Position numbers and translations under genes: made by a program
In this document: piece after piece, positions 1 to 64,000 of the stretch
Numbering within the stretch: position 1 is the first letter of the stretch
How the letters are laid out: every line of letters starts with the position of its first letter
Assembly: GCA_045612185.1 (NCBI GenBank)
Contig: JAZKYO010000045.1
Coordinates: 18,389-82,388, forward strand
DNA: 64,000 nucleotides
Reading direction: 5' to 3'
DNA from: Eubacteriales bacterium
Lineage (GTDB): Bacteria > Bacillota > Clostridia > Oscillospirales > CAG-272
Notes under the pieces: model-generated
Told to the model about the DNA's origin: nothing
Database searches by the model: none
The model's input: the letters and a program-made list of their open reading frames with translations, nothing else

Positions 1-1066
1 CGATATAAACGTTCCGGTCGGCAGGTATACCGTTAATGGGAAGTGCCGAAAAATACTTTACGCCGTAGTCCGATGCCTTGACTGTAGACAGGCTTCCGTC
101 TGCGGCTGTCTGCTGTATGCTTTCGTATACTGATTTTGACGTAACCACGTCTTCGGACGAAACTACGGTTTTGCCGTTGTCTGTCAGGCGGTAGACAGTA
201 TATCCAACCTTGTGGTAATCCTTTTCAGACAGAGTGGAAACAAATCTTACGTTGAATTTTCCGTTTTCTATTTTGCTTGTCTGATATCCAAGATAGTCTG
301 CGCTTGCCTCCTTGGTAAGACCAATGCGGTAGTCGGAGTCATTGGTTACCGAAATGTTTTTGAAATATACCGAATATTTGTAGCGTGTGTCAAAGAAACG
401 CACTCGTGACTTTGAAATAGAGTTGCGCTGTGCCATTTCCAAAGCATAGCTTCCGACAGATTCGTGGTTTACAAACACCTCACAGCGTCTTTTGTCGGGG
501 CTTACCACAAAACGGATGTTGAACCATTCATTCAAGGGAAGCTTTGCCGAATCGCTAAGACGTGAGCCCTCGGTGGGCTTTGTGCAAAGGTAGCCCTCAT
601 CATCAATTCGGATAGAGCCATAGCTGGGGCTTTGCGATGCGTTGTGAGTTATCCACGTCATAAATGACATCGGATAGTTGTGAGGCGTCTTTCCGCTGGT
701 TTCACCCGACGGATAGCTTTCGAAAAACATATCGGCCTCAATATAGTAAGCCTCGTAGTCTTTTAATACGTTGTTGGTGTCCTCGATGAAATAAGCATCG
801 GCAGACTCCTTGATGCCCAGACATTTCTGCCCGTCAATTTCGTAAAGAGCCGTGCTGTTTCCTTTTGTCAAGGTGTATTCTGTGCTTCCGAGGTTGTCAG
901 TAACGTCCACCATTTTGTCAAACTTAAGCTCCCACAGAATATCATCGATTTTTTTGGTGTCTTCGTCAAGAGATACCGCCGCCGTGGGGATAGCCACAAA
1001 GCTTCCGCCAAGCATCAACAGTGCCAAAAGCAGCGATAACATAGAAGTCATGCGATTTGTTTTCAT
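1..1066 (-). CDS. Secreted LamG/concanavalin-like domain protein; C-terminal part cut off by the window edge
   Basis: Absent from the ORF track because it runs off the left edge. Reverse-strand ATG at 1066-1064 follows a GGAGAC RBS (rc of 1071-1076). Translation starts MKTNRMTSMLSLLLALLMLGGSFVAIPTAAVSLDED (signal peptide). By my reading the frame stays open to position 2. It contains LNEWFNIRFVVSPDKRRCEVFVNHESVG, the LamG-type strand pattern also repeated in the 2065-aa protein at 45874. Confidence 0.6.
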   Translation of the reverse strand, partial: MKTNRMTSMLSLLLALLMLGGSFVAIPTAAVSLDEDTKKIDDILWELKFDKMVDVTDNLGSTEYTLTKGNSTALYEIDGQKCLGIKESADAYFIEDTNNVLKDYEAYYIEADMFFESYPSGETSGKTPHNYPMSFMTWITHNASQSPSYGSIRIDDEGYLCTKPTEGSRLSDSAKLPLNEWFNIRFVVSPDKRRCEVFVNHESVGSYALEMAQRNSISKSRVRFFDTRYKYSVYFKNISVTNDSDYRIGLTKEASADYLGYQTSKIENGKFNVRFVSTLSEKDYHKVGYTVYRLTDNGKTVVSSEDVVTSKSVYESIQQTAADGSLSTVKASDYGVKYFSALPINGIPADRNVYI

Positions 1067-1105
1067 ATCCGTCTCCTTTTCGGTGAAATTAATATTATTT
1101 GTTAC

Positions 1106-1134
1106 ATTATAACATATCACAGATGCAAAATCAA
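1106..1134 (-). promoter_or_regulatory. Sigma-70/SigA-type promoter for the 1..1066 gene
   Basis: On the minus strand: TTGATT (rc of 1129-1134), 17-nt spacer, TGtTATAAT (TATAAT is rc of 1106-1111). It lies about 40 nt upstream of the ATG. Confidence 0.45.
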
Positions 1135-1199
1135 GACTTTTGTATGAAATCTGCTAAAAGGCTTTCCGTGCCGTGCTTTTCTTTTTGAATTTCTTTTAA

Positions 1200-1310
1200 T
1201 TACTTGACTTGGCCGTCAGTTTGTGTCACAACGCCCTCTCTATCTTTGTAGTGGGGTTCACCTTCCATATGAAGAATCTTGATTCTATCTCCTATATGTA
1301 CATTGTTCAT
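1200..1310 (-). pseudogene. DUF4314-like small ORF, truncated (36 aa)
   Basis: Below the track threshold. Minus-strand ATG at 1310 overlaps the stop of the upstream ORF. The peptide MNNVHIGDRIKILHMEGEPHYKDREGVVTQTDGQVK resembles the G-x-R-[IV]-x-L-x-x-M ... G-x-V-x-x-x-D core of DUF4314 proteins from Firmicutes conjugative elements, but it stops about halfway. Confidence 0.3.
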
Positions 1311-1783
1311 ATGGCCACCTCACCAAACTTAAGCTCTTTTTTGTATTTGTAGTAGCTGTTCCTTGAACAACCACAAAGTTTGATAACATCAGGATCTTCA
1401 AGGCTGCCACCGAAGTCTTTGGAATGTTTTAGGATGATAGCCTTGCAATGGAGAGATTTCTTAGTGGTAAGGGAAGTGCCTTTAGGAATACCAATCTTAA
1501 CACCGTTCTTTTTAGCTTCTCTCATGCCTTGGCTAATACGGCTATGTAGGTCGGTAACTTCTTTTTCGGCTTGGTCGAAGGCGGCTTTGATTTGTTCCTC
1601 GGCCAGAGCCATCATAAAGTTATTGATGAGCTCTATATTGCCTTTGAAGAAGTCATCGACCGCAGTATTACCGGTTTCTATATTGATATTGAGAATATTG
1701 TTCTTAGTGGAGTCAAAGACTGATGGCTGCCTCACGAGCTTTTGAAGCTGCCCTCTCTGTCTTGAATGGATTTCCATTCTCAT
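1307..1783 (-). pseudogene. Serine recombinase (resolvase/invertase) C-terminal fragment with HTH; catalytic N-terminus missing
   Basis: The 158-aa ORF ends in ...SRISQGMREAKKNGVKIGIPKGTSLTTKKSLHCKAIILKHSKDFGGSLEDPDVIKLCGCSRNSYYKYKKEL. This matches the end of a resolvase catalytic domain plus a Hin-like HTH. No N-terminal Y-x-R-V-S-T catalytic serine segment is present. Confidence 0.5.
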
Positions 1784-1889
1784 CCTTTGTCCTCTTCAAA
1801 TCTTTCTGCTTTCCATTAAGCATGTAGGCGTACCTATAGCCCCACATGCCATTTGGAAGCTGATACACGCCCGACGATGTTTTTGTCAT
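1713..1889 (-). pseudogene. Tyrosine integrase N-terminal Arm DNA-binding domain fragment
   Basis: MTKTSSGVYQLPNGMWGYRYAYMLNGKQKDLKRTKDENGNPFKTERAASKAREAAI is typical of the Arm-type N-terminal domain of Tn916-like integrases. The ORF stops after about 58 aa with no SAM-like or catalytic domain and overlaps the next ORF in another frame. The likely start is M14 of the tracked ORF (1889). Confidence 0.5.
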
Positions 1890-1928
1890 AAAATACCCCT
1901 TTAATAAAAATTTTATAGAAGCTTCCAT

Positions 1929-2345
1929 TTTTCCAAGGTTATCACAAAAGCCGCAAAAGCTCCAAAAGCCTTATACGCCAAGCCTTTTGACGCAAATCCC
2001 ACATAAAGTAACCGCGACGAAGCTCGTCACGGCAAGGCTCTTGAGGGTCTCCTTAACAGATACTTCAAGGCGTAAAAGGTTTTATATGGGGGGACTGCGG
2101 AGCCAGTTCGCCTAAGGTTGATAGGCTGGTGGTGCAATTCCACCGCCCCCACTCATATAAAACCCAAGTAACATAAGTCTTTATAGCACCGAAGAGCGAC
2201 CGCAAGGTCGCTCTTCTTTTATGCCTTTTTAAGCCTCAAATTCGGCTTTTTATGGAAAAAGTATGGAACTTTCCACATCCCAAAATGAGCAAAATAGAAG
2301 TCAAAATGGAAGTCAAAATGGAAGTCAAAATGGAAGTCAAACCGG
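1929..2345 (+). repeat. Modular intergenic repeat, copy A (modules X, tRNA-like stretch, terminator form 2, M, 12-nt tract x4)
   Basis: Shares AAGCCTTATACGCCAAGCCTTTTGACGCAAATCCCACATAAAG with copies E, J and B. The hairpin GAAGAGCGACC/GGTCGCTCTTC (2191-2216, then TTTT) is shared with copies F and G. TATGGAACTTTCCACATCCCAAAATGAGCAAAAT is shared with B. Confidence 0.7.
2291..2338 (+). repeat. Tandem 12-nt repeat, AAAATGGAAGTC x4 (first unit AAAATAGAAGTC)
   Basis: Read directly: four contiguous 12-nt units. The same tract has 2 units in copy B (5074-5097) and about 1.5 in copy E. Confidence 0.9.
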
Positions 2346-2365
2346 AATCTTTAAAATATCTCCGT

Positions 2366-2557
2366 TCAGTCCCCTTGAGCGGGGAAATGCTCTTCTATAG
2401 CAAGCCTTACGCCAAGCTTGAAAGCATACGCCAAAAGCTCCCTCTCGCTGATTCCTATAAGCTCATTGTAGCAGTTATCGAACTTCTCAAGGATCTCCTT
2501 CTGCTTGTCACGTAGCGTCTCTCTAAGCTTATCATGATGCTCTGCTACGTAGCCCAT
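2366..2557 (-). CDS. Small helical hypothetical protein (63 aa), mobile-element associated
   Basis: ORF with a GAGG RBS about 8 nt upstream. MGYVAEHHDKLRETLRDKQKEILEKFDNCYNELIGISERELLAYAFKLGVRLAIEE resembles small helical proteins seen in Clostridia conjugative elements. Function unknown. Confidence 0.4.
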   Translation of the reverse strand: MGYVAEHHDKLRETLRDKQKEILEKFDNCYNELIGISERELLAYAFKLGVRLAIEEHFPAQGD

Positions 2558-2700
2558 AAGCAGCCTCGGCTGATTTTCCTTTCTTCCTCTATCTTTTATC
2601 GGACATATGTTGCCGTAGTTAAACTACTCAATATCTATCGCAGATTCCGGTGTTTGCGAATAAGGGGAGAAAAGTGTTGCCCCCAAAAACGCATAGCTTT

Positions 2701-3522
2701 TTATTCGTTCTCTCGGGCGATCCGTCGGTATTCGCTGGGGGAGATTCCCTCGTTTTCGGTGAAGAAGTGGCTGAAGGCATAGATGTCGTAAAAGCCAAGC
2801 ATCTCGGCCACCTCGCCCACGCGGAACTCGCCCACACGCAAAAGACTTCTTGCGGCGGTGTGAAGCAGATGTTTTTTGTAGGACATAGGTGGCATACCCA
2901 CGGCGGCTTTGAATACGCGCCGAAGCTGGGATTGGCTGAGATGGCAAAGATCTGCCAACTCCGCCGCAGTTATCGGCTCTGTGTAATGCTCTTCCAAGTA
3001 TCGGAGCGCAATCGATGCCGCACGCTCGGTGTTTTTGTATGGCTCGTCGTGGCCGCCCTCGGAGCATAGCGCGAAAATGCGGAGCAGCTCGGATGCCGCT
3101 AAAAAGTGGGCGCTTGGCTTGTTGGTTGAATGGGCGGCAATCACGGATTTCATTGCGTATTTTACCGAGCTTTTGTCGATGGTTGACACCAAGAGCGGGT
3201 GGTCGGAAAAGGATAGGGGTGAGCCGCTTCGGGCGTCGGTCAGCGCGAATTCGATTTGTAAGGTTTGCACAGATCCATTGCCCGCATCGGAGATGAAATA
3301 GGAATAGGGAACGCTCCCCGCAGGCAGGTAGATCAGTTCTCCCGCGTGGGCGGTAAAGCTTTCGCCCCGTGACAAATAGGTATAAGCCCCCCGAACCACG
3401 AATAAAAAGCCATTGTAAGGACGATGGGTGATGCGGTTTTCGAGAATGCGAGGTGTGTATGACATGGCAAGCTGTATGTTGAAAAGCACTTTCGAAGGAT
3501 CAAAAGAAAAGAAAGAATTCAT
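2701..3522 (-). CDS. AraC/XylS family transcriptional regulator (cupin sensor + HTH)
   Basis: The C-terminus has the AraC HTH signature (...ITAAELADLCHLSQSQLRRVFKAAVGMPPMSYKKHLLHTAARSLL...FYDIYAFSHFFTENEGISPSEYRR). I prefer the start at MNSFFSF (3522), which has an AGGAGG RBS, over the tracked 3621. Confidence 0.85.
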   Translation of the reverse strand: MNSFFSFDPSKVLFNIQLAMSYTPRILENRITHRPYNGFLFVVRGAYTYLSRGESFTAHAGELIYLPAGSVPYSYFISDAGNGSVQTLQIEFALTDARSGSPLSFSDHPLLVSTIDKSSVKYAMKSVIAAHSTNKPSAHFLAASELLRIFALCSEGGHDEPYKNTERAASIALRYLEEHYTEPITAAELADLCHLSQSQLRRVFKAAVGMPPMSYKKHLLHTAARSLLRVGEFRVGEVAEMLGFYDIYAFSHFFTENEGISPSEYRRIARENE

Positions 3523-3696
3523 TTCAGCCTCCTGTAGATTTAATACTGCCATTATAACACGTGCCCTTGTTTGTGTCAACAAAAATGCGCACTTTTTGCA
3601 AAAAAAGGCTGCTTTTTGCATTTGATTTTCTCGTTTTGTATGGTATAATGCAATAAAGAAAACATTAAAAGTTCAAAACGGAACGGAGAAAATCAA

Positions 3697-4800
3697 ATGA
3701 ATCCTATGTATGGAACCTCGGTGTATTGCGGTATCGGCATTGAGCTTGCGCAGATCAAGGCGCATCTTGAAATGGCAGCAAGCCTCGGCATTAACACCGT
3801 TTTTACATCTTTGCAGTTACCCGAGGCGGATAAGGCTACCGTCTTGCGTGATTTTTACAAAATGTCAGAGATCGCTCACAGCCTTGGAATGAAGGTGGAG
3901 GCGGACGTCGCCACGCGCACAGCGGTGCAGTTTGGCATTGATCTTCACGACCTTTCCGCCATTAAAGAGATGGGCGTGGATTTTGCAAGACTTGACGGTG
4001 GCTATACGATGGAGCAGACCGTGGAGGCTACCCACAATGATCTTGGTATGCAAATCGTTCTTAACGCCGGAGAGGTCACGAGAAAAAAGCTGGAGCAATA
4101 CGAGTTTCTCGGCATTAACAAGGAGCAAGCACATTTCTGCCATAATTTTTATCCTATGCGCTATACAGGTCTGCAGCCCGAACGGGCGCAGGAGATCAAC
4201 GCACTGATCCATGAATACGGCTACCGCGTGACGGGCTTTATCCCTTCGCACAACCACAAGCGCATTGGCGTGAGCTTGGGACTTCCCACAGTAGAACGCC
4301 ACCGCATCATGGACACCTTTACCGCCATCGAGGAGTGTAAAATTCTTGGATTTGACGATATTTTCTTTGGTGACGATCTGGCATCAGAGAAGGAGCTCCG
4401 TATGCTTGTGGAGCGCGATCCCGCCGTCATTACCCTTCGTATGATCCCCGAGGTGGAAGGGGAAGCTATGGACTGGCTCCTCGGACGTGAGCTTCGCCAG
4501 TTCCAGGAAGACCTTCCCGAGATCATTCGGACAAAGTCTCTCAGTTCCGATAATCATTCCGATTCTTCTTTCCATGGTGATTGTGAGGAAGGCATCGTGG
4601 AAGAGCGGCGTCGCGGTGACGTTTCTATGTGCAAAGCCGCGCTTCTTCGCTATGCGGGAGAGGTGCAGATCGCGCGAATGGATCTTCCCGCCGATCCCGA
4701 TATTGGGCGCCTCGGTCGCATTGTCGACGAGGATCTGCCGCTTCTTGAAACCTTCCGCAACAGGGCACACTTCCGATTGATCCGCGCAGAGGAAAAGTAA
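3697..4800 (+). CDS. DUF871 / MupG-like (6-phospho-N-acetylmuramidase family) protein
   Basis: 367 aa. The N-terminus YGTSVYCGIGIELAQIKAHLEMAASLGINTVFTSLQLPE matches the DUF871 TIM-barrel start (S-V-Y ... FTSLH-I-PE). It is divergent from the AraC gene. Confidence 0.55.
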   Translation: MNPMYGTSVYCGIGIELAQIKAHLEMAASLGINTVFTSLQLPEADKATVLRDFYKMSEIAHSLGMKVEADVATRTAVQFGIDLHDLSAIKEMGVDFARLDGGYTMEQTVEATHNDLGMQIVLNAGEVTRKKLEQYEFLGINKEQAHFCHNFYPMRYTGLQPERAQEINALIHEYGYRVTGFIPSHNHKRIGVSLGLPTVERHRIMDTFTAIEECKILGFDDIFFGDDLASEKELRMLVERDPAVITLRMIPEVEGEAMDWLLGRELRQFQEDLPEIIRTKSLSSDNHSDSSFHGDCEEGIVEERRRGDVSMCKAALLRYAGEVQIARMDLPADPDIGRLGRIVDEDLPLLETFRNRAHFRLIRAEEK

Positions 4801-4802
4801 AA

Positions 4803-5185
4803 ACAAGAAGTCTTACATTACAAGCCTTTTGATGCCAGATATTTCAGGTAATCCCCTGTCGGTGCGGCTGGTCGCTTGCGACCTTGTGAGCGAAGCGGGC
4901 AAGAGGCTTCGCCCCTTACGCACCAAGGCTTGTGCGAACATAACTTAACGCAATACGACAGACGGTGTCTAAACAACACCGCCTGTCTTTTTTCTGTCCT
5001 CAAGCCGCATTTTAGGCTCAAAATCTCCAAATTTGTGGAACTTTTATGGAACTTTCCACATCCCAAAATGAGCAAAATGGAAGCTGAAATGGAAGCCGAA
5101 CCGAAAACTTTCCATTGTAGCTTTATTATATCAAAAAAGCCCATTCTCGCGAATAGGCTTTTTTCGTTGTTTGCGGAATTGTATA
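4803..5185 (+). repeat. Modular intergenic repeat, copy B (X partial, S double hairpin 4861-4924, terminator form 1, M, 12-nt tract x2, Z)
   Basis: Terminator stem 4957-4968/4976-4987 plus T6 lies right after the 3697..4800 gene. A second A6-hairpin-T6 structure is at 5133-5164. Long identical runs are shared with copies C, D and E. Confidence 0.8.
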
Positions 5186-5340
5186 GTTCTTGAAAACGAG
5201 GATTTTGTCTATCCTCTTTTTGTCATCCTCATTTTCGCCTCATTTTGAGGCTTTTTTATTTTTTTACATATCTTTTCTTCACTGCATAGAAAAAGAGCTG
5301 CCTCAGATGCTCTTAAATTTGCATTTGAGACAGCCCCTTT

Positions 5341-6234
5341 TTAAATATTCATAAGCACCACCGCCGCAAGAGCAAGGGTCATTCCCACAATGCTTTTTGC
5401 GGTTATTTTTTCTCCAAAAAGTATGCTTGCGCAGATTGCCGAGGCAACCAGATTTGCGCCTTGAAGCGTTGGATACATCTGTGTAGAAGGAATAAACGCC
5501 ACCGCCATTGTTTTGGTTATAACGTTGACGTAAAGTGCGGCAGATATGATAAAGAATATCAAAATATGCCTTCTGTCGCAAAGGATGGGATTTTTCACCG
5601 CATTTTTGCTCTTTTTGAACAGAAGCAAAACGAAAAGCTGTGGCACGATCATCAAAAAGTAGGTATAAAAGGTAAACACGCAGGGCTCGCCAAGCGCCTC
5701 CTTGGTATAGACCTTTTGCATAAAGTCTGCAAGTGCAGTACCAACACCGCCAAGAAGCAGGGTGATTGCGCCCCGTTTGGTGATTTTTCCCGATATGCTT
5801 TTATTATAAAGCGACATAACGTACACCGCCGCAAAAAGCAGAATAAAGCCCATTATACGGGTTGGCTTAATAGCGTCGCCATACACCGCCCATCCAAGCA
5901 CCGCCGTTGCCACCGATGCAAGCATTGTAAAGATGTTTAAGAAAACGTACGCCTCGCTTTTATAGGCGTAAAGCCAGCTTATACAGAAGGTTGCCATAAA
6001 CACCGACGACAAAAGGCAAACTGCAAAAGCCTTTGGGGTAAGCGCAAGACCCGAAAAGCCCACCTGCGCCACCGCCACCGCAAAGCCGATACCCGCACAA
6101 AAAAGCGTGCGAATGGTATTTACGGTAAAACCGTCGTTAAGCGAGACCACGTCGCGGCTTATCTTTTTGCCCGAAAAGCCTTTTACAAGCCCTGCGACAA
6201 GTGCGGCAAGCAAATAAAGATAACCGACTATCAT
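5341..6234 (-). CDS. DMT/EamA-type membrane permease (about 10 TM)
   Basis: 297 aa and hydrophobic throughout, with two similar halves. The start overlaps the stop of the upstream gene (ATGA, 6231-6234). Confidence 0.7.
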   Translation of the reverse strand: MIVGYLYLLAALVAGLVKGFSGKKISRDVVSLNDGFTVNTIRTLFCAGIGFAVAVAQVGFSGLALTPKAFAVCLLSSVFMATFCISWLYAYKSEAYVFLNIFTMLASVATAVLGWAVYGDAIKPTRIMGFILLFAAVYVMSLYNKSISGKITKRGAITLLLGGVGTALADFMQKVYTKEALGEPCVFTFYTYFLMIVPQLFVLLLFKKSKNAVKNPILCDRRHILIFFIISAALYVNVITKTMAVAFIPSTQMYPTLQGANLVASAICASILFGEKITAKSIVGMTLALAAVVLMNI

Positions 6235-7439
6235 CCCTCGTACTCTCCAAAATCGGGCACGTCAAGGGGAATTCCACCCTGCTTTGCCGACTCAATGGCA
6301 ACAAGCCCGGGCACGGTATAACGAGCGGCAAGCCAAGCGTTAAGAATCGGTTGCTCGTTGTTATACACCGCCGTAACAAAGTCATTCATAAGGATCTGGT
6401 GGCTTCCCATATGTCCGTTGGGAAGTCCTTCGTATTCCTTGGGAAGTCTTGCAACGTCCTTTGCCTGCACGGCAGAATTACTGCTCCATTGCCACATTCC
6501 GTTTGCCACCTGATTTTTGAAATCGGTGTCGTTTTTGTGCGAAACCATTTCCGCGGAGTTAACGTAATCGCTTACGTCGGTAAGCTTTACTCTTTCCTTT
6601 TCGCTTGAATAGTCTCTTTCAACGAGGATGTGTTGGGCGTTACTGAATTCGTAGCCGCCCTTTGTGCCGTATACTGCGGAAATATAGGAGCTTGGGCTCT
6701 TCCAACCGATTCTTCTTGCCTCGGTAACCCTTGCCACGCCTCCGTTGGCAAGCTCCATAAAGACGTACTGATTTGAAAATTCGTTATCCCAAAGGTTATT
6801 GCCAACGCCAAAGCGGCCGTCGTTTTCGGTATCGGCATAGCCCACGCAGGTGACCCTCTTTACGTAGGAATCCACGGCAGAAAGGATCATTGCCGTTGAG
6901 TGTGTGGGATAGAGCAAGGGGGGCATTCCTCCCTCCATGGGGTCTTTGCCGTAGCCTATAGAGTCGATATCGTGATAATATTGGGATGCGCCGTAGGTAA
7001 ACTTACCGAATTTGCCCTCCGCATAGGCTTCGCGGCAGAACATTGCGCAGGGGTAATAGTAGCAGGTCTCGCCCATCATATAGATAAGTCCGCTCTTCTT
7101 GACAAGCTCGATTATTTCCTCGCAATGCTCAACGCTTGACGCCATGGGCACGGCAGAATAAACGTGCTTCCCCGCCTTAAGGGCGCGGATGACTATTTCT
7201 CCGTGGAGATGGCGTTGGGTGAAGTTCATCACGCAATCGATATCCTCACGCGCAAGAATCTCCTCGTAGGTATCTATTATTTCCACGCCGAATTTTTCCG
7301 AAAAGTCCTCGGCTTTTGAGCGAATCAAGTCGCAAACGTATACTTTTTCTACGTACGGATGTGCTTTGCAAAGCGGAACGAAGAATTTTGAAAATCTTCC
7401 GCAACCAACGAAAGCAACTGTCATTTTTTTGTTTTTCAC
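6231..7439 (-). CDS. Gfo/Idh/MocA family NAD(P)-dependent oxidoreductase
   Basis: The N-terminal Rossmann segment is MTVAFVGCGRFSKFFVPLC...VYVCDL...DCVMNFTQRHLHGEIVIRALKAGKHVYSAVPMA. 402 aa. Confidence 0.8.
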   Translation of the reverse strand: MKNKKMTVAFVGCGRFSKFFVPLCKAHPYVEKVYVCDLIRSKAEDFSEKFGVEIIDTYEEILAREDIDCVMNFTQRHLHGEIVIRALKAGKHVYSAVPMASSVEHCEEIIELVKKSGLIYMMGETCYYYPCAMFCREAYAEGKFGKFTYGASQYYHDIDSIGYGKDPMEGGMPPLLYPTHSTAMILSAVDSYVKRVTCVGYADTENDGRFGVGNNLWDNEFSNQYVFMELANGGVARVTEARRIGWKSPSSYISAVYGTKGGYEFSNAQHILVERDYSSEKERVKLTDVSDYVNSAEMVSHKNDTDFKNQVANGMWQWSSNSAVQAKDVARLPKEYEGLPNGHMGSHQILMNDFVTAVYNNEQPILNAWLAARYTVPGLVAIESAKQGGIPLDVPDFGEYEG

Positions 7440-7441
7440 GT

Positions 7442-8845
7442 CTACTCCTTTTCTGCCTCGCCACCTGCGAAGCCATTGAAATCATCAAAGAAGAACTGCG
7501 CGTTCTTAATTGCCTTTACTCCTATTTTTCCGTCGTCTCTGAAGGCGAGGCATATGGACGCATTGCCAACGTAGATATCCTCTGCCCAGACCTTGACGTA
7601 AAGCTTACTTGGTGTCAGCCATTCTCCAACGATGCTGCACTTGTAATTCATATAGCTATCCTTGTCAAACAAGGGTGCGCCCGTGTATTTTTGCGGGAAG
7701 ATTATCTCGGTCTCCCCTTGTGTGGAAAAGGGCAAACAATACTCTTTTCCGCCTATCTTGTAGTAAAGCTCATATGAGCAACCGTCGCCTTCAAGGCGCA
7801 GAGACTCGATTTTAAGCGTACCGTCAGAGATAATGAAATTTTTGTTTTTTATACTCTCGAAGATATTTTCGGTAATCGCCTTGGGTTGCGCTTCGTTGTA
7901 TTTTTCGCAGTCGATTACGGGAAATTCGGGCAAAATAATATCCTCCACGGCATTGAAAATTGCCTCGTAGTGGTTGATATTACCCGCGGTGTCGGAATTG
8001 CAGGCAAACACAAGGTCGCGCCCTGGGAAGGCAATTGCCACCTGACCCCCAAGCCCTCTGAAGGAAAACGCTCCCTCGGGATAGCTCCATATCTGATAGC
8101 CATAGCCGCAGAGAAAGCGGTCGCTGTCGCCGCCGTCGTCGTTGCGCTCAAGAGGTGACACGGCATCCTTGGCGTAGTCTTTAGGGATAAGACTCTTCCC
8201 ATTCCACTCGCCATTTTCCAAAAGCAGATAGGCAATTTTGGCTATGTCGGCCGTGGTTGCCATAAATGCCGAGGGTGCCCAAGCCTCGCCGTCGGGCCCT
8301 GCAAAGCAATAAACGCCGTCGCTAACGCCAATTTCGTCAAACACGGGGCGAAGATATTCCACAAAATCCTTTCCCGTTCTGTGCTTGACGATCGCACCTA
8401 AAACATAGCTTCCCGAGCTATCGTAATTCCACACCGTACCGCAAGGGTGGGTAGGTTGTATTGCGCCAAAGTAGCTTTCAAGCCAATTTGACTCCTTGGG
8501 AGTATACGTGCCCCTTGAATAAACGGTTGTCATTCTTAGCATATGGCGCACGGTCTGCTCTTTGAGCCAAGGGTGAACGCCTGACATATCGAATCTGTCG
8601 GCAAAAATATCGACTATTCTTTCGTCAAGCGACAGTTTCCCCTCTCCCACAAGCCTTCCGATAGCCACGGCTACCACCGATTTGGACACCGAATACATTC
8701 TCGTCTTAGTTTCGGCGGTATAGGGGCGGTTGTATATTTCACCTACTACCTCTTTGCCACTCATAAGCACTGCGCCGTGCAAGCGCACACGATATTTTTT
8801 CATTCTTTCGTTAAATTTTTCAAGCAAGGCGTCAAAATTTGCCAT
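7442..8845 (-). CDS. Beta-lactamase-fold serine hydrolase (class C / esterase-like) with C-terminal extension
   Basis: The S-x-x-K motif is in RMYSVSKSVVAVAIG. Preferred start is MANFDALLEKF (8845), which has an AAGGAGG RBS. Confidence 0.7.
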   Translation of the reverse strand: MANFDALLEKFNERMKKYRVRLHGAVLMSGKEVVGEIYNRPYTAETKTRMYSVSKSVVAVAIGRLVGEGKLSLDERIVDIFADRFDMSGVHPWLKEQTVRHMLRMTTVYSRGTYTPKESNWLESYFGAIQPTHPCGTVWNYDSSGSYVLGAIVKHRTGKDFVEYLRPVFDEIGVSDGVYCFAGPDGEAWAPSAFMATTADIAKIAYLLLENGEWNGKSLIPKDYAKDAVSPLERNDDGGDSDRFLCGYGYQIWSYPEGAFSFRGLGGQVAIAFPGRDLVFACNSDTAGNINHYEAIFNAVEDIILPEFPVIDCEKYNEAQPKAITENIFESIKNKNFIISDGTLKIESLRLEGDGCSYELYYKIGGKEYCLPFSTQGETEIIFPQKYTGAPLFDKDSYMNYKCSIVGEWLTPSKLYVKVWAEDIYVGNASICLAFRDDGKIGVKAIKNAQFFFDDFNGFAGGEAEKE

Positions 8846-9007
8846 AATAGCCTCCTTAACGTCGGTTTGCAATTTTATTGTACCATAGGACTCGGATTTT
8901 TTCTATGTCTAAAACCAACCTCAAATTGTGTTTTTTGTACTTTTTTGAAAATTTTCTATTGAAATTTATCGGGGTATGATATATACTTATATAAAAGAGG
9001 TGAGAGA

Positions 9008-9868
9008 ATGAAGCTTAACGACATCAATCCGTTTATAAGGCAAGCGATCATAAGCAAGCTTCCGTCAAGCATTTATACGGGCAAGAAAATAAAAACGAGA
9101 GATTGCCGTCTTTTTTACATCCTTCACGGAAGCGGCGAGATACTTATTGAAGGTAGGAATTACAACATAAAAGCGGGCTCGGTAATTCTTTTTCAGACGG
9201 GAACAGAATACGTGTGGCAGATAAGCGACATGCGCTACGTTGCGATAAATTTTGATTACACTCAAGAGCATTGTCACATAAAGACCTCGTTTTCGCCTAT
9301 CAGCGCGGACAAGTTTCCAAGCCAAAACTTTTCAAGCAAAATCGACTTTACCGACGCCACCGAATTGAATCGGGAAATTGTGATTTTTGACGGTGCCGCC
9401 TTTGAGTCGAGAATAGTAAATCTTGCGGTTGAGATAAACACCGCCATTGATTTTAAGGACGAGCTTTTGGCCTCGCTTCTCAAATCGGTGATAATAAGCA
9501 TAGTGCGCCAAAAGCGCGAGCAGGAAGCCGTGGGAAACGCCAAGGGTGCAATCGTTGCAAGGCGCATTATAGGCTACATCCAAAAAAATTACAACAAGCC
9601 GTTAAAAAACGAGGATATAGCCGAGTATTTTCACTTTAACGCCTCATACTTAAACAGAATATTCAAGGCGCACACGGGCTTCAGCGTTAAGACCTTTATT
9701 GTGGATTACCGAATAAATCAGGCGATGGAGATGTTAAGAACGCAAAACATCAGCGTAAGTGAGTTGGCGCTTTCCGTGGGATTTCCCGATATTCCCCACT
9801 TTATAAAGACCTTCAAGGCGCACACGGGGCAAACGCCCACCGAATACCGCGCCTCTAACTCGCTTTGA
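9008..9868 (+). CDS. AraC/XylS family transcriptional regulator
   Basis: 286 aa. C-terminal HTH: ...NEDIAEYFHFNASYLNRIFKAHTGFSVKTFIVDYRINQAMEMLRTQNISVSELALSVGFPDIPHFIKTFKAHTGQTPTEYR. Divergent from the 8845..5341 operon. Confidence 0.85.
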   Translation: MKLNDINPFIRQAIISKLPSSIYTGKKIKTRDCRLFYILHGSGEILIEGRNYNIKAGSVILFQTGTEYVWQISDMRYVAINFDYTQEHCHIKTSFSPISADKFPSQNFSSKIDFTDATELNREIVIFDGAAFESRIVNLAVEINTAIDFKDELLASLLKSVIISIVRQKREQEAVGNAKGAIVARRIIGYIQKNYNKPLKNEDIAEYFHFNASYLNRIFKAHTGFSVKTFIVDYRINQAMEMLRTQNISVSELALSVGFPDIPHFIKTFKAHTGQTPTEYRASNSL

Positions 9869-10012
9869 AAAAGGAGCTGTCTCAATAAGATAGCCTAAAA
9901 AAGGAAAAAGCGGATGTTCTTTACCGAAAGGTATTGAGCATCCGCTTGCTTTGTTGTATAATTTAATTACCACAAAAAACCACACACAAAGCAACGAGGT
10001 AATTATACAACA

Positions 10013-10402
10013 ATGAGAGAGAAAAATCAAGTAGTTTTGCCGTTAGATTTAGGGATTTGTATCCCAGAAGGAGATTTTGTATTCAAAGTAGCGGAAATTT
10101 GTGAGAGCTTGGACTACACGGAGCTGTTCAACACGTATTTGCGAGTTTGGAGAAAAGTGAATCCCATCACAATGTTCGAGGTCATTGTTTATGGGTATAT
10201 GAAGCATCTGTATTCAGGGAGAGAAATAGCCGAAGCTTGCAAAACGGATATACGCTTTATGTGGCTCTTAAACGGAGAACCTGCGCCAAGTCACGCAACG
10301 ATCTCAAGATTTGAGGATGAGAGATTAGTTTACGCTTTAAGGTATCTGTCAAGCGGTTTCTGCAAACCTTGCCGCAACGAGTTTTGTCGCGTTTTATATT
10401 GA
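10013..10402 (+). pseudogene. IS1182/IS5-type transposase N-terminal fragment (IS remnant)
   Basis: VLPLDLGICIPEGDFVFKVAEICESLDYTELFNTYLRVWRKVNPITMFEVIVYGYMKHLYSGREIAEACKTDIRFMWLLNGEPAPSHATISRF matches the conserved N-terminal domain of IS1182-family transposases. The ORF then decays and stops at 129 aa, with no DDE domain. Confidence 0.6.
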
Positions 10403-10476
10403 CTTTTTGTCGGACATATGATACTATGATATACTGAACATAAAATTATGTTAAATGATGTGCAAAGGAGAAATTT

Positions 10477-12486
10477 ATGGAAACTTGTTACGCACATTTT
10501 GATAATTCCCGCGGTTTCCTTCTCGTGGGCAATCGAAAAATAGAAAAGAAAATTTGTATTAGCGGCAACCTTTACCGCACTGAATCTGTGAAAGATAAAA
10601 TTCACAACGTGGAATGGTCAGGAGAGGGCTTATGGCAACAAATTCCCGTTTTACGGAATGAGGAATCCGCTGTCATAGAGTTTGACACTCGGGAACGGTA
10701 TGATCGCATAGGAATCAAGCCTCATCTTGAAGCTGTATTGAAATTTGAGGGTGCGCAAGGAAACTTTTGCATGGAGTTTAAGATATTCCCCGAAATATCT
10801 TTTATATACAGTCGTTCTTTGATTATGGCTCGCGCACTTGACAGTCAGACCGACGGCTCCGCGAATAAGGTGGATTGCAGTGGAATCGAAAAGGCTTCGC
10901 CCACAAAAGGCGCGATTTTCTGCAACCTTGATACGTTGGAGTGTATTCCTCTTGGGCGCCGACCCCTTGAGGTGGAAAGCGTTTTGCTTGCCGACAAGAC
11001 CGACGTTAACGACGTTCTGGTTGAAAGGCAGACAACTCCCGTTTATTCGCGTGGAGTTATGGAGAAAAAGGGAAATATTTTTTGCGTTAATGATTATTAC
11101 GGCGGAGATTCTCTTATGCTTGTCAAGCATTCTCCCACACCAAGCTCGGCGTTGAACCGCGTTCATTCCGATCTTATTTTCCGCGGAGACCAATGTGTTC
11201 AGCTGATGGGTAGCGGCGTGGATTACAGCGCGTTGCCCGAGACCGAGGTGCCCTGTTATGCATCAGCTGTAGGAGTGGGGCGCACCGAGGAAATTTGGGA
11301 TGCCTACATGCAATACAGTGACGTATTCGAGGGTACAAATTCGCGTAAATCTCTGTTTATTATGTCCAACACCTGGGGCGACCGCAGTCAGGACGTTCGC
11401 GTATGCGAGGAGTTCATCATGGGCGAGCTTGAGCGCGCGCGTGAGCTTGGGGTCGATATTATGCAAATAGATGACGGTTGGCAAAGCGGTGTCACCGCCA
11501 ATTCGAAGCGCGCCAAGGGCGGAGTCTGGGAAGGGTATTATGCCTACAACGACAATTTCTGGCAATTTGACCCGTCACGTTTCCCACACGGTCTTACCCC
11601 CATTGTTGAAAAGGCTGCCGAATATGGGGTGGAGGTCGGTCTCTGGTTCAGCCCCGATTCTTCCCGCGATTTTGCCAACGTTGAGAGAGATGTGGAAACG
11701 CTGATGAATCTCTACAGACAGTATGGAGTGCGCCATTTCAAGCTTGACGGAATCAAGGTGCGTAACAAGATTTGCGAAACACGCCTCATTTATCTTCTTG
11801 AGCGTGTCAGCGAACTCAGCGGAGGTGAGATTCAGTTTAATCTTGATGTAACCGCCGAGGATCGCTTCGGTTATCTCTACCAACAGCAATACGGTACGCT
11901 GTTTGTGGAAAACCGATATACCGACTGGGGCAACTATTATCCCCACCGCACCTTCAAAAACCTGTGGGATTTGGCAGGCGTTATTCCTGCCCGCCGTCTC
12001 CAAATGGAGCTTCTCAACGTTCGCCGCAATCGGGATAAATATGAGGGAATGCCTTTTGCTCCCGACACATACAGTATGGACTATCTTTTTGCTTCGGTTA
12101 TGGTAGCCAATCCGCTTGTGTGGGCAGAGCTGTCGGGGCTTTCGGACGAAGATGCCGCCCTTCTTGGCCGCATTATTGCAATTTATAATCCCTATCAGTC
12201 GGAGCTGTATTCATGCCGTGTGTTCCCTGTGGGAGAACGCCCAAATGGAATGCGTTTCAGCGGATTTCAGTGCGTTTCACGTGATGGACAAAGCGGGCAT
12301 ATCCTCCTGTTCAGGGAGACAACTGCCGCGGATTCGTATACCTTTGAGCTTCCTCGCACTATTTCCTATGACTCAATTGAAACAGTCTATCAAAGCGCTG
12401 AGGTAGATGTTGAGGTCGGCGAAAAAGAGGTAAAGGCTATATTCTCTAAGCCAAGATCTTTTGTCTGGTTGAAGTATTCTATGTAA
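10477..12486 (+). CDS. Clan GH-D alpha-galactosidase-like glycoside hydrolase (GH36/GH27-like)
   Basis: 669 aa. IMSNTWGDRSQDV...LGVDIMQIDDGWQSG...HFKLDGIKV resembles the N-[ST]-W ... DDGW ... K-x-D catalytic-barrel motifs of GH36/GH27. AAAGGAG RBS. Confidence 0.55.
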   Translation: METCYAHFDNSRGFLLVGNRKIEKKICISGNLYRTESVKDKIHNVEWSGEGLWQQIPVLRNEESAVIEFDTRERYDRIGIKPHLEAVLKFEGAQGNFCMEFKIFPEISFIYSRSLIMARALDSQTDGSANKVDCSGIEKASPTKGAIFCNLDTLECIPLGRRPLEVESVLLADKTDVNDVLVERQTTPVYSRGVMEKKGNIFCVNDYYGGDSLMLVKHSPTPSSALNRVHSDLIFRGDQCVQLMGSGVDYSALPETEVPCYASAVGVGRTEEIWDAYMQYSDVFEGTNSRKSLFIMSNTWGDRSQDVRVCEEFIMGELERARELGVDIMQIDDGWQSGVTANSKRAKGGVWEGYYAYNDNFWQFDPSRFPHGLTPIVEKAAEYGVEVGLWFSPDSSRDFANVERDVETLMNLYRQYGVRHFKLDGIKVRNKICETRLIYLLERVSELSGGEIQFNLDVTAEDRFGYLYQQQYGTLFVENRYTDWGNYYPHRTFKNLWDLAGVIPARRLQMELLNVRRNRDKYEGMPFAPDTYSMDYLFASVMVANPLVWAELSGLSDEDAALLGRIIAIYNPYQSELYSCRVFPVGERPNGMRFSGFQCVSRDGQSGHILLFRETTAADSYTFELPRTISYDSIETVYQSAEVDVEVGEKEVKAIFSKPRSFVWLKYSM

Positions 12487-12489
12487 TCA

Positions 12490-12740
12490 CGGCTTGTCAG
12501 AAAACAGATACTTCAAGGTGTAAGCAGCTGCCGGTGCGGCTGGTCGCTTGCGACCTTGTGAGCGAAGCGGGCATAAGGCTTCGCCCCTTACGCACCAAGG
12601 CTTGTGCGAACATAGCAGGACGCAATACGACAGACGGTGTCTAAACAACACCGCCTGTCTTTTTTATGCCTTATTTTACTCAAAATAGCCCAATTTATGG
12701 AACTTTTATGGTGATTTCCATTTCTTAAAAACGTGAAGCG
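12490..12740 (+). repeat. Modular intergenic repeat, copy C (S double hairpin 12533-12596, terminator form 1, M)
   Basis: Terminator stem 12629-12640/12648-12659 plus T-run. Module S is identical to copy B except for two loop bases. Confidence 0.8.
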
Positions 12741-12770
12741 GAAGTGTTTAAGGGAATATAGTTTGGGAGT

Positions 12771-13514
12771 CTACCTCCATTTTGAAGGTGAGATGCCGCA
12801 AATTTGCTTGAATATTTTGCTGAAATAATACACATCTGAAAAGCCGCAGCGTGCAGCTACCTCGGTTACTGTAAGACTGCGGGTTTCCAACAGGGATTTG
12901 GCATGCTCAATTCGTCTCAGAATAATATATCGGTTGGGTGGGGTTCCGAATTTGCCCTTGAAAAGATCGTTGAAGCGCCGTGCGGAAATACCGCTTTGCG
13001 CGACCGCCTCTGCGAGGCAGTCAGCATTATTGAAATTTGTATCTATATAGCTTTTGGCGGTTGATATCCTCGCGTCCCTTGGAAAGTAGGCTTTGTGCCT
13101 CGCTTGTGAAATAGTGTCTAAAAGCTTGTATAGCGTTGATAAAAGAGCAAGCTCACCTTTTTCGGAATCGTTTTTTTGAAGCTCTGCCTTCTTTAGCAAT
13201 GTTACAAATTCCTCGGGATTTTCTATTGAGACGCAAAAGCTTTCGGTTTCGATGTCCTCGTACGTTGTAAAATGAACGGAGAAGGAATCTCCCGCTTCAT
13301 ATGCCTCTACCTCGTAGTCATCCTTTTGATTGAAAAAATAGACTTTGTTTCTTGATAATACAAAATCCTGATATCCGAAGTTGTGGTACGCAGAGCCGTC
13401 CAGCATAATTCCGACAAAGTGATTGCTTCTGTTTTTGGCACTCCATTTTTTGACGTTGGGCTTGTAACGGATAATTGAGTTGACTTCCTTAATTCGTATG
13501 TTTTCAAAGGTCAT
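12771..13514 (-). CDS. AraC/XylS family transcriptional regulator
   Basis: 247 aa. C-terminus: ...CLAEAVAQSGISARRFNDLFKGKFGTPPNRYIILRRIEHAKSLLETRSLTVTEVAARCGFSDVYYFSKIFKQICGISPSKW. Confidence 0.85.
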   Translation of the reverse strand: MTFENIRIKEVNSIIRYKPNVKKWSAKNRSNHFVGIMLDGSAYHNFGYQDFVLSRNKVYFFNQKDDYEVEAYEAGDSFSVHFTTYEDIETESFCVSIENPEEFVTLLKKAELQKNDSEKGELALLSTLYKLLDTISQARHKAYFPRDARISTAKSYIDTNFNNADCLAEAVAQSGISARRFNDLFKGKFGTPPNRYIILRRIEHAKSLLETRSLTVTEVAARCGFSDVYYFSKIFKQICGISPSKWR

Positions 13515-13656
13515 AATTTTTACCTCCCGAAGCTTTTTTTAGTGTATCACATTTTTTAAAATTTGTAAATATAAATTTCCGTATTTTACAAATTTCTTTA
13601 TTCTGCATTGTAAAGTAACGCGATGAATGATATACTGAAAAAAACAGGAGGTGCCT

Positions 13657-15900
13657 ATGTTTGAAATTTTAAGAGATGAATTGCATGATTTTTATTTTCA
13701 CGGTGATGCGGAGAGAGCCAAGGGTTTTTCGGATAAATGCTTTGCTATTATGAATGAGCGAGTATCCGACGGTATGAGCGTGACCGAGCAAAAGTTACTT
13801 CAATACGACGTAATAGTTGAACAATTTGAGCCTACGCTATTCCGCCACACTCCGTATTTTTACGAAACAGGGGTTTTGACCTCTCTTTCTGACGGCGCGC
13901 GGTGGGCGAAGGGACATTCATTTACGCAGGCAAACGGATGGGTCTATAAAAGAAATCAGCATTTGTTTTCCAAGCAGGATGAGGAACTTTATAAGCTGAA
14001 AACGGCACAGGTGTCGGAAAAGCTCTATCTCGTTTGCGGGCCTTATAATGACACGTCTCAGCATTTCAACTTTAATAACCGTCCGTTTTTACAGATGGGT
14101 GCTGTCGGTATATATGAGCGGGCAAAGTCAGAACTTGCAAACGCAAAAAATGATGATGAGAGGGAATTCCTTAATGCGGTTTGCCACGGTATGATCGCTC
14201 TTCGCCGAATGGCTGAGCGATTTGCACAAAAGGCTACTCAAATGCTTTCGGCAGAGAAGGAAGAAGCAGTACGAAAAAATCTTGAGCTGATTGCAAAGAC
14301 CGCCGCACGCGTGCCGTGGAATGCCCCTGAGACTTTTTATGAGGCATTGGCGACTCTCGCGTTTCTCCGTACAGCAATAGGAACACTTGAGGGAGTCGGT
14401 CCCAATACATTCGGTAGGATAGACAAGGATCTGATATCCTTTTACCGCTCAGATATTGAAAAAAACATTATCACCCCCGATGAGGCATATGCGTTGATCT
14501 GTCAATTTTTGCTTATTTGGGACTGTCATTATGACCACGATATGCTGATGGAGGGTTATGCCGATCACGAGCTGGAAAACACCTACACTTTGGGCGGCTG
14601 TGACGACGAAGGCGCTCCGCTTTGCAATGAGCTTACTCTGATGTTTCTGCGTGCCACACGTGAAGAGAATATCATTTTCCCAAAAATAAAATGTCGATTC
14701 TCAAAAAATTCTCCAAAGGAATATTTTGATGAGATGAATATTGCTATCACCGGCGGAACAAGCACGGTGCTACTTCAAAATGACGATGCAACCATTCCTG
14801 CCTTGGTGCGTGCGGGCAGACCTATCGAAGAAGCTCGTGATTATTACGTATCGGGATGTTGGGGCATCGTTACAGCGCAGGAAAAATACGACCACGGAAG
14901 CTATACCAATCTGTTAAAGCCCTTTGAGTTTTCTTTGCACCGTCTTGACGACAAAATGAAGAATGTGGGGATTCGGTTCGAATGTTTTGACGGTTGCGAA
15001 AGCTTTGAAGAGCTTTACAAAAAGACGCTTTCCAATTGCGATAAGCTGTTGTCCGCTAAGCTTGACGTTCTTCGGCGCGGCGGTCAAATTTTTCACAAGG
15101 TAGACCGTTTTCCCATATTTTCCTCTACTCTCGAAGATTGTCTTGAAAACCGTAAGGATTTTACTATGGGCGGCGCAAGGTACAATGACGATTACCACCT
15201 GATGTTCGGACTTCCCAATATTGTGGATTCTTTGCTCGCAATCAGGGAATTGGTCTGGGAACAGAAGAAATATACGCTTGACGAGATATTGACCGCCGTG
15301 CGTACCAACTGGGTAGGATATGAGAATATACGCCTTGATGCGGTGCGCTGTCACGGTTGGGGGGATGGAAGCGAAGCCTCAACAGCGCTCGCCAACCGCT
15401 TTAATAACGACCTGTTTGCAATATGCCAAAAGTATAAGGGGACATATGGCGGCAAGGTACATATGGGACACTTGACTTATACGGAAATTCGTTTTTGGGG
15501 TGAGAAAACGCTGTCAACACCCGACGGACGAAAAAACGGTGAATACTTTGCGCAAGGGCTTACCCCCTCCCGACTTAAACGAATTCCTTGCGTTACCGAC
15601 GTAATAAACAGTATGGCGGCTTTGGATCCGTCTGCAATGGCGGCAGGCTCGGTGGTGAATGTTATTTTACCAAGCCGTATTCCGCTAGAGCAATGCGGTG
15701 CGTTTCTTCGCGCGGTCGCAAGGAGTGCGGTGCAATCGCATCAGCTCAACTGCACCAGCCGCGAGGAGCTTCTTGATGCGCAAAAGCACCCCGAAAAATA
15801 TCCCAATCTTATTGTACGTGTAACGGGTTTCTCGGCAAAATTCACCAGCCTGTCAAAGGAGTGGCAGGATGAGGTGATTTCGAGAAACTTTTATGTGTAA
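13657..15900 (+). CDS. Glycyl radical enzyme, PFL2/dehydratase-like family (GRE-1)
   Basis: The C-terminal glycyl-radical motif is NLIVRVTGFSAKFTSL, with TPDGRKNG upstream and a candidate Cys loop YYVSGCWGIV. Preferred start is ATG 13657 (AGGAGG 5 nt upstream) rather than the tracked GTG 13651. Confidence 0.8.
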   Translation: MFEILRDELHDFYFHGDAERAKGFSDKCFAIMNERVSDGMSVTEQKLLQYDVIVEQFEPTLFRHTPYFYETGVLTSLSDGARWAKGHSFTQANGWVYKRNQHLFSKQDEELYKLKTAQVSEKLYLVCGPYNDTSQHFNFNNRPFLQMGAVGIYERAKSELANAKNDDEREFLNAVCHGMIALRRMAERFAQKATQMLSAEKEEAVRKNLELIAKTAARVPWNAPETFYEALATLAFLRTAIGTLEGVGPNTFGRIDKDLISFYRSDIEKNIITPDEAYALICQFLLIWDCHYDHDMLMEGYADHELENTYTLGGCDDEGAPLCNELTLMFLRATREENIIFPKIKCRFSKNSPKEYFDEMNIAITGGTSTVLLQNDDATIPALVRAGRPIEEARDYYVSGCWGIVTAQEKYDHGSYTNLLKPFEFSLHRLDDKMKNVGIRFECFDGCESFEELYKKTLSNCDKLLSAKLDVLRRGGQIFHKVDRFPIFSSTLEDCLENRKDFTMGGARYNDDYHLMFGLPNIVDSLLAIRELVWEQKKYTLDEILTAVRTNWVGYENIRLDAVRCHGWGDGSEASTALANRFNNDLFAICQKYKGTYGGKVHMGHLTYTEIRFWGEKTLSTPDGRKNGEYFAQGLTPSRLKRIPCVTDVINSMAALDPSAMAAGSVVNVILPSRIPLEQCGAFLRAVARSAVQSHQLNCTSREELLDAQKHPEKYPNLIVRVTGFSAKFTSLSKEWQDEVISRNFYV

Positions 15901-15912
15901 AGAAATTCAAGG

Positions 15913-16180
15913 AGAATACCGTATGAAGCAACTTAGAGAACTTAAATTTGAGGAGCTTACGGTAAAACAGAAGCTGGGCTTAGTAAACACTGTGGTTTTG
16001 AGTGCTGATTACAGTGATGAAACCGAGGAATACGCTGTGAAGAAAATTCGCGACCATGCCGTTGGCGCGGTGTGGATACAATGGTCTCCTTTCAAAAAAG
16101 ATGCTGGATATCGCGAGAAATTTGGGATTTGAGGGATTTTTCATCACCGACGATCTGGGGATGATGGGAATTTGGTTTAA
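15913..16180 (+). pseudogene. GH3 (NagZ/beta-glucosidase-like) gene remnant
   Basis: The 70-aa ORF MKQLRELKFEELTVKQKLGLVNTVVL...GAVWIQW resembles a GH3 N-terminus. After a stop, another frame reads GFFITDDLGMMG (the GH3 S/T-D-D-L-x-M nucleophile region). The roughly 150 aa normally between these segments are missing. Confidence 0.4.
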
Positions 16181-16445
16181 TTTGTTTTTATCCACATTTT
16201 TAACAAAAAAGTCTTGATATTTAAAACGGTTTATTATAAGGAAATATCATTTTTCCTTGAAGGTGACGCCGATTCTGTACGCAGACTTAATTTCACATCA
16301 AGAGAAGACGGTACCTCTACACCCGCGCTCGTTCTTGGTACAGATGGGGCAACCTTTTCCACGTATCTTAATTATACCGATGTAAACCCCTGGGAAGTTG
16401 CTATGGAGTACGTTTCCACATGGCTTCACAGATGGGAGATCATCA

Positions 16446-16585
16446 AGCAGGGCGCAATACGACAGACGGTGTCTAAACAACACCGCCTGTCTTTTTTCTG
16501 TCCTCAAGCCGCATTTCAGGCTCAAAATTTCCAAATTTGTGGAACTTTTATGGAACTTTCCACACCCCTATTATATCAAAAAAGA
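16446..16585 (+). repeat. Modular intergenic repeat, copy D (terminator form 1, M, start of Z)
   Basis: Terminator stem starts at 16461, T-run at 16492-16497. GTGGAACTTTTATGGAACTTTCCAC is identical to copy B. Confidence 0.8.
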
Positions 16586-16668
16586 ATATTCTAACGAAGG
16601 GGGCGGATCTCTTTATGCTTTCGCTGAAAACGCGTGTTCTGATGACATGTGATGATGAATCCAATGTC

Positions 16669-17457
16669 TCACCGTGAAAGCGGCGGTTCATAGCCAAGCC
16701 GTCGTTTGATTTCTCTCGTGCCGATTTTCAGCGTGGTGATCAACGTGGACTCAATTTCCTCAGGGAGCGGTTCGTTTTTTGCGGATACTTTCCATGCAAT
16801 ACCGAGGGCTCCCACACAGCTCTTTCCGCGAAACAAAGGGCTGGCAAAAGCGACGGTTTGATGGATGACAAGGCCATCCTTGATTCCTGTTGACACAATG
16901 GGTTGTCTGCGAATGAAAGCGAGTTGCTTGAGCAGAGAGTCAAAATCGGTGACTTGAGACCAGTGTTCAGGATTGGGGGGACCGTGTCTTTCGTATATTT
17001 CTTTGATTTCATTTTGTGGCATATGCGAAAGGAGTACGCGACCGGTGGCGGTGCGGTAGATATCATCGAGGAGGATTCGGGAATGTTCGGACAGGAGCTG
17101 TTGCTCAGTGTCCGCATAGTCGATGATAAATTTTTGTCCGCTTTGAATTACCGAAAGAATTACCGTGGCGTGGCTGTTCTGTTCCATCCAGCGTATGACG
17201 GGTCGGCAAAGAGCGATCAGCTCTTCTTCATAGCGTTTGAGGCGGGTCAGACAGTAGATTGCGGGTCCGAGAAGGTAACCTTTGGTTTGTGAGACACGAA
17301 TCACATAGCCGTCATGGCAGAGTGTCTCCAGAATATGGGAGCAGGTGGGCTTCGGATACCCGGTTTTTTGCGCTATCTCCATTAGTGGCATAGGTTGTGA
17401 GGGGGTGTCGGACAGCAGAGAAAGAATTTGCATGGCTTTTTGGACGGAATGGATCAT
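16669..17457 (-). CDS. IclR family transcriptional regulator
   Basis: 262 aa. N-terminal winged HTH (SVQKAMQILSLLSD...MPLMEIAQKTGYPKPTCSHILETL) plus a C-terminal IclR effector domain. AAAGGAGG RBS. Confidence 0.8.
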   Translation of the reverse strand: MIHSVQKAMQILSLLSDTPSQPMPLMEIAQKTGYPKPTCSHILETLCHDGYVIRVSQTKGYLLGPAIYCLTRLKRYEEELIALCRPVIRWMEQNSHATVILSVIQSGQKFIIDYADTEQQLLSEHSRILLDDIYRTATGRVLLSHMPQNEIKEIYERHGPPNPEHWSQVTDFDSLLKQLAFIRRQPIVSTGIKDGLVIHQTVAFASPLFRGKSCVGALGIAWKVSAKNEPLPEEIESTLITTLKIGTREIKRRLGYEPPLSR

Positions 17458-17500
17458 GAAAGCCTCCTTTAAAAGATAAATGTTAAATTGGAATTTGGCG

Positions 17501-17783
17501 GTTAGCCTAAGTAGACTTGAACCGATAAGCCCGACGTCTATAAATTTTCGTGTCTTTGGGCGTCACTCGCCTTGAAAAGTCCGCACTTGTCTGCGGCTCA
17601 CGTCACCCAAATCCATCAAAAATTTATTAGACGGTGGGTGCACGCAGTTTATATCGAGCAAATATTTAGGATAGGCGAGATAAATTTTCGTAGCAATATG
17701 GGGATATTGCAAGGAAATTTACCGAAGCATATACAAATATTTGCCGATATAAACCTTATTGGTTCAAGTCCACTTAGGCTAGC
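17501..17783. mobile_element. MITE-like element with 29-bp terminal inverted repeats
   Basis: GTTAGCCTAAGTAGACTTGAACCGATAAG (17501-17529) matches the reverse complement of 17755-17783 (GCTAGCCTAAGTGGACTTGAACCAATAAG) at 26 of 29 positions. The 225-bp interior has no credible gene. It sits in the IclR-GH divergent intergenic region. Confidence 0.5.
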
Positions 17784-17903
17784 TTGCACTTGAAAATGTC
17801 GAGCGAAAGCTTCCCGTCTGAGGGAGCCTTAATTGCGAGTTTGCAAGTGGTTAGATAAAGCTCGATCTTCCTTATTATACCACTTTTATTCTTCCGGGTC
17901 AAT

Positions 17904-17920
17904 ATTTCACAATGTGAAAT
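17904..17920. promoter_or_regulatory. Perfect 17-bp palindrome, candidate operator (IclR or CRP/FNR-type)
   Basis: ATTTCACA-A-TGTGAAAT (8+1+8, perfect) lies immediately upstream of the -35 of the 17985 operon promoter. Confidence 0.4.
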
Positions 17921-17923
17921 TTG

Positions 17924-17952
17924 TAGACAAATTGATTTGGGGATGATATAAT
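17924..17952 (+). promoter_or_regulatory. Promoter of the GH113-like/UxuA-like/GH2 operon
   Basis: TAGACA (17924-17929), 17-nt spacer, TGaTATAAT (TATAAT 17947-17952). Confidence 0.45.
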
Positions 17953-17984
17953 GGTGAAGAACGAGCAGAATAGAGGAGGAACAA

Positions 17985-19034
17985 ATGGACAAAAACGTAT
18001 TTTCGGAGCGACACATGGGCGTGACCTTTGGTTTCTATGCCCAAAATGGATATTTTTCATCTCAAGAGGCGCGGGACGAGGTGGATGCCATTGCGGCGGC
18101 TGGCGCCAATTGGGTGGTTCTGGTGGTAACTGTCATGCAAGAGGATGCCCACGGCACGAGACAGTTCCGTGATTTTGTCAATACCCCCAATGATCTGGAG
18201 CTGAAGGAGATTATTGATTATATACACAGCAAGGGGATTCATGTTCAGCTTCGTCCTATGCTGGAGTGTTTTGACGGTGAGGGGCGTCTCAGTATCAATT
18301 TTCTTCGTGACCGCGAGCGTATACCGGGGCACAAGTATGACCGCTGTTCCCGCTGGTTTGAGAGTATGACGGCTCGCTCGGTCTATTACGCGCGCATTGC
18401 CGAGATGACGGGCTGTGAGATGTATTGCCTTGATAGCGAGCTGGACCGTATTATCCGTTTCAATGATCAATGGAAAGATGTCATTCGACACGTGCGTCAG
18501 GTGTATTCAGGTGCGGTTACCTCTTGCCATACCATCCACACGGGTGTAATTGATTTTGAGAAAGAACTGGAGAACAAGGATCATTGGTTTTACCATCTGG
18601 ATGCGCTTTCCATCAGTGATTATATTAAGGCGGCAGATGTCGGCGGTTGTTCTGTCGAAGAAATGTCCGAATATATGAAGGGCGAGCGGGACAGGCTTCG
18701 TCGTATTGCTGAGATGTATGGCAAGCCCATACTCTTTGGTGAGATTGGATGCACCGCAGTACAGGGTGCGGCGTGCAATCCTTCCTCCTGGAGCATTGTA
18801 AGAGCTATCGACGAGGATGAGCAGGCCAACTATTTGGAAGCGGTCATGCGAACCTTTGCCGATGAGCCTTGGTGGTACGGTATGTATTGGTGGAAATGGG
18901 AGGAGCATGTTGACCGCCCGTGGAAGATCGATCCTGCCGTGGGCGATTGTGGCTTTACGGTGCGCGGCAAGAAGGCCGAGGGCGTGATGAGAAAATGGTA
19001 CAAGGCACTTGGCGCAGGCGAAAAAATCAATTGA
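17985..19034 (+). CDS. Clan GH-A TIM-barrel glycoside hydrolase, GH113-like (putative beta-mannanase-type)
   Basis: 349 aa. GVTFGFYAQNGYFSSQEARDEVDAIAAAGANWVVLVV...NDLELKEIIDYIHSKGIHVQLRPM; candidate acid/base in CLDSELD and nucleophile in ILFGEIGC. Confidence 0.5.
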   Translation: MDKNVFSERHMGVTFGFYAQNGYFSSQEARDEVDAIAAAGANWVVLVVTVMQEDAHGTRQFRDFVNTPNDLELKEIIDYIHSKGIHVQLRPMLECFDGEGRLSINFLRDRERIPGHKYDRCSRWFESMTARSVYYARIAEMTGCEMYCLDSELDRIIRFNDQWKDVIRHVRQVYSGAVTSCHTIHTGVIDFEKELENKDHWFYHLDALSISDYIKAADVGGCSVEEMSEYMKGERDRLRRIAEMYGKPILFGEIGCTAVQGAACNPSSWSIVRAIDEDEQANYLEAVMRTFADEPWWYGMYWWKWEEHVDRPWKIDPAVGDCGFTVRGKKAEGVMRKWYKALGAGEKIN

Positions 19035-19071
19035 TTTTTTCGGATAATGATATAAATCCAAGGAGAATAAT

Positions 19072-20019
19072 ATGATATTAACTGACTATTTACGTTCTGC
19101 CCCCGATATTACTTGGGATATTGCTCTTCAATCCGGAGTAAATCATGGCGTTATACGTCTGCCCGAGGACGATGCTTTTGATCCTACTGATCTTTCTCAG
19201 GTAAAAGCTGTCACCGACAGATTTTTGGCATGCGGCATTACTCCGCTTGTTGTTGAACCGCTTCCAAACGCTTTGCACGATCACATAAAAACGGGTGATG
19301 TGCTACGCGACGAGAGCATAGAGAAATTCATAAAGCTTATGGAAAATCTCAAAGAGACGACCGTCCACACGGTTTGCTTCAATTTTATGGCACACTACGG
19401 CTGGACAAGGACGGCTGCTGAGCTTCCCGAACGCGGCGGTGCAAAGGTTACGGGCTTTAAGCTTGAAAATTTTGAGGCTGACCCAACCGTAATTTCCGCC
19501 GAAAGTATGTGGAACAACTACGAATATTTCATCAAAGCCGTTATTCCGTACGCCGAAAAATACGGAATAAAGCTTGCGCTTCATCCCGATGATCCGCCGC
19601 TTCCAAAACTCGGAGGCGTCGCACGAATATTTACCTCTCTTGACGCAATAAAAAAAGGAATAAATACAGTCGAATCGCAAAATTTGGGCGTAACGTTTTG
19701 CCAAGCCTGCTACTATCTCATGGGCGAAGATCTCGAGCAAGCCGTAAAAGAGCTGGCAGACAAAATATTCTTTATTCATTTCAGAAACGTTCGCGGAAAT
19801 AAGCTTGATTTTTCAGAAACATTCCACGACAACGGCGAGCTTAATATGGCAAGACTTATGAAAATATATATGGAAAACGGAATCAACGTTCCTATCCGTG
19901 TTGACCATGTGCCGACCCTTGCGGGCGAAACTGTCGGACAGGCAGGATATGACGCGCTCGGACGTTTGTTTGCAATAGGGTATCTCAAGGGTATTATTGA
20001 GTCACTAGAGATCCGCTAA
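19072..20019 (+). CDS. uxuA: Mannonate dehydratase (UxuA) family protein, short form
   Basis: 315 aa. VVEPLPNALHDHIKTGD.LRDESIEKFIKLMENL...VCFNFMAHYGWTRT...LALHPDDPP are UxuA family hallmarks. Confidence 0.65.
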   Translation: MILTDYLRSAPDITWDIALQSGVNHGVIRLPEDDAFDPTDLSQVKAVTDRFLACGITPLVVEPLPNALHDHIKTGDVLRDESIEKFIKLMENLKETTVHTVCFNFMAHYGWTRTAAELPERGGAKVTGFKLENFEADPTVISAESMWNNYEYFIKAVIPYAEKYGIKLALHPDDPPLPKLGGVARIFTSLDAIKKGINTVESQNLGVTFCQACYYLMGEDLEQAVKELADKIFFIHFRNVRGNKLDFSETFHDNGELNMARLMKIYMENGINVPIRVDHVPTLAGETVGQAGYDALGRLFAIGYLKGIIESLEIR

Positions 20020-20032
20020 AGGAGAATTTATA

Positions 20033-22756
20033 ATGCAGCTTAATCAGCCTTACTACATTGAGAAAAGAAAAAATAACGCCCACCTTTCACTTGACGGCGA
20101 ATGGGAGTTTTGCTACACCGACACCGCGCAAGAGGAAATCGGAGCGCTTGACTTTAAGCACATCTCGAAAATTCCGTCAAGCGTATATTATTCGCTTTAT
20201 CACGCAGGAATACTTCCCGACCCGTATTACGGCACAAACAGCAAGCTATACCACTGGGTGGACGAAAAGGTTTGGTATTACAGAAAGCGCTTTAAGCTTA
20301 AACGCCCCGATTTTTTTGGAAACGCCTTTCTTTGCTTTGATGGAGTGGCGTATTATTCGAGAGTTTGGATAAACGGCACTTTGCTTGGCGACCACGAGGG
20401 AATGTTTGGCGGTCCTGCGTGCGATGTGCTTGAACATCTCAATCTTAACGGAGAAAACGAGATAACCGTTGAGGTTAAGGCGTGTAATTTTGGGAAAAAG
20501 AGCGAGCGTTACGCTTGGAACGTAAAAGGCGAAAACCGAGAGATAGTGCCTTGGAATATCGCCCGCGACCACTTTACAAGTAACAACGATTTTATCGTTG
20601 TGGGGCTTTGGAACAGCGTCCGTCTTGAGCTTGTGGAGAAGGTGCATATTTGCCGTCCGTATCTGTATACAGAGAGCATTGAAGGAGACGTTGCTCAGCT
20701 TAACTTTGAGGTTGAGATAGCCGATGGACAGGTTAAGGAGCTTTCGCCTTTTTCGGCGGCTACCGCCCCAAACGCCGATTACTGCCGAGCATTTGACACG
20801 GGGCTTACGGGGAGCGTCAAGAAATCCGCGGTGCGGATAGAAATAAAAATCTCCGACGGGGACGAGGTTGTCTACGATGAAGCCGAGGACGTACCGCTTT
20901 GCGACTTTGAAAAGCTTGGAATGGACGGCAGATTTTACGAGCTTCAGTTTTACCGCCGCAAAATAGAAATAAAAAATCCCAAGCTATGGTATCCCAACGG
21001 GCTTGGAGAACAGAATCTCTACGACGTTTCATTAAAGCTTGTGTGCGACGGAACCGTTTGCGACGAACACAGCTTCAAATTCGGTGTTCGCACTTTTACC
21101 GCTGACTATACCAAGGGTAACAAGTATCGCACGAGATGGGAAAAATTTCTTTTTTCGATAAACGGACGGGAGATATTCCTCAAAGGAATGAACTGGACTC
21201 CCATTGACTTTCTTTACGATATCACCCCCGACAGATACGAATGGTGTCTCACCATGGCTAAAAATGCGGGTATACAGCTAATACGTGTCTGGAATGGCGG
21301 TGGGATGCCCGAAACCGACAGATTTTACGAGCTTTGCGACAAGCTTGGACTGATGGTTTGGCAAGATTTGTTTGTAGCAAATATGAAAACGCCCAACTAT
21401 CCCCAAGACGTTTTGGAATCTCAGACCTCTTATAATCTCTACCGAATACGTAACCACTGCTCACTTGTGATTTTGTGCGGAGGAAACGAGTTTAACCCTT
21501 ACTCTCAAGGAAACGCGGCAAGTATGTTCGTAATGGACAGAACTGTCCGCACCCTTGCCCCCGACAGAATTTTTCACTATACTACGGCGGACAAGGGCAG
21601 TGCCCACGTTTATTTTGACATGGAGCCCGTGTGGTACAGACACAGATACAAGGAGCTTCCGTTTTTGGCTGAGTCGGGTATACACAGCTTCCCGAATTAC
21701 AAAAGCATTAAAAAGCTTATAAGCAAAAGCGAAGCAGAAGGCTTCCTTCCCGACCTTTCAAGCGAGGAGTTTGGAAAGAACTATCCCGAGCTTCTTAATC
21801 ATTTTTCGGAATACAAGCCCGACAGAGTACCCAGAATGACCGCGAGAATCTCGCAGATTACCGACATGAGAAACATAACCCTCGCTGAGCTTTGCGAAGC
21901 GTCTCACGTTCAGGTATACGAGTTTTACCAGACTATGATACAGGCAATGCGTGAGAACTATCCGCGTTGCGGCGGCGTTATGCCGTGGGTGTTCAAGCGT
22001 CCGTGGACCACGACTGCGATACAAACGGTTGACGGCAACGACCTGCCCACATACGCTTACTATGCGGTGCAAAACGCCTACCGCCCAATAAACGTATGTC
22101 TTTGCCAGGAATGGTCTGTTCTTGCACCGAACGAGGAAATTTCGTTACAGGTCAGGGTCTTTAATCAAAACGGTGCGGATTTGTCCGACACCGAAGTTGT
22201 TTTAACAGTTTACCGCCCCGATTTTGAGGTGTTTGCCGAATATACCGACTCATACAAAGAATCAATTAATTTCGGTAAAATCAAGCTTGACGGCAGTTTT
22301 ACAAATACTTGCTTTTTGATATGCGCCGACTTAAGAAAAAGCGGCAAATCGCTTGCGCGGTCGGTATATTTTAACAAATGCACGTCGCTCTTGCTTGACC
22401 CCAAGCTTTACCAAAGGTACAGAAGTCAGCCTACAGAAAACCTGCGGCTTGATGACGGTCCTTGGTTAAAGCCCTCAATAGCTTCGGCTAAAAAAGCCCT
22501 ACTCAAGGCAGAGCGCATCAACGTCGGAAATGACGGAACGTACGATTTTGCGGAAATTTCCATAACAAATCTTTCAGACATTCCCGCGTATCCCGTGACT
22601 GTTGACCTTGAAGACGATGAAAAGCGATTTTTCCTTGACGACAATTTCATTTTGCTTAAAGGCGGAGAGGAAAAGACCGTGCGTCTTACCTGTTACGAAA
22701 AAGGCATTGGAAATATACGAATCTCCCATTGGAACGGAAGTAACATAGTTATTTAA
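20033..22756 (+). CDS. GH2 family glycoside hydrolase, beta-mannosidase-like
   Basis: 907 aa. LCFDGVAYYSRVWINGTLLGDHEGMFGG (GH2 sugar-binding domain), LCGGNEF (acid/base N-E), FLAESGIHSFP (nucleophile region). Confidence 0.75.
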   Translation: MQLNQPYYIEKRKNNAHLSLDGEWEFCYTDTAQEEIGALDFKHISKIPSSVYYSLYHAGILPDPYYGTNSKLYHWVDEKVWYYRKRFKLKRPDFFGNAFLCFDGVAYYSRVWINGTLLGDHEGMFGGPACDVLEHLNLNGENEITVEVKACNFGKKSERYAWNVKGENREIVPWNIARDHFTSNNDFIVVGLWNSVRLELVEKVHICRPYLYTESIEGDVAQLNFEVEIADGQVKELSPFSAATAPNADYCRAFDTGLTGSVKKSAVRIEIKISDGDEVVYDEAEDVPLCDFEKLGMDGRFYELQFYRRKIEIKNPKLWYPNGLGEQNLYDVSLKLVCDGTVCDEHSFKFGVRTFTADYTKGNKYRTRWEKFLFSINGREIFLKGMNWTPIDFLYDITPDRYEWCLTMAKNAGIQLIRVWNGGGMPETDRFYELCDKLGLMVWQDLFVANMKTPNYPQDVLESQTSYNLYRIRNHCSLVILCGGNEFNPYSQGNAASMFVMDRTVRTLAPDRIFHYTTADKGSAHVYFDMEPVWYRHRYKELPFLAESGIHSFPNYKSIKKLISKSEAEGFLPDLSSEEFGKNYPELLNHFSEYKPDRVPRMTARISQITDMRNITLAELCEASHVQVYEFYQTMIQAMRENYPRCGGVMPWVFKRPWTTTAIQTVDGNDLPTYAYYAVQNAYRPINVCLCQEWSVLAPNEEISLQVRVFNQNGADLSDTEVVLTVYRPDFEVFAEYTDSYKESINFGKIKLDGSFTNTCFLICADLRKSGKSLARSVYFNKCTSLLLDPKLYQRYRSQPTENLRLDDGPWLKPSIASAKKALLKAERINVGNDGTYDFAEISITNLSDIPAYPVTVDLEDDEKRFFLDDNFILLKGGEEKTVRLTCYEKGIGNIRISHWNGSNIVI

Positions 22757-22759
22757 TGT

Positions 22760-22897
22760 TTTAATACTTCCAAAAGAAGAGCGACCTTGAGGTCGCTCTT
22801 CTCTTATGCCTTTTGGGACTCAAAATAGCCTCAAGTTATAGAACTTTCCACACCTTATTATATTAAAAAAGCCCATTCATGCGAATAGGCTTTTTTG
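22760..22897 (+). repeat. Modular intergenic repeat, copy F (terminator form 2, M, Z)
   Basis: Hairpin GAAGAGCGACC-TTGA-GGTCGCTCTTC (22776-22801); CTCAAAATAGCC; GAACTTTCCAC; A6-GCCCATTCATGCGAATAGGC-T6 (22865-22896). Confidence 0.75.
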
Positions 22898-23146
22898 TCA
22901 ATGAGTAACGGCCATAAGTTCGTTTTTGTCGTACGGTCTGTGCGATTCTAACAAGATTTTATATAGCAAAATAGACTTAAAAAGCATTCATAAGCGCTAT
23001 TGCGTAGCAGGGCGCGTAGCAAATGGAGCGAGGTTGCGTAGCAGAAATAACATTTTGGATTAATTGAAGATATGCGGTATGTGTGTGCATAACGCACAAT
23101 ACCAATAGGAGAAATTTGGATATTGCGCTAAAAAAACCCTTTTCTA

Positions 23147-23548
23147 TTGACTTTTATAGTGAATAGTGCTTTTGATACAGCAGAATCCGAATCTGACGAT
23201 ATTGAGCAAGCTATTCTCCGTTTGTACTGCAACTGGCTGAACACCGATCAAAAAGAAGTTAACAGCAGAGATATAAACATTTATGCTTGCGACGCAAGCT
23301 GGACTGATTCAGAATCATTTACTAAAGCGAACGCCCCAATGCTTTGTGGTAAGATTCTCGATGTCGAGACTACGGCTTTTAAATCTGCTTCTTGGATAGA
23401 GTTTGATGTTACCGAATACGTTAAGGCTCACAAAGGAGAGAAAATCTCATTTGCCATTTTAAATGAAGGTACTGTAACAGACGAAAATCATATTGAATTC
23501 TACTCAATGGAAAAAGCGGGCTATGTGCCTCAGCTTGTAATTTCTTAA
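23147..23548 (+). pseudogene. DNRLRE-type carbohydrate-binding domain fragment (no signal peptide, TTG start)
   Basis: INIYACDASWTDSESFTKANAP...WIEFDVTEYVKAHKGEKISFAIL parallels the second half of the DNRLRE domains in 23820..26075 and 55392..58706 (FDIYWVDENWDPDTVTWNTKPD...). The N-terminal half and export signal are missing. Confidence 0.4.
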
Positions 23549-23565
23549 TTTATAATAACTATTTA

Positions 23566-23598
23566 GGAGCCGAAGCTTTATTGCTTCGGCTCCTTTTT
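23566..23598 (+). terminator. Rho-independent terminator
   Basis: Perfect 11-bp stem GGAGCCGAAGC / GCTTCGGCTCC with loop TTTATT, followed by TTTTT. Confidence 0.75.
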
Positions 23599-23819
23599 GG
23601 GTAACCACATGCTTAATATATATTCCCGCAACGAGATGATATTGTATCTTTTGAATAGCCGACAAAGTTGGAGTGCTTTTTGCAAATGTCACATTTTTTC
23701 CTCTTGCGTTTAATTTCTCTCTTGACTGAAACACGTATCGGAGTTATAATATAATTGTATAAACAGTACATGTATAAATCTCATTTAAAATGTGTATTAC
23801 GAATATAAAGGAGAACATT

Positions 23820-26075
23820 ATGAAAAAAAGAATTGTTGCGTTTATACTGTTGACAGTTACGCTTGTTTCCTGTGCTTGTTCGGCGAATCCTGTGGACACC
23901 GATGGAAAAATTATTTCAAGCAATGACGTTAAGCTTGTAGCGACGGAAGAAGAAAATATAGTAACGCAAAATATTATTTGTACAGAAAAAATATCTCTTC
24001 GTGACGGTGAATGGGGAGATATGACGTGGCGCGAGATAATGGATAAGCGCACGGCGCTGGGACAAATAAAGTACGATTATATCGTGATAAAGAACGGACT
24101 TAACACCGAGCCTCGCGGCTTTAACCGTGTAGGACTCTTCAAATATGATATTTCGGGTCTATCCCTTGAAGATATAGGAACGGCGACCTTTAACGTCACT
24201 TTGTCTGATATAGATAAGTCGAAGGATATTCCGTTTGATATTTATTGGGTAGACGAAAACTGGGATCCCGATACGGTTACGTGGAACACCAAACCCGATT
24301 TTCTAATGGAAGAGCCTATAATCGATAATATGCTGACGGGCGACCTTAATAAGACGGATGCTACCGAGGCTCTTAAATTGTTTGTTGCCAGTGGCAAAAA
24401 GGAAGTATCGCTTATGATGGTTCAAACTGTTATGAGCGATGCCGAGTCGAGAATATGTTTTTTTAGATCTAACGAGCTTTCGTTTCCGTATTTTGCGGTA
24501 TACAAAGACCTTGTCGTGGGAGAAGGTGGATACGTTGAAAGACTTGTGAGCGATCCTCAAAAGAATCAGGCTATTTGGGACCACGCCAAAAAGATGTTTG
24601 ACGAGTGGTACGAAAGGTATACGGTTCTCAAAGCTGAGCCACTTAACGAAGCGTCGCTTATAGTTTCTGATGAGAGTCAATACAACAAGACGAGCTATTC
24701 ACCCGGTTACAATCCAAACGCCAAGGAGTGGAAAGCATATAAGACGAGAACCTTTGGTGATCTTACCGATATGTCCGAGTACGTGGACGTAAATTCCGAG
24801 CCGAAATTTGACAAGTACGGCGGTATTATGGACGATGCTTTGAGGCAGGAGGCTACAGGCTTTTATTACACCAAGAAGATCGGGGAGCGCTGGTGGATAA
24901 TCGACCCTCTCGGATATCCTTGTTACATAAGAGCCTTAAGCGGAATAACTTATTCTTATCAGGGGTCTCCCAAGCAGAGAGCCGCGGCAGAAAAGCTTTA
25001 CGGCAACAATGATAATTATGAAAAATGGGCAATAGCAACCACCAGAAGACTTAAGGACGACCTTTACTTTAATGCGGGCGCTACCCCTGCGGGGCAGATA
25101 AAAACCGTTGTTGACGGGCTTGCCTGGCAAGGCGGGTGGAGCTATATGAGCCAGTACGGCGTGACTAAAGGAATTAACAATTCAAAGGGCGGTGCAACTA
25201 CGTTTTCGGAAAAGAATACTATGCCCGTATTTGACCCCGAATTTGAAGTCTACTGCGACGAGATGGCGGCAACCAGAACGCTTGAGTGCTTAAACGACAG
25301 CAACTTTTTGGGTTATACTACCGATAACGAGCTTCCTACACAAGAGGATTTGATATACGACTATCTTACCGTTTCTCCGGCCAAAGAGGTAAATCTCTAT
25401 TCCTACGCCTGCGCGTGGTACTGGCTTGTGCAGATGACCGGTAAGGAAAATCCCACATTTGATGACATTGACGAGGAACTTGAACAGCTTTTCAAAGGAT
25501 TTGTTTGGGATAGATACTATAATGTAGTTTGCGGTGCCATAAGAAAATACGATCCCAATCATATGATACTTGGTACGCGTTTTATTACCGAAGCAAAGGA
25601 TGCGCCTTGGGCACTCAGGTTTGCCGGTGAATATCTTGATTGTATTACTATCAACTGGTATAACGCGTGGGAGCCAAGTGCCGAAAATATCTACAATTTT
25701 GCAATCTATGCCGATATTCCGTTTATGGTTACCGAATTTTACGCTAAAGCAGAGGAAAACGAGGACAACCTTGCCAACACATCGGGGGGCGGATTCTTTG
25801 TAAAAACACAGCAGGACAGAGCCGACCACTATCAATCGTTTACCTTAAGACTTCTTGAGGCAAAGAACTGCGTGGGTTGGCACTGGTTCCAATACAGCGA
25901 CAACGATCCTACGGGAAATCCCGCCGACCTTACCAGCTTAGACGCAAATAAGGGCGTTTATTCAAACACCCTTAAGGAATATACTGATTTGACCGACGAT
26001 ATGGCGGTTATAAATAAAAACGTTTACAGTATTATAAAATATTTCGACGCAAAGTATGATCAACAGAGCAATTGA
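23820..26075 (+). CDS. Lipoprotein: DNRLRE domain + clan GH-A glycoside hydrolase-like catalytic domain (GH50-like)
   Basis: Start MKKRIVAFILLTVTLVSCACSANP (lipobox LVSC) has an AAGGAGA RBS. The DNRLRE-type domain reads LFKYDISGL...FDIYWVDENWDPDTVTWNTKP. The C-terminal barrel has TDNELP (acid/base N-E), PFMVTEFY (nucleophile E) and GWHWFQYSDNDP. Paralog of 55392..58706. Confidence 0.6.
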   Translation: MKKRIVAFILLTVTLVSCACSANPVDTDGKIISSNDVKLVATEEENIVTQNIICTEKISLRDGEWGDMTWREIMDKRTALGQIKYDYIVIKNGLNTEPRGFNRVGLFKYDISGLSLEDIGTATFNVTLSDIDKSKDIPFDIYWVDENWDPDTVTWNTKPDFLMEEPIIDNMLTGDLNKTDATEALKLFVASGKKEVSLMMVQTVMSDAESRICFFRSNELSFPYFAVYKDLVVGEGGYVERLVSDPQKNQAIWDHAKKMFDEWYERYTVLKAEPLNEASLIVSDESQYNKTSYSPGYNPNAKEWKAYKTRTFGDLTDMSEYVDVNSEPKFDKYGGIMDDALRQEATGFYYTKKIGERWWIIDPLGYPCYIRALSGITYSYQGSPKQRAAAEKLYGNNDNYEKWAIATTRRLKDDLYFNAGATPAGQIKTVVDGLAWQGGWSYMSQYGVTKGINNSKGGATTFSEKNTMPVFDPEFEVYCDEMAATRTLECLNDSNFLGYTTDNELPTQEDLIYDYLTVSPAKEVNLYSYACAWYWLVQMTGKENPTFDDIDEELEQLFKGFVWDRYYNVVCGAIRKYDPNHMILGTRFITEAKDAPWALRFAGEYLDCITINWYNAWEPSAENIYNFAIYADIPFMVTEFYAKAEENEDNLANTSGGGFFVKTQQDRADHYQSFTLRLLEAKNCVGWHWFQYSDNDPTGNPADLTSLDANKGVYSNTLKEYTDLTDDMAVINKNVYSIIKYFDAKYDQQSN

Positions 26076-26084
26076 GGTTAGTTT

Positions 26085-27623
26085 ATGAAATTTGAAATTA
26101 AAAGTAAGTATCTGATTTTTCCTGTAAATAACTTTGCTACGAGCAAAACGATGTGCTTTTATAAAGACGGAAAAGAGGTTTATAAGCTTAATATAAGGCT
26201 TGATAATGTAGCCCCCGATTATTACGCTTATATTGACCTTTCGCGCTTTTACGGAAGTGTTCTCGATATTTCCGTTTCTCCTGATATGGAGATAAAATTC
26301 ACCGAAGCTGATGAAATAAATATCGAAGGCTTGTATAACGAGGTATACAGACCTCAGATACATTTCACAACTAAAAACGGTTGGATAAACGATCCCAATG
26401 GGCTTATTTACTTTAACGGTGAATACCACATGTTCTATCAGCATAATCCTTGTGAAAACAACTGGGGTAATATGCATTGGGGACACGCGGTAAGCAAGGA
26501 TATGATACATTGGGAAGAACGTGATATAGCGCTTTTCCCCGATATGACCGGGGCTATGTTTTCCGGATGTGCAATAGTAGATGAAAAAAACTTACTGGGA
26601 CTTCAAAGCGGTGACGTCAAAACGGTTTTGCTGTATTATACAGCTACCGAGCCATATATGCAGTACGTGGCATACTCTGCCGATGGGCTTAAAAGTATAA
26701 AAAAGCTTGGCAAGGCGGTTGTTCCTACAATCGCAAAGTTCAACCGAGACCCTAAAGTGGTGTTCTGTGACGAATGGGGTGCGTACGTAATGGTTCTTTA
26801 TCTTGAGAAAGATATTTACGGGCTTTTGCGTTCGGATAATCTTGTAAATTGGAAGCTTATGCAAAAAATAGCTATGTCGGGTGATAGAGAATGTCCCGAT
26901 CTGTTTTCCATCACCGCCGACAACGGCGAAAAAATGTGGGTGCTTATAGGGGCAAACAACAGATATATAGTTGGTAAAATGCAAAAGAACAGCTTTGTTC
27001 CCGTTCAGGATGCCGCATCTCTTAATTACGGGGGAACAGCTTATGCGGGACAGAGCTTCAGCAATCTTAATGATGGCAGATGCGTAAGAATAGATTGGGA
27101 CAGATGGAATATTTCAACACCGAGGATAAGCGGGCAGTTGAGCATACCCATGGAGTTTGGTTTAAGTAAGTGTGACGATCAATATTACCTTTGCGCCAAT
27201 CCCGTCAAGGAGCTTGATTGCCTTGTAAAAACGAAAGATCATATTGATAATTTTGAATTAAAGGCTAATGTTAAAAAACGCATTGAACTCGAAGGCGCAC
27301 CTTATGAATTCAAAATGAAATGCAAGCTTGGAAACGGTGTTATAAAAATGACTCTGTTTGGCTGTCGGTATACGATAGACCTCGGGGCGAACCAATTAAA
27401 ATACGGTGCTGACAGATCGTTGCCTATTGCGCTGACATCCGGTTATCTTGAACTGACTTTGATAGTTGACCGATGTAGCGCCGAGCTATATTTGGACGGA
27501 GGTAAGATATATAGCGGATCGGTGGACGAAAAAACGGTATGCGATTATAATCTACCGTATTTGGAACTGTCATCAAGCAATGATATGACCCTTGAATATC
27601 TTGAAATATATAAGCTTGGATAG
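26085..27623 (+). CDS. GH32 beta-fructofuranosidase / fructan hydrolase, cytoplasmic
   Basis: Has WINDPNGLIYFNGEYHMFYQHNP, FNRDPKVVF (RDP) and ECPDLF (EC). No signal peptide. An extra N-terminal domain of about 85 aa precedes these. Confidence 0.85.
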   Translation: MKFEIKSKYLIFPVNNFATSKTMCFYKDGKEVYKLNIRLDNVAPDYYAYIDLSRFYGSVLDISVSPDMEIKFTEADEINIEGLYNEVYRPQIHFTTKNGWINDPNGLIYFNGEYHMFYQHNPCENNWGNMHWGHAVSKDMIHWEERDIALFPDMTGAMFSGCAIVDEKNLLGLQSGDVKTVLLYYTATEPYMQYVAYSADGLKSIKKLGKAVVPTIAKFNRDPKVVFCDEWGAYVMVLYLEKDIYGLLRSDNLVNWKLMQKIAMSGDRECPDLFSITADNGEKMWVLIGANNRYIVGKMQKNSFVPVQDAASLNYGGTAYAGQSFSNLNDGRCVRIDWDRWNISTPRISGQLSIPMEFGLSKCDDQYYLCANPVKELDCLVKTKDHIDNFELKANVKKRIELEGAPYEFKMKCKLGNGVIKMTLFGCRYTIDLGANQLKYGADRSLPIALTSGYLELTLIVDRCSAELYLDGGKIYSGSVDEKTVCDYNLPYLELSSSNDMTLEYLEIYKLG

Positions 27624-27639
27624 GTCTGGGGGTGAAATT

Positions 27640-28491
27640 ATGAAAATTTTATCTTTTGGCGAGATAATATGGGACGTTTATCCCGAGGAAAAGCATATAG
27701 GCGGAGCACCGTTCAACTTTGCCGCCCATGCGAAGCGTGCGGGAGCAGAGGCGTTCTTGATGTCTGCGGTTGGCAACGACACTTTGGGCCAAGAAGCGAT
27801 TGAAAAGGCAGAGAGCTATGGGGTAAATTGCGAGTACGTGAGCGTCCTTAATAATATTTCCACAGGCGTTTGTAAAGTTGAGCTTGATGAAAACGGGATT
27901 CCCTCGTACATGATTGCCGATAACTCCGCATACGATTTTATAGACTTGTCGAGCAAAATGAGGCGGGAATTTGACGCCCTTGTGTTTGGCACGCTTGCCT
28001 TGCGAAAATCGCATAATCGGGCAGTTGTGGACGAGCTTTTAAGGGGATATTGCTTTAGGCAGGTTTTTGTGGATATTAACGTGAGAAAGCCGTTTGATCT
28101 TTCGGAAAGCATACTTTTTGCGCTTGAGAGAGCGACGTTTCTGAAGGTCAGCGACGAGGAACTTCCCACTGTAATGGAGCGAATTGGAGAAGCCTATTTG
28201 GGTATAGACAAAAGCGTGAAAATTATAGAGAAGCGTTTCGAAAATATTGAAAAGGTTTTGGCGACGAGAGGTGCGGAGCCTGCGGTTTTGTATGATTTGA
28301 AAACCAAAGATAAATATGAGTGTCAATCAAAAAAGACCGAGGTGGTTTCCACCGTCGGTGCGGGTGATTGCTATGGGGCAGTATTTTTGGTCAATTATCT
28401 GTCGGACAAGCCTATAGATGATTGTATGAGTAAAGCCGCCGAAGCCGCCGCGTTTGTGGTTTCTCATACCGAGGCTATTCCGGATTGTTAA
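27640..28491 (+). CDS. PfkB family sugar kinase (fructokinase-like)
   Basis: MKILSFGEIIWDVYPEEKHIGGAPFNFAAHAKRAG...; C-terminal VSTVGAGDCYGAVFL (GAGD). Preferred start is 27640 rather than the tracked 27592. Confidence 0.8.
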   Translation: MKILSFGEIIWDVYPEEKHIGGAPFNFAAHAKRAGAEAFLMSAVGNDTLGQEAIEKAESYGVNCEYVSVLNNISTGVCKVELDENGIPSYMIADNSAYDFIDLSSKMRREFDALVFGTLALRKSHNRAVVDELLRGYCFRQVFVDINVRKPFDLSESILFALERATFLKVSDEELPTVMERIGEAYLGIDKSVKIIEKRFENIEKVLATRGAEPAVLYDLKTKDKYECQSKKTEVVSTVGAGDCYGAVFLVNYLSDKPIDDCMSKAAEAAAFVVSHTEAIPDC

Positions 28492-28668
28492 TATGAGAAC
28501 ATAAAATATGTCACTTGACGGAGGACTTGTAGGAAGCATTCAACCACACGAAGATAACTTCCAATATCATTTAACGCTAAGAATTACGCTGACCGGAGAG
28601 TAAGAATATATACGTCCGAGAGCGGAGCATTTACCTGTGATCTTATTTGCGCTTCGGTTGAATATTTG

Positions 28669-28975
28669 TGGAAGCTTCCATTTTTCATAAGCTTATAGGC
28701 AAATTCATAAAGCTCACAAAGCCTTACACGACAAGCCTTTTAATGCCAAGCTTACATAAAGCAACTGCAACGAAGCTCCACGCACCAAGGCTTGTGCGAA
28801 CATAGCAGGGCGCAATACGACAGACGGTGTCTAAACAACACCGCCTGTCTTTTTTCTGTCCTCAAGCCGCATTTTAGGCTCAAAATCTCCAAATTTGTTG
28901 AACTTTTATGGAACTTTCCACTTCTCAAATAGAGCAAAATGGAAGCTAAAATGGATTTTTTCCATAGGCTATTAT
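28669..28975 (+). repeat. Modular intergenic repeat, copy E (X, 3' part of S, terminator form 1, M, 12-nt tract about 1.5 units)
   Basis: GGAAGCTTCCATTTTT and AAGCCTTTTAATGCC (module X, as next to the integrase fragment in copy A). Terminator stem 28819-28830/28838-28849 plus T-run. AAAATGGAAGCTAAAATGGA. Confidence 0.75.
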
Positions 28976-29185
28976 ACCGCGTATATTGGTTTTGTAAGTA
29001 GATATTGGTGATCGTTTATAGAAATGTCACAAACGGCTGTATAAGGACATCATATTAAAAAGGCTTGTTATTGATAACCTCTTGATTTCTTAATAAAAAA
29101 ATGATATACTTTAGACAAGATAGATAAATTTGATATTTTCACTCAAAACGTAAAGCCTAAAATGGAATTTCATGAGCTATGCTGA

Positions 29186-29410
29186 AAAGAAAATGAAATA
29201 TTCATTGCACCCAAGAAGCTTTTTGGTGCCTATATGGAGAATTTCGGCTATGGTGACTGGCTCGCAAATAACAAAGACGCATGCTATCCGACTCCCAAAG
29301 CCGCGCATATTATGGCAGAAAAAATTTGGATGAATTTATTAAAATTGTTAACGGCACAGATGCGTAACGAAGAAAATGTGTTTAACGGTAAAACGAAAGC
29401 AGTAGTATGA
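29186..29410 (+). pseudogene. C-terminal fragment of an SGNH/GDSL-type hydrolase
   Basis: The open frame without a credible start reads ...FGYGDWLANNKDACYPTPKAAHIMAEKIWMNLL. This resembles SGNH block V (D-x-x-H-P-[TN]..G...A..i) with H replaced by Y. No blocks I-III lie upstream. Confidence 0.3.
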
Positions 29411-29451
29411 CTGTACTGTATTTTATATCAGATTAGGAAAGAGAGAAAAGA

Positions 29452-30363
29452 ATGGATAGATTTGCAGATTGTCATTTGCATATTCATGACGGCGACACGG
29501 AGGGGGCAATGCGCTGCCTTGATAATATTGCCGAGTGCGGAGTTACTCACGCCGCTGTTTTGTCGATTGGCGCTTGGTCTAAGTATTCCGAGAACGAAAA
29601 CGACCGCGCATTGTGGCTAAAAGAAAATTACAAGAGGATCAAGCTTAAAGTTTTCGGTTCCTTTTACGAGCACGGCGAAAAAGGCAAAATCCCCTATAAA
29701 AAGCAAGCTGAGGAGCTTCTTTCTTCAGGCTGTGACGGAATAAAGTTTATACATATGAAGCCACAGGTGCGCGTTGAGCTTGGAAAGGGAATAGACCACC
29801 AAAGCTATGATGAGGTGTTTGATTATCTTGAGGAGAGGGGAACACCGATACTTATCCATTCGGGAGATCCAGAGGAAATGTGGGAAGAGGGCGGAGCATA
29901 TTATGAAAGCGACTATCCCTCAAGCGAGCAGATATATCAAGAGGTTTTTGCAAGGCTTGATAAGAATCCGAGGCTCAATATGGTGATAGCTCATTTCTTT
30001 TTCCTTTCAAATTTTCCCGAGCGTGCCGAAACGGTAATGGAGAAATATCCTACCGTGAAGTTCGACCTGACGCCGGGATGGGAGATGTTTTTGAATTTTT
30101 CAAAGGATATCGAAAGATGGCATTGTTTCTTTGAAAAATATTCGGACAGAATACTTTTCGGTACCGATTCAAACGACCGAAAAAAAGAGCGCGTAAACAA
30201 GGAGCTTAACGCCTTGGTGCTTGCGGCTATTTCGCGAGAAACGGAGGAGTTTGAGGTCCCCTGCTATGGAAAAATACTGAAAATAAAAGGTCTTGGCTTG
30301 TGCCAAAAGACGATTCAAAAAATATGTGTCTGCAATTATTTCAGATTTGTGGGAGACGAGTAA
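29452..30363 (+). CDS. Metal-dependent TIM-barrel hydrolase (amidohydrolase superfamily)
   Basis: 303 aa. N-terminal H-x-H (FADCHLHIHDG), then LIHSGDP and GTDSND near the C-terminus. Confidence 0.55.
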   Translation: MDRFADCHLHIHDGDTEGAMRCLDNIAECGVTHAAVLSIGAWSKYSENENDRALWLKENYKRIKLKVFGSFYEHGEKGKIPYKKQAEELLSSGCDGIKFIHMKPQVRVELGKGIDHQSYDEVFDYLEERGTPILIHSGDPEEMWEEGGAYYESDYPSSEQIYQEVFARLDKNPRLNMVIAHFFFLSNFPERAETVMEKYPTVKFDLTPGWEMFLNFSKDIERWHCFFEKYSDRILFGTDSNDRKKERVNKELNALVLAAISRETEEFEVPCYGKILKIKGLGLCQKTIQKICVCNYFRFVGDE

Positions 30364-30366
30364 AAG

Positions 30367-33300
30367 ATGGAGGGAAGTATGCTATACTCAAAAAATAAAC
30401 GAGACGAAAAACTTGATACCGAGCTTTTTAAAAATCCTACATCAGACTATAGAGCTGCGCCTTTCTGGGCGTGGAATTGCGAGCTTGACCGTGACGAGCT
30501 GTTGCGCCAAATTGATATTTTTAAAGAGATGGGCTTTGGGGGCTATCATATGCACGTGAGAACGGGTCTCGCTACCCCGTATATGAACGAGGAATTTATG
30601 GCTCATATCAAGGCGTGCGTAGAGTACGGCAAAGAGATCGGTATGCTGTCGTGGCTATATGACGAGGATAGATACTCATCGGGATGCGCAGGCGGCAAGG
30701 TGACAAAGGATCATCCGGAATACCGAAGACAAATAATGATACTGTCCTGCAATCCCGACTACAAGCCATCGGAGCTCTCACGTGTGATCGCCCGATTTGA
30801 CGTGGTTTTAAATGAGGAGAGCAGACTTGTAAGCTATTGCCGTCTTGCCGATGGTGAGGTTGCCAAGCACAAGCAGATGACCGCATATCATGAATACGCC
30901 GGAAACAGAAATTGGCGAAACGGTCAGGCAGATGCGGATACGCTTAATCCCGACGTGACACGACGCTTTATTGATCTTACCCATGAGGCGTATGCCCGTG
31001 AGGTTGGCGACGATTTCGGCGACGCGGTTCCCGCTATTTTTACAGACGAGCCTTATTTCAGCCGTGTGGTGAGCCTTAGATTTGCCGATTGTAGTCAGGG
31101 AAAGATAGATATAGATATGCCGTATACCGCCGATCTTGATGAAACATACCGCGCTGTGTACGGTGAGTCGTTGATAGACCGCTTACCCGAGCTTCTTTGG
31201 GATCGTGCGGACGGACTTCCGCAAGTGACAAGATACCGTTATTTCGACCATGTGTCAGAGCGTTTCTCCCGTTCCTATTCGTATGTGGTCGGTGAATGGT
31301 GCCGTGCTCACGGCTTGGCGTATACCGGACATATGTTAGACGAAGAGGGGCTTTATTCTCAGGCTACTTGCAGCGGTGACGTTATGCGATCCTATCAGTA
31401 TTTTGATATCCCCGGTATTGATATGCTTTGCAATAAAATAGAGTTGACAACCGCAAAGCAATGTCAGTCGGTGGTGCGTCAGGCAGGCAAGGCCGCTATG
31501 GTGTGTGAACTTGACGGAGTGACCGGATGGGATTTTGATTTTCGTGGTCATAAGCTTCACGGTGATTGGCAGGCGGCGCTTGGCGTGACTGTGCGTGTCC
31601 CTCACCTTTCGTGGTTGTCTATGAAGGGCGAGGCAAAGCGTGACTATCCCGCATCCATTTCTTATCAATCCCCGTGGTACGAGGAATATCGTTGCGTGGA
31701 GGATCATTTTGCACGTGTTGCCACAGCTCTCACAAGGGGAAAGCCCGTGGTTCGCGTCGGTGTGATCCATCCCATTGAAAGCTATTGGTTGCGCTACGGA
31801 CCTGTTGATCAAACCACTCTTGAACGTGAGAAGCTGGAGAGTAATTTTGAAAAGATCACAGAGTGGTTGGTTCGCGGCAATATTGATTTTGATTTTATTT
31901 GTGAGTCTACTTTGCCCAATTTTTGCGCTAAGGGTGACAATCCGCTTCACGTAGGAGAAATGGCGTATGAGGCAGTGATTGTTCCCGCGTGTGAAACCTT
32001 GCGCTCGACCACGCTTGAACGCTTGGAGGCCTTTGCGGATGCGGGCGGCAAGCTGATTTTTATGGGAGATGCTCCCACATTTGAGGATGCTGCCCCAAGC
32101 AACCGCGGTAAGAATCTTTTTGAAAGAGCAACTCGCGTTCCTTTTGACAGAGGCTCTATTTTAGCTGCCCTTGGTGAACAGAGGGACGTTGAGATTCGAA
32201 CCCCCGACGGACATTTTACTTGGAAGCAGATCCATCAGCTTCGCAGAGATACAGACGGACTTTGGCTGTTTATAGCGCAATGCGGTGAGCCGTATAATAA
32301 GGATATTGCAAGCAAAGAAACCGTAACCGTTTCGGTGCGCGGTGAGTATACGCCCGAACTTTGGGATACGCAAAGCGGCAATATCAGCCGAGTGGCGTTT
32401 AACCATAAGAGCGGAAAGACCGTGTTCACCTTATCGCTTTACGATTACGATTCAGCATTGATTTTCTTGAAGGACGGTATATGTGAGTCACTTCCTGTTT
32501 CCGTGGTACCCCAAAAGACTCTTGTGGGCGAAGTGCCGAGCGAGGTGAAATATTCTCTTACTGAGTCCAACGTAATGCTTTTGGACGTTGCGCAGTTTTC
32601 GTTGGACGGAGGCGAATGGCAGGAAAGAGAAGAGCTGCTTCGAATTACCAAACGACTTCGCAAGCAATTCGGTGTTGCCGATGATATTTATATGCTTCAG
32701 CCGTGGGCGTGGAAGAAAAAGTCTGCGGAGCATATGCTTTCTCTTAGGTTCGAGATTACAAGTGATATTGAGGTGACCGCCCCCATTCTTGCAATTGAGG
32801 ATGGTGACAAAATCTCAATTGCCTTCAACGGAGAGCCGATTGCTTTTCGGGATCAAGGCTATTATACTGATTCTGCTATCCGCAAGACCGCGCTTCCTCC
32901 AATCTGTAAGGGAACCAACGAGCTGATTCTTACAATGCCGTTTGGCGACCGTACCGACGTTGAGAATTGCTATCTTTTGGGAGATTTTGGAGTGGAGGTC
33001 ATGGGGCGAAAAAAAACGGTTACCAATCTTCCTAAAACTCTTGTGTTTGACGATATTTGTAAACAAGGGCTTCCGTTCTACGGCGGCTCGGTGAAATATC
33101 ATTTTCCAATAGTGTGCGAGGATGACGGCGAGGCTTGGATTGAAATTTCGCACTTCCGCTCGGCTGTCCTTGCTGTTTATGTAGACGGTGAGCGAAAAGA
33201 TACGGTTGCGTATCCTCCGTATTTTGCAAGTCTCGGACGGCTTACGGAGGGCGTGCATCAGGTGACGGTGGAAGCCTTTGTTTCCCGTCAAAATTGCTTT

Positions 33301-33441
33301 GGCAACGTACATTGCGCCGATGAAAAGCTGATCCGTTGCGGAAATGCCGCATGGCGTACAGAAGGGGATAGTTGGACGTACGAGTACCGACTGTCACCGC
33401 AGGGAATTATCAGTACCCCGATATTATTCAAGGAAGGATAA
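30367..33441 (+). CDS. Large glycoside hydrolase-like protein (GH106-like / jelly-roll GH superfamily; family uncertain)
   Basis: 1024 aa. The N-terminus YRAAPFWAWNCELDRDELLRQIDIFKEMGFGGYHMHVRTGL is the P-F-W-x-W-N ... G-x-G-G-[FY]-x-x-H-x-R start shared by a family of large bacterial glycosidases. The start could instead be ATG 30379. Confidence 0.5.
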   Translation: MEGSMLYSKNKRDEKLDTELFKNPTSDYRAAPFWAWNCELDRDELLRQIDIFKEMGFGGYHMHVRTGLATPYMNEEFMAHIKACVEYGKEIGMLSWLYDEDRYSSGCAGGKVTKDHPEYRRQIMILSCNPDYKPSELSRVIARFDVVLNEESRLVSYCRLADGEVAKHKQMTAYHEYAGNRNWRNGQADADTLNPDVTRRFIDLTHEAYAREVGDDFGDAVPAIFTDEPYFSRVVSLRFADCSQGKIDIDMPYTADLDETYRAVYGESLIDRLPELLWDRADGLPQVTRYRYFDHVSERFSRSYSYVVGEWCRAHGLAYTGHMLDEEGLYSQATCSGDVMRSYQYFDIPGIDMLCNKIELTTAKQCQSVVRQAGKAAMVCELDGVTGWDFDFRGHKLHGDWQAALGVTVRVPHLSWLSMKGEAKRDYPASISYQSPWYEEYRCVEDHFARVATALTRGKPVVRVGVIHPIESYWLRYGPVDQTTLEREKLESNFEKITEWLVRGNIDFDFICESTLPNFCAKGDNPLHVGEMAYEAVIVPACETLRSTTLERLEAFADAGGKLIFMGDAPTFEDAAPSNRGKNLFERATRVPFDRGSILAALGEQRDVEIRTPDGHFTWKQIHQLRRDTDGLWLFIAQCGEPYNKDIASKETVTVSVRGEYTPELWDTQSGNISRVAFNHKSGKTVFTLSLYDYDSALIFLKDGICESLPVSVVPQKTLVGEVPSEVKYSLTESNVMLLDVAQFSLDGGEWQEREELLRITKRLRKQFGVADDIYMLQPWAWKKKSAEHMLSLRFEITSDIEVTAPILAIEDGDKISIAFNGEPIAFRDQGYYTDSAIRKTALPPICKGTNELILTMPFGDRTDVENCYLLGDFGVEVMGRKKTVTNLPKTLVFDDICKQGLPFYGGSVKYHFPIVCEDDGEAWIEISHFRSAVLAVYVDGERKDTVAYPPYFASLGRLTEGVHQVTVEAFVSRQNCFGNVHCADEKLIRCGNAAWRTEGDSWTYEYRLSPQGIISTPILFKEG

Positions 33442-33527
33442 CAATGAGCTTGTTATGTTTGTTATGAATCCCGTTGCGGAAGTCTACCTCGTCGCTGTGG
33501 CTATCTCATTTGTTTACGGTTGATACA

Positions 33528-33560
33528 AAAGGCAACGGCTAAATACCGTTGCCTTTCCTT
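33528..33560 (+). terminator. Rho-independent terminator of 30367..33441
   Basis: AAAGGCAACGG-CTAAATA-CCGTTGCCTTT, followed by CCTTTTT. Confidence 0.7.
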
Positions 33561-33680
33561 TTTGTTTTAAGCCGCGAAACTCGGAACTTGAATCGGAATT
33601 CTTTCCCATACCTTATTATATCAAAAAAGCCCATTCTCGCGAATAGGCGTTTTTTCGTTGTTTGCGAAATTGTTGTGATT
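33561..33680 (+). repeat. Modular intergenic repeat, copy H (partial M, Z)
   Basis: CTTATTATATCAAAAAAGCCCATTCTCGCGAATAGGCGTTTTTTCGTTGTTTGCGAAATTGT is almost identical to the Z module of copies B and I. Confidence 0.75.
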
Positions 33681-33878
33681 GACGTTCGAATAGGGAAGTG
33701 TGAAATCATCCAAAGCACGGTATAATATAAAAAACATACTATTTGACCCAGCCTTTTTATGCGGAAGAGCTCCACCGATTCGATTTCCAATACACGGTTG
33801 AAGAGTATTGAAATCCGTAGTTATTGTGTACGCTCTACCGCTCTGCCTCAAAGTATGCGTTCCGTATCGTGGATGAGG

Positions 33879-35051
33879 TCATTTGAGATATTTTCGAAGC
33901 GTGCAATCGCTGTCACGAAGCAGATCCGCGATCATGGAAGCTACCCAACGGGCCCCCGCCTCTCTTTGGTGGGTTGTGTCGGGAACTTGCACACCGTTTT
34001 CTTTTGTCGATTCGGAATAATAGGTGCTTACCAGATATTCATAGCCCTCGGTTGCCTCAATGGCGCGGATGGCGGCAAGCATATGGGAATTAAGGTCAAG
34101 ACAAGGCACCCTTTTTTCCTCGGCAACGCGCATCATCGCCTCAGGAAAGGCGCGGCGGAAGTTGACCACAGGGCTTTTCTCCACCGTTACGGTAGAGGTC
34201 ACGAACAACAGCGTCACGCCGCGGCGGCTTGCCTCATCGGCAAAGGCACGGAGATTTTCCATATACTGTGCCTCGTCGACTTTTCGTTCGGGCGCGGACG
34301 AGGAAAAATCGTTGATGCCAAGTGATACGATCAGATAATCCCCCTCGCGCATCTCGCGGCGAACGCGAGACCAGAGGGCAAGGCCGTCAGTATTGATAAA
34401 GCTTTGTGTGCTGAAGCCCTGCCGAGCCATATTACACACCTTGATACGGGTGTCGTCCAGCCATTCGCCGATGAACATCCCCCACCCCTTAGTCACAGAG
34501 GTGGCGCTATAGTTGCAGGTAATTGAGTCGCCGATCAGCCAAAGCGTTGTTCGGTTATCGGGGACTTGCTCGACTCTCTCTGCGCGATAGACAAGCTCCG
34601 TCTTGATATCCGCAACAAGAATATTCTCGGCAAGCGGGGTGTTTTTTCCACTTTGTTCCACCGAAATGATAGAGTGCGAATCATCTGCAAGCGTATGGGT
34701 GAATTCAATCGTTGTCCACTCTTTTTTGGTAACCGTCTTGGGCTCGTGTATAAATGCGGGATATAGGGCAAAAAGTTCAATGATGCCAACCGTCACTTCC
34801 GTCTCGTCTACCGAGCATTCCTCGCCCAATCTGACCTGCACCGATATGCGGTATCGGTTGCCCTTCGCGGCATCCTCAAGTGCCTCTACAAACTTCACTC
34901 TGTGCCCCACGTTCTTGCGATTAGCCATCGCCAAGACCATTTTGCCGTCTATTTGTGTCATTTTCATATCGCGGTAATTGTAACCGCCGCCCGTTAAGGT
35001 ATTCTCCGCAAGATCGCGCATTGACCATGTGGAAAAATTAAATTGTTTCAT
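33879..35051 (-). CDS. CBM-like N-terminal domain + SGNH esterase (CE12 rhamnogalacturonan acetylesterase-like)
   Basis: 390 aa. SGNH blocks: LWLIGDSIT (I), LGINDF (III), DTTHQREAG (V). About 165 aa of beta-rich N-terminal domain precede them. Confidence 0.65.
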   Translation of the reverse strand: MKQFNFSTWSMRDLAENTLTGGGYNYRDMKMTQIDGKMVLAMANRKNVGHRVKFVEALEDAAKGNRYRISVQVRLGEECSVDETEVTVGIIELFALYPAFIHEPKTVTKKEWTTIEFTHTLADDSHSIISVEQSGKNTPLAENILVADIKTELVYRAERVEQVPDNRTTLWLIGDSITCNYSATSVTKGWGMFIGEWLDDTRIKVCNMARQGFSTQSFINTDGLALWSRVRREMREGDYLIVSLGINDFSSSAPERKVDEAQYMENLRAFADEASRRGVTLLFVTSTVTVEKSPVVNFRRAFPEAMMRVAEEKRVPCLDLNSHMLAAIRAIEATEGYEYLVSTYYSESTKENGVQVPDTTHQREAGARWVASMIADLLRDSDCTLRKYLK

Positions 35052-35235
35052 TATTCAGACTCCTATGTATAGATTTCCTATATTTTACCATTTTTTAAAA
35101 GTCAATATTCTTTTGCTTTTTTTGTATCTGTTTCTGCGGCAAACCAAAAATTAGTATTGCAAAAATGAGTTCGAATCATATGCCCAAATTACAAAGTATC
35201 GCATTGCCAAAAATCTTCCGGTTTGCACTCGCCGC

Positions 35236-36009
35236 TTACGTTGCTTTATAGTCCTTAGGCGCACACCCTACGCGGCAGGTGAATTCTCTTGAAAAATGCG
35301 AGGGATCCATGTATCCGCACGCCTCCGCCACCTGTCCCACCGAGAGGGCCTCATACGCCAAAAGCTGCTTGGCATATCTGATGCGCAGGGAAATGATATA
35401 ATCCTTCGGTGAGGTACCGAATCTCATAAAAAACAGCTTGCGGAAATATACCTCGCTGATGCCGCAAAGAGCGGCCAACGACGCCACCGTAAGTTCAGGA
35501 TCGGTAAATGACGCGGAAATACGTTCTACCGCGGGCTCGATCAATTGATATTGGGCGTTGGTCTGATATTTCCGCCTTCCTTCTTCAACAAGTTGAAGCA
35601 AGATGTCATATACCGCTTTTTTGGCGGTCAGACAGCGGCAGTCGCTTTGCGTGCGCCATTCCTTTTCAGCAGTTTTGAAGATCTTGACCAGCTTTTCGCT
35701 GTTTCGAAAATGCAATGAAAACGGCTCGCACCAAAAGTCCTCCTCCACCTCAAAATTGATGGCGTAGCATCCACCTCTCGTTTTGGTTTTTACATAATAA
35801 GACGAGCCTTTGGGCAGATAAAACAGGTCACCGCCCGCGGTTTTCATTTCTCTTCCGTCGGAAAAAACGTAGGTCTTTTCGGAGTCTTCGTCGTTCAGCA
35901 CGAAGCCGTGGGACGGACGGTCCTTATGCACAATCCTCCCCGTGTCTGCCTTTACGTATACCACCACGTCGATCTTCTTTACCGTAAGTGAATCCCACTT
36001 GTCAAACAT
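35236..36009 (-). CDS. AraC/XylS family transcriptional regulator
   Basis: 257 aa. ...LTVASLAALCGISEVYFRKLFFMRFGTSPKDYIISLRIRYAKQLLAYEALSVGQVAEACGYMDPSHFSREFTCRVGCAPKDY. Confidence 0.85.
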   Translation of the reverse strand: MFDKWDSLTVKKIDVVVYVKADTGRIVHKDRPSHGFVLNDEDSEKTYVFSDGREMKTAGGDLFYLPKGSSYYVKTKTRGGCYAINFEVEEDFWCEPFSLHFRNSEKLVKIFKTAEKEWRTQSDCRCLTAKKAVYDILLQLVEEGRRKYQTNAQYQLIEPAVERISASFTDPELTVASLAALCGISEVYFRKLFFMRFGTSPKDYIISLRIRYAKQLLAYEALSVGQVAEACGYMDPSHFSREFTCRVGCAPKDYKAT

Positions 36010-36035
36010 AGCATCACCTCAAATTTATTATAAGG

Positions 36036-36096
36036 TGCTGTTTCGATTTTGTCAAGTGTTTATTATAGAATGTTGTTTCGATTTCGTCAAGTGTTT
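36036..36096 (+). promoter_or_regulatory. Two 26-bp direct repeats, candidate AraC-family activator site
   Basis: TGCTGTTTCGATTTTGTCAAGTGTTT (36036-36061) and TGTTGTTTCGATTTCGTCAAGTGTTT (36071-36096) have a 35-bp period and end 11 nt before the -35 of the 36210 promoter. Direct-repeat half-sites abutting the -35 are the classical AraC/XylS layout. Confidence 0.5.
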
Positions 36097-36107
36097 TGCT
36101 TTTTCTA

Positions 36108-36135
36108 TTTACATTTCAGGGGAACGTGTTATAAT
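36108..36135 (+). promoter_or_regulatory. Promoter of 36210..37634
   Basis: TTTACA (36108-36113), 16-nt spacer, TGtTATAAT (TATAAT 36130-36135). Confidence 0.5.
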
Positions 36136-36209
36136 AGGAACAATGGCGATGATGCGTAACGTGTCGGCGCTTACGATTACGAATGTGCAATTATTGCGGA
36201 GGGTATAGC

Positions 36210-37634
36210 ATGGAACATTCACTGAATTTCTTTGGAAATGAGTTGGCTGAAAAATTTTCGAAAATCGTCAATACAAGCTTCAACGATATGGAAGGGCTTT
36301 TGCTTGTGCGCAACCGAGAGGATCCGCTTTACGGATATTGCTACCAAGCATTGCCCGGCTTTGGCGGCCGCAATTCCATGTGGTGTCGCGATATGGGAAC
36401 GCTCATTCGCGAGTTGGCGCTTTACGGTCGTCTTGACAGTGCGTGTGCTCTTTCTTCCTGTTTGATTGACCGTGTGGGACTGAATGTGGACGGCTATTAC
36501 ACCTTCCCCCGATTTTTTACTCAGGTCGAGTACGGAAAAAGCGGCGATGAGCTTGACGGCACGGGTGCGATTGTAATCGGGCTGATCCTGCTTTGGGAGC
36601 GTCTTTCGGACGATTGCCCCACGAAAAAGAAAATAAGAGATTTTTTGGAATGCAAAGCCTCCCCCATCCGTTGGATTCTGTCCAAACTCAAAGACAAAAA
36701 ATTGATTGAGGGAACGGGTGAATTTGGCTCGGGATATACCATTGAGTCGCCAAGCTGCAATGCGGTACAGAATAATCTTGTCAGGCTGTCTCTGATCGGC
36801 GGTGCTGATTTCTTCGCCGCTATCGGTGAGAAAGGGCTTTCGGGCGAGTGCCTTAAGGCTTCACGGATCATAGAGGAAAACATTTGCCGCTATCTGATCA
36901 AGGACGGCAAACTTGTCTGGTGCGTTGACCCCGAAACCCTTGAACCCAACCCCGAAATCATAGGAGCGGAGATCAACAGAGGCACGACATTTATTAACGG
37001 TGTCTACGTTATGTCCGCGGATATATTGGGTCTTGGTTTTACCAAAGAGGATGCGCCCCTTTACCGCGCGGGTGAGAATACCTTTGACGATCTGATGGAA
37101 CGTCCCCTGCGCAAGGCGCTTTTTGAAAAATACGGAATGTATCAGCAATTCGACGATTTCTGGAAGGGCTTTACGGGTCCTGCCTACGGACACGGCTACG
37201 CTATGCAGTTTGCCGCATTGACGGGACGTCGCGCTCTTTTGAACCGGTTGCTCGGTTATTTTGTTGACTACACCATCAACCCCGATCCCCTGCCCAACAA
37301 GTTGGTGCGAGAGTCTCCGTACTGGATCTACGAGCGGTATTACGTTCCCGAAGCCTTGGATTTCGGAACGATCCCAGAGGCCTCCTGCGGACCGCTTACC
37401 ATCGTTTGTGTGACCGAGATCCTCAAGGTGGCGCGACTGATTGCGGGCATCGACCACGTAACGGGCGAGATCAAGCCCACACTTCCCGAAGGTTGGAGCG
37501 GCTTTTCTGCCAAGGGATTCCCTATGCTGAAGGACGGTAAGACGGTGATGTGCGACATTGAGTACCGTATTGACGGCGACGGTAAGGTGTCGCTTGAGGT
37601 GAAGCATCAAACGTCTGACGCAACATCACAATAA
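36210..37634 (+). CDS. Hypothetical protein, possibly a helical (alpha/alpha)-barrel glycosidase-like protein
   Basis: 474 aa from ATG 36210 (GGAGGG RBS). I recognise no diagnostic motif. The position between an AraC gene and GH genes suggests a carbohydrate-active role. Confidence 0.35.
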   Translation: MEHSLNFFGNELAEKFSKIVNTSFNDMEGLLLVRNREDPLYGYCYQALPGFGGRNSMWCRDMGTLIRELALYGRLDSACALSSCLIDRVGLNVDGYYTFPRFFTQVEYGKSGDELDGTGAIVIGLILLWERLSDDCPTKKKIRDFLECKASPIRWILSKLKDKKLIEGTGEFGSGYTIESPSCNAVQNNLVRLSLIGGADFFAAIGEKGLSGECLKASRIIEENICRYLIKDGKLVWCVDPETLEPNPEIIGAEINRGTTFINGVYVMSADILGLGFTKEDAPLYRAGENTFDDLMERPLRKALFEKYGMYQQFDDFWKGFTGPAYGHGYAMQFAALTGRRALLNRLLGYFVDYTINPDPLPNKLVRESPYWIYERYYVPEALDFGTIPEASCGPLTIVCVTEILKVARLIAGIDHVTGEIKPTLPEGWSGFSAKGFPMLKDGKTVMCDIEYRIDGDGKVSLEVKHQTSDATSQ

Positions 37635-37645
37635 GAGGTGATTTT

Positions 37646-37933
37646 ATGGAATTCATTTTGGGATGTAACTATTGGGCGTCCAATGCGGGCGCGGATATGT
37701 GGCGTGATTTTGATATCGAGTGCATTGACAAGGATATAAGGATTCTCAGCGAGTACGGCGTGAAGCATATGCGAGTGTTTCCCAACTGGCGGGATTTTCA
37801 ACCGGTAGAGCCGATTCTCGGTGGCAGTGGCGTTTTGCTGGGATACACCGTCAAAGAGCAACCGATTTCGTCAAGTGGTTTTGCTTTTATCATTTACAAA
37901 AGCCTAAAAAATGATATAATGTATGTGAGGTGA
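37646..37933 (+). pseudogene. 5' fragment (first about 74 codons) of a paralog of the clan GH-A gene at 43713
   Basis: MEFILGCNYWASNAGADMWRDFDIECIDKDIRILSEYGVKHMRVFPNWRDFQPVEPILGGSGVLLGYTVKEQPI matches 43713.. at 67 of 74 residues, with many synonymous DNA differences. Similarity ends at about 37866 and the frame runs into promoter-like DNA. Confidence 0.75.
37893..37920 (+). promoter_or_regulatory. Promoter of the GRE-2 operon (duplicated copy of the 36108 promoter region)
   Basis: TTTACA (37893-37898), 16-nt spacer, TGaTATAAT (TATAAT 37915-37920). The segment 37863-37898 is about 90% identical by eye to 36079-36113. Confidence 0.55.
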
Positions 37934-37937
37934 TAAT

Positions 37938-40157
37938 ATGGAATACATCAAGAACTGCGATTACGATTATATTATAAACAAATATCACGACACAAATAAG
38001 CCCTATAACAGCCTTAGCCGTTTTGTCCGCAATGACGAAATATTCGACGAGGACAGCGGAACCGAATACTTTACCCTTAAGGCGCAGGTTATGGAGAACG
38101 ACGAAAAGATAGCTCATCTTTCGCACAACGTTCGCAAGGCAACCGCCTTTGCAAAAATTCTTGAGGGTACAAGAATTTCCTGCGACAGCCGAGACCGATT
38201 TCCTGCCATAAATGCGATTTCACGCCCTCTTTCCGACCTGCAGGGCAAGTGGCGCAAGGAGCTTTTCAACGAAATTCTACCCGAAATCGGCAAGAAAATG
38301 ATTGAACTTGAAAAGGCGGGCACGGTAACTATCTGGCCCGACTTCGACCACGCCGTTCCCGATTGGGTGGTTATTTTAAACCGCGGCTTCAGCGGTATTC
38401 TTGAGGACAGCGAAAAATCCTGCGCTTCTAAGAAGTGGGACGAGGAAAAGGACAGCTTTTTCGAGGGTGTAAAAATAACCTACGAGGCAATAATCGCCTT
38501 TATCGACCGTCTTGCCGACCGTGCCGAAAACACAGATGGCTCGCAAAGAATGGCAAAGGCATTGAGAAACATTGCTCACAATCCCCCCTCTACTTTCTAC
38601 GAGGCACTTCTTACCAACTATCTTTTCTTTATGATTTGCGAGCACGTTGACAATATGCAGGTGCGCTCCCTCGGAAACTTTGACAGAGAGTTTTATCCTT
38701 TCTACAAAAACGACCTGGCAAACGGTATCAGCGAGGAGGAAATACGCACAGACCTTGCATATTTCTTTATGCAGTTCACCGCCATTGACAACTACTGGAA
38801 TCAGCCTGTTTATCTCGGCGGGTGCGACGAAAACGATATTGCAATCACCAACGAGCTTTCCTATCTCTTCCTTGAAGTTTATGACAAGATGGGAATATTC
38901 AATCCCAAAATTCAGCTTAAAATTTCAAAATCCACACCCAAGGAATTTACTCTTAAGGCACTTGACATGGTGCGCAGAGGTCACAGCTCTATTGTTTTTG
39001 TCTGCGACGAGACCATGAGAGCCGCACTTCGCAAGATTGGCGCCAGCGAGGAAGAAGCAAGGCTTTGCGATGTTAAGGGTTGCTATGAATACTCGGTTCG
39101 AGGGGCATACGACGTGGGTATGAACTACCTTAATCTCTTAAAGCCTCTTGAGTATGCGCTTCACTGCGGAAAAGACGGAGTTACCGGTGTTATGGGCGGT
39201 CTTGAGTGCCCCGCACCCGACCAATACAAGAGCTTTGACGAAATCCTTGCGGAATACAAGCGTCAGCTTAAATACATCATCGACGTAACCATTGAGACGG
39301 TAAACACCTTTGAAGATTATCTTGACTACGTAAACCCCGCATTTGTATTTTCGGCAACATTCCCATCCTCATTAAACAGCGGTATGTCGGCCACCTGCGG
39401 AGGTGCGCTTGACAACAACTCTGGGCTTGCAGTCGGCTTTACCGCAGATATAGCCGACTCCCTTGCAATGATAAAGAAGTACGTCTTTGACAAAAAAGAG
39501 ATTACCCTTTCGGAGCTTACCGAAATTCTCGACAAGAACTTCGAGGGTAACGAGCTGTTAAGACGAAAGCTGTTTAACGACCCCGACAAATTCGGAAACA
39601 ACAAAGATCTCCCCGACGGCATCGCCAAGGAGATTGTAGGCTACATCACAAGCCTTGTAAGCCACCGCAAAAACGCCAAAAAGCGCGGCGGCATCTGGGA
39701 CGTGGGCTACCACACGGCAAGAATGTGCTATGTTCAGGGCGAAATCACGGCGGCTTCTCCCAACGGCAGACACCTTGGTGACGAGCTTGCAAAGAATCAC
39801 TCGGCATCTATGGGACAAAACAGAGCGGGCGCAACGGCGGCAATTCTTTCAACCACCAAGCTTGACGCCCCCACGTACAGAGGCGACAGCTCACTTGACC
39901 TTGGGCTTCTTCCCTCCGCTGTAAAGGGAGACGACGGTCTTGAGGCAATGTACGGACTTTTGCGCACCTTTATGGACAAAGACGGGCATGCGCTTCAAAT
40001 AAACGTTCTCAACGCCGACACACTTCGTGACGCTCAAGTACATCCCGAAAAATATCAAGACCTGCAAATCCGCGTTTGCGGCTGGAACGTGCTGTGGAAT
40101 AATATAAACAAGGAAGAACAGGACGGATTTATCAAACAGGCTGAGGGACTTATATGA
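37938..40157 (+). CDS. Glycyl radical enzyme, PFL2/dehydratase-like family (GRE-2)
   Basis: 739 aa. The C-terminal motif is DLQIRVCGWNVLWNNI. The candidate thiyl loop is DVKGCYEYSV (Cys-x-Glu). SPNGRHLG stands at the position of the TPDGR motif. GAGGTG RBS. Confidence 0.8.
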   Translation: MEYIKNCDYDYIINKYHDTNKPYNSLSRFVRNDEIFDEDSGTEYFTLKAQVMENDEKIAHLSHNVRKATAFAKILEGTRISCDSRDRFPAINAISRPLSDLQGKWRKELFNEILPEIGKKMIELEKAGTVTIWPDFDHAVPDWVVILNRGFSGILEDSEKSCASKKWDEEKDSFFEGVKITYEAIIAFIDRLADRAENTDGSQRMAKALRNIAHNPPSTFYEALLTNYLFFMICEHVDNMQVRSLGNFDREFYPFYKNDLANGISEEEIRTDLAYFFMQFTAIDNYWNQPVYLGGCDENDIAITNELSYLFLEVYDKMGIFNPKIQLKISKSTPKEFTLKALDMVRRGHSSIVFVCDETMRAALRKIGASEEEARLCDVKGCYEYSVRGAYDVGMNYLNLLKPLEYALHCGKDGVTGVMGGLECPAPDQYKSFDEILAEYKRQLKYIIDVTIETVNTFEDYLDYVNPAFVFSATFPSSLNSGMSATCGGALDNNSGLAVGFTADIADSLAMIKKYVFDKKEITLSELTEILDKNFEGNELLRRKLFNDPDKFGNNKDLPDGIAKEIVGYITSLVSHRKNAKKRGGIWDVGYHTARMCYVQGEITAASPNGRHLGDELAKNHSASMGQNRAGATAAILSTTKLDAPTYRGDSSLDLGLLPSAVKGDDGLEAMYGLLRTFMDKDGHALQINVLNADTLRDAQVHPEKYQDLQIRVCGWNVLWNNINKEEQDGFIKQAEGLI

Positions 40158-41020
40158 CAAGCTCACCCATTACGGTAATAAGGCAAAACAGATGTGTTAT
40201 CGGCGAGGGACCCGTATGGAATGCGGCTGACGAAAAACTTTATTTCGTCAACGCCAGGGGGCAAAACGAAATATGTACATACGCACCCGAAACAGGGATT
40301 ATTTCGGCGCGTGCTTATGACGAGGGCACATCTGCGATCGCCTTTTCAAAAGACGGCAGAATGCTGGTGTCACGCAGAAGCGGGGCGTTCTACTTGAACG
40401 AGGACGGCTCGACCTCACCGCTTTATGACTGTGAAAAATACGATTTGCGATACTGCAACGACGCCAAAGTGGGACCCGACGGAAGATTTTACGTTGGAAC
40501 GCAAAGCGAAAAACGTGTTAAGGTGTCGGACAAAATAAACGGCAGGCTCTACAGTATTGACAAAGACGGCAACGTGCGCATTTTGCTTGAGGGTCTTATC
40601 CTTTCCAACGGCATGGAGTGGTCAATTGACGAAAAATTCTTTTACCATACCGACAGCGACACGTGGACTGTAAAAGAATACTCCTTTGACAAGCAAAGCG
40701 GAGATATTGAATTTACAGGCAGACAGATAAAAGTTCCCTATGTTGACGGGTTTACAATAAACCAAAACGGTTACTTGCTTGCCGCTTGCTGGGGGTGCGG
40801 TCACATTGCCGTGATAGACACCGCCGACATGAGTATACACGAGCACATTCCGATTCCCGCATCAATCCCCGCAAGCTGCGGATTTTTCGGCGATAACATG
40901 GATATGCTGGCAATAACCACCGCAAGCTACAACGCCGACCTTACAAAAGATGAAAACACAGGTTACCTGTGCACGGCACAAATGAAAACAGGAGGAAGAA
41001 AACCCTACCTTTTCGGTTGA
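40154..41020 (+). CDS. SMP-30/gluconolactonase/LRE family beta-propeller (lactonase-like)
   Basis: 288 aa. RCVIGEGPVWNAADEKLYFVNARGQNEICTY...CNDAKVGPDGRFYVGT...SNGMEWS...YHTDS... ATGA overlap with the GRE-2 stop (40154-40157). Confidence 0.7.
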   Translation: MTSSPITVIRQNRCVIGEGPVWNAADEKLYFVNARGQNEICTYAPETGIISARAYDEGTSAIAFSKDGRMLVSRRSGAFYLNEDGSTSPLYDCEKYDLRYCNDAKVGPDGRFYVGTQSEKRVKVSDKINGRLYSIDKDGNVRILLEGLILSNGMEWSIDEKFFYHTDSDTWTVKEYSFDKQSGDIEFTGRQIKVPYVDGFTINQNGYLLAACWGCGHIAVIDTADMSIHEHIPIPASIPASCGFFGDNMDMLAITTASYNADLTKDENTGYLCTAQMKTGGRKPYLFG

Positions 41021-41026
41021 AAAACA

Positions 41027-41956
41027 ATGATAAATTCAAAAAACAGTTTAAAAACTCTCATGCTCGCCCTTTTGGTAATGGCGCTTTGGGGCTCGCTTTT
41101 CCCCATGATAAAAATAGGATACGCATCATTCAGCATTGCGTCATCAGACATTCCCACAATTATACTTTTTGCGGGAATGAGATTTACATTCAGCGGAATT
41201 ATTCTCATCGCTATTTTCTCTGCCAAATCTAAAAGCTTTGCCGTGCCAAAGCGGTGCGAGATATTGCCGATACTCCTTGGCGCGCTTGTAACAATAATCC
41301 TGCACTACATCTTTACCTATCTTGCACTTTCAATCGGAGAGGGCTCAAAGACCGCAATAGTAAAGCAGATATGCTTTCTTTTCCTCAGCTGCTTTGCCTT
41401 TCTGTTTGACAAGAGCGACAAGTTTACGGTCAATAAAGTTATAGCCGCAATTTTTGGATTTGCGGGAATAATTGCCACGGCATACGACGGAACGGCAATT
41501 GTATTTATGCTTGGCGACATTTTGCTTCTTTTAGCTTCAGCTTGCTCGGCGGCGGGAACTGTAATTTCAAAAAAAGCAACGCAAATTGTAGCACCTATGA
41601 AATTTGTAGCTTACTCCCAGTTCTTTGGCGGTGTATTTCTTCTTGCCATAGGATTGATACTTGGCGGAAGAATAACACACGTTGACGCAAAATCAATCGG
41701 AGTATTTCTCTACATATGCGCGGCATCAATAACGGCATACACGCTTTGGAATATGCTCCTTAAGAGCGAAAGTGTGTCAAAGCTTTCGATAATAAAATTC
41801 ACAGAACCGCTGTTTGCCGTCATATTCTCGGGTATGATCTTGGGCGAGGATATTTTCAAGCTCTCCTACCTCGTTGCCCTCGTTCTGCTGCTTTTGGCGT
41901 TACTCACGGAAAACGGCGTTTGGAAGCCCATTCGAAAAAAGGAGAACAAGAAATGA
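41027..41956 (+). CDS. EamA/DMT family permease
   Basis: 309 aa, about 10 TM segments, two EamA-like halves. Confidence 0.7.
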   Translation: MINSKNSLKTLMLALLVMALWGSLFPMIKIGYASFSIASSDIPTIILFAGMRFTFSGIILIAIFSAKSKSFAVPKRCEILPILLGALVTIILHYIFTYLALSIGEGSKTAIVKQICFLFLSCFAFLFDKSDKFTVNKVIAAIFGFAGIIATAYDGTAIVFMLGDILLLLASACSAAGTVISKKATQIVAPMKFVAYSQFFGGVFLLAIGLILGGRITHVDAKSIGVFLYICAASITAYTLWNMLLKSESVSKLSIIKFTEPLFAVIFSGMILGEDIFKLSYLVALVLLLLALLTENGVWKPIRKKENKK

Positions 41957-42594
41957 AAAAGGTTTTATTGATAGGAGATTCCATTCGTCAAGGCTACGAC
42001 AAATACGTGAAGCAGGTGCTTGCCGATTCCTGCGAGGTGTATTATCCCAAAGAAAATTGTCGATTTGCTCAGTTTGTCCTCCGTCATTTATCCGATTGGA
42101 AGAGGGAACTGAATCTCGGTGACGACGTGGATGCGGTTCACTGGAACACGGGACTTTGGGACACTCTCGTTCAATACGGGGACGGATGTCTAACACCCCC
42201 TGAGGTGTATGAAGCTTTCATCGATAGGATCTGCCGCAGAATCCGCGTGCTTTTTCCAAACGCTAAGGTCATCTTCGCCACCTCTACTCCCGTTGTGGAA
42301 AGCCGCTTCCCCAACCCCGCTGTTTCCCACAGAAAAAACAGAGACATCGAAAAATATAACGAGATCGCCGCGAATATTGCAAAGAAATACGGCTTTTTCG
42401 TCAACGACCTGTACGCCGCCGTCAAAGATGTGCCCGAGGATTATTATTCCGATATGACGCACTTATACACCCCCGAGGGCACCCGCATTCTTACAAGCGC
42501 GGTACTGCGCTCCATTTGCTCTGCCCTTGAGCTTGACACCGTCGAATTTACCATCTCGGATTATCAGGCGATCAAAGACGTTTTGGGTCTTTGA
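41953..42594 (+). CDS. SGNH/GDSL hydrolase (esterase)
   Basis: MKKVLLIGDSIRQGY (block I), HWNTGLWD (block III-like), YSDMTHLY (block V D-x-x-H). The start overlaps the permease stop (ATGA, 41953-41956). Confidence 0.7.
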   Translation: MKKVLLIGDSIRQGYDKYVKQVLADSCEVYYPKENCRFAQFVLRHLSDWKRELNLGDDVDAVHWNTGLWDTLVQYGDGCLTPPEVYEAFIDRICRRIRVLFPNAKVIFATSTPVVESRFPNPAVSHRKNRDIEKYNEIAANIAKKYGFFVNDLYAAVKDVPEDYYSDMTHLYTPEGTRILTSAVLRSICSALELDTVEFTISDYQAIKDVLGL

Positions 42595-42669
42595 GAGCTT
42601 TTGCCAAACCAACCCGGAAGCCTACAAGTTGATTCTTGCAAAACAACCGGCACAAACTGACTTAAAAAA

Positions 42670-42692
42670 AGCAAAAAGGCTCTCTTTTTGCT
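42670..42692 (+). terminator. Weak hairpin terminator/attenuator after the SGNH gene
   Basis: AGCAAAAAG-GCTCT-CTTTTTGCT (9-bp A/T-rich stem) directly abuts the next -35. No separate U-tract. Confidence 0.3.
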
Positions 42693-42720
42693 TGACAAGC
42701 ATTCAATATAAGTGTATAAT
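42692..42720 (+). promoter_or_regulatory. Consensus SigA-type promoter for 42806..45560
   Basis: TTGACA (42692-42697), exactly 17 nt, TATAAT (42715-42720). Confidence 0.6.
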
Positions 42721-42805
42721 AGTTGACACAGTCGGGCACATAGTAACCGCATATATTTTACGATACCCGATACCGATTGGTCAACAATGGTAAGGAGCTT
42801 AAATT

Positions 42806-43690
42806 ATGACTTTTGAAAAATACGGAACCTCGCCCGTTTTCGGAAACGCCGATACAGGCACCGTGTTCGACGGCTACGTCTGGGTGGATGGCGGAAGATA
42901 CAGAATGGACTTCTCCTGGCGCGGAAAAAAGGCGTGCGCCGTAACCTTCAGCGACGACGGGATCCATTGGAGCGAGCCTGTCATCACCCTTGCCAACGAT
43001 CTCGCAACGGGTTGGGAGGACGATCTGAACAGAAACTGCGTACTGAAGGTAGGAGACGTATACAAAATGTGGTACACCGGGCAGGCGCGCGGTTACAGTT
43101 ACATCGGTTATGCGGAGAGCAGTGACGGAATACACTTTGAGCGCCGGTCCACCGAGCCGATCATAATTCCCGAACTGCCCTGGGAGCGTGAGTCTGTAAT
43201 GAACCCCTGCGTTTTATTTGAGAACGGCGTATACCGTATGTGGTATTCTGCGGGCGAAACTTACGAGCCTAACGTAAACGCATACGCTGAGAGCGTCGAC
43301 GGTATCCATTGGATAAAGAGCCGTATAAACCCCATTTTCACAAAAAACAAACATAACGTATACGAGCAGAACCGTGTTGGAGGTTGCCACGTCATTCACA
43401 CGGAGGATATGGGATATCTTATGTTCTATATAGGCTATGAGGACATTAACACGGCTCGCATCTGCGTGGCGAGAAGCAAGGATGGTATTCGGGGCTGGGA
43501 GCGTTCCTCTCTCAATCCCCTTATCGAGCCTACCGCGGGAAGTTGGGACAGTGAAGCGACCTACAAGCCTACGGTGGTGTGGAACGAAAAGGACGGAAAA
43601 TGGATGCTTTGGTATAACGGCAGGACGGAAAACAGAGAATATATGGGCTATGCCTACCGAAACGGTAGAGATCTTTTTCCCGAAACGTAG
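42806..43690 (+). CDS. Five-bladed beta-propeller glycosidase-like protein (GH43/GH117/GH130/GH32 superfamily)
   Basis: 294 aa with five repeats of the pattern [YF]-x-[MF]-W-Y ... S-x-DG-I-x-[WF] (FSDDGIHWSEP, AESSDGIHFER, AESVDGIHWIK, RSKDGIRGWER, KWMLWYNG). No signal peptide. Confidence 0.5.
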   Translation: MTFEKYGTSPVFGNADTGTVFDGYVWVDGGRYRMDFSWRGKKACAVTFSDDGIHWSEPVITLANDLATGWEDDLNRNCVLKVGDVYKMWYTGQARGYSYIGYAESSDGIHFERRSTEPIIIPELPWERESVMNPCVLFENGVYRMWYSAGETYEPNVNAYAESVDGIHWIKSRINPIFTKNKHNVYEQNRVGGCHVIHTEDMGYLMFYIGYEDINTARICVARSKDGIRGWERSSLNPLIEPTAGSWDSEATYKPTVVWNEKDGKWMLWYNGRTENREYMGYAYRNGRDLFPET

Positions 43691-43712
43691 GTTTAAAAAG
43701 AAAGGAACAGAC

Positions 43713-45560
43713 ATGGAATTTATTTTAGGATGCAATTATTGGGCATCAAACGCCGGTGCCGATATGTGGCGTGATTTTGATATTGAGTGCATTGACAAGG
43801 ACGTCCAGATCCTCAGTGACTACGGCGTAAAGTATATGAGAGTGTTTCCCAACTGGCGGGATTTTCAACCCGTAGAGCCTGTTTTGGGTGGCGGCGGTGT
43901 TCTTTTGGGATATACAATAAAGGAACAGCCTATACCCGATAATCCGTATTATCTTGACACCGAGATGCTTGATAAATTTTCCTTGTTTCTCGACGTTTGT
44001 AAAAAGTACAACATCAAGATTATTGTGGGGCTTATTACAGGCTGGATGAGCGGAAGGCTTTTTGTTCCTCCCGCTTTGTACGGAAAAAACGTGATCTCAT
44101 CGCTTACGGCGCAGTACTTTGAACAGCTTTTTATAAAGGGCTTTATCGAGCGCTTCATTGACAGAGAGGAAATTTATGCGTGGGATCTCGGAAACGAGTG
44201 CAACTGTACGGGCGGTGCCGAAAACCGCTGGGAAATCGCAAGCTGGGTTGCAATGATGACAAACGCCATAAAAGCCGCCGACAGCAGCCGCCCCGTGATT
44301 TCGGGTATGCACGAGCTTTATGTGGCGCAGAAAAAATGGACGATTGCCGACCAAGGGCTTTACGTGGATATGCTTACTACCCACCCATATCCGTTCTGGT
44401 GTCAGCATACAGGCATTGACGAAACTCTGTCTTTAAGAACAACCATGCACGCCACCGCGCAAACAAAGCTTTATGCCGAAATCGGCGGAAAGCCCTGCCT
44501 TGCCGAGGAGATAGGAACTATGGGACCTTCGATTTGCAGTGAAGAAAAGGCGGCAGACTTTTTGAGAGTGAATATGTTTTCTTTGTGGGCTAACGGCGCC
44601 GGCGGAGTAATGTGGTGGTGCGCCCACGACCAGAATGAGCTTGAAAGCAACCCCTACAGCTATCAGATGGTTGAAAGGGAACTTGGTATGCTTTACAATG
44701 ACCGCACACCCAAGCCCGTGCTAGGGGAAATGAAGAAATTCTCCTCTTGGATTGACAAACTTGATTTCAAGCTGCCTGCGGCACAGACCGATGCGGTTTG
44801 CCTGCTGACACGAGACCAAAACCACTGGGGCGTGGCTTACATGACCCACATACTTTGCAAAAAGGTGGGGCTTAACTGCAGATTTGCTTATGCCGATAAT
44901 CGACTTCCCGACTCAAAGCTTTACATAATGCCCTCAATAAGCGGTATTCAGATCATGCCCAAGAGCAGATACGACGAGCTGAAAAAGAGGGTTCGCGAGG
45001 GCGCTGATCTGTACATATCCTGCGGCAATGCGGTGTTAAGCGAATTTGAGGAGCTTACGGGGCTTAAGGTGATGGATTCCTATACGTGTAACGAATCCTT
45101 TAATGCGCAGATAGGTGACGAAAGTATCGCCTTTTCCCGTCCGAGAACTGTGACTGTCAAGCCTGTTTCTGCTGAGGTACTTGCATACGACAGCAATAAT
45201 AATCCTTTTGTTTCGGTAAACAAATACGGTAAGGGCAGAGTGTTTTTTGTAAACGCACCGATTGAAGGTAATCTCATTGAAAAGCACAACGCATTTGACG
45301 GCAATACGCATGTTGTGTACCGCAAAATTTTTGCGGATCACATAAATAATTACCCCGTAGAGCTTTCAAACAAGGATATTGTATTTACCTATCATCCCGT
45401 AAAGGACGGCGGATACGTTGTGGCGCTTAACCACTATGACGAGGAAAAGGAATTTGCCCTTAAGCTTAGTGACGGCTATTCGGTAGATAAGATCTATCAC
45501 GGCGATACGCGGAAAATCAATCCCTTTGACGCTTGCGTGTTCAAAATAGTAAGAAAGTAA
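43713..45560 (+). CDS. Clan GH-A TIM-barrel glycoside hydrolase with GH42-like C-terminal domain
   Basis: 615 aa from MEFILGCNYWASNAG. The tracked ORF start at 43437 would overlap the upstream gene. WDLGNECN (acid/base) and CLAEEIGT (nucleophile). Confidence 0.65.
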   Translation: MEFILGCNYWASNAGADMWRDFDIECIDKDVQILSDYGVKYMRVFPNWRDFQPVEPVLGGGGVLLGYTIKEQPIPDNPYYLDTEMLDKFSLFLDVCKKYNIKIIVGLITGWMSGRLFVPPALYGKNVISSLTAQYFEQLFIKGFIERFIDREEIYAWDLGNECNCTGGAENRWEIASWVAMMTNAIKAADSSRPVISGMHELYVAQKKWTIADQGLYVDMLTTHPYPFWCQHTGIDETLSLRTTMHATAQTKLYAEIGGKPCLAEEIGTMGPSICSEEKAADFLRVNMFSLWANGAGGVMWWCAHDQNELESNPYSYQMVERELGMLYNDRTPKPVLGEMKKFSSWIDKLDFKLPAAQTDAVCLLTRDQNHWGVAYMTHILCKKVGLNCRFAYADNRLPDSKLYIMPSISGIQIMPKSRYDELKKRVREGADLYISCGNAVLSEFEELTGLKVMDSYTCNESFNAQIGDESIAFSRPRTVTVKPVSAEVLAYDSNNNPFVSVNKYGKGRVFFVNAPIEGNLIEKHNAFDGNTHVVYRKIFADHINNYPVELSNKDIVFTYHPVKDGGYVVALNHYDEEKEFALKLSDGYSVDKIYHGDTRKINPFDACVFKIVRK

Positions 45561-45660
45561 TTATAGCACCGAAGAGCGGTCACGTGACCGCTCTTCTTTT
45601 ATGCTTTGTTTTCTTAAAATAGCCTCAATCTATTGAACTTTCCACTTCTTCTGAGGCTAA
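45561..45660 (+). repeat. Modular intergenic repeat, copy G (terminator form 2, M)
   Basis: TTATAGCACCGAAGAGCGGTCACGTGACCGCTCTTCTTTTATGC (hairpin 45571-45596 then TTTT) parallels copy A at 2181-2224. Then AAAATAGCCTCAA and TTGAACTTTCCAC. Confidence 0.75.
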
Positions 45661-45677
45661 TCGGAGCTTCAGTTAAA

Positions 45678-45717
45678 TTATGCAAAATTGTGCAAAATTG
45701 TGCGGAATTGTGCAAAA
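45678..45717 (+). repeat. Four tandem 10-bp repeats (TTGTGCAAAA-like) upstream of the promoter
   Basis: TTATGCAAAA TTGTGCAAAA TTGTGCGGAA TTGTGCAAAA has one helical turn per unit and ends 14 nt before the -35. It is related to the GTTTGCGGAATTGT end of module Z. Confidence 0.85.
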
Positions 45718-45731
45718 TGGCAATTTTGGTA

Positions 45732-45760
45732 TTGACAAAGTATTTCTTATATGGTATAAT
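45732..45760 (+). promoter_or_regulatory. Consensus extended -10 promoter of the 2065-aa protein gene
   Basis: TTGACA (45732-45737), 17 nt, TGgTATAAT (TATAAT 45755-45760). Confidence 0.65.
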
Positions 45761-45873
45761 TTACTATAATTGGGGCGGTTTGCAGTTGCGTAAAACAACC
45801 GAAATTTTATACTGCTTTTTGTGTCTTGTTTCAATTAATTTATAACGATCCATGAAAGGAAGAGAGGAAAGAA

Positions 45874-48800
45874 ATGAAAAGCTTGAAGAAACCATTAGCT
45901 CTACTCTTGACGATGCTTATGCTCGTCTCAGCGCTTCCGCTTGGCGTGTTTGCGGCGGAAGCCACCGCTTTGGCTACAGCAACAACCGCTGTGACTGCCG
46001 AAGACAACAAAATTTACTACAAGTATACCTTTGAGGAGGCTACGCCAAGCGATACTGTCGAAAGCAGAGCTATATCTGCTGTTGGTGAGAAGGATTCAAA
46101 TCCTATGAAGCTCAGTCAAGACGGTTCGGTTCCGGGGCACGTAGTTAAGGAGAACGGAAATCAGTTCTACAGAGTTGAATATCCCAAGACCTACACCTCG
46201 TGGCACGGTATGCGCTTTTCGCTTTACGACGGTGTGACCAACCATATAATCACAAACGGTGTTGCTATTGACTTTGATTTCAGATGGCTGGGTACAGGTA
46301 GCGTAACGACGAATGCAGGAATCAATTTCGTTAAGCTCCGCAGAAGCAAAGGCGGCAATATTGAGGCCTATCTTATTGAAGGCTCGGTAGATGCCAACGG
46401 CTCGTTGACTTTGAAGACCGGCAGTAGCGTTATCGCAACCTTCCCCAAGCAGGGGGCTGAAGGACATAACCCCAACTTTACCAATATCCGCGTTGAGTAC
46501 TATGACACTACCTATACCTATAATATCTATATAGGCGGTCAGTGTGTTGTGGAAGGCATGTCGGTCGATCTTGTGGCCAGTGAAGATATGCGTACGGGAC
46601 AGTTTATTGATTCCAAGTTTGACAGTGATTACTTTACTACCTCAAGAGACAACATCTCTATTGCAGGAGACCGTTGGAGCTTTGAGATTGCACGTATCAA
46701 TGCAACAAAAGATAAAGAGTTCAACTACGTTATGGACTTTGACAACGTGTACATAAACGGTATCGGTCCCAAAGAGGGAAGAAGCTACTATTATAACAAC
46801 AGTTTCGATAACACTACCCTTAACGGTATTACGGCACGTACCACCGATATGACTTACTATTTCAGAGGGACTGCGCCTACTATTACGAAGACAGGCGACA
46901 ACGGATATATTTCATTCGGTGCAAAATCAAGAATGGATTTGCGCGATACGTATCAGATAATACAGGACGGTAACTGGACTGTTTCCTTCAAGCTTCAGGG
47001 TACGGTCGCGAGTACAGACACCGGTAAGAAATGCATACTTCGTATACACAACCGAATAGATACTCTTCAGTTCCTTCAGCTTGACAAGGACGGTAATCTT
47101 TATCTTGGAAACAATTCGGATCCGGGTACAACCCGTCAGCAAATTCCCGGGGTTAAAGTTCCCGCGGTAGGCTCGGACGATTGGGTTGAGATAACTGTTT
47201 CATGTCTTGTAAATAACCAGAATCATACCGGTGTTTACTCGGATTTTGTAGCGCCATCGTCTCCTGCAAGAAGATATACCTTTATTCTTTGGGTTGACGG
47301 CAAGCTTTGCGGTGCAATGACCCACAGCGACGCACAGTTCTTAAGAAGTGAACTTAATGCGAGCGGTAAATACACGGTAAACGATATGTCGTTTACGCAG
47401 AACATCCTTGACAAGGAGCTTACCCACGAGGAAATGACGGCAAAGGGATATACTCTTGTTGAGGAAACATCTACGCGAAAAACCTATTACAACGAAAAGA
47501 CCTACGATTACTATCAGTTCCAGTATGCGGATGGCGCCTTTAAGACAGGAGTGTTCTTTGATTTCAAGACCGCATTTTCAGCTTCTTCTAAGGCCATGAG
47601 CACGGCAGAAGGTAAAGCCGTTCTTGCAGGAGGAAACTGGACTTTGAGCCAAACAGGAACCGCCAGCACAAAGGATAACGTTGAAAGCCGCAACGATACC
47701 TACCTTAACTCGGTTACCGGCGAAAAGGCAATAGTTACTATGACACGCACCGCGGGATCGACAGCCGACTTTGCTTTCAAATCCGCTGTTCGCCACGTGG
47801 CTATTCCCAGCTATACAAACAACGACGTTCTTGGTTTCTTTGACCAGAATGCTTCTACGATTACCGCTAATATAGATGACCTTAAGCTTTATTCCGGTAT
47901 CGGTTATCCAACTTACGCGGATGGCGCTGATGATAAAGAAGGGGTTATCAACGAGGTTGAGTTTGCAAATCTTGCTACCAACATAACTGTTTCGGGTGTT
48001 GGAAACGTTGTTAATAACCGCGGCGGACGTCACGGTATCATATATTCCGAAAATTTTGTTTCTTCCAAGGTTGAATCTAAGTCCGAGACAGCGAACGGAA
48101 AAAAAGTTAATTACGTAACCCTTACCTCGGGTACAGACGACGTTTTCCTTCATCTCAATGCCGACTATTCGGGCGGTAAGGTGTTTGCGGCAGAGCTGAC
48201 CGTGAGAAAGCTCTCGGGTCTGACCGAGGCGTTCCATCTTATCAGACTTTTCCGTGAGGGCGAAAATGACGCCTCAATCACTACTACAGATCTACTTAAG
48301 TATTCATATACTAAGAAGACACCGTTCTTCACTATGAACGGCGTTTCGGCTTACATAGTGGACGGTGCGGGCAAGCCCATTTCCTTGGCGGGTAATGAGT
48401 GGACTACATTCAGAGTGGTTATTGATGAAAGCGGCAAGAAGCCTTTGGTGACATTCTACGTAAATGGAAAGGTTGCCAACTACTATACCGACGATATGCT
48501 AGTTCCTCTCAAGGCTATAAATCTTGAAGGCGTTATCTCGGATGATTTCAGCGCGCACAAGTACGATATAGACCAAAGAGTTACGTTTATTAAGACTATA
48601 GGTTCTTCGGCTATCATCGATCTTCTTGATGCCAAGATAGAGTATGCAGAAGCTCCCAAGAATTTCGTATGGGCTGACTCGGTTGCTCTTGACTTCTCCA
48701 AGATAAGTGACGTTTCACAGCTTGGTGACCAGTTCCTTATAAGTGACGGCGTTTATATTGAAAACGGCGAGCTTGTAATTCCCAATGGCGAGACCTTCGG

Positions 48801-51800
48801 TTGGCTTGACTACAACGGAACCTTTGCCGAGTTTGCGAGAACAAACGGTGCCGATCCTACCTACAAGTACAGATTTAACGACGGATATGCCTTTGAAATG
48901 AAGGTTAAGGCAGCTTCAAGCGGTAGCTCGCAGAAGGGGCTGCTGAAATGCACCAGTGACGCAAAGACAGGAAATAACATGATGTATATGCAACGTGGCA
49001 AGATATATATGTCAGGTGCTATTTCCGGTTACACTTTGAATACTCTTGAATCGGGTCAATATTCCGACATTTCACTTCTGTATACGAATAACGAGACCAG
49101 AGGTACTGTTTTTGCGGACGGTAAGATGATCGGTATGGTGGGCTTTGCAGATGGAACGGCGATAACCAATCTTGTCAACGATGAGATTGCGTTTATGTTT
49201 GCCGATGGCATCAAGCTTGCCGAGCTCTACATCCACAGAGACCAGAAGAGAGTTCTCGCAACCAACTCGGGTGATATCTTCGAGCTTGACCCCGATGCAT
49301 GGCTTCCCAAGGATCCCAAGGATGCGAAATATTATCCTTTTAATCCCAAATCAGCTTCCGGTGTTATGGACAGTGATACCAACGCCTTCAGATTGTATGC
49401 CGCATTCCTTAACGATGACGAAGTAGGAAACTATTATCGCTTCAACATGGTTAAGAATGAGGATGAGATTATAGCCGACGATGCCAATACAGCTGACGTT
49501 AATGAGGCAAATTACGGTGTTGTGGTTAAGAGCCAGACATGGAATGATATCGTTGTTACCGACTATCTTGAGGATAGAACAACGGTGTTTGAGTACGATA
49601 TAAGATTTAAGCCCCATGTGGACGCCAGAGAAGGTTATACCATTCAGCTTCTCGGTATCAGACGTACCGAGGAGGGCTCGTCATCAAATAAAATGGAAGA
49701 CATTTTACTTCTCGGCGAAGACGGAACGCTTAAATTCCTTGGCTATACTCTTTGTAATACAAAAGGAATTCCCTATAAGCTTGACGGAAGCAAGTGGGTC
49801 AATATTTCCGTAATCTATGATGCAAACGCGGGTAAAGCAAGCTGTATCGTAGACGGACAGATTCTCCATTATAAGAACTCCAAAAACGTTGTTCTCGGTC
49901 TTGCCGATAAGGTACAGCTTGCTACAGTGCGCTACTATCGCATGGATGCGGCTGATACCAAGATCAGGTTCTTTAACACCTCGTCTGTCAGTGCTGATGC
50001 GACTGTTAAATTGAGCGCGCTCGGTATGCTTGATATCGCGGGATTGAAGATTTATAATATTGACGATACTGCCAACGTAGGCTACATTGGCGTTCAGAAG
50101 GATACCTCAAACAATAATATCAGACTTGTTGCCGGTTCAGATATGCTTTACTACGGAAACGTTGGATTTGACGTAGTGGCATTCGATGCCAACGGTAATT
50201 TGCTTTCCAAAGATACTAAGAGTTATTCTACAAATGCCGTTTACTCATCGATAATCGAAACTGTGGAAGGTGTAAAGAATATCGAATATCCCGAAAATTT
50301 CGGATACAGATATTTCTATACCGCAAACATTATGGATGTTGATCAGGAAAAAGCGGTTAAGCTTAACGTAACCCCCTTCAGTATTGTTAACGGAGAAAAG
50401 TACCCCGCATCTACAGTTACTCTTGAAATCGACTTTACGAGACCTATGGATCAATGGGTGCTTTCGGATGTCGATTCCGTGGAGATCAAACCTCAGGGCG
50501 ACAATATGAACGCTAACTTCAGCACTACCGATATTGTAAAATATACAAACGGCGGTTCGCTTGAGCTTAACGGACTTGGAGCTAAGTTTGGCTTTGCGGC
50601 AGACCTTAAGGGCGGTGTGGTAAGCGTAAACCTTACTAACGCAAAGGGTGAGGACGTTACAGAAAGCGTATTTGATATCTACGTTGACGGTGTCCTTACA
50701 CAAAAAGATCTTACACTTGAGTTTGGTCATCATACAATAGTTCTTGCTGAGAATAAGACAGGTGAGCACGAATTTGTAATTGTTAAGAAAAGCGGCGGCG
50801 ATTACGTGTGCATCAACAATATGAGCCTATACGGAACACTTATCGATGCTCCCGAGCTTGCCGAGGAGAATGCGGTTATAGTTACAGTTGCCGCGCCCGG
50901 GAACAATGTTCCTTACGGCACTGTAAACGTGTATGCCAGAACGTCGGATTCCACCGAAAATTATTACATAAAGTATCAGTTCAGCTATCTTAACTACCCG
51001 CTTAACAATTACAATTATATAACGGGTCCTGCCAATTCACACAATAATGCTAAGATGTACAGAATAAACACCGCAACTATTGTCAACAGAGCAAGCGGCA
51101 GTGACGTAACTGTATATCAGATACTCCAGGGCGGTGAGATATCGCTTGCTATAAAAGAGGGCGGACACGTGGTTACCAAAGCCGAATACCAGGCTGCGAA
51201 ATCCGATGTTGAGAAATGCTTAGATACAGCTACTGACAACGGCTACATAAAGAGAATGAACGCGGCAATCGCCGCGGCAGCTGATGGCGCGGCTAATACT
51301 ACCGCGAGAGCAGCGGGTGACTTTGTTGGCGGATGGCACGGTGACGAGAACATCGAGGACGGACAGATAGCCATGTATCTTGACGGTAAAAAGCTTGACC
51401 TCACAAAGGCAGGTTCCTATACGGGTACACACTTTATCTTCGATCAGACATGTATTATCGACAGATGCGATGAGCCCGAAACTCAGGTCATGAGACACCG
51501 CCAGTATATGCTTATTGATACCAACGGTTTCCGCAATGACCAAACTGTTGAGTTCCTTACAGCTGACTTCGTTCCGGATGAAACACAGTCGTATCTCCAG
51601 ATGTGCACATTCAACAGACAGAACTTCTCACTTTCTTCTTCAGAAAAAACTAAACCCGAGAACTATATTTGTGCTGTATTTAACCTTCTTGACGCCAACG
51701 GAACGGTTCTTTCCGAGCATGATTTCAGCAATCATAAGGCAGGAAACAAAGATGACGGTGGCGACGGAACAATAAGCGACGTTGGTTCGGCAAACAAGGC

Positions 51801-52071
51801 AGATAACAGATACGTTGAGTATATCGGTAACGAGAACAGTGAAGGAAAAGGCTTGTACGGAAGAGTTGGATTTGTTATCAGCGATGCCAGCGTACAGCCT
51901 TCCACGGCAACTATTATGATAAGAGAGACTCAGGGAGACAATAAGTGGTATGCATCCTTTAAGTCTTACAACGGTACTACTGTTCCGCTTGGTGAGGTTT
52001 GGAACGTAAGCGATTACTACTATATTGATTACGCTCCCAACAACGTGGTTGCAGAAATCACGGCAGAATAA
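45874..52071 (+). CDS. Giant secreted protein with multiple LamG/concanavalin-like jelly-roll domains; function unknown
   Basis: 2065 aa. Signal peptide MKSLKKPLALLLTMLMLVSALPLGVFAAEA. Recurrent LamG-type segments: WVEITVSCLV...ILWVDGKLCG; WTTFRVVIDESGKKPLVTFYVNGKVANYY; YSDISLLYTNNETRGTVFADGKMIG; WVNISVIYDANAGKASCIVDGQILHY. GGAAAG/GAGAGG RBS. I saw no LPXTG, SLH or dockerin motif. Confidence 0.8.
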   Translation: MKSLKKPLALLLTMLMLVSALPLGVFAAEATALATATTAVTAEDNKIYYKYTFEEATPSDTVESRAISAVGEKDSNPMKLSQDGSVPGHVVKENGNQFYRVEYPKTYTSWHGMRFSLYDGVTNHIITNGVAIDFDFRWLGTGSVTTNAGINFVKLRRSKGGNIEAYLIEGSVDANGSLTLKTGSSVIATFPKQGAEGHNPNFTNIRVEYYDTTYTYNIYIGGQCVVEGMSVDLVASEDMRTGQFIDSKFDSDYFTTSRDNISIAGDRWSFEIARINATKDKEFNYVMDFDNVYINGIGPKEGRSYYYNNSFDNTTLNGITARTTDMTYYFRGTAPTITKTGDNGYISFGAKSRMDLRDTYQIIQDGNWTVSFKLQGTVASTDTGKKCILRIHNRIDTLQFLQLDKDGNLYLGNNSDPGTTRQQIPGVKVPAVGSDDWVEITVSCLVNNQNHTGVYSDFVAPSSPARRYTFILWVDGKLCGAMTHSDAQFLRSELNASGKYTVNDMSFTQNILDKELTHEEMTAKGYTLVEETSTRKTYYNEKTYDYYQFQYADGAFKTGVFFDFKTAFSASSKAMSTAEGKAVLAGGNWTLSQTGTASTKDNVESRNDTYLNSVTGEKAIVTMTRTAGSTADFAFKSAVRHVAIPSYTNNDVLGFFDQNASTITANIDDLKLYSGIGYPTYADGADDKEGVINEVEFANLATNITVSGVGNVVNNRGGRHGIIYSENFVSSKVESKSETANGKKVNYVTLTSGTDDVFLHLNADYSGGKVFAAELTVRKLSGLTEAFHLIRLFREGENDASITTTDLLKYSYTKKTPFFTMNGVSAYIVDGAGKPISLAGNEWTTFRVVIDESGKKPLVTFYVNGKVANYYTDDMLVPLKAINLEGVISDDFSAHKYDIDQRVTFIKTIGSSAIIDLLDAKIEYAEAPKNFVWADSVALDFSKISDVSQLGDQFLISDGVYIENGELVIPNGETFGWLDYNGTFAEFARTNGADPTYKYRFNDGYAFEMKVKAASSGSSQKGLLKCTSDAKTGNNMMYMQRGKIYMSGAISGYTLNTLESGQYSDISLLYTNNETRGTVFADGKMIGMVGFADGTAITNLVNDEIAFMFADGIKLAELYIHRDQKRVLATNSGDIFELDPDAWLPKDPKDAKYYPFNPKSASGVMDSDTNAFRLYAAFLNDDEVGNYYRFNMVKNEDEIIADDANTADVNEANYGVVVKSQTWNDIVVTDYLEDRTTVFEYDIRFKPHVDAREGYTIQLLGIRRTEEGSSSNKMEDILLLGEDGTLKFLGYTLCNTKGIPYKLDGSKWVNISVIYDANAGKASCIVDGQILHYKNSKNVVLGLADKVQLATVRYYRMDAADTKIRFFNTSSVSADATVKLSALGMLDIAGLKIYNIDDTANVGYIGVQKDTSNNNIRLVAGSDMLYYGNVGFDVVAFDANGNLLSKDTKSYSTNAVYSSIIETVEGVKNIEYPENFGYRYFYTANIMDVDQEKAVKLNVTPFSIVNGEKYPASTVTLEIDFTRPMDQWVLSDVDSVEIKPQGDNMNANFSTTDIVKYTNGGSLELNGLGAKFGFAADLKGGVVSVNLTNAKGEDVTESVFDIYVDGVLTQKDLTLEFGHHTIVLAENKTGEHEFVIVKKSGGDYVCINNMSLYGTLIDAPELAEENAVIVTVAAPGNNVPYGTVNVYARTSDSTENYYIKYQFSYLNYPLNNYNYITGPANSHNNAKMYRINTATIVNRASGSDVTVYQILQGGEISLAIKEGGHVVTKAEYQAAKSDVEKCLDTATDNGYIKRMNAAIAAAADGAANTTARAAGDFVGGWHGDENIEDGQIAMYLDGKKLDLTKAGSYTGTHFIFDQTCIIDRCDEPETQVMRHRQYMLIDTNGFRNDQTVEFLTADFVPDETQSYLQMCTFNRQNFSLSSSEKTKPENYICAVFNLLDANGTVLSEHDFSNHKAGNKDDGGDGTISDVGSANKADNRYVEYIGNENSEGKGLYGRVGFVISDASVQPSTATIMIRETQGDNKWYASFKSYNGTTVPLGEVWNVSDYYYIDYAPNNVVAEITAE

Positions 52072-52128
52072 AATCAAATTGCTGATTGTTTGTGAAGTGA
52101 ATTATAAACAGTTTACAAAGAAAGCAAA

Positions 52129-52165
52129 AACCTCCTATGGCATAAAGCCATAGGAGGTTTATTTT
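52129..52165 (+). terminator. Rho-independent terminator of the giant gene
   Basis: AACCTCCTATGGC-ATAAA-GCCATAGGAGGTT (13-bp perfect stem), followed by TATTTTT. Confidence 0.8.
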
Positions 52166-52280
52166 TCATTGTTTTAAGATGAGCAAACCGGAAGCTTTCC
52201 GCTGTAGCTTTATTACATTAAAAAAGCCCATTTTTGCTAATAGGCTTTTTTCGTTGTTTGCGGAATTGTTGCGTTTTTGC
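52166..52280 (+). repeat. Modular intergenic repeat, copy I (partial M/V, Z)
   Basis: CCGGAAGCTTTCCGCTGTAGCTTTATTACATTAAAAAAGCCCATTTTTGCTAATAGGCTTTTTTCGTTGTTTGCGGAATTGT parallels 5100-5182 of copy B. Confidence 0.75.
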
Positions 52281-52284
52281 AATA

Positions 52285-53010
52285 TTAAGACGGATGTTGT
52301 TTGCGGTACTGAAGCGGCGAAAGACCGATGTGCTTTTTAAAGCAGGTGGAAAAATAAAATGAGTCGCGAAAGCCGCACTTAGTAGAAATACTCTCGATGC
52401 TTTCGTAAGGATTAATGATCAACAGCTGCTGTGCGCGGGCGATGCGAAGATCAATGAGATAATTATGCGGCGTTTTTTGTGTTTTTGCCTTGAAGCATCT
52501 TCTCATATAGTCTGTATTGTAGCCTATATTTTTAATTGCTTCGGTAAGATCAAAGTCGCAATTTTCAAGATTTTCAAGAATTGTATTTTTCAAAAGCTCT
52601 ACTATGGAATTCTGATTTTCTTTAGAGGAAAAGCGTTTTGCGTATTGAATCAATGCATCCAAAAGACTGCCGGCGATACGTTGATAATTGTCCTCTTTTT
52701 TATTCATAATTCCATGGATCATCCAAGCCAGTGACTCTGTATAGGATTCGTTGTCATGAAGTACGAGAGGTTGGGAGATATCCGTAGAATCGCAATGAAT
52801 TACCAAATCGAAAAACTGTCCTTGAGAATAATCGGAATGAAATATTTCAGGGGGAACACAATAAAGATCACCCTTGGATACCATATAAGTTCTATCACCT
52901 ATCGTGGTGTGACTGTCGCCGCAAAGGCGATAAACGATCTCGAGACAACCGTGCTTATGTTTTGATGAACGGGAAATATCAGAATTTATTAAAGAAAACA
53001 AAACCTTCAT
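52285..53010 (-). CDS. AraC/XylS family transcriptional regulator
   Basis: C-terminus: ...LTEAIKNIGYNTDYMRRCFKAKTQKTPHNYLIDLRIARAQQLLIINPYESIESISTKCGFRDSFYFSTCFKKHIGLSPLQYR. Preferred start is MKVLFSL (53010). Confidence 0.85.
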   Translation of the reverse strand: MKVLFSLINSDISRSSKHKHGCLEIVYRLCGDSHTTIGDRTYMVSKGDLYCVPPEIFHSDYSQGQFFDLVIHCDSTDISQPLVLHDNESYTESLAWMIHGIMNKKEDNYQRIAGSLLDALIQYAKRFSSKENQNSIVELLKNTILENLENCDFDLTEAIKNIGYNTDYMRRCFKAKTQKTPHNYLIDLRIARAQQLLIINPYESIESISTKCGFRDSFYFSTCFKKHIGLSPLQYRKQHPS

Positions 53011-53275
53011 ACTCTTACCTCTCAATTATAGCCCCATAATAACATAAAAGGTCGGTTTTGTCAAGATTTTGGTCTGCATATAATATTCACTTTTGGCTCA
53101 ATCGTGTTTATAATGGATATATCACCTGGGTTTTGCGAGAGACGCTGTAGTTTTAAATGGTTCACTATCTTACAGGGGCGGGTATTCTTATTCACTTCTT
53201 CACGATGTGGGCGATGCTTACGGCGGTTTCCGTTGGGCGGTTATCTGAGAGCATATACTTTACAAGGAGGTACAT

Positions 53276-55228
53276 ATGTGCGGAAAATGGATATGGAGAT
53301 ATAGAGATTTTGAGTTTTATAACGCAAAAAAATATTTACTGGCGCGTGAAGAAAGAGGAAAAAAGGTTCCGGCTTTTTATGAAATCCCCCATTATTCAAC
53401 CTCGGTAAGATTTTCTAAGACAGTCAGTCTTGCAAAAAGCGAAATTATAAGTATAACGTCAGACGGAGATGCGTGTATATCTATTGACGGAGAACGAATT
53501 AACGGATGCGATAGCTTCGTTATGCCCGAAGGAGAACACAGACTCCTGATCGCTGTAGGAAATGATGAGGGAATGTGTGCGTTGTTGGTTGAAGGAGAAA
53601 CTGTTTTTTCTGATGAAAGCTGGATTGCCGATTCTTACGACGGTATTTGGGAGCCTGTCGGTACCTCAAGGCTTTGTTTCGACAAAAACACGTTGCCTTC
53701 GAATTACTCGTTTCCCGAAAAAGAGGTTAAAATAGCCGCAGACAAAACAAACGGAAACGAACGAATTATTGATTTCGGAATAAATACCTTTGTCAGAATC
53801 GAACTTAAAAACGTAGAGACGGACATTAAAATATTCTATGGCGAAAGCATTGAGGAAACCTATAGTGACAGATGTGTTATTTTGGATTCGGTTGCAAAAT
53901 GTGATTTTGTATCGCTTCCGGAGCGAGCTTGCCAATTTGTCCGCTTTGTCGGTGCTACGTCTTTTGAGATTAAAGCATTTAATCCATATAATCCCATAAA
54001 TGATATTTCTCACTTCGAGTGTGACAGCGAACTTTTAAACAGGATATATGACGTATCAAAATATACACTGTCTCTGTGTTCAAGAATGTTTTGGCTTGAC
54101 GGAATAAAACGTGACAGATGGCCTTGGGCGGGAGACGCTTATATAACCGCAAAAATGGATATGTATTCATTCTTCGACACTGATATTGCAAGAAGAACGC
54201 TTATAGCGCTCAGAGGGAATACAGACGTAAAGATGCCGGTGAATAATATTCTTGAATATTCGTTTTATTGGTTTTTGCTTCTTAGGGATTATTATTTTAA
54301 TACAGGCGATAAAAGCTTTGTTGAAAAGAACTATATTTACGCCAAACGCCTTATTGAATACTACATCAAGAGAACAAATAAATACGGATTTATTCCTCCT
54401 GTGAGCGGTGTTTGGCTGTTTATTGACTGGCATGATATGGACAAAGCGGGCGATGTTTGCTGTGTCCAGATGTTGTACGGAAAAGCACTTGAATGTATGG
54501 CTGAATTTGCGAAAATATGCGGTAAGAATGATGAAAGCGCATATTTTGCTTCTCTTTACCGTGAGCTTGCCGATAAAATAAACGAACATTTTTGGAACGG
54601 TACGGCGTATGTTTCAGTTCTGAAAAACGGTGTTCGCTCCGAGCAGATCAGACGGCATCAGAATTATTTTGGAATTTTGTTTGGTTACGCTAACGAAGAA
54701 AAAACAAAATCTATTATAGATAACGTCTTGTTAAATGATGAGATTCCTTATATTACAACCCCATTTTTCAAATTCTTTGAGTACGACGTTCTTTTTAAAT
54801 GCGGATATTTTGATAAGGCATTTGAAGGAATAAAGGAGTATTGGGGCGGAATAGTCAATTTAGGCGCGTCAACCGTTTGGGAGGAATTTGATCCTAACAT
54901 GAACGGGACAGAACATTACGCAATGTACGGTGAGCCTTTTGACAAAAGCCTATGTCACGCGTGGGGCGCGGGTCCGATTTATTTTATAGGCAGATATCTG
55001 GTTGGGTTGCGTCCCACCGATATTGGTTATAAATCGTTTGAATTGGAACCTAAACTCAATATCGGTAACTATAAAGCTGCACTTCCGATTATGAATGGTT
55101 GTGTCAAGATAGAAGTCAAAGACGGCAATCTTACTGTGGTTTCCGATGTCGACGGCGGTATATTGAAGGCAAAAGGAAAAATTATTGAGCTGAAAAAGAA
55201 TGACAAGGTCAATGTATATTACCATTAA
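53276..55228 (+). CDS. GH78-like alpha-L-rhamnosidase family (six-hairpin) glycoside hydrolase
   Basis: 650 aa. DGIKRDRWPWAGDAY (compare D-x-P-x-R-[DE]-R-x-G-W-x-GD) and the C-terminal TVWEEFDP...SLCHAWGAGPIYFIGRYLVGLRP. AGGAGG RBS. Confidence 0.6.
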   Translation: MCGKWIWRYRDFEFYNAKKYLLAREERGKKVPAFYEIPHYSTSVRFSKTVSLAKSEIISITSDGDACISIDGERINGCDSFVMPEGEHRLLIAVGNDEGMCALLVEGETVFSDESWIADSYDGIWEPVGTSRLCFDKNTLPSNYSFPEKEVKIAADKTNGNERIIDFGINTFVRIELKNVETDIKIFYGESIEETYSDRCVILDSVAKCDFVSLPERACQFVRFVGATSFEIKAFNPYNPINDISHFECDSELLNRIYDVSKYTLSLCSRMFWLDGIKRDRWPWAGDAYITAKMDMYSFFDTDIARRTLIALRGNTDVKMPVNNILEYSFYWFLLLRDYYFNTGDKSFVEKNYIYAKRLIEYYIKRTNKYGFIPPVSGVWLFIDWHDMDKAGDVCCVQMLYGKALECMAEFAKICGKNDESAYFASLYRELADKINEHFWNGTAYVSVLKNGVRSEQIRRHQNYFGILFGYANEEKTKSIIDNVLLNDEIPYITTPFFKFFEYDVLFKCGYFDKAFEGIKEYWGGIVNLGASTVWEEFDPNMNGTEHYAMYGEPFDKSLCHAWGAGPIYFIGRYLVGLRPTDIGYKSFELEPKLNIGNYKAALPIMNGCVKIEVKDGNLTVVSDVDGGILKAKGKIIELKKNDKVNVYYH

Positions 55229-55282
55229 GCATATAGGCATACATATAGCCCCGTATGCCATTTTAAAACTGATATACACGCG

Positions 55283-55360
55283 ATTGAAGCTTCCGGTTTT
55301 TAAGGCTACCCAAAAGCTTACAAAGTCTTATACCGCAAGCCCCTTGATGCAAATCCACAA
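55283..55360 (+). repeat. Modular intergenic repeat, copy J (module X only)
   Basis: TGAAGCTTCCGGTTTTTAAGGCTACCCAAAAGCTTACAAAGTCTTATACCGCAAGCCCCTTGATGCAAATCCACAATAAAT aligns with 1918-2012 (copy A, next to the integrase fragment) and with 28669-28765. Confidence 0.6.
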
Positions 55361-55361
55361 T

Positions 55362-55390
55362 AAATATCCCCCGTTTTACGGGGGATATTT
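55362..55390. terminator. Bidirectional terminator between convergent genes
   Basis: AAATATCCCCC-GTTTTAC-GGGGGATATTT has A/T-rich flanks on both sides and lies between 53276..55228 (+) and 55392..58706 (-). Confidence 0.7.
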
Positions 55391-55391
55391 A

Positions 55392-58300
55392 TTATTTGCC
55401 ATATTTAGCGTCAAAATACTCGATAAGCTTATAAACGTTCTTGTTTATCTGTACCATGTCGTCGGTAAGGGCTGTGTATTCCTCGTGCTTGTTGTTTACA
55501 ATTCCTTTGTTTGAATCACGGCTGGTGGTATCGGTGGCATTTGCCTTGGGGTCGTTGTCGGTATATTGGAACCATTGCCAACCTACGCAGTTTTTCGCCT
55601 CAAGCATACGGAGCGTGAAGTTCTGATAGAACAGACCTCTGTCCTCTTGGGTGTTTACGTAGAAGCCCGCGCCGTCCTTGCTTGCGAGATTGTCAAAGGT
55701 ATCCGAGGATTTTGCGTAGAACTCGGTTACCATAAAGGGAATACCCGCGTATCGCGCAAAGTCGTAAATGAACTCTGCCTGCGGCTCCCATGCGGCGTAC
55801 CAGTTAATCGTAAGAATATCAAGATACTCGCCCGAAACGCGAAGCACCCATTCGGATTCCTTTACCGCGTGGAGATATTTTGTTCCTGCGTAAAGGTGGT
55901 TGGTGTCATACTTTTCTATGGCGTTCTTCACAACGTGGTAGTATCTGTCCCAAACAAATCCGCGGAAAAGGTCCATCATCTCGCTGGTAAGGTCTTGGTC
56001 TGTGATATACTCTTTACCGGTCATTTCGGTTATCCAATACCATGCGCAGGCGTATGAGTAGCGGTTGATTTTCTTGTATGGGTCGACAGTAAGAAAGTCG
56101 CGGAGCATGGTAAGGTCCATGGGAAGCTCGTTGTCGGTTATGTAAGCTATCATGTTTTTATCGTCGGGGACAACGTTCGTCTTTGCCATGTCGTCAACGT
56201 ATGTCTCAAAATCGGGATTGAATACCGGCATGGTGTTGTTTTCCGAGAATCTTGCCTGACCGCCCGTGGTGGCATTAAGCCCATTGGCTGTGCCGTAGCC
56301 TATCATTGGGCTGAAACGTTTGAAATAGGAGAGACCGCCCTCAACGCTGCGAAGCACCGAATCAGAGGTCATTTCGCAGTTGAAGAGAAGGTCGTCTTTG
56401 AGATGTCTTGTGGTGGATATTGCCCATCTTTCGGGGGTGCCGAATTTTTCAAGAATGGCGTTCTTTTGCGTTGGGGAGTTTTTGTATGCTACGGTGACTC
56501 CGCTCATGCTTCTTAACACGCACGGATATCCGAGAGGATCTATAACCCACCATCTGCCGTTGATTTTTGTTGTATAGAAAAAGCCTGTTGCCTTTTGACG
56601 AAGCGCGTTATCAACAATTCCGCCGTAAACGTCAAATTTGGCGTCGGTGGATGCCGAGAAGCCCTTGAGGGCGTCTAACGTTCTCGTGGGTTGCTCTGTA
56701 AATTCCTTTGAGGGATTGTTTCCGGGGGACATTACGGTTTTGGTAAACTCACTCATGTCGGATTGAATAAGAGAAGCGTTGCCAAGGGGCTTTGCTTTCA
56801 TTTTTTCGTAGCGAACGTACCATTCGTCGTACATTTGCTTTGCTCTGTCCCATATCGCTTTGTTTTCTGCCTCGTCATTTACAAGCTGCTTTACAAAGGT
56901 TCTACCCGCGGAAATCTGATTTTCTTTATAGACCTTAAAGTGTGGCATCGTGGATGCGGTGGGGGATGACGTGTCAATGGTGGTTACTCCCTCGGTTTCG
57001 TCTATCTGCACAAGCATAATAGAGAAGTTTGTTTTGCCGTCAAAAAGCATATCCTCCACAAACTCTGTTACGTCTACCGCGGCAAAGCTGTTAAGCACGG
57101 CGTTTGCTATTACAGGTGTTTCATTGAGCTTTTTGGGTTGGGTATCCCAGGTTACCTTTCCCGAGGTCCAGTTATCATCAACAAGATATACGTCAAAATG
57201 AACGGCGGGAGACTTTTGTATGGCTGTAAATGTCAGCGACAGCTCCGCAAATCCCACTTCAAGGACGTTGAGCCCCGAAAGATCGAATTTGAAGAGGGCG
57301 CGGCGTGCAACGTCGTTCTTCCAAAGTCCGTTCTTTATGTGGAGACCGTCCGCCAGATTTTCCTCGGCGTTAATGGTTCTCCAGTTCTTTTTGCTGTATT
57401 TGCCGCCTCTTACGTAAGCGTATTCGGTTGCATAGAAGCTTCTCATAGGTAGGTCCTCCTTTGGGGTATCGGTGGGGGTGTCGGTTGCGTTGCCGGAACC
57501 TGCGGTTATAATGAGATGAGGCATTTCTCCGTCTCCGAGCTTGGAAAATTCTATTTGCGTCTCGCTTACCGTTTCAACAGATTGAAGTATCATAAGCGTC
57601 ATTTCTTTTTCGCCCTTTTGTATCATTGTGTAAAGGGCAGACGTGACGTCGGCTGTGGTTGTATTTAAAATAACGTCGTCAGCGATAGGCGTGCTGTTTA
57701 GCTTTGCGGGCTGGGAGGAGTAGGTTATCATGCCATCGTCCCAGACGTTTGACACAAGGAATACCTTAAACGGCACTTCTGTGTCGGATTGGATTTTGGT
57801 GAATTTTATTGCAAGCTCAGCTTTACTTACGTTTTCGGTTGTAAGTCCGGATATATCGAATTTGAGATATGTATGGCGTGTGGAGCTGCTTACCTTGTGA
57901 CCGTTTTTGATGATAAGCATTTCGCCAAGACCGCGCTCCTCAAGAATATCGCGCCAATTTTTGTCTTTCCAGTCGTTGCCGCGCACGTAGGCGTACTCTG
58001 AGGCGTAAAGCCTGCCCATGCTGTCAATGCCCGATGTGCTTGGATCCGAGCCTGCCGACGTGCCCGTGCTTATAATCAGTCTCGGCATTTCCTCGGCTTT
58101 AAGCTTTGAAAATTCAATCTGCGTTTCGCTTACCGTTTCAATTGTCTGAGAAATCATAAGCGTAACGCACCTGTCGCCTTGGCGAAGGGCGGTTTTTATG
58201 GCGGAGGTAACGTCGGCTGTTTCGTTTTTGAAAATAACGTCCGACGCAATGGGAGTGCTGTCAATCTTGGCAGGTTGATTTGAGTAGGTAATTTCGTTTT

Positions 58301-58706
58301 CTTTCCAGTCGTTTGACACAAGGAACACCTTAAACGGAACGTCGGTGTCGGTTTGTATCTTGGTGAAGTTCAGCGCCAGCTCTACCTTTTTCAAGTCATC
58401 GGAAGAAATCGAAGACAGGTCAAATCTGAGGAAGGTGTGGCGTGTGGAGCTGCTTACCTTGTGACCGTTTTTGATGATGAGCATTTCACCAAGACCGCGC
58501 TCCGCAAGAATATCGCGCCAATTTTTGTCTTTCCAGTCGTTGCCGCGCACATAGGCGTATTCGGTGGCGTATATCGTGCTCGGTGAATTGCCTGTGGCGC
58601 TTGTCAGAACGACGTCATCGCTTGACAGTATATTCTGCGGCACTGCCCCGCAGGAGCACTCAAGCAACATTATCACTGTAAGTAAAAGGACAAAAATTCT
58701 TTTCAT
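55392..58706 (-). CDS. Secreted/lipoprotein with three DNRLRE-type domains + clan GH-A (GH50-like) catalytic domain
   Basis: Preferred start MKRIFVLLLTVIMLLECSCGAV (58706, AAAGGAGAG RBS). Three repeats of Y-A-[TS]-E-Y-A-Y-V-R-G...F-[LK]-[RK]-F-D-[LI]-S...W...[IV]-T-[YW]. The C-terminal domain is paralogous to 23820..26075 (ITDNELP, PFMVTEFY, GWQWFQYTDNDP). Confidence 0.7.
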   Translation of the reverse strand: MKRIFVLLLTVIMLLECSCGAVPQNILSSDDVVLTSATGNSPSTIYATEYAYVRGNDWKDKNWRDILAERGLGEMLIIKNGHKVSSSTRHTFLRFDLSSISSDDLKKVELALNFTKIQTDTDVPFKVFLVSNDWKENEITYSNQPAKIDSTPIASDVIFKNETADVTSAIKTALRQGDRCVTLMISQTIETVSETQIEFSKLKAEEMPRLIISTGTSAGSDPSTSGIDSMGRLYASEYAYVRGNDWKDKNWRDILEERGLGEMLIIKNGHKVSSSTRHTYLKFDISGLTTENVSKAELAIKFTKIQSDTEVPFKVFLVSNVWDDGMITYSSQPAKLNSTPIADDVILNTTTADVTSALYTMIQKGEKEMTLMILQSVETVSETQIEFSKLGDGEMPHLIITAGSGNATDTPTDTPKEDLPMRSFYATEYAYVRGGKYSKKNWRTINAEENLADGLHIKNGLWKNDVARRALFKFDLSGLNVLEVGFAELSLTFTAIQKSPAVHFDVYLVDDNWTSGKVTWDTQPKKLNETPVIANAVLNSFAAVDVTEFVEDMLFDGKTNFSIMLVQIDETEGVTTIDTSSPTASTMPHFKVYKENQISAGRTFVKQLVNDEAENKAIWDRAKQMYDEWYVRYEKMKAKPLGNASLIQSDMSEFTKTVMSPGNNPSKEFTEQPTRTLDALKGFSASTDAKFDVYGGIVDNALRQKATGFFYTTKINGRWWVIDPLGYPCVLRSMSGVTVAYKNSPTQKNAILEKFGTPERWAISTTRHLKDDLLFNCEMTSDSVLRSVEGGLSYFKRFSPMIGYGTANGLNATTGGQARFSENNTMPVFNPDFETYVDDMAKTNVVPDDKNMIAYITDNELPMDLTMLRDFLTVDPYKKINRYSYACAWYWITEMTGKEYITDQDLTSEMMDLFRGFVWDRYYHVVKNAIEKYDTNHLYAGTKYLHAVKESEWVLRVSGEYLDILTINWYAAWEPQAEFIYDFARYAGIPFMVTEFYAKSSDTFDNLASKDGAGFYVNTQEDRGLFYQNFTLRMLEAKNCVGWQWFQYTDNDPKANATDTTSRDSNKGIVNNKHEEYTALTDDMVQINKNVYKLIEYFDAKYGK

Positions 58707-58895
58707 AACAACTCTCCTTTTGGGTTTTATAGTTTTATTATACAATAAAAATGAACAAATGTAAATATTCTTGTGCAAAAAGAATGACATTTACAAACAA
58801 GAATTTTGTATATACAAACTTCCTTTTATTTCTGATTTGTAAAAACAGAAAAGCACTGGATCGTTAACGAACCAATGCTTTTTTATTGTGACTTG

Positions 58896-59633
58896 TTACA
58901 TTGTTTTTCTGCAACCGTCTATTTGAATATTTTGACCTGAGATGTAGGATGCTTCGTCGCTCGCAAGGAAGCAGATAAGATTGGCGTTTTCCATATCCGT
59001 GCCCGTTCTGCCCATGAAAGGGAGGGGGGACTCAACCGAGAAATTGTAATCAAGGTTTTCTCCGGGACTAACGCTTCCGGGAGACACGCTGTTTACAAGA
59101 ATACCTTTTTTGGCAACCTCTTTGGCAAGTGATTTTGTCATTGCGATCACCGCGGCCTTGGTAGCTGAGTAGGGAGCCATGCTGTTAATTCCGTATACTC
59201 CCGCTACAGACGCTACGTTAATTATTCTGCCGTATTTGTTTTCCAGCATGTTATTAAGAAAAGCTTTGGTGACGTACATTGTACCCATAACGTTAACGTC
59301 AAAGAATTTCTTCCATGTGTCTGTGGGAACGTCTATAAAGTTGCAGTGATATTTCCATAGCGCCGCGTTATTTACGAGAATATCCACCTTCCCGAATTTT
59401 TTTAATACTTCCTCAGCCGCCTCGTTTACTCTTGCCTCGTTGCTTATGTCGCATTCAAGACACAAGATGTCTTTTGTGTATTCCTCAAGCTCGCCTTTGA
59501 GTCGCAAAAGCTCGTCTGTGTTTATATCAAAAGCTACTACGTTAGCACCTTCCATAGCAAGCTTAAGCGCAACTGCTCTGCCTATTCCGCGTGCCGCGCC
59601 TGTAACTACCGCCGTTTTGCCCGTAAATCTCAT
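58896..59633 (-). CDS. Short-chain dehydrogenase/reductase (SDR)
   Basis: TGAARGIGRAVA (T-G-x3-G-x-G), NNAA, YSATKAA (Y-x3-K). 245 aa. Confidence 0.85.
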   Translation of the reverse strand: MRFTGKTAVVTGAARGIGRAVALKLAMEGANVVAFDINTDELLRLKGELEEYTKDILCLECDISNEARVNEAAEEVLKKFGKVDILVNNAALWKYHCNFIDVPTDTWKKFFDVNVMGTMYVTKAFLNNMLENKYGRIINVASVAGVYGINSMAPYSATKAAVIAMTKSLAKEVAKKGILVNSVSPGSVSPGENLDYNFSVESPLPFMGRTGTDMENANLICFLASDEASYISGQNIQIDGCRKTM

Positions 59634-59740
59634 AGTAAAACCTCCGTTTTTCTTTTATTATAACATTATCGCAATATTACGGTAAATGTCAATTGCTATA
59701 TTATATTTAGCTTAAATGATACTTATTCTTGCGTTTTATA

Positions 59741-59769
59741 TTGACTTGTTGTCGTGCCTATGATATAAT
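59741..59769 (+). promoter_or_regulatory. Promoter of the AraC gene at 59790
   Basis: TTGACT (59741-59746), 17 nt, TGaTATAAT (TATAAT 59764-59769). Confidence 0.5.
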
Positions 59770-59789
59770 GTAAACAAGAGGTGAGGATT

Positions 59790-60533
59790 GTGAATGTTGA
59801 GGATTTTGTTATAATAGAGTTTAACAATATATATACGGCAAACAATCAGAAAGGAAAGCTGATTGAACTAAAAAACAGACATTGCTCTTGTTTTATCGTA
59901 ACCCTTAGCGGCAGTATAAAATTTACGTATGAAGGCGGAAGCGTTGTGGTTGACAGTACGCACCCGGTTTTTATTCCGGAAGGGTTAAGTTATATAAACG
60001 AGTGCCTTGAGGACGCCCAAAGTTTGGTTTTCGGTTTTCATACGCTTGATAAATATCAATTTCCGTTCGTTCTTTCACATATTTCACATAGGCTGGCAGA
60101 AGAGAGGTACGAGGCGATTGAAAAAGCTCTTATGTCGGGGGCGCGTGAAAAGTCGATGCTCGTGCTTGGTGAGCTGTATTCGTTGGCGGCATTACTTTTT
60201 TCGGCATCAGAAAAGCTCTCATCGGGAGACGTTATAATAAAAAAAGCAACCGAATATATTTATTCAAATTACAGTGATCCGACGCTCACCGTGTCTGCTG
60301 TGGCAGAGCAATGCTTCGTCAGTGAGATATACCTCAGAAAGCTTTTCGGCAAGAAGCTTGGGATAGCGCCTTTTAAATTTATCACCGAAGTCAGAATGTC
60401 CCGCGCAGAGGGGTTGGCAAGAGAACGTATTCCGGTTAAAGAAATAGCTGTCTCCGTGGGCTTTTCCGATATTTATCAGTTCAGCCGCGCGTACAAAAAG
60501 TATTTTGGGTATCCGCCGTCGGAAACGATTTGA
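59790..60533 (+). CDS. AraC/XylS family transcriptional regulator
   Basis: C-terminus: ...LTVSAVAEQCFVSEIYLRKLFGKKLGIAPFKFITEVRMSRAEGLARERIPVKEIAVSVGFSDIYQFSRAYKKYFGYPPSE. I prefer GTG 59790 (GAGGTGAGG RBS) because the tracked GTG 59781 lies within about 12 nt of the -10. Confidence 0.8.
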   Translation: MNVEDFVIIEFNNIYTANNQKGKLIELKNRHCSCFIVTLSGSIKFTYEGGSVVVDSTHPVFIPEGLSYINECLEDAQSLVFGFHTLDKYQFPFVLSHISHRLAEERYEAIEKALMSGAREKSMLVLGELYSLAALLFSASEKLSSGDVIIKKATEYIYSNYSDPTLTVSAVAEQCFVSEIYLRKLFGKKLGIAPFKFITEVRMSRAEGLARERIPVKEIAVSVGFSDIYQFSRAYKKYFGYPPSETI

Positions 60534-60557
60534 GCAGCGTTTGCCTATAATTCAATC

Positions 60558-60588
60558 AAAAAGACGGAGTTTTTTCTCCGTCTTTTTT
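60558..60588. terminator. Bidirectional terminator between the two convergent AraC genes
   Basis: AAAAAGACGGAG-TTTTTT-CTCCGTCTTTTT. Confidence 0.75.
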
Positions 60589-60611
60589 ATAGCTTGTCAG
60601 CGGATACTTGC

Positions 60612-61391
60612 CTAGGCGTTACGCTTCGCATATTGTGAGGGCGCTTTTCCGGTGTGCTTTTTGAAGAATCGGCTGAAATACGCTGCGTTTTCAAATCCCA
60701 CAGCAAGCGCTACCTCTCTTACCGACACCCCTCCCGCGGCAAGCATAGCAGAGGCTCTCCTGATAATAATTCTGTCGCGGTACTCAAGCGGAGACGTGCC
60801 GAATTCTTCTCCAAACAGCTCGTAAAAGCGTGAGGTACTTAAGAAGCATAGCTCCGCAAGGTCGGCACATCTTACCTCAAGCGTAATATTTTCTTGCAAA
60901 TATCTTACCGCCGGCATCAATCGGCGGGCGTCACGACTGACGTCACGTTGCTTGAGGCAGGAAAATACCGCGCATAGCTTTTGCATTCTCGCGACAGAGT
61001 CCTCGTCTATCCCGAAATCCCTTTCAAGCGATGTAATCGCCTCCGCGCACTCTGTCGGGGCGTTATCGGTAATTTTTAACGGCCTGTCGGAAAAGAGTGC
61101 AACTTCATTGTTTACACGCACCGTAAAATCCACTCGGTAAAAGCTTATGCTTTCACTCGTAATTGTTAAGTTGTGCCGAGAACCGAAAGGAAGATAAGTG
61201 ACTCCTCCTTTTTTTAGCGAAAACTCGCCGCCCTCAAATTCAAATTTACAGCTCCCCTCCAATATATACAGAAAGCCGTTGCACAGACGGTTTTTCTGCG
61301 CAAGAAAACGGTATTGTGGACTTTGCAGCATAACCTTGATATCGGACAAGGAAAATTCATGCTTTCGTAACTCGTCAAACGGCAAAATCAT
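60612..61391 (-). CDS. AraC/XylS family transcriptional regulator
   Basis: 259 aa. ...CADLAELCFLSTSRFYELFGEEFGTSPLEYRDRIIIRRASAMLAAGGVSVREVALAVGFENAAYFSRFFKKHTGKAPSQY. Confidence 0.85.
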   Translation of the reverse strand: MILPFDELRKHEFSLSDIKVMLQSPQYRFLAQKNRLCNGFLYILEGSCKFEFEGGEFSLKKGGVTYLPFGSRHNLTITSESISFYRVDFTVRVNNEVALFSDRPLKITDNAPTECAEAITSLERDFGIDEDSVARMQKLCAVFSCLKQRDVSRDARRLMPAVRYLQENITLEVRCADLAELCFLSTSRFYELFGEEFGTSPLEYRDRIIIRRASAMLAAGGVSVREVALAVGFENAAYFSRFFKKHTGKAPSQYAKRNA

Positions 61392-61539
61392 GTTATCACT
61401 CCTTTTTTAAAAGTATACCACAACAAGACTTCCGTGTCAATCAACAATCGGAAAATTGTGCAAATAAGCCGTAATATTCTTCATTGATTTTGGGGATATT
61501 TTGTGATAAAATCAAATCAACAAACATTGGAGGTGCGTT

Positions 61540-62793
61540 GTGGACAACCAAAAGTGGATGAACACCATGCGTGTTTACTATGAATATGAAAAACGCTTTG
61601 CCGCTTCAAAGCTTCAGAAGGCTTTTTACGTTCCTACCGAGGACGGTGACAAAAGCGCGATAATTTCGGGCGTAAAAAAGATGTTGGCTTATGATGACGG
61701 CATGCTTCCCGAAATCGGAGATATGGAAGAAGTTACGCGAGACACCGTCGAAGCGTACGAAGTTATAGGACTTCGCTATACCACGTGGGAAAATTTTTAC
61801 GGAGCGGCGTCTCTTTTTATGCCGCATGGTAAAGAAAAAGTGCCGCTTGTATTCGTGTTTCCCGGTCACGGCGCGCAAGGCAGACTTACAAGGGGCTATA
61901 TTTCTATGGCTAACCGATTGGCTCGTATGGGAATTGCCGTTATGCTTGTAGAAAATATCGGGCAGGGTGACCGCAATACGCAGGGGCATTGGGATTCTAT
62001 TGCGCCGTTTTACTGCGGTCTCACGCTTCAAGGCATGATATTGATGGAATCGGTTGCGCTTATCCGCAAAATGGCAAATCACCCGCGTGTAGACAAAAGC
62101 CGCATGGGCGCTTGCGGTAATTCGGGCGGCGGAACGCTGTGCCTGTTTCTTGCGGCGCTTGCGCCGGAGCTGTCGGTGCTTTCCGCCTCGGGATACCCCT
62201 CGGACTTTTCCTATCTCTTGTCAAAAGAACGCCCGCACTGCTCTTGCAATCTGTTGAGGGGATGTGCTTACGGTCCGGAGATGTGGGAGGTTCTCTCATC
62301 ATTCGCTCCAAAGCCGCTGTTTATCGAACAGGGGCAAAACGACCACTTGATTCCTTACGATTTGTTTATGCTCACCGCGCGAAAGGTCAGTCACGTATAC
62401 AGACAAACGGGATGTGTGGAAAACTTTGAGTTTTCGACTTCACGCACGCTTCATCCGTGGGTAAACGCTGACAGAATTCTGATTGCGGACTTTCTCGCAA
62501 AGCACTTGGGAATAACGCCGATTGCCTTGGAGAATGACGAGGACGAATCACTTATTGCGCTTTTGCAAGGTCGGCAGATTTCTATACCCGAGGAGTCACT
62601 CGACACCGACGGTATCGCCCAAAAGCTTACGGGCAAAAAAATGCCGAAAGAAACTGTGCTTTCAGACATATTTACGCCTACACTGAACGGCGAACCATTG
62701 TCAGAGGATGACATTATCCCCGACATAGGTCGCGGCAACGTTATGAGAATATTGGCGCAAATGGAATGCGCTCTTACAAAACAGGAGAATTGA
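61540..62793 (+). CDS. Alpha/beta hydrolase (acetyl esterase / dienelactone hydrolase-like)
   Basis: 417 aa. Nucleophile elbow in MGACGNSGGGTLC (G-x-S-x-G). GTG start with a GGAGGTG RBS. Confidence 0.55.
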   Translation: MDNQKWMNTMRVYYEYEKRFAASKLQKAFYVPTEDGDKSAIISGVKKMLAYDDGMLPEIGDMEEVTRDTVEAYEVIGLRYTTWENFYGAASLFMPHGKEKVPLVFVFPGHGAQGRLTRGYISMANRLARMGIAVMLVENIGQGDRNTQGHWDSIAPFYCGLTLQGMILMESVALIRKMANHPRVDKSRMGACGNSGGGTLCLFLAALAPELSVLSASGYPSDFSYLLSKERPHCSCNLLRGCAYGPEMWEVLSSFAPKPLFIEQGQNDHLIPYDLFMLTARKVSHVYRQTGCVENFEFSTSRTLHPWVNADRILIADFLAKHLGITPIALENDEDESLIALLQGRQISIPEESLDTDGIAQKLTGKKMPKETVLSDIFTPTLNGEPLSEDDIIPDIGRGNVMRILAQMECALTKQEN

Positions 62794-62794
62794 T

Positions 62795-64000
62795 ATGAAA
62801 CACTTCAAACCGTTTGAATTACCCGTAGCTCCCACTTTTCCGAGTGTTGACTTTAATATTAAAGATTACGGCGCCGAAGAAGGGGGAAAAATTCCCGCCA
62901 CAGAAGCTATTCGCAGGGCTGTTGAGGATTGCTCAAGCCGTGGTGGAGGACGCGTTATTATCCCAAAAGGGAACTGGCTCACAGGTCCCATTCACCTTAA
63001 GGATAACGTAAACCTTCATGTGGAAGAGGGGGCTTTTGTCGAGTTCAGCGAAAATTTTGATGACTATCTTCCCGTAGTATACGGAATACTCGGCGGCGTG
63101 CGCGTATACAGTGTGTCGCACTTTATCTACGCGTATAAGTGCAAAAATATAGCCTTGACCGGAAAAGGCGTTTTTGACGGTCACGGTCACGTATGGATGT
63201 ACATGAAAAAGCACCAGCCGGGTATGGAAGATCTTATGAAAAAGGGAAGAGCGGGCGCGCCCATGTCGGAGCGTGTTTACGACAAGCCAGAGGATGGAGT
63301 TCGTCCCCGTATGCTTCAGTTTGTTGAGTGTGAGAACATACTCCTTGAGGGAGTGCGGATTCAGAACAGCCCGTCTTGGAACGTGCATTTTGCCTGGTGC
63401 AAAAATATAACCGTGAGAAAAGTAAGCATAGATAATCCCTTTGAAAGCCACAATACCGACGGGATTAATTTTGAATATTGCAAGCGTTGTCTTATGGAAG
63501 ACTGCACCATCGCGGGCGGTGACGATATGTGTTGCATCAAGGCAGGGCGTGAAAGAGATGCTTGGGATTACGGTTTGCCTTGCGAGGACATAGAAATAAG
63601 AAACTGTCGCGCGTTGAAATGCCGTTGCGGCGGTGTGACGATAGGAAGCGAAACAAGCGCTTCAATACGAAATATTTATATTCACGACTGTTATCTTGGG
63701 CAAGTAACCGCGGGTATTAACCTGAAAACTATGAAGGGGCGCGGCGGAGTTGTTGAAAACATCGATATAGAGAATATATACGTTGAGTATGCCGTCCGCG
63801 AGGCGATAAGACTTAGTATGAGATATTCGGGAGAGCCGCTTGACGACCAGACGCAAGAGGCTATAAATATGCCAGTGGTGCGTAATATTCACATAGAAAA
63901 CTTCCGATGTGAAAAGTCAATGAACTCGCTCAATATTTGTGGAACTAATGGCCATGAGCTGCAAAATATTTCCATTGCTAATTCCACTATTAAATCTGAA
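62795..64000 (+). CDS. GH28 family glycoside hydrolase (exo-polygalacturonase/rhamnogalacturonase-like); 3' end beyond the window
   Basis: Not in the track because it is open to the window end. MKHFKPFELPVAPTFPSVDFNIKDYGAEEGGKIPATEAIRRAVEDCSSRGGGRVIIPKGNWLTGPIHL; HNTDGINF; GGDDMCCIK; parallel beta-helix repeats. Confidence 0.75.
   Translation, partial: MKHFKPFELPVAPTFPSVDFNIKDYGAEEGGKIPATEAIRRAVEDCSSRGGGRVIIPKGNWLTGPIHLKDNVNLHVEEGAFVEFSENFDDYLPVVYGILGGVRVYSVSHFIYAYKCKNIALTGKGVFDGHGHVWMYMKKHQPGMEDLMKKGRAGAPMSERVYDKPEDGVRPRMLQFVECENILLEGVRIQNSPSWNVHFAWCKNITVRKVSIDNPFESHNTDGINFEYCKRCLMEDCTIAGGDDMCCIKAGRERDAWDYGLPCEDIEIRNCRALKCRCGGVTIGSETSASIRNIYIHDCYLGQVTAGINLKTMKGRGGVVENIDIENIYVEYAVREAIRLSMRYSGEPLDDQTQEAINMPVVRNIHIENFRCEKSMNSLNICGTNGHELQNISIANSTIKSE

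Follow-up and report, generated by a model that had tools for sequence, protein, structure and literature searches.

Ten related repeat copies lie between 1.9 and 55.4 kb of the window (the whole stretch of 64,000 nucleotides analysed here), and they are very probably eroded hybrid att junctions, laid down as tyrosine-integrase elements accreted serially at their target, the 3′ end of the reverse-rubrerythrin gene (rbr), after which the element backbones decayed. We observe module identity between the copies, linkage of the integrase (Int) to rbr in many genomes, the same modules directly behind an intact rbr, and similar arrays with other cargo in three other MAGs; from these we infer that each unit was delivered by a separate integration, and the order of events.

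Ten co-oriented copies of one mosaic family

Repeat and pattern searches of the window recovered all ten copies as one mosaic family on the plus strand, at or near the coordinates of the initial annotation, and found no copy in the last 8.6 kb (55.4–64 kb). Repeat families D1, D3, D5 and D6 correspond to copies A, B, C, D and E, families D7, D9 and D11 to module Z of copies B, F, H and I, and families D8 and D13 to the type-1 terminator plus module M of copies A, F and G. The M pattern has five exact matches in the window (0.00 expected from shuffles), the Z pattern has four, all on the plus strand (0.00 expected by chance), and GAACTTTCCAC has six, again on the plus strand only. Most of the extents first proposed stand, with three adjustments: J starts at 55221, where an integrase N-terminal remnant lies, the right end of G moves to about 45730 and takes in a 10-mer tandem, and H spans 33574–33680.

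A full junction would run from the int start on the opposite strand through module X, the rbr 3′ end up to and including the stop codon (the core), a short 3′ UTR and a terminator to M, the 12-nt ATGGAAG tract and Z. X, in which a TGGAAGC motif is inverted, would serve as the int-proximal arm, whereas the distal arm, with direct arm-type repeats, would belong to the next element and consist of M, the tract and Z. In copy A, the X module (1915–2012, plus strand), the int-proximal att arm, includes the TGGAAGCTTCCA palindrome and an inverted ATGGAAS motif at 1922; it is conserved beside the int start in loci L007, L011, L001 and L078 and presumably also holds the int promoter. X is followed by a duplicate of the rbr 3′ end, comprising 19 codons and a stop (2013–2075, plus strand), which represents the att core region. 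The distal part (2159–2345, plus strand) consists of a type-1 terminator (2191–2216), M (2234–2285) and 4.3 copies of the 12-nt CAAAATGGAAGT tract (2290–2341), which together make up the neighbouring element's distal att arm. Between core and distal part lies an 83-nt insert found in copy A only (2076–2158, plus strand), a hairpin between TTTTATATG and CATATAAAA with a T-arm-like end. This insert stands outside the repeat family, is missing from the L007, L011 and L013 junctions that correspond to copy A, has no match with ARAGORN or in Rfam and gives a fold z of −1.43.

The remaining copies, all on the plus strand, hold different subsets of these parts. Copy B (4803–5185) has the tail of X, the last rbr codons (CAGATATTTCAGGTAA), module S, a type-2 terminator (4958–4986), M, 2.2 copies of the 12-mer and Z, here a bidirectional terminator plus GCGGAATTGT; it is 95% identical over 288 nt to the junction of L012. 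Copy C (12490–12744) carries a diverged rbr tail (ending in AACAGATACTTCAAGGTGTAA) that begins 3 nt past the stop of a GH36-like gene, followed by S, a type-2 terminator and M. Copy D (16446–16600; 98% identical to L012 over 113 nt) has the tail of S, a type-2 terminator, M and a partial Z, and copy F (22760–22900; families D7, D8 and D13) has a type-1 terminator, M and Z; neither holds a core. Copy E (28661–28975) has a complete X followed by ~25 nt from the start of the rbr fragment, which an internal deletion joins to the tail of S, followed by a type-2 terminator, M and the tandem. Only the end of the distal arm, a tandem tail and Z, is present in copies H (33574–33680; D7 and D11) and I (52175–52282; D9). 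Copy G (45548–45730; D8 and D13) consists of a linker, a type-1 terminator, M and 4.4 copies of AAATTGTGCA, with a consensus promoter downstream of this tandem. Copy J (55221–55360), the last junction of the array, combines integrase codons ~1–25, interrupted by a stop, with X and has no core; its int remnant (55292–55221) is 67% identical over 24 aa by tblastn, and the open reading frame of a rhamnosidase runs into this remnant and terminates inside it. The core is thus kept in A and partly in B, C and E, and is gone from D, F, G, H, I and J.

The 3′ end of rbr as a probable integration target

The 19-codon peptide encoded at 2013–2069 shares 100% identity with the C-terminal end of an intact reverse rubrerythrin of the related MAG L013 (200 aa, encoded at L013 1821–2423). 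At the nucleotide level the fragment is 96.5% identical to the end of this gene and 82.5% identical to a Vescimonas gene annotated as ‘NADH peroxidase’. Directly 3′ of the L013 rbr stop follow a type-1 terminator, M, ATGGAAG repeats and a Z-like segment, so that the terminator–M–12-mer order of copy A recurs there; beyond the Z-like segment lies a unit of an AraC regulator and a 475-aa protein, 93% identical to window positions 35221–37606. Intact rbr was not found in the window and the array runs off its left end, and anchoring of this array to rbr is therefore inferred from L013.

Among the 47 loci retrieved with the Int N-terminus (40–73% identity; seven are IMG/VR viral contigs), 37 contain a C-terminal rbr fragment that runs opposite to int and lies 40–150 nt upstream of the int start in all but two of them (L068 and L069). 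In L018, L022/L026 and L073, an intact rbr is followed by an element of 3.7–6.5 kb with int at its far end and then by an rbr fragment co-oriented with rbr; L069 has similar flanks, but its int is oriented like rbr. Loci with a single integration show a plain attR, then the native terminator and then a host gene. The presence of the rbr 3′ end in the repeats and its linkage to Int in 37 of 47 independent loci support the earlier proposal that a single locus gained its cassettes in series through site-specific recombination. The duplicated att core inside the repeats likewise favours arm or accessory sites over plain terminators, as had been suggested.

We propose that an Arm-domain tyrosine integrase, encoded now or formerly by the elements, recombines inside the last ~60–95 bp of rbr and that a junction is left wherever successive integrative elements abut. 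An element inserting into the end of rbr would have to bring a new gene end and a terminator, which would explain why every junction contains a plus-oriented terminator; in a tandem array, each such element-supplied terminator would cap the cargo operon upstream of it. Integration at a single oriented site would also account for the shared orientation of the ten copies. The initial annotation had offered, as its alternative, a non-autonomous terminator-carrying element that colonises operon ends, comparable to dispersed BIME, BOX or MITE-like intergenic repeats. Such repeats would indeed be mosaic and modular, with terminators and positions after stop codons as seen here, but the copies contain coding pieces of int and rbr, lack terminal inverted repeats and target duplications, and are clustered in one array and one orientation with none at 55.4–64 kb. 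Moreover, a GTDB scan found true copies in three MAGs only, with one to three pattern-matching loci each, two of them on the rbr-bearing contig. We consider this explanation extremely improbable.

Terminators and arm motifs

The intrinsic terminator of the junctions exists as two allelic types. The terminator hairpins are significant (z −5.3 and −3.95, the former, −5.26, for the type-1 terminator of copy A), in line with the hairpins predicted initially, whereas the double hairpin proposed for S is not: neither S nor the copy A insert outperforms shuffled sequences in folding (z −0.4 to −1.4). The fold test thus gives no evidence that S is a structured RNA, and a reading of the repeats as an RNA family was rejected in favour of hybrid att junctions. 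Pairing in the terminator stems is maintained where both halves have changed: A and F have CGACC/GGTCG, G has CGGTC/GACCG and L007 has CAGA/TCTG. This fits selection on the terminator.

The 12-nt ATGGAAG tandem tract reported earlier was recovered, with 4.3 copies in A and 2.2 in B. The ATGGAAS motif occurs 13 times in the 2.2 kb of modules versus 17 times in the remaining 61.8 kb, a ~20-fold enrichment (P about 1e-13), and its strand is plus to the right of the core but minus within X. The ATGGAAG-type repeats are therefore putative arm sites of Int. In relatives, the rbr stop is followed by a terminator and then by three to five direct 8–11-mers, a k-mer of which recurs in the int-proximal arm (GGTGTCC in L022, ATTGTGGCGCG in L018, TGCAACT in L044); L040 has the repeat TTGTACTTTTTTGTGTACT in its int-proximal arm and part of it again ~700 nt past the core. 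Junction architecture is conserved among relatives while the sequence differs.

Remnants of the element backbone

The gene beside copy A had been described as a degenerate Arm-domain integrase. It is an integrase, but only its first 56 codons remain (MTKTSSGVYQLPNGMWGYRY...; 1722–1889, minus strand; 94.6% identical to the L007 Int N-terminus by tblastn), fused to a fragment of a small serine recombinase. The latter (1328–1723, minus strand) comprises the C-terminal two thirds (aa 99–230) of a resolvase, with 79.5% identity to the 232-aa resolvase of L007 (tblastn, E 6.6e-70), and is a remnant of the integrative element backbone; resolvases also accompany the Int clade in L018, L022, L040 and L078. 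Beyond 1328–1895, tblastn with element backbone queries gave no match in the cargo region. Many related ints are full length, with open frames of 409–448 codons and the Pfam domains Phage_int_SAM_3 and Phage_integrase. Elements of the clade that have survived in better condition (L018, L022, L040) contain small ORFs, LRR proteins, HTH regulators and a resolvase but no CAZymes, which counts against our reading. Later deletions would have removed the int–resolvase backbones, leaving 56 int codons at A, ~25 at J, X only at E and nothing at the others, and six junctions would further have lost the core; the outcome would be a largely fixed row of regulator-plus-CAZyme units.

One could instead picture a working store rather than a fossil, similar to an integron or a CIME, in which an integrase acting in trans would still cut out int-less AraC-plus-CAZyme cassettes as circles and put them back at the rbr-derived core. 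The topology resembles that of an integron, since the units are co-oriented, each ends in the same site, and the int remnant is directed away from the array. Eight of the nine cargo units are without trace of int, resolvase or other backbone genes; the units that end at A and J are the only ones for which an integrase of their own is seen, which also counts against accretion of separate elements. In the int-less junctions J, L007a, L011 and L001, the int remnants have independent breakpoints that all fall within ~25 nt (codons 17–25), just past another TGGAAGC motif, as if a full arm were being selected for. Also compatible with such a store are modules that stay 88–98% identical in three other Eubacteriales MAGs beside unrelated AraC-plus-GH cargo (GH51, GH78, GH28, a 743-aa protein), and near-identical Int fragments of up to 268 aa from metagenomes that match the catalytic domain (P0002, P0003). 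However, the resident int is dead, and with the core lost from six of the ten window junctions and internal deletions in others, most window units would not be excisable; this heterogeneity of junction states also differs from attC sites. We regard a store that still works as unlikely.

Cargo units and their origin

The nine cargo units between the junctions (2346–55220) encode AraC and IclR regulators, glycoside hydrolases, glycyl-radical enzymes, sugar kinases and transporters, as identified by Pfam scans. The claim that every plus-strand unit ends in a repeat copy holds nearly throughout (MupG, GH36-like, GRE, GH2, PfkB, 1024-aa gene, GH5, 2065-aa gene and rhamnosidase), the exception being a CBM96 fragment (23147–23548) with its own terminator. 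H and I lie just past the own terminators of the 1024-aa gene (33528–33556) and the 2065-aa gene (52128–52160), respectively. One regulator per unit, as stated initially, applies to six of the nine units by Pfam scans and not to the remaining three. The units do differ in composition, with GC3 ranging from 0.38 to 0.62 between units and coherent inside each. Units of an AraC regulator and CAZymes are also present right of J, where there are no junctions, so such cargo is not exclusive to the array.

Local amplification would explain the row differently: a region downstream of rbr with one old attR would have been recopied by unequal crossing-over or replication slippage, and the cargo would have arrived by transposition or homologous recombination. 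Copies B, D and E are mutually 94–97% identical, one unit contains a fragment of a DUF772 transposase (10013–10402), the sole trace of a mobile gene among the cargo, and the unit shared with L013 breaks off the module edges, with 370 nt (L013) and 1.5 kb (window) of unique DNA between module and block. Yet the window modules are no closer to one another than to those of other MAGs, and unequal crossing-over duplicates whole units while all nine cargo units are mutually different. Int is truncated at 56, 154, 158, 207 or 236 aa and joined to differing parts of the resolvase in different junctions; together with the two terminator types, these varied lengths are more readily explained by independent elements than by the copying of one junction. 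Since accretion at rbr is directly visible in relatives, we hold local amplification to be quite improbable and favour accretion of att junctions.

Integration, decay to a CIME and accretion form an established three-step model (PMC5704250). While the mechanism of CIME and IME accretion is known, the scale and the cargo of AraC regulators and glycoside hydrolases are unusual here: in this gut Clostridia bacterium, sugar-degradation units are strung together over 53 kb, an unusual length for such an array.

Ten co-oriented repeat copies

Repeat finding over the whole window recovered all ten copies (A–J) of the initial annotation, and pattern scans agree that every one of them (10 of 10) lies on the plus strand, as had been claimed. 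The copies are mosaics of 100–430 nt that include gene fragments and terminators. Repeat families D1, D3, D5 and D6 join copies A, B, C, D and E; families D8 and D13 join A, F and G; and families D7, D9 and D11 join module Z of B, F, H and I. The M-module pattern has five exact matches in the window against 0.00 in shuffled sequence, the Z pattern has four on the plus strand against 0.00 expected, and GAACTTTCCAC has six exact occurrences, all of them on the plus strand. On the left, the array reaches past the window; on the right, neither repeat finding nor pattern scans detected any copy in the final 8.6 kb (55.4–64 kb).

The ATGGAAG tandem tract of variable copy number is real in A and B, where Tandem Repeats Finder reports 4.3 and 2.2 copies, respectively, of the 12-nt unit CAAAATGGAAGT. 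The program also finds 2.2 copies of TTTATGGAACT in each of B and D, and 4.4 copies of AAATTGTGCA in G. The latter tract (45675–45760) follows copy G, and its motif is akin to GCGGAATTGT of module Z. A perfect TTGACA-17-TATAAT promoter with an extended −10 element stands directly after it, ahead of a 2065-aa gene.

The core is the 3′ end of a reverse rubrerythrin gene

We scanned the GTDB species representatives, a set to which the source genome does not belong, with the M pattern and obtained 17 matches. Six of these are true copies, situated in three faecal Eubacteriales MAGs, and the remaining 11 or so are chance matches in unrelated phyla. At locus L013 (contig JAZSPB010000101.1 of a related MAG), the module runs on from an intact 200-aa gene with an Rrf2 regulator ahead of it. 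This gene encodes a reverse rubrerythrin (rbr), which combines a ferritin-like domain with a rubredoxin CxxC pair at its N-terminus. Its stop codon is followed by a type-1 terminator, M, ATGGAAG repeats and a Z-like segment, the same order as in the window copies, and the modules are followed on this contig by further co-oriented junctions (locus L007). Positions 2013–2069 of copy A match the last 19 codons of the L013 rbr with 100% identity at the protein level and 96.5% at the DNA level; as an independent check, the same stretch also matches a Vescimonas fastidiosa gene annotated as 'NADH peroxidase'. A plasmid search matched only the rbr gene of Vescimonas, and no int gene adjoins it there. 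The rbr gene itself is not present in the 64-kb window, and DNA patterns for the rbr fragment and for M gave no matches in IMG/VR and JGI metagenomes.

The module map and the junction alignment show graded erosion of the copies. Copy A is nearly complete, with an int N-terminus, X, a core holding the complete rbr 3′ end, a type-1 terminator, M, the 12-mer tract and an 83-nt private insert. The rbr 3′ end is partial in B (the tail of X and the last five rbr codons), in C (a diverged rbr tail beginning 3 nt after the upstream stop codon) and in E (X and the start of the core, the first ∼25 nt of the rbr fragment). Copies D, F, G, H, I and J have lost the core and retain arm or terminator modules only: a terminator and M in D, F and G; just the distal end of the arm, behind the genes' own terminators, in H and I; and an int remnant and X in J.

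The insert private to copy A (2076–2158) is located between the rbr stop codon and the type-1 terminator, and the corresponding junctions of L007, L011 and L013 lack it. It contains a hairpin flanked by TTTTATATG and CATATAAAA and has a T-arm/acceptor-like end (GGTGGTGCAATTCCACCGCCCCCA); ARAGORN detects no tRNA or tmRNA in the window, this insert included. Module S had been described as a double hairpin, a claim that was not sustained: folding z scores against shuffles range from −0.4 to −1.4 for S and the insert, and a structured-RNA reading of either was therefore dropped. Rfam gives no matches at gathering score in the whole window, and E-value scans of A and B yield only weak, terminator-driven scores of 15–25 bits against cut-offs of 39–176.

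An integrase clade linked to rbr

The integrase gene (int) of the window consists of the first 56 codons only (1889–1722, minus strand). They abut X and the core of copy A and are fused to residues 99–230 of a small serine recombinase (1723–1328). The proposed continuity of copy A with a degenerate integrase gene thus holds as regards adjacency, but the gene is a 56-codon fragment joined to part of another recombinase. X is found in both E and J, which had been described as keeping this int-proximal module but no int gene; J retains codons ∼1–25 of another int, with a stop.

A full-length integrase (Int) of this genome would start with MTKTSSGVYQLPNGMWGYRY and have about 400 aa. A protein search with the longer N-terminal Int fragment from L007 returned 227 relatives, many of them on very short contigs. 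In the contexts of two of these (P0103 and P0070), a Fur–rbr gene pair lies 3–6 kb away from int, and a second rbr 3′ end, oriented like the intact rbr, is found ∼150 nt upstream of the int start (the two cases measure 120 nt at 89% identity and 65 nt at 95%). This indicates the order rbr, element with int at its far end, rbr fragment.

We then compiled 47 loci with Int relatives of 40–73% identity, comprising 7 IMG/VR viral contigs and 40 metagenome contigs. By tblastn, 37 of them have an rbr C-terminal fragment opposite the int strand, located 40–150 nt upstream of the int start in all rbr-linked loci except L068 and L069. Many of the ints concerned are full length (open frames of 409–448 codons), and the full-length relatives show the same geometry in most of the 37 loci. 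One Int relative has Phage_int_SAM_3 and Phage_integrase domains and an N-terminal Arm-type segment. In L069 and L073, the intact rbr and the fragment flank elements of 3.7–6 kb. The recurrence of rbr fragments beside int indicates that this clade targets the rbr 3′ end, and the window layout of int start, X and rbr fragment is the standard attR of the clade.

In junctions of different genomes, int is cut at 56, 154, 158, 207 or 236 aa, and the truncated ints are joined to differing resolvase parts, junction by junction; the truncations across genomes are a deletion series. The better-preserved relatives of the clade carry no CAZymes, and a tblastn search of the window with the backbone ORFs of seven better-preserved elements revealed no further backbone remnants. 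In most loci examined, the Int clade is accompanied by a small serine recombinase of the resolvase/invertase type (185–232 aa) in either orientation (window 1328–1723; L007 5591–6289; L018, L022, L040 and L078). This enzyme may serve to resolve multimers, to invert DNA or as a second mobility function.

Four junctions without an int gene, J (55221), L007 (1–110), L011 (∼3031) and L001 (∼7338), hold int remnants of 17–25 codons. Their breakpoints are different, yet fall within about 25 nt of one another, just past a TGGAAGC motif located within the int coding region. A hot spot for deletions could account for this clustering, and so could selection preserving an entire arm. The clustering is the chief reason to suspect that selection may still act on the arms and that int-less units may hence be mobilised in trans.

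Putative arm sites and terminators

In single-integration relatives, an int-proximal arm with repeated TTGTCAC is followed by the rbr fragment, the native terminator and then the host gene. In other relatives, the terminator after the rbr stop codon is followed by three to five direct 8–11-mers, and the same k-mer is found in the int-proximal arm. The motif is GGTGTCC in L022, ATTGTGGCGCG in L018, TGCAACT in L044 and TTGTACTTTTTTGTGTACT in L040, where it is repeated in the int-proximal arm and a partial copy is located about 700 nt beyond the core. In the window, ATGGAAS is enriched in the modules, with 13 occurrences in their 2.2 kb and 17 in the remaining 61.8 kb (P about 1e-13). In M and the 12-mer tract, to the right of the core, it lies on the plus strand, and in X on the minus strand. 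Since this layout is shared with the relatives, we read X as the int-proximal arm and assign M, the tandem tract and Z to the neighbouring element as its distal arm. Enrichment and layout both support the proposal that the repeats are arm-type sites. By analogy with lambda-type att sites, the ATGGAAG and TATGGAACTTT repeats are candidate binding sites of the Int Arm domain.

Type-1 terminators are present in A, F and G and type-2 terminators in B, C, D and E, and B, F, H and I have an additional, bidirectional hairpin in Z. The terminator hairpins fold far better than shuffles (z of −5.3 and −3.95). Both strands of the stems have changed with pairing maintained (CGACC/GGTCG in copies A and F, CGGTC/GACCG in copy G, CAGA/TCTG in L007), which fits continued selection for termination. 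An element inserting at the rbr end would have to bring a replacement gene end and a terminator, which would explain why every junction carries a plus-oriented intrinsic terminator. Within the array, these terminators stand directly downstream of the preceding cargo.

Cargo units

The genes between the copies encode AraC or IclR regulators and carbohydrate-related proteins: glycoside hydrolases (GH2, GH5, GH32, GH36-like, GH113, GH130-like and a rhamnosidase), CBM96 proteins, two glycyl-radical enzymes, sugar kinases and transporters. The units measure 3–12 kb, possess their own regulators and consensus promoters, and are nearly free of backbone genes, with no backbone trace in eight of them. 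Conjugation or mobilisation genes are absent from the array. Units of AraC and CAZyme genes also occur outside it. As initially suggested, the cassettes differ in composition: GC3 is uniform inside units and varies among them (0.59 in A–B, 0.48 in C–D and 0.38–0.39 in I–J), which fits a separate origin of the units.

One unit (35221–37606) shares 93% identity with the unit that comes first after rbr in L013, and thus the same cargo occupies a different array position. The shared homology starts 0.4–1.5 kb from the module edges. The 483-aa cargo protein has homologues (65–88% identity) in different surroundings, and no modules lie near them. In the window, its gene is followed by a GH5 5′ fragment (37646–37870; about 75 codons, MEFILGCNYWASNAGADMWRDF...) sharing 81% identity with the beginning of the intact GH5 gene (43713–43933 region), whose real start is the ATG at 43713 and not 43437. 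L013 has the same arrangement of this fragment and a GRE gene at 73% identity against 93% in the adjoining block, and this difference marks a mosaic boundary. A 35-nt unit (TTTATTATAAAATGCTGTTTCGATTTCGTCAAGTG) is repeated 2.1 times at 36024–36096, in the divergent promoter region of the AraC and 483-aa genes, doubling a near-consensus minus-strand promoter (36055–36027 and 36090–36062).

The rhamnosidase ORF (53276–55228) runs into the reverse-strand int remnant of J and has its stop codon inside it (55221–55228), so its present C-terminus was made by the deletion that removed int. Positions 10384–10428 and 59726–59770 share a promoter-like stretch of 45 nt (TTGTCGCGTTTTATATTGACTT..TATGATACTATG; 82% identity). 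The first copy is upstream of the GH36-like gene inside the array, just after a DUF772 transposase fragment (10013–10402), and the second is upstream of an AraC gene outside the array. A 564-bp internal tandem duplication (57499–58499; 74–75% identity) in a 1132-aa minus-strand protein corresponds to its repeated CBM96 domains. Relatives of the Int fragment and of cargo proteins are mostly on metagenome contigs of 1–5 kb, about one unit long, which fits assemblies breaking at repeated junctions.

In the three other MAGs, modules 88–98% identical to those of the window surround units of unrelated cargo (GH51, GH78, GH28 and a 743-aa protein), with AraC on the minus and GH genes on the plus strand. 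Such conservation across species around wholly different cargo, together with independent deletions that all end at int codons 17–25, would be accounted for if the array were a working, integron-like store of whole glycan-utilisation operons, in which int-less units with rbr-derived att sites are excised, shuffled and exchanged between genomes by an Arm-domain integrase acting in trans, their arms kept by selection. We consider this improbable. The sites of the window are mostly eroded, in contrast to those of integrons, and serial site-specific integration at rbr followed by backbone decay is the best explanation of the array. The serial addition of cassettes put forward in the initial annotation is supported both by the rbr 3′ ends at the junctions and by the linkage of Int to rbr (37 of 47 loci).

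Comparison with known systems

Integration, decay to a cis-mobilisable element (CIME) and subsequent accretion have been described for streptococcal ICEs and IMEs, with tandem accretion of ICESt1/ICESt3 at the fda 3′ end in Streptococcus thermophilus and IME/ICE tandems at tRNA-Lys or rpsI in streptococci (PMC5704250). As in those systems, a tyrosine integrase is aimed at the 3′ end of a housekeeping gene that the element restores, direct gene-end repeats flank the elements, att sites outlast decaying backbones, and newcomers enter a resident att site to give co-oriented tandems with chimeric internal att sites. In contrast, the window has at least 10 junctions in 53 kb instead of two or three elements, its units are small and almost backbone-free, its cargo is uniformly regulators and carbohydrate-active enzymes, and the target is reverse rubrerythrin, which was not found as an integration or att site in the literature searched. 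Nor did that literature yield anything relevant on CAZyme cassette accretion or arrays of this kind in Firmicutes. The array is explained by a known mechanism, with a target gene not encountered in that literature and an unusual scale and cargo.

The array resembles an integron (intI, attI, attC) in having an end recombinase gene that points away from co-oriented units with adaptive cargo, each closed by a related site. An integron was rejected on Int type, site structure and self-regulated units: Int has an N-terminal Arm and a SAM_3-like domain, whereas the IntI fold has an extra domain; the att sites are duplexes with arms and a gene-derived core, unlike the folded single-strand attC hairpins; and attC has R′′-L′′/L′-R′ imperfect palindromes on promoterless cassettes, whereas the window units have their own promoters and terminators. 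Temperate phages and satellites with a lambda-type attP likewise have a core between short motifs repeated on both arms and int adjoining the att site, and the Int clade takes in prophage integrases (IMG/VR contigs, and int remnants between phage tail and lysin genes in L022–L027). However, INPHARED holds no relative of the Int N-terminus, and a decayed prophage series was rejected, since no window unit contains phage genes. With E. coli BIMEs/REP and pneumococcal BOX elements, the copies share a modular make-up, a position after genes and hairpins, but those elements are scattered genome-wide in both orientations and lack gene fragments. Since, within the 64 kb of the window, the copies are clustered and co-oriented and carry int and rbr coding fragments, we discarded a dispersed repeat (BIME, BOX, MITE-like or RUP-like) and with it the terminator-carrying non-autonomous element first offered as the alternative.

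If serial integration at rbr is true, element-supplied terminators would have been taken over as terminators of cargo operons, and the rbr 3′ fragment with X and M would be a practical marker for such islands in metagenomes, where repeated junctions lead to poor assembly and to many 1–5 kb contigs ending in repeats. One Int clade and one site, the end of a rubrerythrin gene, would then account for a carbohydrate-degradation block of more than 50 kb in a lineage of gut Clostridia. The same junctions around entirely different enzymes in related genomes would offer a testable route for the expansion and exchange of CAZyme repertoires in Firmicutes, a role comparable to that of PUL-carrying ICEs in Bacteroides.

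Follow-up and report, generated by a model that had tools for sequence, protein, structure and literature searches.

A divergent glycyl radical enzyme from gut and rumen Clostridia whose Cys loop lacks the glutamate of characterized eliminases

All characterized glycyl radical enzyme (GRE) eliminases and isomerases keep a CXE motif in the Cys loop (PMC13450708), and mutants of CutC and HypD in which the Cys-loop Glu is replaced (E-to-Q or E-to-A) are inactive (PMC13450708; PMC7077986). A gene in a 64-kb stretch of clostridial DNA, analyzed here as a whole and referred to as the window, encodes a GRE, GRE-1, an oxygen-sensitive radical enzyme with no acidic residue at this position. Is GRE-1 a genuine enzyme, and what kind of chemistry might it perform?

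GRE-1 is a full-length GRE under purifying selection

The gene and its defining elements are the following.

13646-13651, + strand: ribosome-binding site AGGAGG, read from the sequence, 5 nt before ATG 13657
13657-15900, + strand: GRE-1 coding sequence, a full-length GRE of 747 residues
15817-15885, + strand: glycyl radical fingerprint RVTGFSAKFTSLSKEWQDEVISR (residues 721-743), with RVTGFSAKF at 15817-15843 and the Gly724 codon at 15826-15828

The open reading frame runs from 13651 or 13657 to 15900, and ATG 13657 is the likely start because of the AGGAGG just upstream. The product matches the Pfam PFL-like (6.8e-90) and Gly_radical (7.8e-15) domains. Both hallmarks named in a first-pass annotation of the locus, a canonical glycyl motif and TPDGR (encoded at 15517-15531), could be located, and residues 721-743 satisfy as a regular expression the entire GRE fingerprint RVxG[FWY]x6-8[FL]x4Qx2[IV]x2R as defined in PMC13450708. 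Gly724 is invariant across the family, which distinguishes GRE-1 from the aminoacyl radical enzymes (AAREs), where this Gly is replaced by Ala, Ser or Thr. When an AF2 model of GRE-1 (pLDDT 82, pTM 0.86) was compared with known structures using Foldseek, it aligned with more than 40 GRE chains, including CutC, glycerol dehydratase (GD), HypD and PD, with TM scores of 0.77-0.84. GRE-1 is thus predicted to adopt the ten-stranded β/α-barrel fold of GREs.

Uncultured gut and rumen Clostridia with a member of the GRE-1 family are represented by at least 144 species-level genomes, and at least 120 homologs of about 747 residues share 67-95% identity with GRE-1. Among homologs, 241 of the 747 positions are at least 97% conserved, and dN/dS of GRE-1 against close relatives, which show no activase on the short assembled stretch downstream, is 0.09-0.12. 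Inactivating lesions, which would have pointed to a decaying gene, were found in none of the at least 120 full-length homologs. These findings show that GRE-1 is under strong purifying selection and is not decaying. A look-up of the exact GRE-1 sequence returned no entry, and our literature searches turned up neither the family nor a GCWG/GCWD loop. GRE-1 is a real, divergent GRE, an uncharacterized variant within a known enzyme superfamily.

The Cys-loop Glu is absent throughout the family

Three features of the predicted active site are relevant here.

14851-14871, + strand: Cys loop S-G-C401-W-G403-I-V, with the Cys401 codon at 14857-14859 and the Gly403 codon at 14863-14865
14887-14889, + strand: Tyr411, a position that covaries with 403, Tyr/Phe accompanying Gly403 and Ser/Ala accompanying Asp403
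14062-14064, + strand: His136, family-invariant, aligned with GD His164 in a profile alignment to 1r8w; its role is putative

The register of the loop was established using HMMER alignments to CutC and HypD, alignments of a family profile to CutC, HypD, GD and HpyG, and BLASTP against GRE-2, another GRE in the window. Four independent alignments place Cys401 in register with the Cys of G-C-x-E and Gly403 opposite the Glu. The thiyl Cys is thus not to be sought elsewhere, in a normal C-x-E or Cys-Cys motif, and the earlier reading of SGCWGIV as a loop with no acidic residue two positions after the Cys was correct. GRE-1 does not have the C-x-E of GRE 1,2-eliminases and isomerases but reads C401-W402-G403. 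In the AF2 model, strands 397-399 and 403-405 flank Cys401, which forms the tip of the hairpin in the Cys loop.

The altered loop is a family trait. Cys401 is invariant in 191 homologs, as are Gly400 and Trp402 in the family, while position 403 (Cys+2) is Gly, Asp, Ala, Ser or Cys, and Glu in none of the 191 sequences. Asp is found there in about 28-32% of family members. Since the neighboring clusters defined at 50% identity read GCWE, GCWD, GCQE or GCVE, with GCWE/GCWD the nearest, the absence of the Glu in the GRE-1 family looks, from these sequences, like a derived loss.

Position 403 does not vary independently of its surroundings. Of 79 sequences with Gly403, 71 have Tyr or Phe at position 411, and of 39 with Asp403, 36 have a small residue there (Fisher p=4.5e-19, a statistic that ignores phylogeny), and the pair switches about 40 times along an NJ tree. 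In 19 of the 121 core-clade sequences, Gly403 is combined with Phe411, so that the site is devoid of polar side chains.

Other candidate acid–base residues are retained. Glu409 and Asp412 are invariant in the family, and Glu409 aligns with GD Glu443. We considered Glu409 as a family-specific stand-in for the missing Glu and rejected it, since CXE-bearing relatives have this aligned Glu as well. The match between His136 and GD His164 comes from profile alignment only and runs through a weakly conserved N-terminal stretch. A PDB search with GRE-1 residues 105-196 alone gave no significant match, so the equivalence rests on the full profile alignment.

GRE-1 is closest to, and distinct from, the GRE eliminases

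CutC, HypD, GD and propanediol dehydratase are the best sequence and fold matches of GRE-1 (PDB E 5e-62 to 4e-57; TM 0.79-0.84). The GRE-1 family has in common with these 1,2-eliminases the Gly fingerprint, the register of the Cys, an activase partner with ferredoxin-like inserts, and the His aligned with GD His164. It differs from them by G-C-W-G in place of G-C-V-E, by an identity of about 21-23%, by a length that is shorter by some 40-100 residues, and by a conserved N-terminal region of its own. The microcompartment and downstream pathway genes of eliminase systems do not accompany GRE-1. On the NCBIfam model TIGR01774, for the PFL2/glycerol dehydratase subfamily, GRE-1 scores 287 bits against a cut-off of 678, and on all NCBIfam equivalog models it stays at or below 25% of the cut-offs.

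Other GREs are more remote. YbiW and PflD, 1,5-anhydrohexitol-6-phosphate isomerases of "anhydroglycolysis" (E of about 1e-46 to 1e-48 against GRE-1), act on sugar derivatives, which is reminiscent of the carbohydrate-related genomic setting of GRE-1; unlike GRE-1, they retain the CXE Glu (Glu443 in YbiW, Glu433 in PflD; PMC13450708). Pyruvate formate-lyase and TdcE belong to the same superfamily and have the glycyl radical domain in common with GRE-1, but only this C-terminal domain aligns (E 5e-15), GRE-1 reaches 54 bits against a TIGR01255 cut-off of 994, and the adjacent Cys-Cys pair of formate-lyases is missing, with the invariant Gly400 preceding Cys401. For the lack of the pair and the low TIGR01255 score, we regard the label "formate C-acetyltransferase" that some family members carry in source databases as wrong. 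For the X-succinate synthases and arylacetate decarboxylases, PDB E values range from 1.3e-36 (AAD) to 1.6e-21 (HPAD), with 4e-27 in between, compared to 5e-62 for the eliminases, and GRE-1 scores 142-143 bits on the HPAD and IAD models against cut-offs of 1100-1150.

It is possible, though we would not call it probable, that GRE-1 is an ordinary 1,2-eliminase or dehydratase in which another group takes over the role of the Glu as a base, be it Asp403 in those members that have it, His136, Glu409, Asp412 or an ordered water. All of the nearest relatives with a solved structure are eliminases or isomerases, the related GCWE/GCWD clusters and the family members with Asp at Cys+2 speak for the same chemistry, and His136, Glu409 and Asp412 are invariant, the first two aligning with GD residues. 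Against this stand the Gly403–Phe411 sequences with their apolar site, the presence of Glu409 in CXE-bearing relatives, which makes it no specific replacement, and the inactivity of the CutC and HypD mutants. Non-eliminase chemistry is plausible for GRE-1. The first-pass proposal that the altered loop implies chemistry other than 1,2-elimination was nonetheless overstated, considering that about 28% of the family has Asp at Cys+2, that the nearest clusters read GCWE or GCWD, and that His136 is invariant.

A divergent AraC regulator and an operator-like element are conserved with the GRE

Upstream of GRE-1, we identified four regulatory features.

12771-13514, − strand: AraC-family regulator of 247 residues, divergent from GRE-1 (Pfam HTH_18 2.3e-21, HTH_AraC 1.1e-15)
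13541-13569, − strand: predicted AraC-gene promoter from a consensus scan, with -35 TTTACA, 17 nt and a TG-extended -10 TACACT; its function is putative
13562-13596, no strand assigned: operator-like element TTTGTAAATATAAATTTCCGTATTTTACAAATTTC of about 35 bp, conserved, holding most of both inverted-repeat arms
13608-13636, + strand: predicted GRE-1 promoter from a consensus scan, with -35 TTGTAA, 17 nt and a TG-extended -10 TATACT

That GRE-1 has its own divergent AraC regulator, as proposed earlier, holds for the family at large, where 61 of 75 loci have an orthologous gene divergently upstream of the GRE. Also present is the perfect inverted repeat of 11 bp noticed between the two genes (13559-13569/13585-13595), its left arm beginning 3 nt before the operator-like element, and chance falls far short of explaining it: the window contains one instance of the arms with a 15-nt spacer versus 0.04 expected. 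The operator-like element is itself single copy in the window. Upstream of orthologs, it was found in 40 of 78 loci, compared to 1.2 in shuffles, with a spacer of mostly 15 nt and at 57-78 nt before the start codon. Seven of ten exact matches in metagenomes adjoin genes of the GRE-1 AraC/GRE family; in four of them the site lies between the two genes, and in three a single gene is visible on short contigs. The remaining three matches fall in unrelated sequence, and we took them to be chance occurrences.

The predicted promoters fit closely around this element. The GRE-1 promoter is σ70-type and abuts it, and CATTGyAA-N17-TATAnT is conserved at its position in an alignment of orthologs. On the opposite strand, the -35 TTTACA of the AraC gene is a reverse complement within the left arm of the inverted repeat, and ATTATAnCA, the reverse complement of the extended -10, is conserved in the orthologous intergenic alignment. 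We infer that the AraC protein binds the 13562-13596 element. Since a search of the window with Rfam found no RNA family, a riboswitch explains neither the regulation nor the repeats.

The adjacent activase is frequently absent

No activase or activase remnant was found in the 64-kb window, either by Pfam searches of all ORFs of at least 180 residues or by tblastn with three activases (best E 0.2), which bears out the first-pass annotation. It had also called GRE-1 an orphan, and this is accurate for the copy in the window and misleading if taken as an oddity. When orthologs were inspected for an activase, a dedicated radical-SAM activase with ferredoxin-like inserts (Pfam Fer4 matches) was found directly downstream of the GRE in 40 of 71 family loci; it is absent there in the other 31, whose GRE genes are still full-length, and adjacency has been gained or lost at least 18 times on the family tree. 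The absence of an adjacent activase is thus a common state in this family. In four loci (L061, L079, L073 and L083), activases of the family type, which share 71-85% identity with the adjacent ones, are encoded in nonadjacent positions, either 1.2-1.3 kb away or behind a neighboring GCNE-type GRE with a similar Gly loop.

Beyond regulator and activase, little is conserved. Clustering of the neighbors in 82 family loci revealed nothing conserved except AraC and, often, the activase, and in particular no transporter, downstream enzyme or small-subunit gene. The conserved module therefore consists of the divergent AraC gene, the operator-like element of about 35 bp, a σ70-type promoter, the GRE and usually the activase. 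Shadow ORFs within the GRE make up the other top neighbor clusters in these 82 loci. The GCWE cluster that scores nearest to GRE-1 (P0123 and P0271) is on short contigs, where neither AraC nor an activase was seen and where a metallo-β-lactamase-fold protein and a membrane protein are encoded; this context is uninformative on the substrate.

In the window, the AraC–GRE-1 block is followed by a probable gene remnant and flanked by dispersed repeats.

12520-12668, no strand assigned: dispersed intergenic repeat, left flanking copy, 93% identical to 4848-4996
15923-16200, + strand: short ORF with its own ribosome-binding site and a frame-shifted GH3-like string, a probable gene remnant outside the conserved module
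16422-16604, no strand assigned: dispersed repeat, right flanking copy ("copy D"), with a terminator-like hairpin at 16467-16485

Copy D, noted earlier as lying after GRE-1, does belong to a dispersed repeat family. The decayed GH3 gene reported downstream could not be confirmed: the GH3-like string LGFEGFFITDDLGMMG is in a shifted frame, and Pfam gave no match at E<=1 for 15923-16200, nor any match for the ORF at 16214-16594. Homology to close relatives ends exactly at the stop codon of GRE-1, and, on either side of the AraC–GRE block, their contigs end within repeats of this kind.

A copy that lies in a repeat-bounded cassette with a gene remnant behind it, at a sharp end of homology and in 64 kb without an activase, might be a nonfunctional leftover, inert or decaying after activase loss. 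We consider this very improbable. The reading frame is uninterrupted and preceded by a strong ribosome-binding site, and both promoter and operator are conserved; purifying selection is evident among close relatives whose short contigs likewise show no adjacent activase; and the family loci lacking an adjacent activase keep full-length genes.

The minimal three-gene module (regulator, GRE and activase), with no conserved transporter or downstream enzyme, would also fit an enzyme of a different reaction class, for example, a decarboxylase or another terminal one-step reaction that needs no downstream pathway. In phenylacetate decarboxylase, the catalytic Cys is Cys482, putting Gln484 two residues after it. 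Such an enzyme would likewise be without the CXE Glu, and Gln484 has been named essential (PMC13450708). Loss of the Glu and the free toggling between Gly and Asp further suggest that no ketyl deprotonation takes place at this site. However, the similarity of GRE-1 to decarboxylases and X-succinate synthases is clearly below that to eliminases, its family nests among CXE-bearing families, and the His matching the general acid of eliminases is retained. We therefore regard a different reaction class as unlikely.

Proposed function

Taken together, we propose, with a probability of about 0.6, that GRE-1 is a functional GRE that is under AraC control, is activated in trans and cleaves a C-X bond without a Cys-loop carboxylate. 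The AraC protein would sense the substrate or a related small molecule and activate the GRE-1 promoter from the operator, and an activase encoded elsewhere in the genome would install the radical on Gly724. The later step would most likely be an eliminase- or isomerase-type cleavage of a C-X bond, since the family nests within a group of CXE-bearing GREs and has retained His136, which corresponds to His164, the proposed general acid of GD. This step would use no Cys-loop carboxylate because Gly and Asp alternate at position 403, compensated by changes at 411, and Gly with Phe leaves no polar group. The weakest step is the substrate, which is probably a small, diet-derived, carbohydrate-related metabolite. 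Because the neighborhood beyond AraC and activase is unconserved, the link to carbohydrates comes only from loosely recurring glycoside hydrolase and sugar genes.

A broader proposal is that the GCW[G/D/A] family represents a new GRE reaction class, derived from eliminases, without a Cys-loop carboxylate, acting on a diet or host metabolite and often using a shared or borrowed activase. We hold this to be rather doubtful as it stands.

The family is widespread and strongly conserved, even though the Cys-loop Glu is essential in CutC and HypD. Its members therefore have either another route to radical C-X cleavage or a reaction that is absent from the list of GRE reactions. The AraC sensor with its sharply defined operator and promoter offers a handle for finding the substrate and could be used as an inducer reporter. 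The specificity of GRE activases is an open question, to which the recurrent loss of the neighboring activase gene is relevant.

Several different GREs recur in the same loci

GRE-2 (37938-40157) is 27% identical to GRE-1. Like GRE-1, it and other paralogs of about 700-750 residues are short, are found in the same genomes, and often come with AraC, activase and nearby glycoside hydrolase genes. In contrast to GRE-1, they keep CXE (GCYE, GCNE or CVE), and their Gly loops differ. Activases are considered fairly selective with regard to the Gly loop (PMC13450708), and sharing of an activase between GRE-1 and GRE-2 is doubtful because the loops differ (RVTGFSAKF and RVCGWNV, respectively). L073 and L083 each contain genes of both the GRE-1 and the GRE-2 type. 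The notion that two GREs near CAZyme cassettes are unusual did not survive comparison with related genomes, in which two to three different GREs within 22 kb recur, every one of them accompanied by AraC genes and glycoside hydrolases; for this lineage, a locus with several GREs is nothing out of the ordinary.

Integrity of GRE-1 and its family

GRE-1, a 747-aa glycyl radical enzyme (GRE), is encoded by the single long ORF of its region (13651/13657-15900, + strand). Since AGGAGG at 13646-13651 precedes ATG 13657, this codon is the likely start; the alternative GTG 13651 falls within that ribosome-binding site. The product matches the Pfam domains PFL-like (6.8e-90) and Gly_radical (7.8e-15), and its C terminus, RVTG724FSAKFTSLSKEWQDEVISR, fits the entire GRE fingerprint RVxG[FWY]x6-8[FL]x4Qx2[IV]x2R (PMC13450708). 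An AlphaFold2 model built from 27 homologues (pLDDT 82, pTM 0.86) superposes on CutC, IseG, glycerol dehydratase (GD), HypD, propanediol dehydratase, and PflD with TM 0.77-0.84 at ~21% identity.

Among 5.8 billion proteins searched, at least 120 are homologues at 67-95% identity, almost all of 746-749 aa and nearly all annotated "hypothetical protein"; they come from MAGs of Clostridia and Oscillospiraceae. In their alignment, 241/747 positions are ≥97% conserved, and G400, C401, W402, Glu409, Asp412, and Gly724 are invariant. In comparisons with the closest relatives, at 89-93% DNA identity, dN/dS is 0.09-0.12. The first-pass annotation had considered that GRE-1 might be a decaying gene; these data show instead an intact GRE under selection. 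Scanning one genome per species gave 144 confirmed family loci, 80 of which were fetched, in uncultured Oscillospiraceae, Acutalibacteraceae, Christensenellaceae, and others from guts of ruminants, deer, humans, and other hosts.

The Cys loop lacks the eliminase glutamate

The TPDGR motif and the SGCWGIV loop lie where they had first been placed. Four kinds of alignment concur in pairing Cys401 with the catalytic Cys of G-C-x-E and Gly403 with its Glu, which upholds the earlier claim that this Glu is missing: phmmer of GRE-1 against CutC and HypD; a family profile against CutC, HypD, GD, and HpyG; BLASTP against GRE-2, the second GRE of the window (loop GCYE); and MAFFT with 119 representatives of related clusters. 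Since these agree and the model puts Cys401 at a hairpin tip, between strands 397-399 and 403-405, the thiyl Cys does not lie elsewhere in a normal motif. Across 191 non-redundant family sequences, the Cys+2 residue is Gly in 127, Asp in 53, Ala in 7, Cys in 3, Ser in 1, and Glu in none: the Glu of the Cys-x-Glu (CXE) motif is absent at the family level. The original observation is correct, then, and the gene is real and looks functional; within a known superfamily, GRE-1 represents an uncharacterised variant whose catalytic loop is clearly non-canonical.

Searching 1.84 billion cluster representatives exhaustively with HMMER yielded 5493 matches, with ~100 clusters outscoring every GRE of solved structure (229-1071 bits vs 213 for CutC), most of them 735-765 aa long and aligning from near the N terminus. 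Because the nearest clusters (36-44% identity) have GCWE or GCWD loops and more distant ones GCQE, GCHE, GCVE, or GCYE, the loss of Glu looks like a derived state within a large radiation of short GREs that is itself uncharacterised. GRE-1 reached the cut-off of no curated NCBIfam model (TIGR01774, 287 bits vs a 678-bit cut-off) and scored at ≤25% of the cut-offs of the equivalog models.

Positions 403 and 411 covary strongly in family alignments. In a core clade of 121 sequences (≥67% identity), Gly403 is paired with Tyr/Phe411 in 71/79 sequences and Asp403 with a small residue (Ser, Ala, or other) in 36/39 (Fisher p=4.5e-19, without phylogenetic correction). On an NJ tree computed with the loop columns left out, there are ~40 changes of state at 403 and ~35 of residue-411 class, and residues 399 and 405 likewise covary with 403. 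We infer a recurrent, sterically compensated swap, in which one and the same space would be filled by Asp and a small residue or by Gly and an aromatic ring. Gly403+Phe411 pairs (19/121 core-clade sequences) leave no polar group, which argues that the family may need no carboxylate at Cys+2. In the coupled switches at Gly403 (14863-14865) and Tyr411 (14887-14889), every change is a one-nucleotide step.

Loop subtypes carried by such paralogue-bearing genomes of the family are GCWG…QEKYDHG (the window type), GCW[GA]I..NG.EK.DD, and GCWDL.S.GVEK.D. Since the two paralogues of genomes with two family members differ in loop subtype, the broad family probably covers several specificities or sub-families. 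Loci L044 and L050 have two paralogues in divergent orientation ~2 kb apart, 5960-8212 (-) and 9959/9986-12235 (+), with loops GCWA…EKIDD and GCWD…EKADA; in the SIG663, SIG604, and T1900045494 genomes, two subtypes lie on separate contigs.

Proposed reaction

CXE is kept in all six C-O eliminases, CutC, C-S lyases, and three isomerases, and Cys-Cys occurs only in PFL and TdcE (2026 review, PMC13450708); mutating that Glu inactivates both CutC and HypD (PMC13450708, PMC7077986). The first-pass annotation had taken the altered loop to suggest chemistry other than 1,2-elimination. In the family profile, the invariant His136 aligns with His164 of GD, which has been proposed as the general acid, and further GRE-1/GD pairs are Glu245/Glu277, Asn250/Ser282, Glu409/Glu443, and Tyr411/Trp445; the His136 fragment searched alone found no match, so that the equivalence with His164 rests on the profile alignment. 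We regard a different reaction class, such as decarboxylation, as less likely, and favor, with a probability of about 0.5, C-X cleavage of the eliminase/isomerase kind that would use His136 but no Cys-loop carboxylate. A small molecule would induce the GRE via AraC, GRE-1 would be activated in trans, and the radical would pass from Gly724• to Cys401• before hydrogen-atom abstraction. A carbohydrate-derived substrate is tentatively suggested, solely because glycoside hydrolase and sugar genes loosely recur nearby.

A conserved regulator with a predicted operator and promoter

The only conserved neighbours of the GRE in 82 loci are a divergent AraC-family gene and a downstream radical-SAM activase gene. 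The divergent regulator reported for GRE-1 recurs in 61/75 loci with enough upstream sequence, and the inverted repeat noted between the two genes proved to overlap a conserved element.

Regulatory features between AraC and GRE-1
13559-13569 / 13585-13595: inverted repeat overlapping an operator-like element of ~35 bp, TTTGTAAATATAAATTTCCGTATTTTACAAATTTC
13608-13613 and 13631-13636: predicted GRE promoter, TTGTAA, 17 nt, TG-extended TATACT; conserved, abuts the element
AraC side: predicted TG-extended AraC promoter, with -35 TTTACA the reverse complement of the element's left arm

Allowing ≤1 mismatch per arm, the element is found upstream of the GRE in 40/78 loci vs 1.2 in shuffled controls, mostly with a 15-nt spacer, which is likewise conserved, and 57-78 nt ahead of the start codon. 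It occurs once in the window. An exact-match scan of metagenome contigs gave 10 sites, 7 of which adjoin genes of the AraC/GRE family (both genes flank in 4; the other 3 are on short contigs that show only one). A conserved regulator, predicted operator, and promoter thus accompany the GRE, in a layout that would be expected of an AraC-type activator binding beside the -35 box and also controlling its own gene. This well-defined regulatory handle makes the GRE-1 substrate approachable by experiment. A second near-match to the repeat arms at 52089-52119, TTTGTGAA-N15-TTTACAAA, has an unrelated spacer, lies just after a 2065-aa ORF near another AraC gene (52285-53025), and is probably due to chance.

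Activase genes are frequent but dispensable neighbours

As first noted, no activase is found near GRE-1: no ORF of ≥180 aa in the 64-kb window has a radical-SAM domain, and tblastn of the window with three activases gave a best E of 0.2. None was seen either on the short assembled downstream stretch of the closest relatives. The term "orphan" nevertheless overstates this, since among loci with ≥1 kb downstream an activase directly follows the GRE in 40/71 and is missing from that position in 31/71, with at least 18 changes on the tree. Adjacency is frequent but dispensable. Four loci lacking a directly adjacent activase (L061, L079, L073, and L083) have a family-type one nearby, 71-85% identical to adjacent ones, either 1.2-1.3 kb off or immediately following a neighbouring GCNE-type GRE that has a similar Gly loop, RV[ST]G[FY]SD. 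Metagenome contigs L093, L095, and L097 carry an activase close upstream of the module or, on the opposite strand, ~1.3 kb downstream. Because the family activase precedes the operator or AraC gene, rather than following the GRE, in L097 (638-1429) and L095 (2-127), gene order inside the module is fluid.

The GRE-1 activase is most likely encoded elsewhere in the genome and may be shared with another GRE. Since activases depend on the Gly loop (PMC13450708), sharing with GRE-2 (RVCGWNV) is argued against; the same dependence does not speak against a paralogue whose loop is RVTGFS-like.

A compact cassette among dispersed repeats

Features around the AraC-GRE-1 pair
15923-16200: small ORF with its own ribosome-binding site, starting 23 nt past the GRE stop
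16467-16485: terminator-like hairpin within repeat copy 16422-16604
2249-2317, 4848-5195, 12520-12668, 16422-16604, 28710-28962, 37646-37866/43713-43933, 52186-52282: dispersed repeats

Homology to the three closest relatives begins just outside the AraC stop and ends ≤10 bases from the GRE stop (limits 12694/12703 to 15896/15910). Their contigs, of 3.6-3.8 kb, terminate on either side in dispersed repeats, further copies of which are numerous in the window; partial copies of one such repeat at 12520-12668 and 16422-16604, the latter matching the copy first described after GRE-1, bracket AraC, GRE, and a short remnant. Given these limits and bracketing repeats, the pair appears to behave as a compact, repeat-bounded cassette.

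ORF 15923-16200, which looks like a gene remnant, is followed by a frame-shifted LGFEGFFITDDLGMMG string that presumably recalls GH3 enzymes. The decayed GH3 gene proposed here is not confirmed: neither ORF nor string has a Pfam match. Since remnant and hairpin follow, the GRE is predicted to be effectively the sole intact gene of its transcript.

The repeats, intergenic and of ~70-300 nt, lie between gene cassettes and have no Rfam match; that at 5099-5195 / 52186-52282 holds a terminator-like hairpin. The L085-L087 contigs of close relatives end precisely within such repeats on either side of the AraC-GRE block, which suggests that the cassettes are repeat-bounded and shuffled.

Two GREs so close together had seemed unusual, but in related genomes it is normal for 22 kb to contain several GRE paralogues together with AraC genes and glycoside hydrolases. 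GRE-2 (37938-40157, 739 aa, GCYE loop, Gly loop RVCGWNVLWNN) has no activase either; a SMP-30/gluconolactonase-like gene overlaps its end, followed by an EamA transporter gene (40154-41956 region). GRE-2-type genes adjoin GRE-1-type genes in L073 (with activase) and L083. The 64 kb hold at least eight AraC-family genes (2701, 9008, 12771, 35236, 52285, 59781, 60612, and others), each beside a different cassette for a glycoside hydrolase, esterase, or GRE; this arrangement of one regulator per cassette is unusually dense. Within ORF 55392-58790 (-), whose 1132-aa protein has three CBM96 (carbohydrate-binding module) stretches by Pfam, 57499-58499 is a tandem duplication with a 564-nt period and 74-75% identity.

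Follow-up and report, generated by a model that had tools for sequence, protein, structure and literature searches.

The DNA analysed here, a stretch of 64,000 nucleotides referred to as the window, carries an AraC-type regulatory gene on the minus strand, followed on the plus strand by the genes listed in Table 1. The regulator, AraC_w, possesses the C-terminal double helix-turn-helix that characterises the AraC/XylS family. The glycyl radical enzyme (GRE) gene, GRE2, encodes a PFL-like barrel together with a C-terminal Gly_radical domain and shows a graded series of homologues; its best relatives in the PDB are HypD, PFL2 and glycerol dehydratase, and the window yielded no activase gene. Between araC and GRE2 lie the gene for a 474-aa protein and an ORF of 95 codons. 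The 474-aa protein gave neither a Pfam hit nor a PDB sequence hit. Its AF2 model (pLDDT 94, pTM 0.93) has an (alpha/alpha)6 barrel plus a C-terminal beta-sandwich, and the best Foldseek matches of the model were GH78 rhamnosidase, GH94 and GH121, with a TM of ~0.6. Homologues of this protein are rare, with identities of 94, 88, 76 and 65%, followed by ~40% in Acidobacteria and Verrucomicrobia; at one related locus, L010, the 88% homologue lies directly after a different GRE. Further downstream, the full-length glycosidase gene, GH-A, encodes a protein whose nearest PDB structures are the endo-beta-mannanase 7bob and GH5_18 enzymes.

Table 1. Features of the araC-GRE2 region and of the genes downstream, in window coordinates
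Feature	Coordinates	Strand	Evidence or remark
AraC-family regulator, 257 aa	35236-36009	-	Pfam HTH_18, E=1.1e-19; HTH_AraC, E=1.6e-15
35-bp tandem duplication, each unit a complete araC promoter	36024-36093	.	Repeat family D4, 86% identity
Conserved block copy 1 (CGATTTCGTCAAGTG...TTTACA), putative AraC operator plus -35 hexamer	36079-36113	+	
P1, putative hybrid promoter of the 474-aa gene	36108-36135	+	TTTACA-16-TATAAT with TG
Inferred inserted segment: -10/leader, 474-aa gene, GH5 remnant	36114-37862	+	Between the two block copies
474-aa protein, (alpha/alpha)6-barrel glycosidase-like fold, insertion cargo	36210-37634	+	AF2 model, Foldseek
GH5-like remnant, codons 1-74, GH-A paralogue	37646-37866	+	Own RBS at 37635-37642
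Junction	37863-37866	.	4-nt microhomology CGAT, assignable to either partner
Conserved block copy 2, cut exactly at its left edge	37863-37898	+	
Out-of-context tail of the 95-codon ORF	37867-37933	+	Reading across the promoter
Allelic cassette, P1'-GRE2-SGL-EamA 5' part, L018/L003 type	37868-41777 (about)	+	Swapped relative to L002-type strains
P1', putative native GRE2 promoter	37893-37920	+	TTTACA-16-TGATATAAT
GRE2, dehydratase/PFL2-type glycyl radical enzyme, 739 aa	37938-40157	+	PF02901, E=3.9e-97; PF01228, E=8e-21
SGL/lactonase-like	40154-41020	+	
EamA transporter	41027-41956	+	
GDSL esterase	41920-42594	+	
GH130/GH32N-like	42806-43690	+	
GH-A, full-length GH5-like (beta-mannanase-like), 615 aa	43713-45560	+	Pfam Cellulase, E=5.5e-08 (weak)
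First strong intrinsic terminator 3' of P1/P1'	45571-45596	+	11-bp stem, 7 GC pairs, T run

The first 74 codons of the 95-codon ORF are the 5' end of a paralogue of GH-A. Positions 37646-37866 and 43713-43933 form an ungapped 221-nt alignment in which 180/222 nt and 67/74 aa are identical, and the homology terminates at 37866, at ...CAACCGAT. The original prediction, made from the letters of the window, had given the same residue identity and an end of homology at about 37866, and had taken the sequence for a diverged paralogue rather than a recent copy; the alignment agrees with it on all these points. The Nei-Gojobori method gives a saturated pS of 0.73 (32.5 differences at 44.7 synonymous sites) and a dN of 0.056 (9.5 differences at 177.3 nonsynonymous sites). 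The resulting dN/dS of ~0.02, with dS saturated, indicates that purifying selection acted on the paralogue through almost the whole of its divergence, so that at most a few percent of this divergence would have arisen without constraint and the gene was probably functional until a recent truncation. The same values rule out that GH-A was duplicated in tandem in situ long ago and that the duplicate then decayed.

A functional GH5 enzyme (clan GH-A) needs a complete (beta/alpha)8 barrel, in which the acid/base Glu belongs to an NE motif on beta-4 and the nucleophile Glu lies on beta-7. In the 95-codon ORF, homology to such enzymes is limited to residues 1-74. The NE motif (residues 161-162 of GH-A) and all sequence beyond codon 74 are missing, and the region expected for the nucleophile Glu lies further downstream in GH-A, outside the remnant. 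As it ends at codon 74, before the NE motif, the remnant therefore cannot be a glycosidase. No Pfam family was found for the ORF, and homologous N-termini in other organisms run on into GH-A-like GH5 bodies. The homology breaks off abruptly at a non-coding junction and the codons downstream are unconserved as protein, as is characteristic of a gene remnant.

The sequence that takes over at the junction is a promoter, and it is shared with the araC side of the locus. Pairwise alignment of 37863-37898 with 36079-36113 gave 34 matches and three one-base gaps. The local score of this pair was 45, compared with 16.3 +/- 2.5 for dinucleotide shuffles (0/2000 reaching 45) and with 27 for the second-best score in the whole window; chance similarity of the two segments is thus ruled out by the shuffles and the window-wide scan. 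The motif TTTCGATTTCGTCAAGTG has three sites in the 64 kb (36041, 36076 and 37860), where 0.05 would be expected, and a motif search found the core motif confined to araC-GRE spacers and the junction. The same junction occurs in the GenBank metagenome-assembled genome (MAG) L002 (JAZSPB010000101.1, "Eubacteriales bacterium"), in the JGI contig L001 and in seven ENA contigs from different samples (L021-L027). It was seen in 10 independent assemblies, which rules out an assembly chimera. Much of the original prediction is upheld by these data: the recombination junction is real, the two promoter segments match far more closely than shuffled DNA, and the remnant abuts a sigma-A-type promoter that shares an element with the araC side. 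The TGnTATAAT said to follow both copies is likewise present, each copy having TTTACA, a 16-nt spacer, and TG with TATAAT.

Both promoters, P1 ahead of the 474-aa gene and P1' ahead of GRE2, match the consensus at 11 of 12 positions and carry the TG extension, as is typical of sigma-70/sigma-A promoters of the extended -10 type, with hexamers 16-18 nt apart and TG at -15/-14. At activator-dependent promoters of the AraC type, the regulator binds direct-repeat operator half-sites that adjoin or overlap the -35 hexamer. The segment 36079-36113 had been read as the second of two such repeats plus the -35. The -35 stands, and the repeats turned out to be tandem 35-bp araC promoters rather than half-sites: the minus strand carries one araC promoter at 36055-36027 (TTGACA-17-TATAAT, 12/12) and another at 36090-36062 (TTGACG-17-TATAAT, 11/12). 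L002 has the 35-bp duplication too, and all six outgroup spacers have a single unit. A better operator candidate is probably the conserved block of ~36 bp itself. About 30 of its ~36 columns do not vary across 10 promoter sequences whose associated AraC proteins share only 54-91% identity, and this invariance exceeds what two hexamers can explain. Inspection of the block revealed a weak internal direct repeat, GATTTCGTCA / GATTTTATCA (GaTTTtaTCA), with a period of ~19-21 bp. Rfam gave no match at E<=1 in 35900-38100, and the fold z-score was +1.6.

The arrangement of this promoter region in relatives proved informative. At eight loci representing six lineages, and at the paralogous locus L007 in the same MAG as L002, a minus-strand araC lies directly upstream of a GRE2 orthologue (74-91% aa identity; L018 89%, L003/L004 87%, L019/L020 86%, L005 81%, L006 76%, L007 74%). 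These native spacers are 109-135 bp long and contain one copy of the block each. They carry ATTATA-17 nt-CGTCAA, the araC promoter, which reads TTGACG-17-TATAAT on the minus strand. The near-invariant block CGATTTCGTCAAGTG(G)TTTTGnTTTTATCATTTACA ends in the GRE2 -35 hexamer and is followed by a gap of 16-17 nt and an extended -10; L006 and L007 have the identical short leader GAGGTGATAATATG. AraC_w itself is 90-91% identical to its L002 orthologue, 68-70% to the L007 paralogue and 54-61% to the AraC proteins that flank the GRE2 orthologues of L003, L005, L006, L018 and L019. Judged from the sequences of these loci, AraC-GRE2 adjacency is the ancestral state. The idea that the GRE2 block has been placed under the AraC regulator is thereby modified: a regulator shared by the two promoters is very likely, and the regulator would not be new to GRE2, the adjacency being ancestral. 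A literature search found no relevant work on this AraC-GRE family.

When P1 and P1' were compared with the native spacers, each corresponded to a different part of them. Colinearity between P1' (37863-37937) and the native spacers starts at CGATTTC and takes in the -35, the -10 and the Shine-Dalgarno sequence as far as the ATG of GRE2, and so P1' appears to be the own native promoter of GRE2, not a copy of P1; upstream of CGAT there is GH5 coding sequence. The junction position is exactly the left edge of the conserved block, and P1' retains the whole block. The similarity of P1 to the native spacers runs only from ATTATA to TTTACA and is lost beyond that point: the -35 of P1 comes from the native block, and its -10 and 74-nt leader show no relationship to GRE promoters of the native type. 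A single native spacer can be reassembled from the left half of P1 and the right half of P1', which overlap in the block, so that 36114-37862 is extra material. The 34-nt block of P1' is one nucleotide off that of L003, L006, L018 and L007, and three nucleotides and one indel off P1 of the window; the two promoters of the window resemble each other no more than they resemble orthologous promoters elsewhere. The proposal that P1' is a duplicated copy of P1 which now drives GRE2 conflicts with this colinearity, which extends to the araC-GRE2 spacers of six other lineages. In L002 the two block copies are identical at 34/34 positions and have lineage-specific states in common (A at block position 8; TTTTTCTATTTAC), a pattern compatible with genuine duplication during the insertion as well as with later gene conversion.

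The probable explanation of these observations is that a foreign segment was inserted into the control region between regulator and operon, splitting the native araC-GRE2 spacer. This reverses the direction of the original prediction, according to which the GRE2 block was joined to the locus through a promoter duplication that truncated a resident GH gene: most likely it was the 474-aa gene and the remnant that were inserted. The direction of insertion is the most likely one on outgroup parsimony and on tree congruence over few taxa. In trees of AraC and GRE built from the same loci, window and L002 AraC together are sister to L007, and the GREs of L002 and L007 cluster with L006; the two trees treat L003+L018 and L005/L019 in the same way. 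Since the AraC and GRE trees agree for L002, AraC_L002 and GRE2_L002 share one history. In L002-type strains the inserted segment also holds a YgjV-like gene, which is polymorphic among strains.

The reverse order of events would start from a resident araC-P1-474-GH5 operon, in which an arriving GRE2 block with a copy of the P1 operator and -35 truncated the GH5 gene at codon 74 and gained the resident regulator. This is unlikely. The junction, the truncated paralogue and the shared block from which it sets out are all real; in L002, P1' equals P1 over 34 nt; the remnant sits close behind the 474-aa gene with its own RBS, like a resident downstream gene; and L010 shows the 474-aa gene linked to another GRE operon. 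However, all other sampled members of the AraC_w clade flank a GRE directly, so that AraC_w would have to have lost its original GRE partner and received an incoming GRE with a phylogeny mirroring that of AraC_L002, and P1' consists, 3' of its -35, of native GRE promoter sequence and does not copy P1 there. Moreover, the ancestral order predicted from this scenario, the 474-aa gene followed by a full-length GH-A paralogue, was absent from the related contigs recovered, and no GH-A paralogue adjoins the 474-aa homologues in the contexts of L008-L010. Tree congruence and outgroup parsimony favour insertion into a resident araC-GRE2 over an arrival of GRE2.

Several searches were made for the ancestral or donor arrangement. 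The search of genome contigs returned L002 only, the first metagenome search returned nothing, and a search with a degenerate DNA pattern of the junction peptide returned chance matches and one GH-A orthologue. The contig and metagenome searches turned up no donor locus (474-aa gene, YgjV and full-length paralogue) and no strain from the window/L002 AraC clade in which the araC-GRE2 spacer is uninterrupted.

A third history, which we consider very unlikely, would have two homologous AraC-controlled modules fused by (homology-facilitated) illegitimate recombination, with P1 coming from the donor and P1' from the recipient, no duplication at all, and the L002 identity produced by later gene conversion. 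Given the conservation of the block across the family, two homologous copies are expected without duplication; P1 and P1' of the window are three nucleotides and an indel apart, with P1' nearer to foreign orthologues; and the locus is visibly mosaic. Yet such a fusion needs an araC-type promoter before the 474-aa gene in the donor, which is not seen in L008-L010, and it still implies an insertion between the resident araC and GRE2, so that only the origin of block copy 1 differs.

It is highly improbable that a small gene with a conserved function survives in the 95-codon ORF, be it for a leader peptide, a device for translational coupling of GRE2 or a GH5 N-terminal peptide standing alone. 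The ORF remains unbroken in 10/10 strain sequences and has a strong RBS, and its stop codon, TGA at 37931-37933, falls inside the Shine-Dalgarno sequence of GRE2, GAGGTGAT (37927-37934), 4 nt ahead of the ATG in both haplotypes. The window and L002 differ in the remnant by 13 synonymous and six nonsynonymous changes (omega ~0.1), which could be taken for purifying selection; however, 14/19 of these differences are clustered at nt 72-133 and occur in L002 only, as a mosaic import. The remaining strains differ from the window at 1-5/222 sites, and those without the 5' variants of L002 at 1-2/222, which matches the ~1% baseline divergence of the adjacent 3' end of the 474-aa gene. The low omega therefore reflects one imported L002 tract, and as a test for purifying selection on the remnant it is uninformative. 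The tail of the ORF exists in three unrelated versions among strains, SSSGFAFIIYKSLKNDIMYVR, SSSVLLFLFTFFKKVLQC[N/D]WR and a frame-shifted TDFIKCFAFSIYFFQKNITM, and the DNA beneath it is conserved as promoter; the tail of the window can even be translated, at 74% identity, from the promoter DNA of L006. The absent catalytic residues, the want of a Pfam family and the full GH5 bodies attached to homologous N-termini elsewhere also speak against a small gene. Because its tail differs in three versions among strains, the 95-codon ORF would be a harmless by-product, translated or at least translatable but without a role of its own, in accordance with the earlier view that it is a truncated GH gene and not a conserved independent one.

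A transposon or IS insertion with target-site duplication was rejected, as the ORFs of the window include no transposase, no IS or integrase is present, both ends (36114 and 37862) lack terminal inverted repeats, and the repeated sequence measures 35 bp (vs 2-14 bp for a target-site duplication). Base composition was of no use as a sign of foreign origin, the GC3 of the insert (0.59) lying within the range of the window.

If a foreign segment was indeed inserted into a resident araC-GRE2 spacer, the following course of events can be proposed. The ancestor would have had araC and GRE2 diverging across a spacer of ~110 bp, containing the araC promoter (TTGACG-17-TATAAT), the ~36-bp block (CGATTTCGTCAAGTG...TTTACA), which is probably the AraC operator, and then an extended -10 with a very short leader. 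The ancestor shared by the window organism and L002 would have acquired a segment of ~1.7-2.3 kb, inserted right after the -35 hexamer, with a cargo consisting of its own -10 and leader, the 474-aa gene, probably the YgjV-like gene, and 74 codons of a functional, long-diverged GH5 paralogue. Its right end may have been joined to the left edge of the block by illegitimate recombination through the 4-nt microhomology CGAT, a microhomology joint being the usual signature of this process. The outcome would be a locus with the block present twice, in which a hybrid P1 (36079-36135) serves the new gene and P1' (37863-37920) is the native GRE2 promoter without anything upstream of the block. The 35-bp tandem duplication of the araC promoter would have followed later and, in the sub-lineage of the window, an L018-like allele would have replaced the P1'-GRE2-(SGL)-EamA cassette; the YgjV gene is absent from window-type strains. 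As the mechanism, we propose homology-facilitated illegitimate recombination, in which araC or the block would have provided the anchor and CGAT the illegitimate joint; alternatively, a circular intermediate may have been integrated by a Campbell-type event. Both processes are known biology.

The evidence for the later cassette replacement comes from comparison of the window with L002. Their nucleotide identity is 70-72% across 38189-40155 and 93-97% in the flanks, with high identity resuming at ~41777. The SGL gene is present in the window and L018 and missing from L002. GRE2_w groups with L018, L003 and L019, and AraC_w stays with L002 and L007. This discordant grouping, together with the drop in identity, indicates that the window cassette is a later allelic replacement. 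Allelic divergence among the strains begins at 37870, inside the block. Two events would end within a few bases here: the proposed insertion of the 474-aa gene and GH5 remnant at 37863, and the exchange of GRE2 alleles (73% identical) at 37870.

As each of P1 and P1' keeps the whole conserved block, both promoters are expected to depend on AraC, which would bind the block at both sites. The 474-aa gene would then be expressed from the hybrid P1. No terminator-like site was found between 37258 and 38351, and hence none between the 474-aa gene and GRE2; because no terminator intervenes, GRE2 and the genes downstream would be transcribed by read-through from P1 as well as from P1'.

In its ground plan the locus resembles the divergent modules of the AraC/XylS family, such as araC-araBAD and rhaSR-rhaBAD, in which a dual-HTH AraC protein is encoded divergently from its target operon. 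As in those modules, the block abuts or overlaps both the target -35 and the regulator's own promoter, which is compatible with activation and autoregulation. Unlike them, it has a very compact spacer (~110 bp) with mirror-image short leaders on both sides, its target is an uncharacterised glycyl radical enzyme operon, and it is known from sequence and is here split by a 1.7-kb insertion, with the operator block present twice. GRE2 resembles HypD, glycerol dehydratase and PflD/YbiW in having PFL-like and Gly_radical domains, with E ~1e-67 to structures.

Gene remnants produced by (homology-facilitated) illegitimate recombination are known from Acinetobacter, Streptococcus pneumoniae and Pseudomonas stutzeri. 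The present locus is like them in that a 5' gene fragment ends at a microhomology joint of 4 nt, one side is homologous (araC and operator) and the other non-homologous, and no IS, integrase or terminal inverted repeat is present. It is unlike them in that the mechanism is read from the scar alone and that a direct repetition of 35 bp flanks the insert, a configuration that a Campbell-type single crossover could give as well. The locus is also comparable to cases of promoter capture, the 474-aa gene combining a -10 of its own with the operator and -35 of the resident, and the resident operon keeping a second copy of these two; the captured party is the 474-aa gene on the present evidence, and was GRE2 in the earlier note. 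The event is a well-resolved case of a known kind, a gene remnant with a split and duplicated promoter, and no new kind of system.

The recombination scar may also bear on how such operons exchange parts. It is distinctly unlikely, though conceivable, that the ~36-bp operator and -35 block serves as a portable recombination joint for the shuffling of araC-GRE cassettes. If that were true, these gut Clostridia would exchange modules and wire in new genes by way of homology in a regulon-specific operator; the position of the junction at the edge of the block would then mean that only rearrangements keeping a whole activator site survive.

In summary, analysis of this junction has corrected, by reversing it, the evolutionary direction proposed earlier, and it provides a natural example of an insertion that splits a compact, activator-controlled divergent promoter, whereby the incoming gene gains an activator site and the resident operon keeps a copy. 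It also ties a glycosidase-like orphan of 474 aa, whose fold is predicted, to GRE operons in two independent contexts. For a large and uncharacterised family of AraC-linked GRE operons in gut Clostridia, a candidate operator of ~36 bp is now defined, which could guide reporter and footprint experiments as well as regulon prediction.

Two GRE2 (glycyl radical enzyme) alleles that are only 73% identical at the amino acid level occur at the same locus among strains of one species-level population, and an SGL lactonase-like gene accompanies one allele and is missing from the other. The difference between the alleles is a cassette-like allelic replacement. With regard to gene content, a YgjV-like inner-membrane protein gene is located between the gene for the (alpha/alpha)6 474-aa protein and the GH5 remnant in the sister MAG L002 and in two other contigs with the same junction (L024 and L026), but is missing from the window, L001, L021-L023, L025 and L027. 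L002 also carries a GH63/MGH1-like gene (17079-18557), flanked by the GH130-like gene and GH-A, that is missing from the window.

The GDSL/CBM gene, which is on the minus strand in the window (33879-35051), lies downstream of GH-A with its orientation reversed in L002, and the DNA upstream of araC in L002 (8364-8571) is unrelated to that of the window. Therefore, the whole araC-to-GH-A block differs in context or orientation between the window and L002, unless the L002 MAG is misassembled.

Coordinates of the regulators and of the features compared between the window and L002
Feature	Window	L002
AraC-family regulators (seven)	2701-3621, 9008-9868, 12771-13514, 35236-36009, 52285-53025, 59781-60533, 60612-61391	
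GRE2 allelic cassette	37868-41777	12230-15269
YgjV-like gene	37606-37645 (corresponding region)	11404-11982
GDSL/CBM gene comparison	34481-35181	20603-21395

The araC and GRE2 genes have mirror-image short leaders, consisting of TATAAT, 6 nt, GAGGTGAT, 3 nt and ATG (window 36007-36032 and 37915-37940, respectively), with a complementarity of 81% over 26 nt. Judged from this layout, the 5′ UTR of either mRNA would span about 11 nt, and the Shine-Dalgarno sequence would lie at the extreme 5′ end of the transcript. The ribosome binding site and first codons of the 95-codon remnant ORF match those of GRE2 at 19 of 22 positions (GAGGTGATnnnATGGAATnCAT; window 37635-37656 and 37927-37948), which probably reflects the Shine-Dalgarno sequence plus chance. 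Within the operon, a perfect consensus promoter (TTGACA-17-TATAAT; window 42692-42720) is present upstream of the GH130-like gene, overlapped by a minus-strand terminator-like hairpin (42693-42669).

The window contains two glycyl radical enzyme genes (13651-15900 and 37938-40157), each adjoined by a divergent AraC gene. Pfam analysis of all window ORFs of at least 150 aa (64 kb) revealed no radical-SAM activase; in relatives, an activase is present at most a few kb away (L003 4938-5690, L007 229-1116 and L019 3093-3923). In another contig (L010 3-1750), the gene for a GRE other than GRE2, with 53-55% identity to GRE2 over the C-terminus, is followed after 11 nt by a gene for an 88% homologue of the 474-aa protein. 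This neighbourhood suggests that the orphan 474-aa protein is functionally tied to GRE pathways.

Seven AraC-family regulators are encoded in the 64-kb window, each adjacent to glycoside hydrolase, esterase or GRE genes. Together they form an array in which AraC-controlled carbohydrate loci are unusually closely packed.
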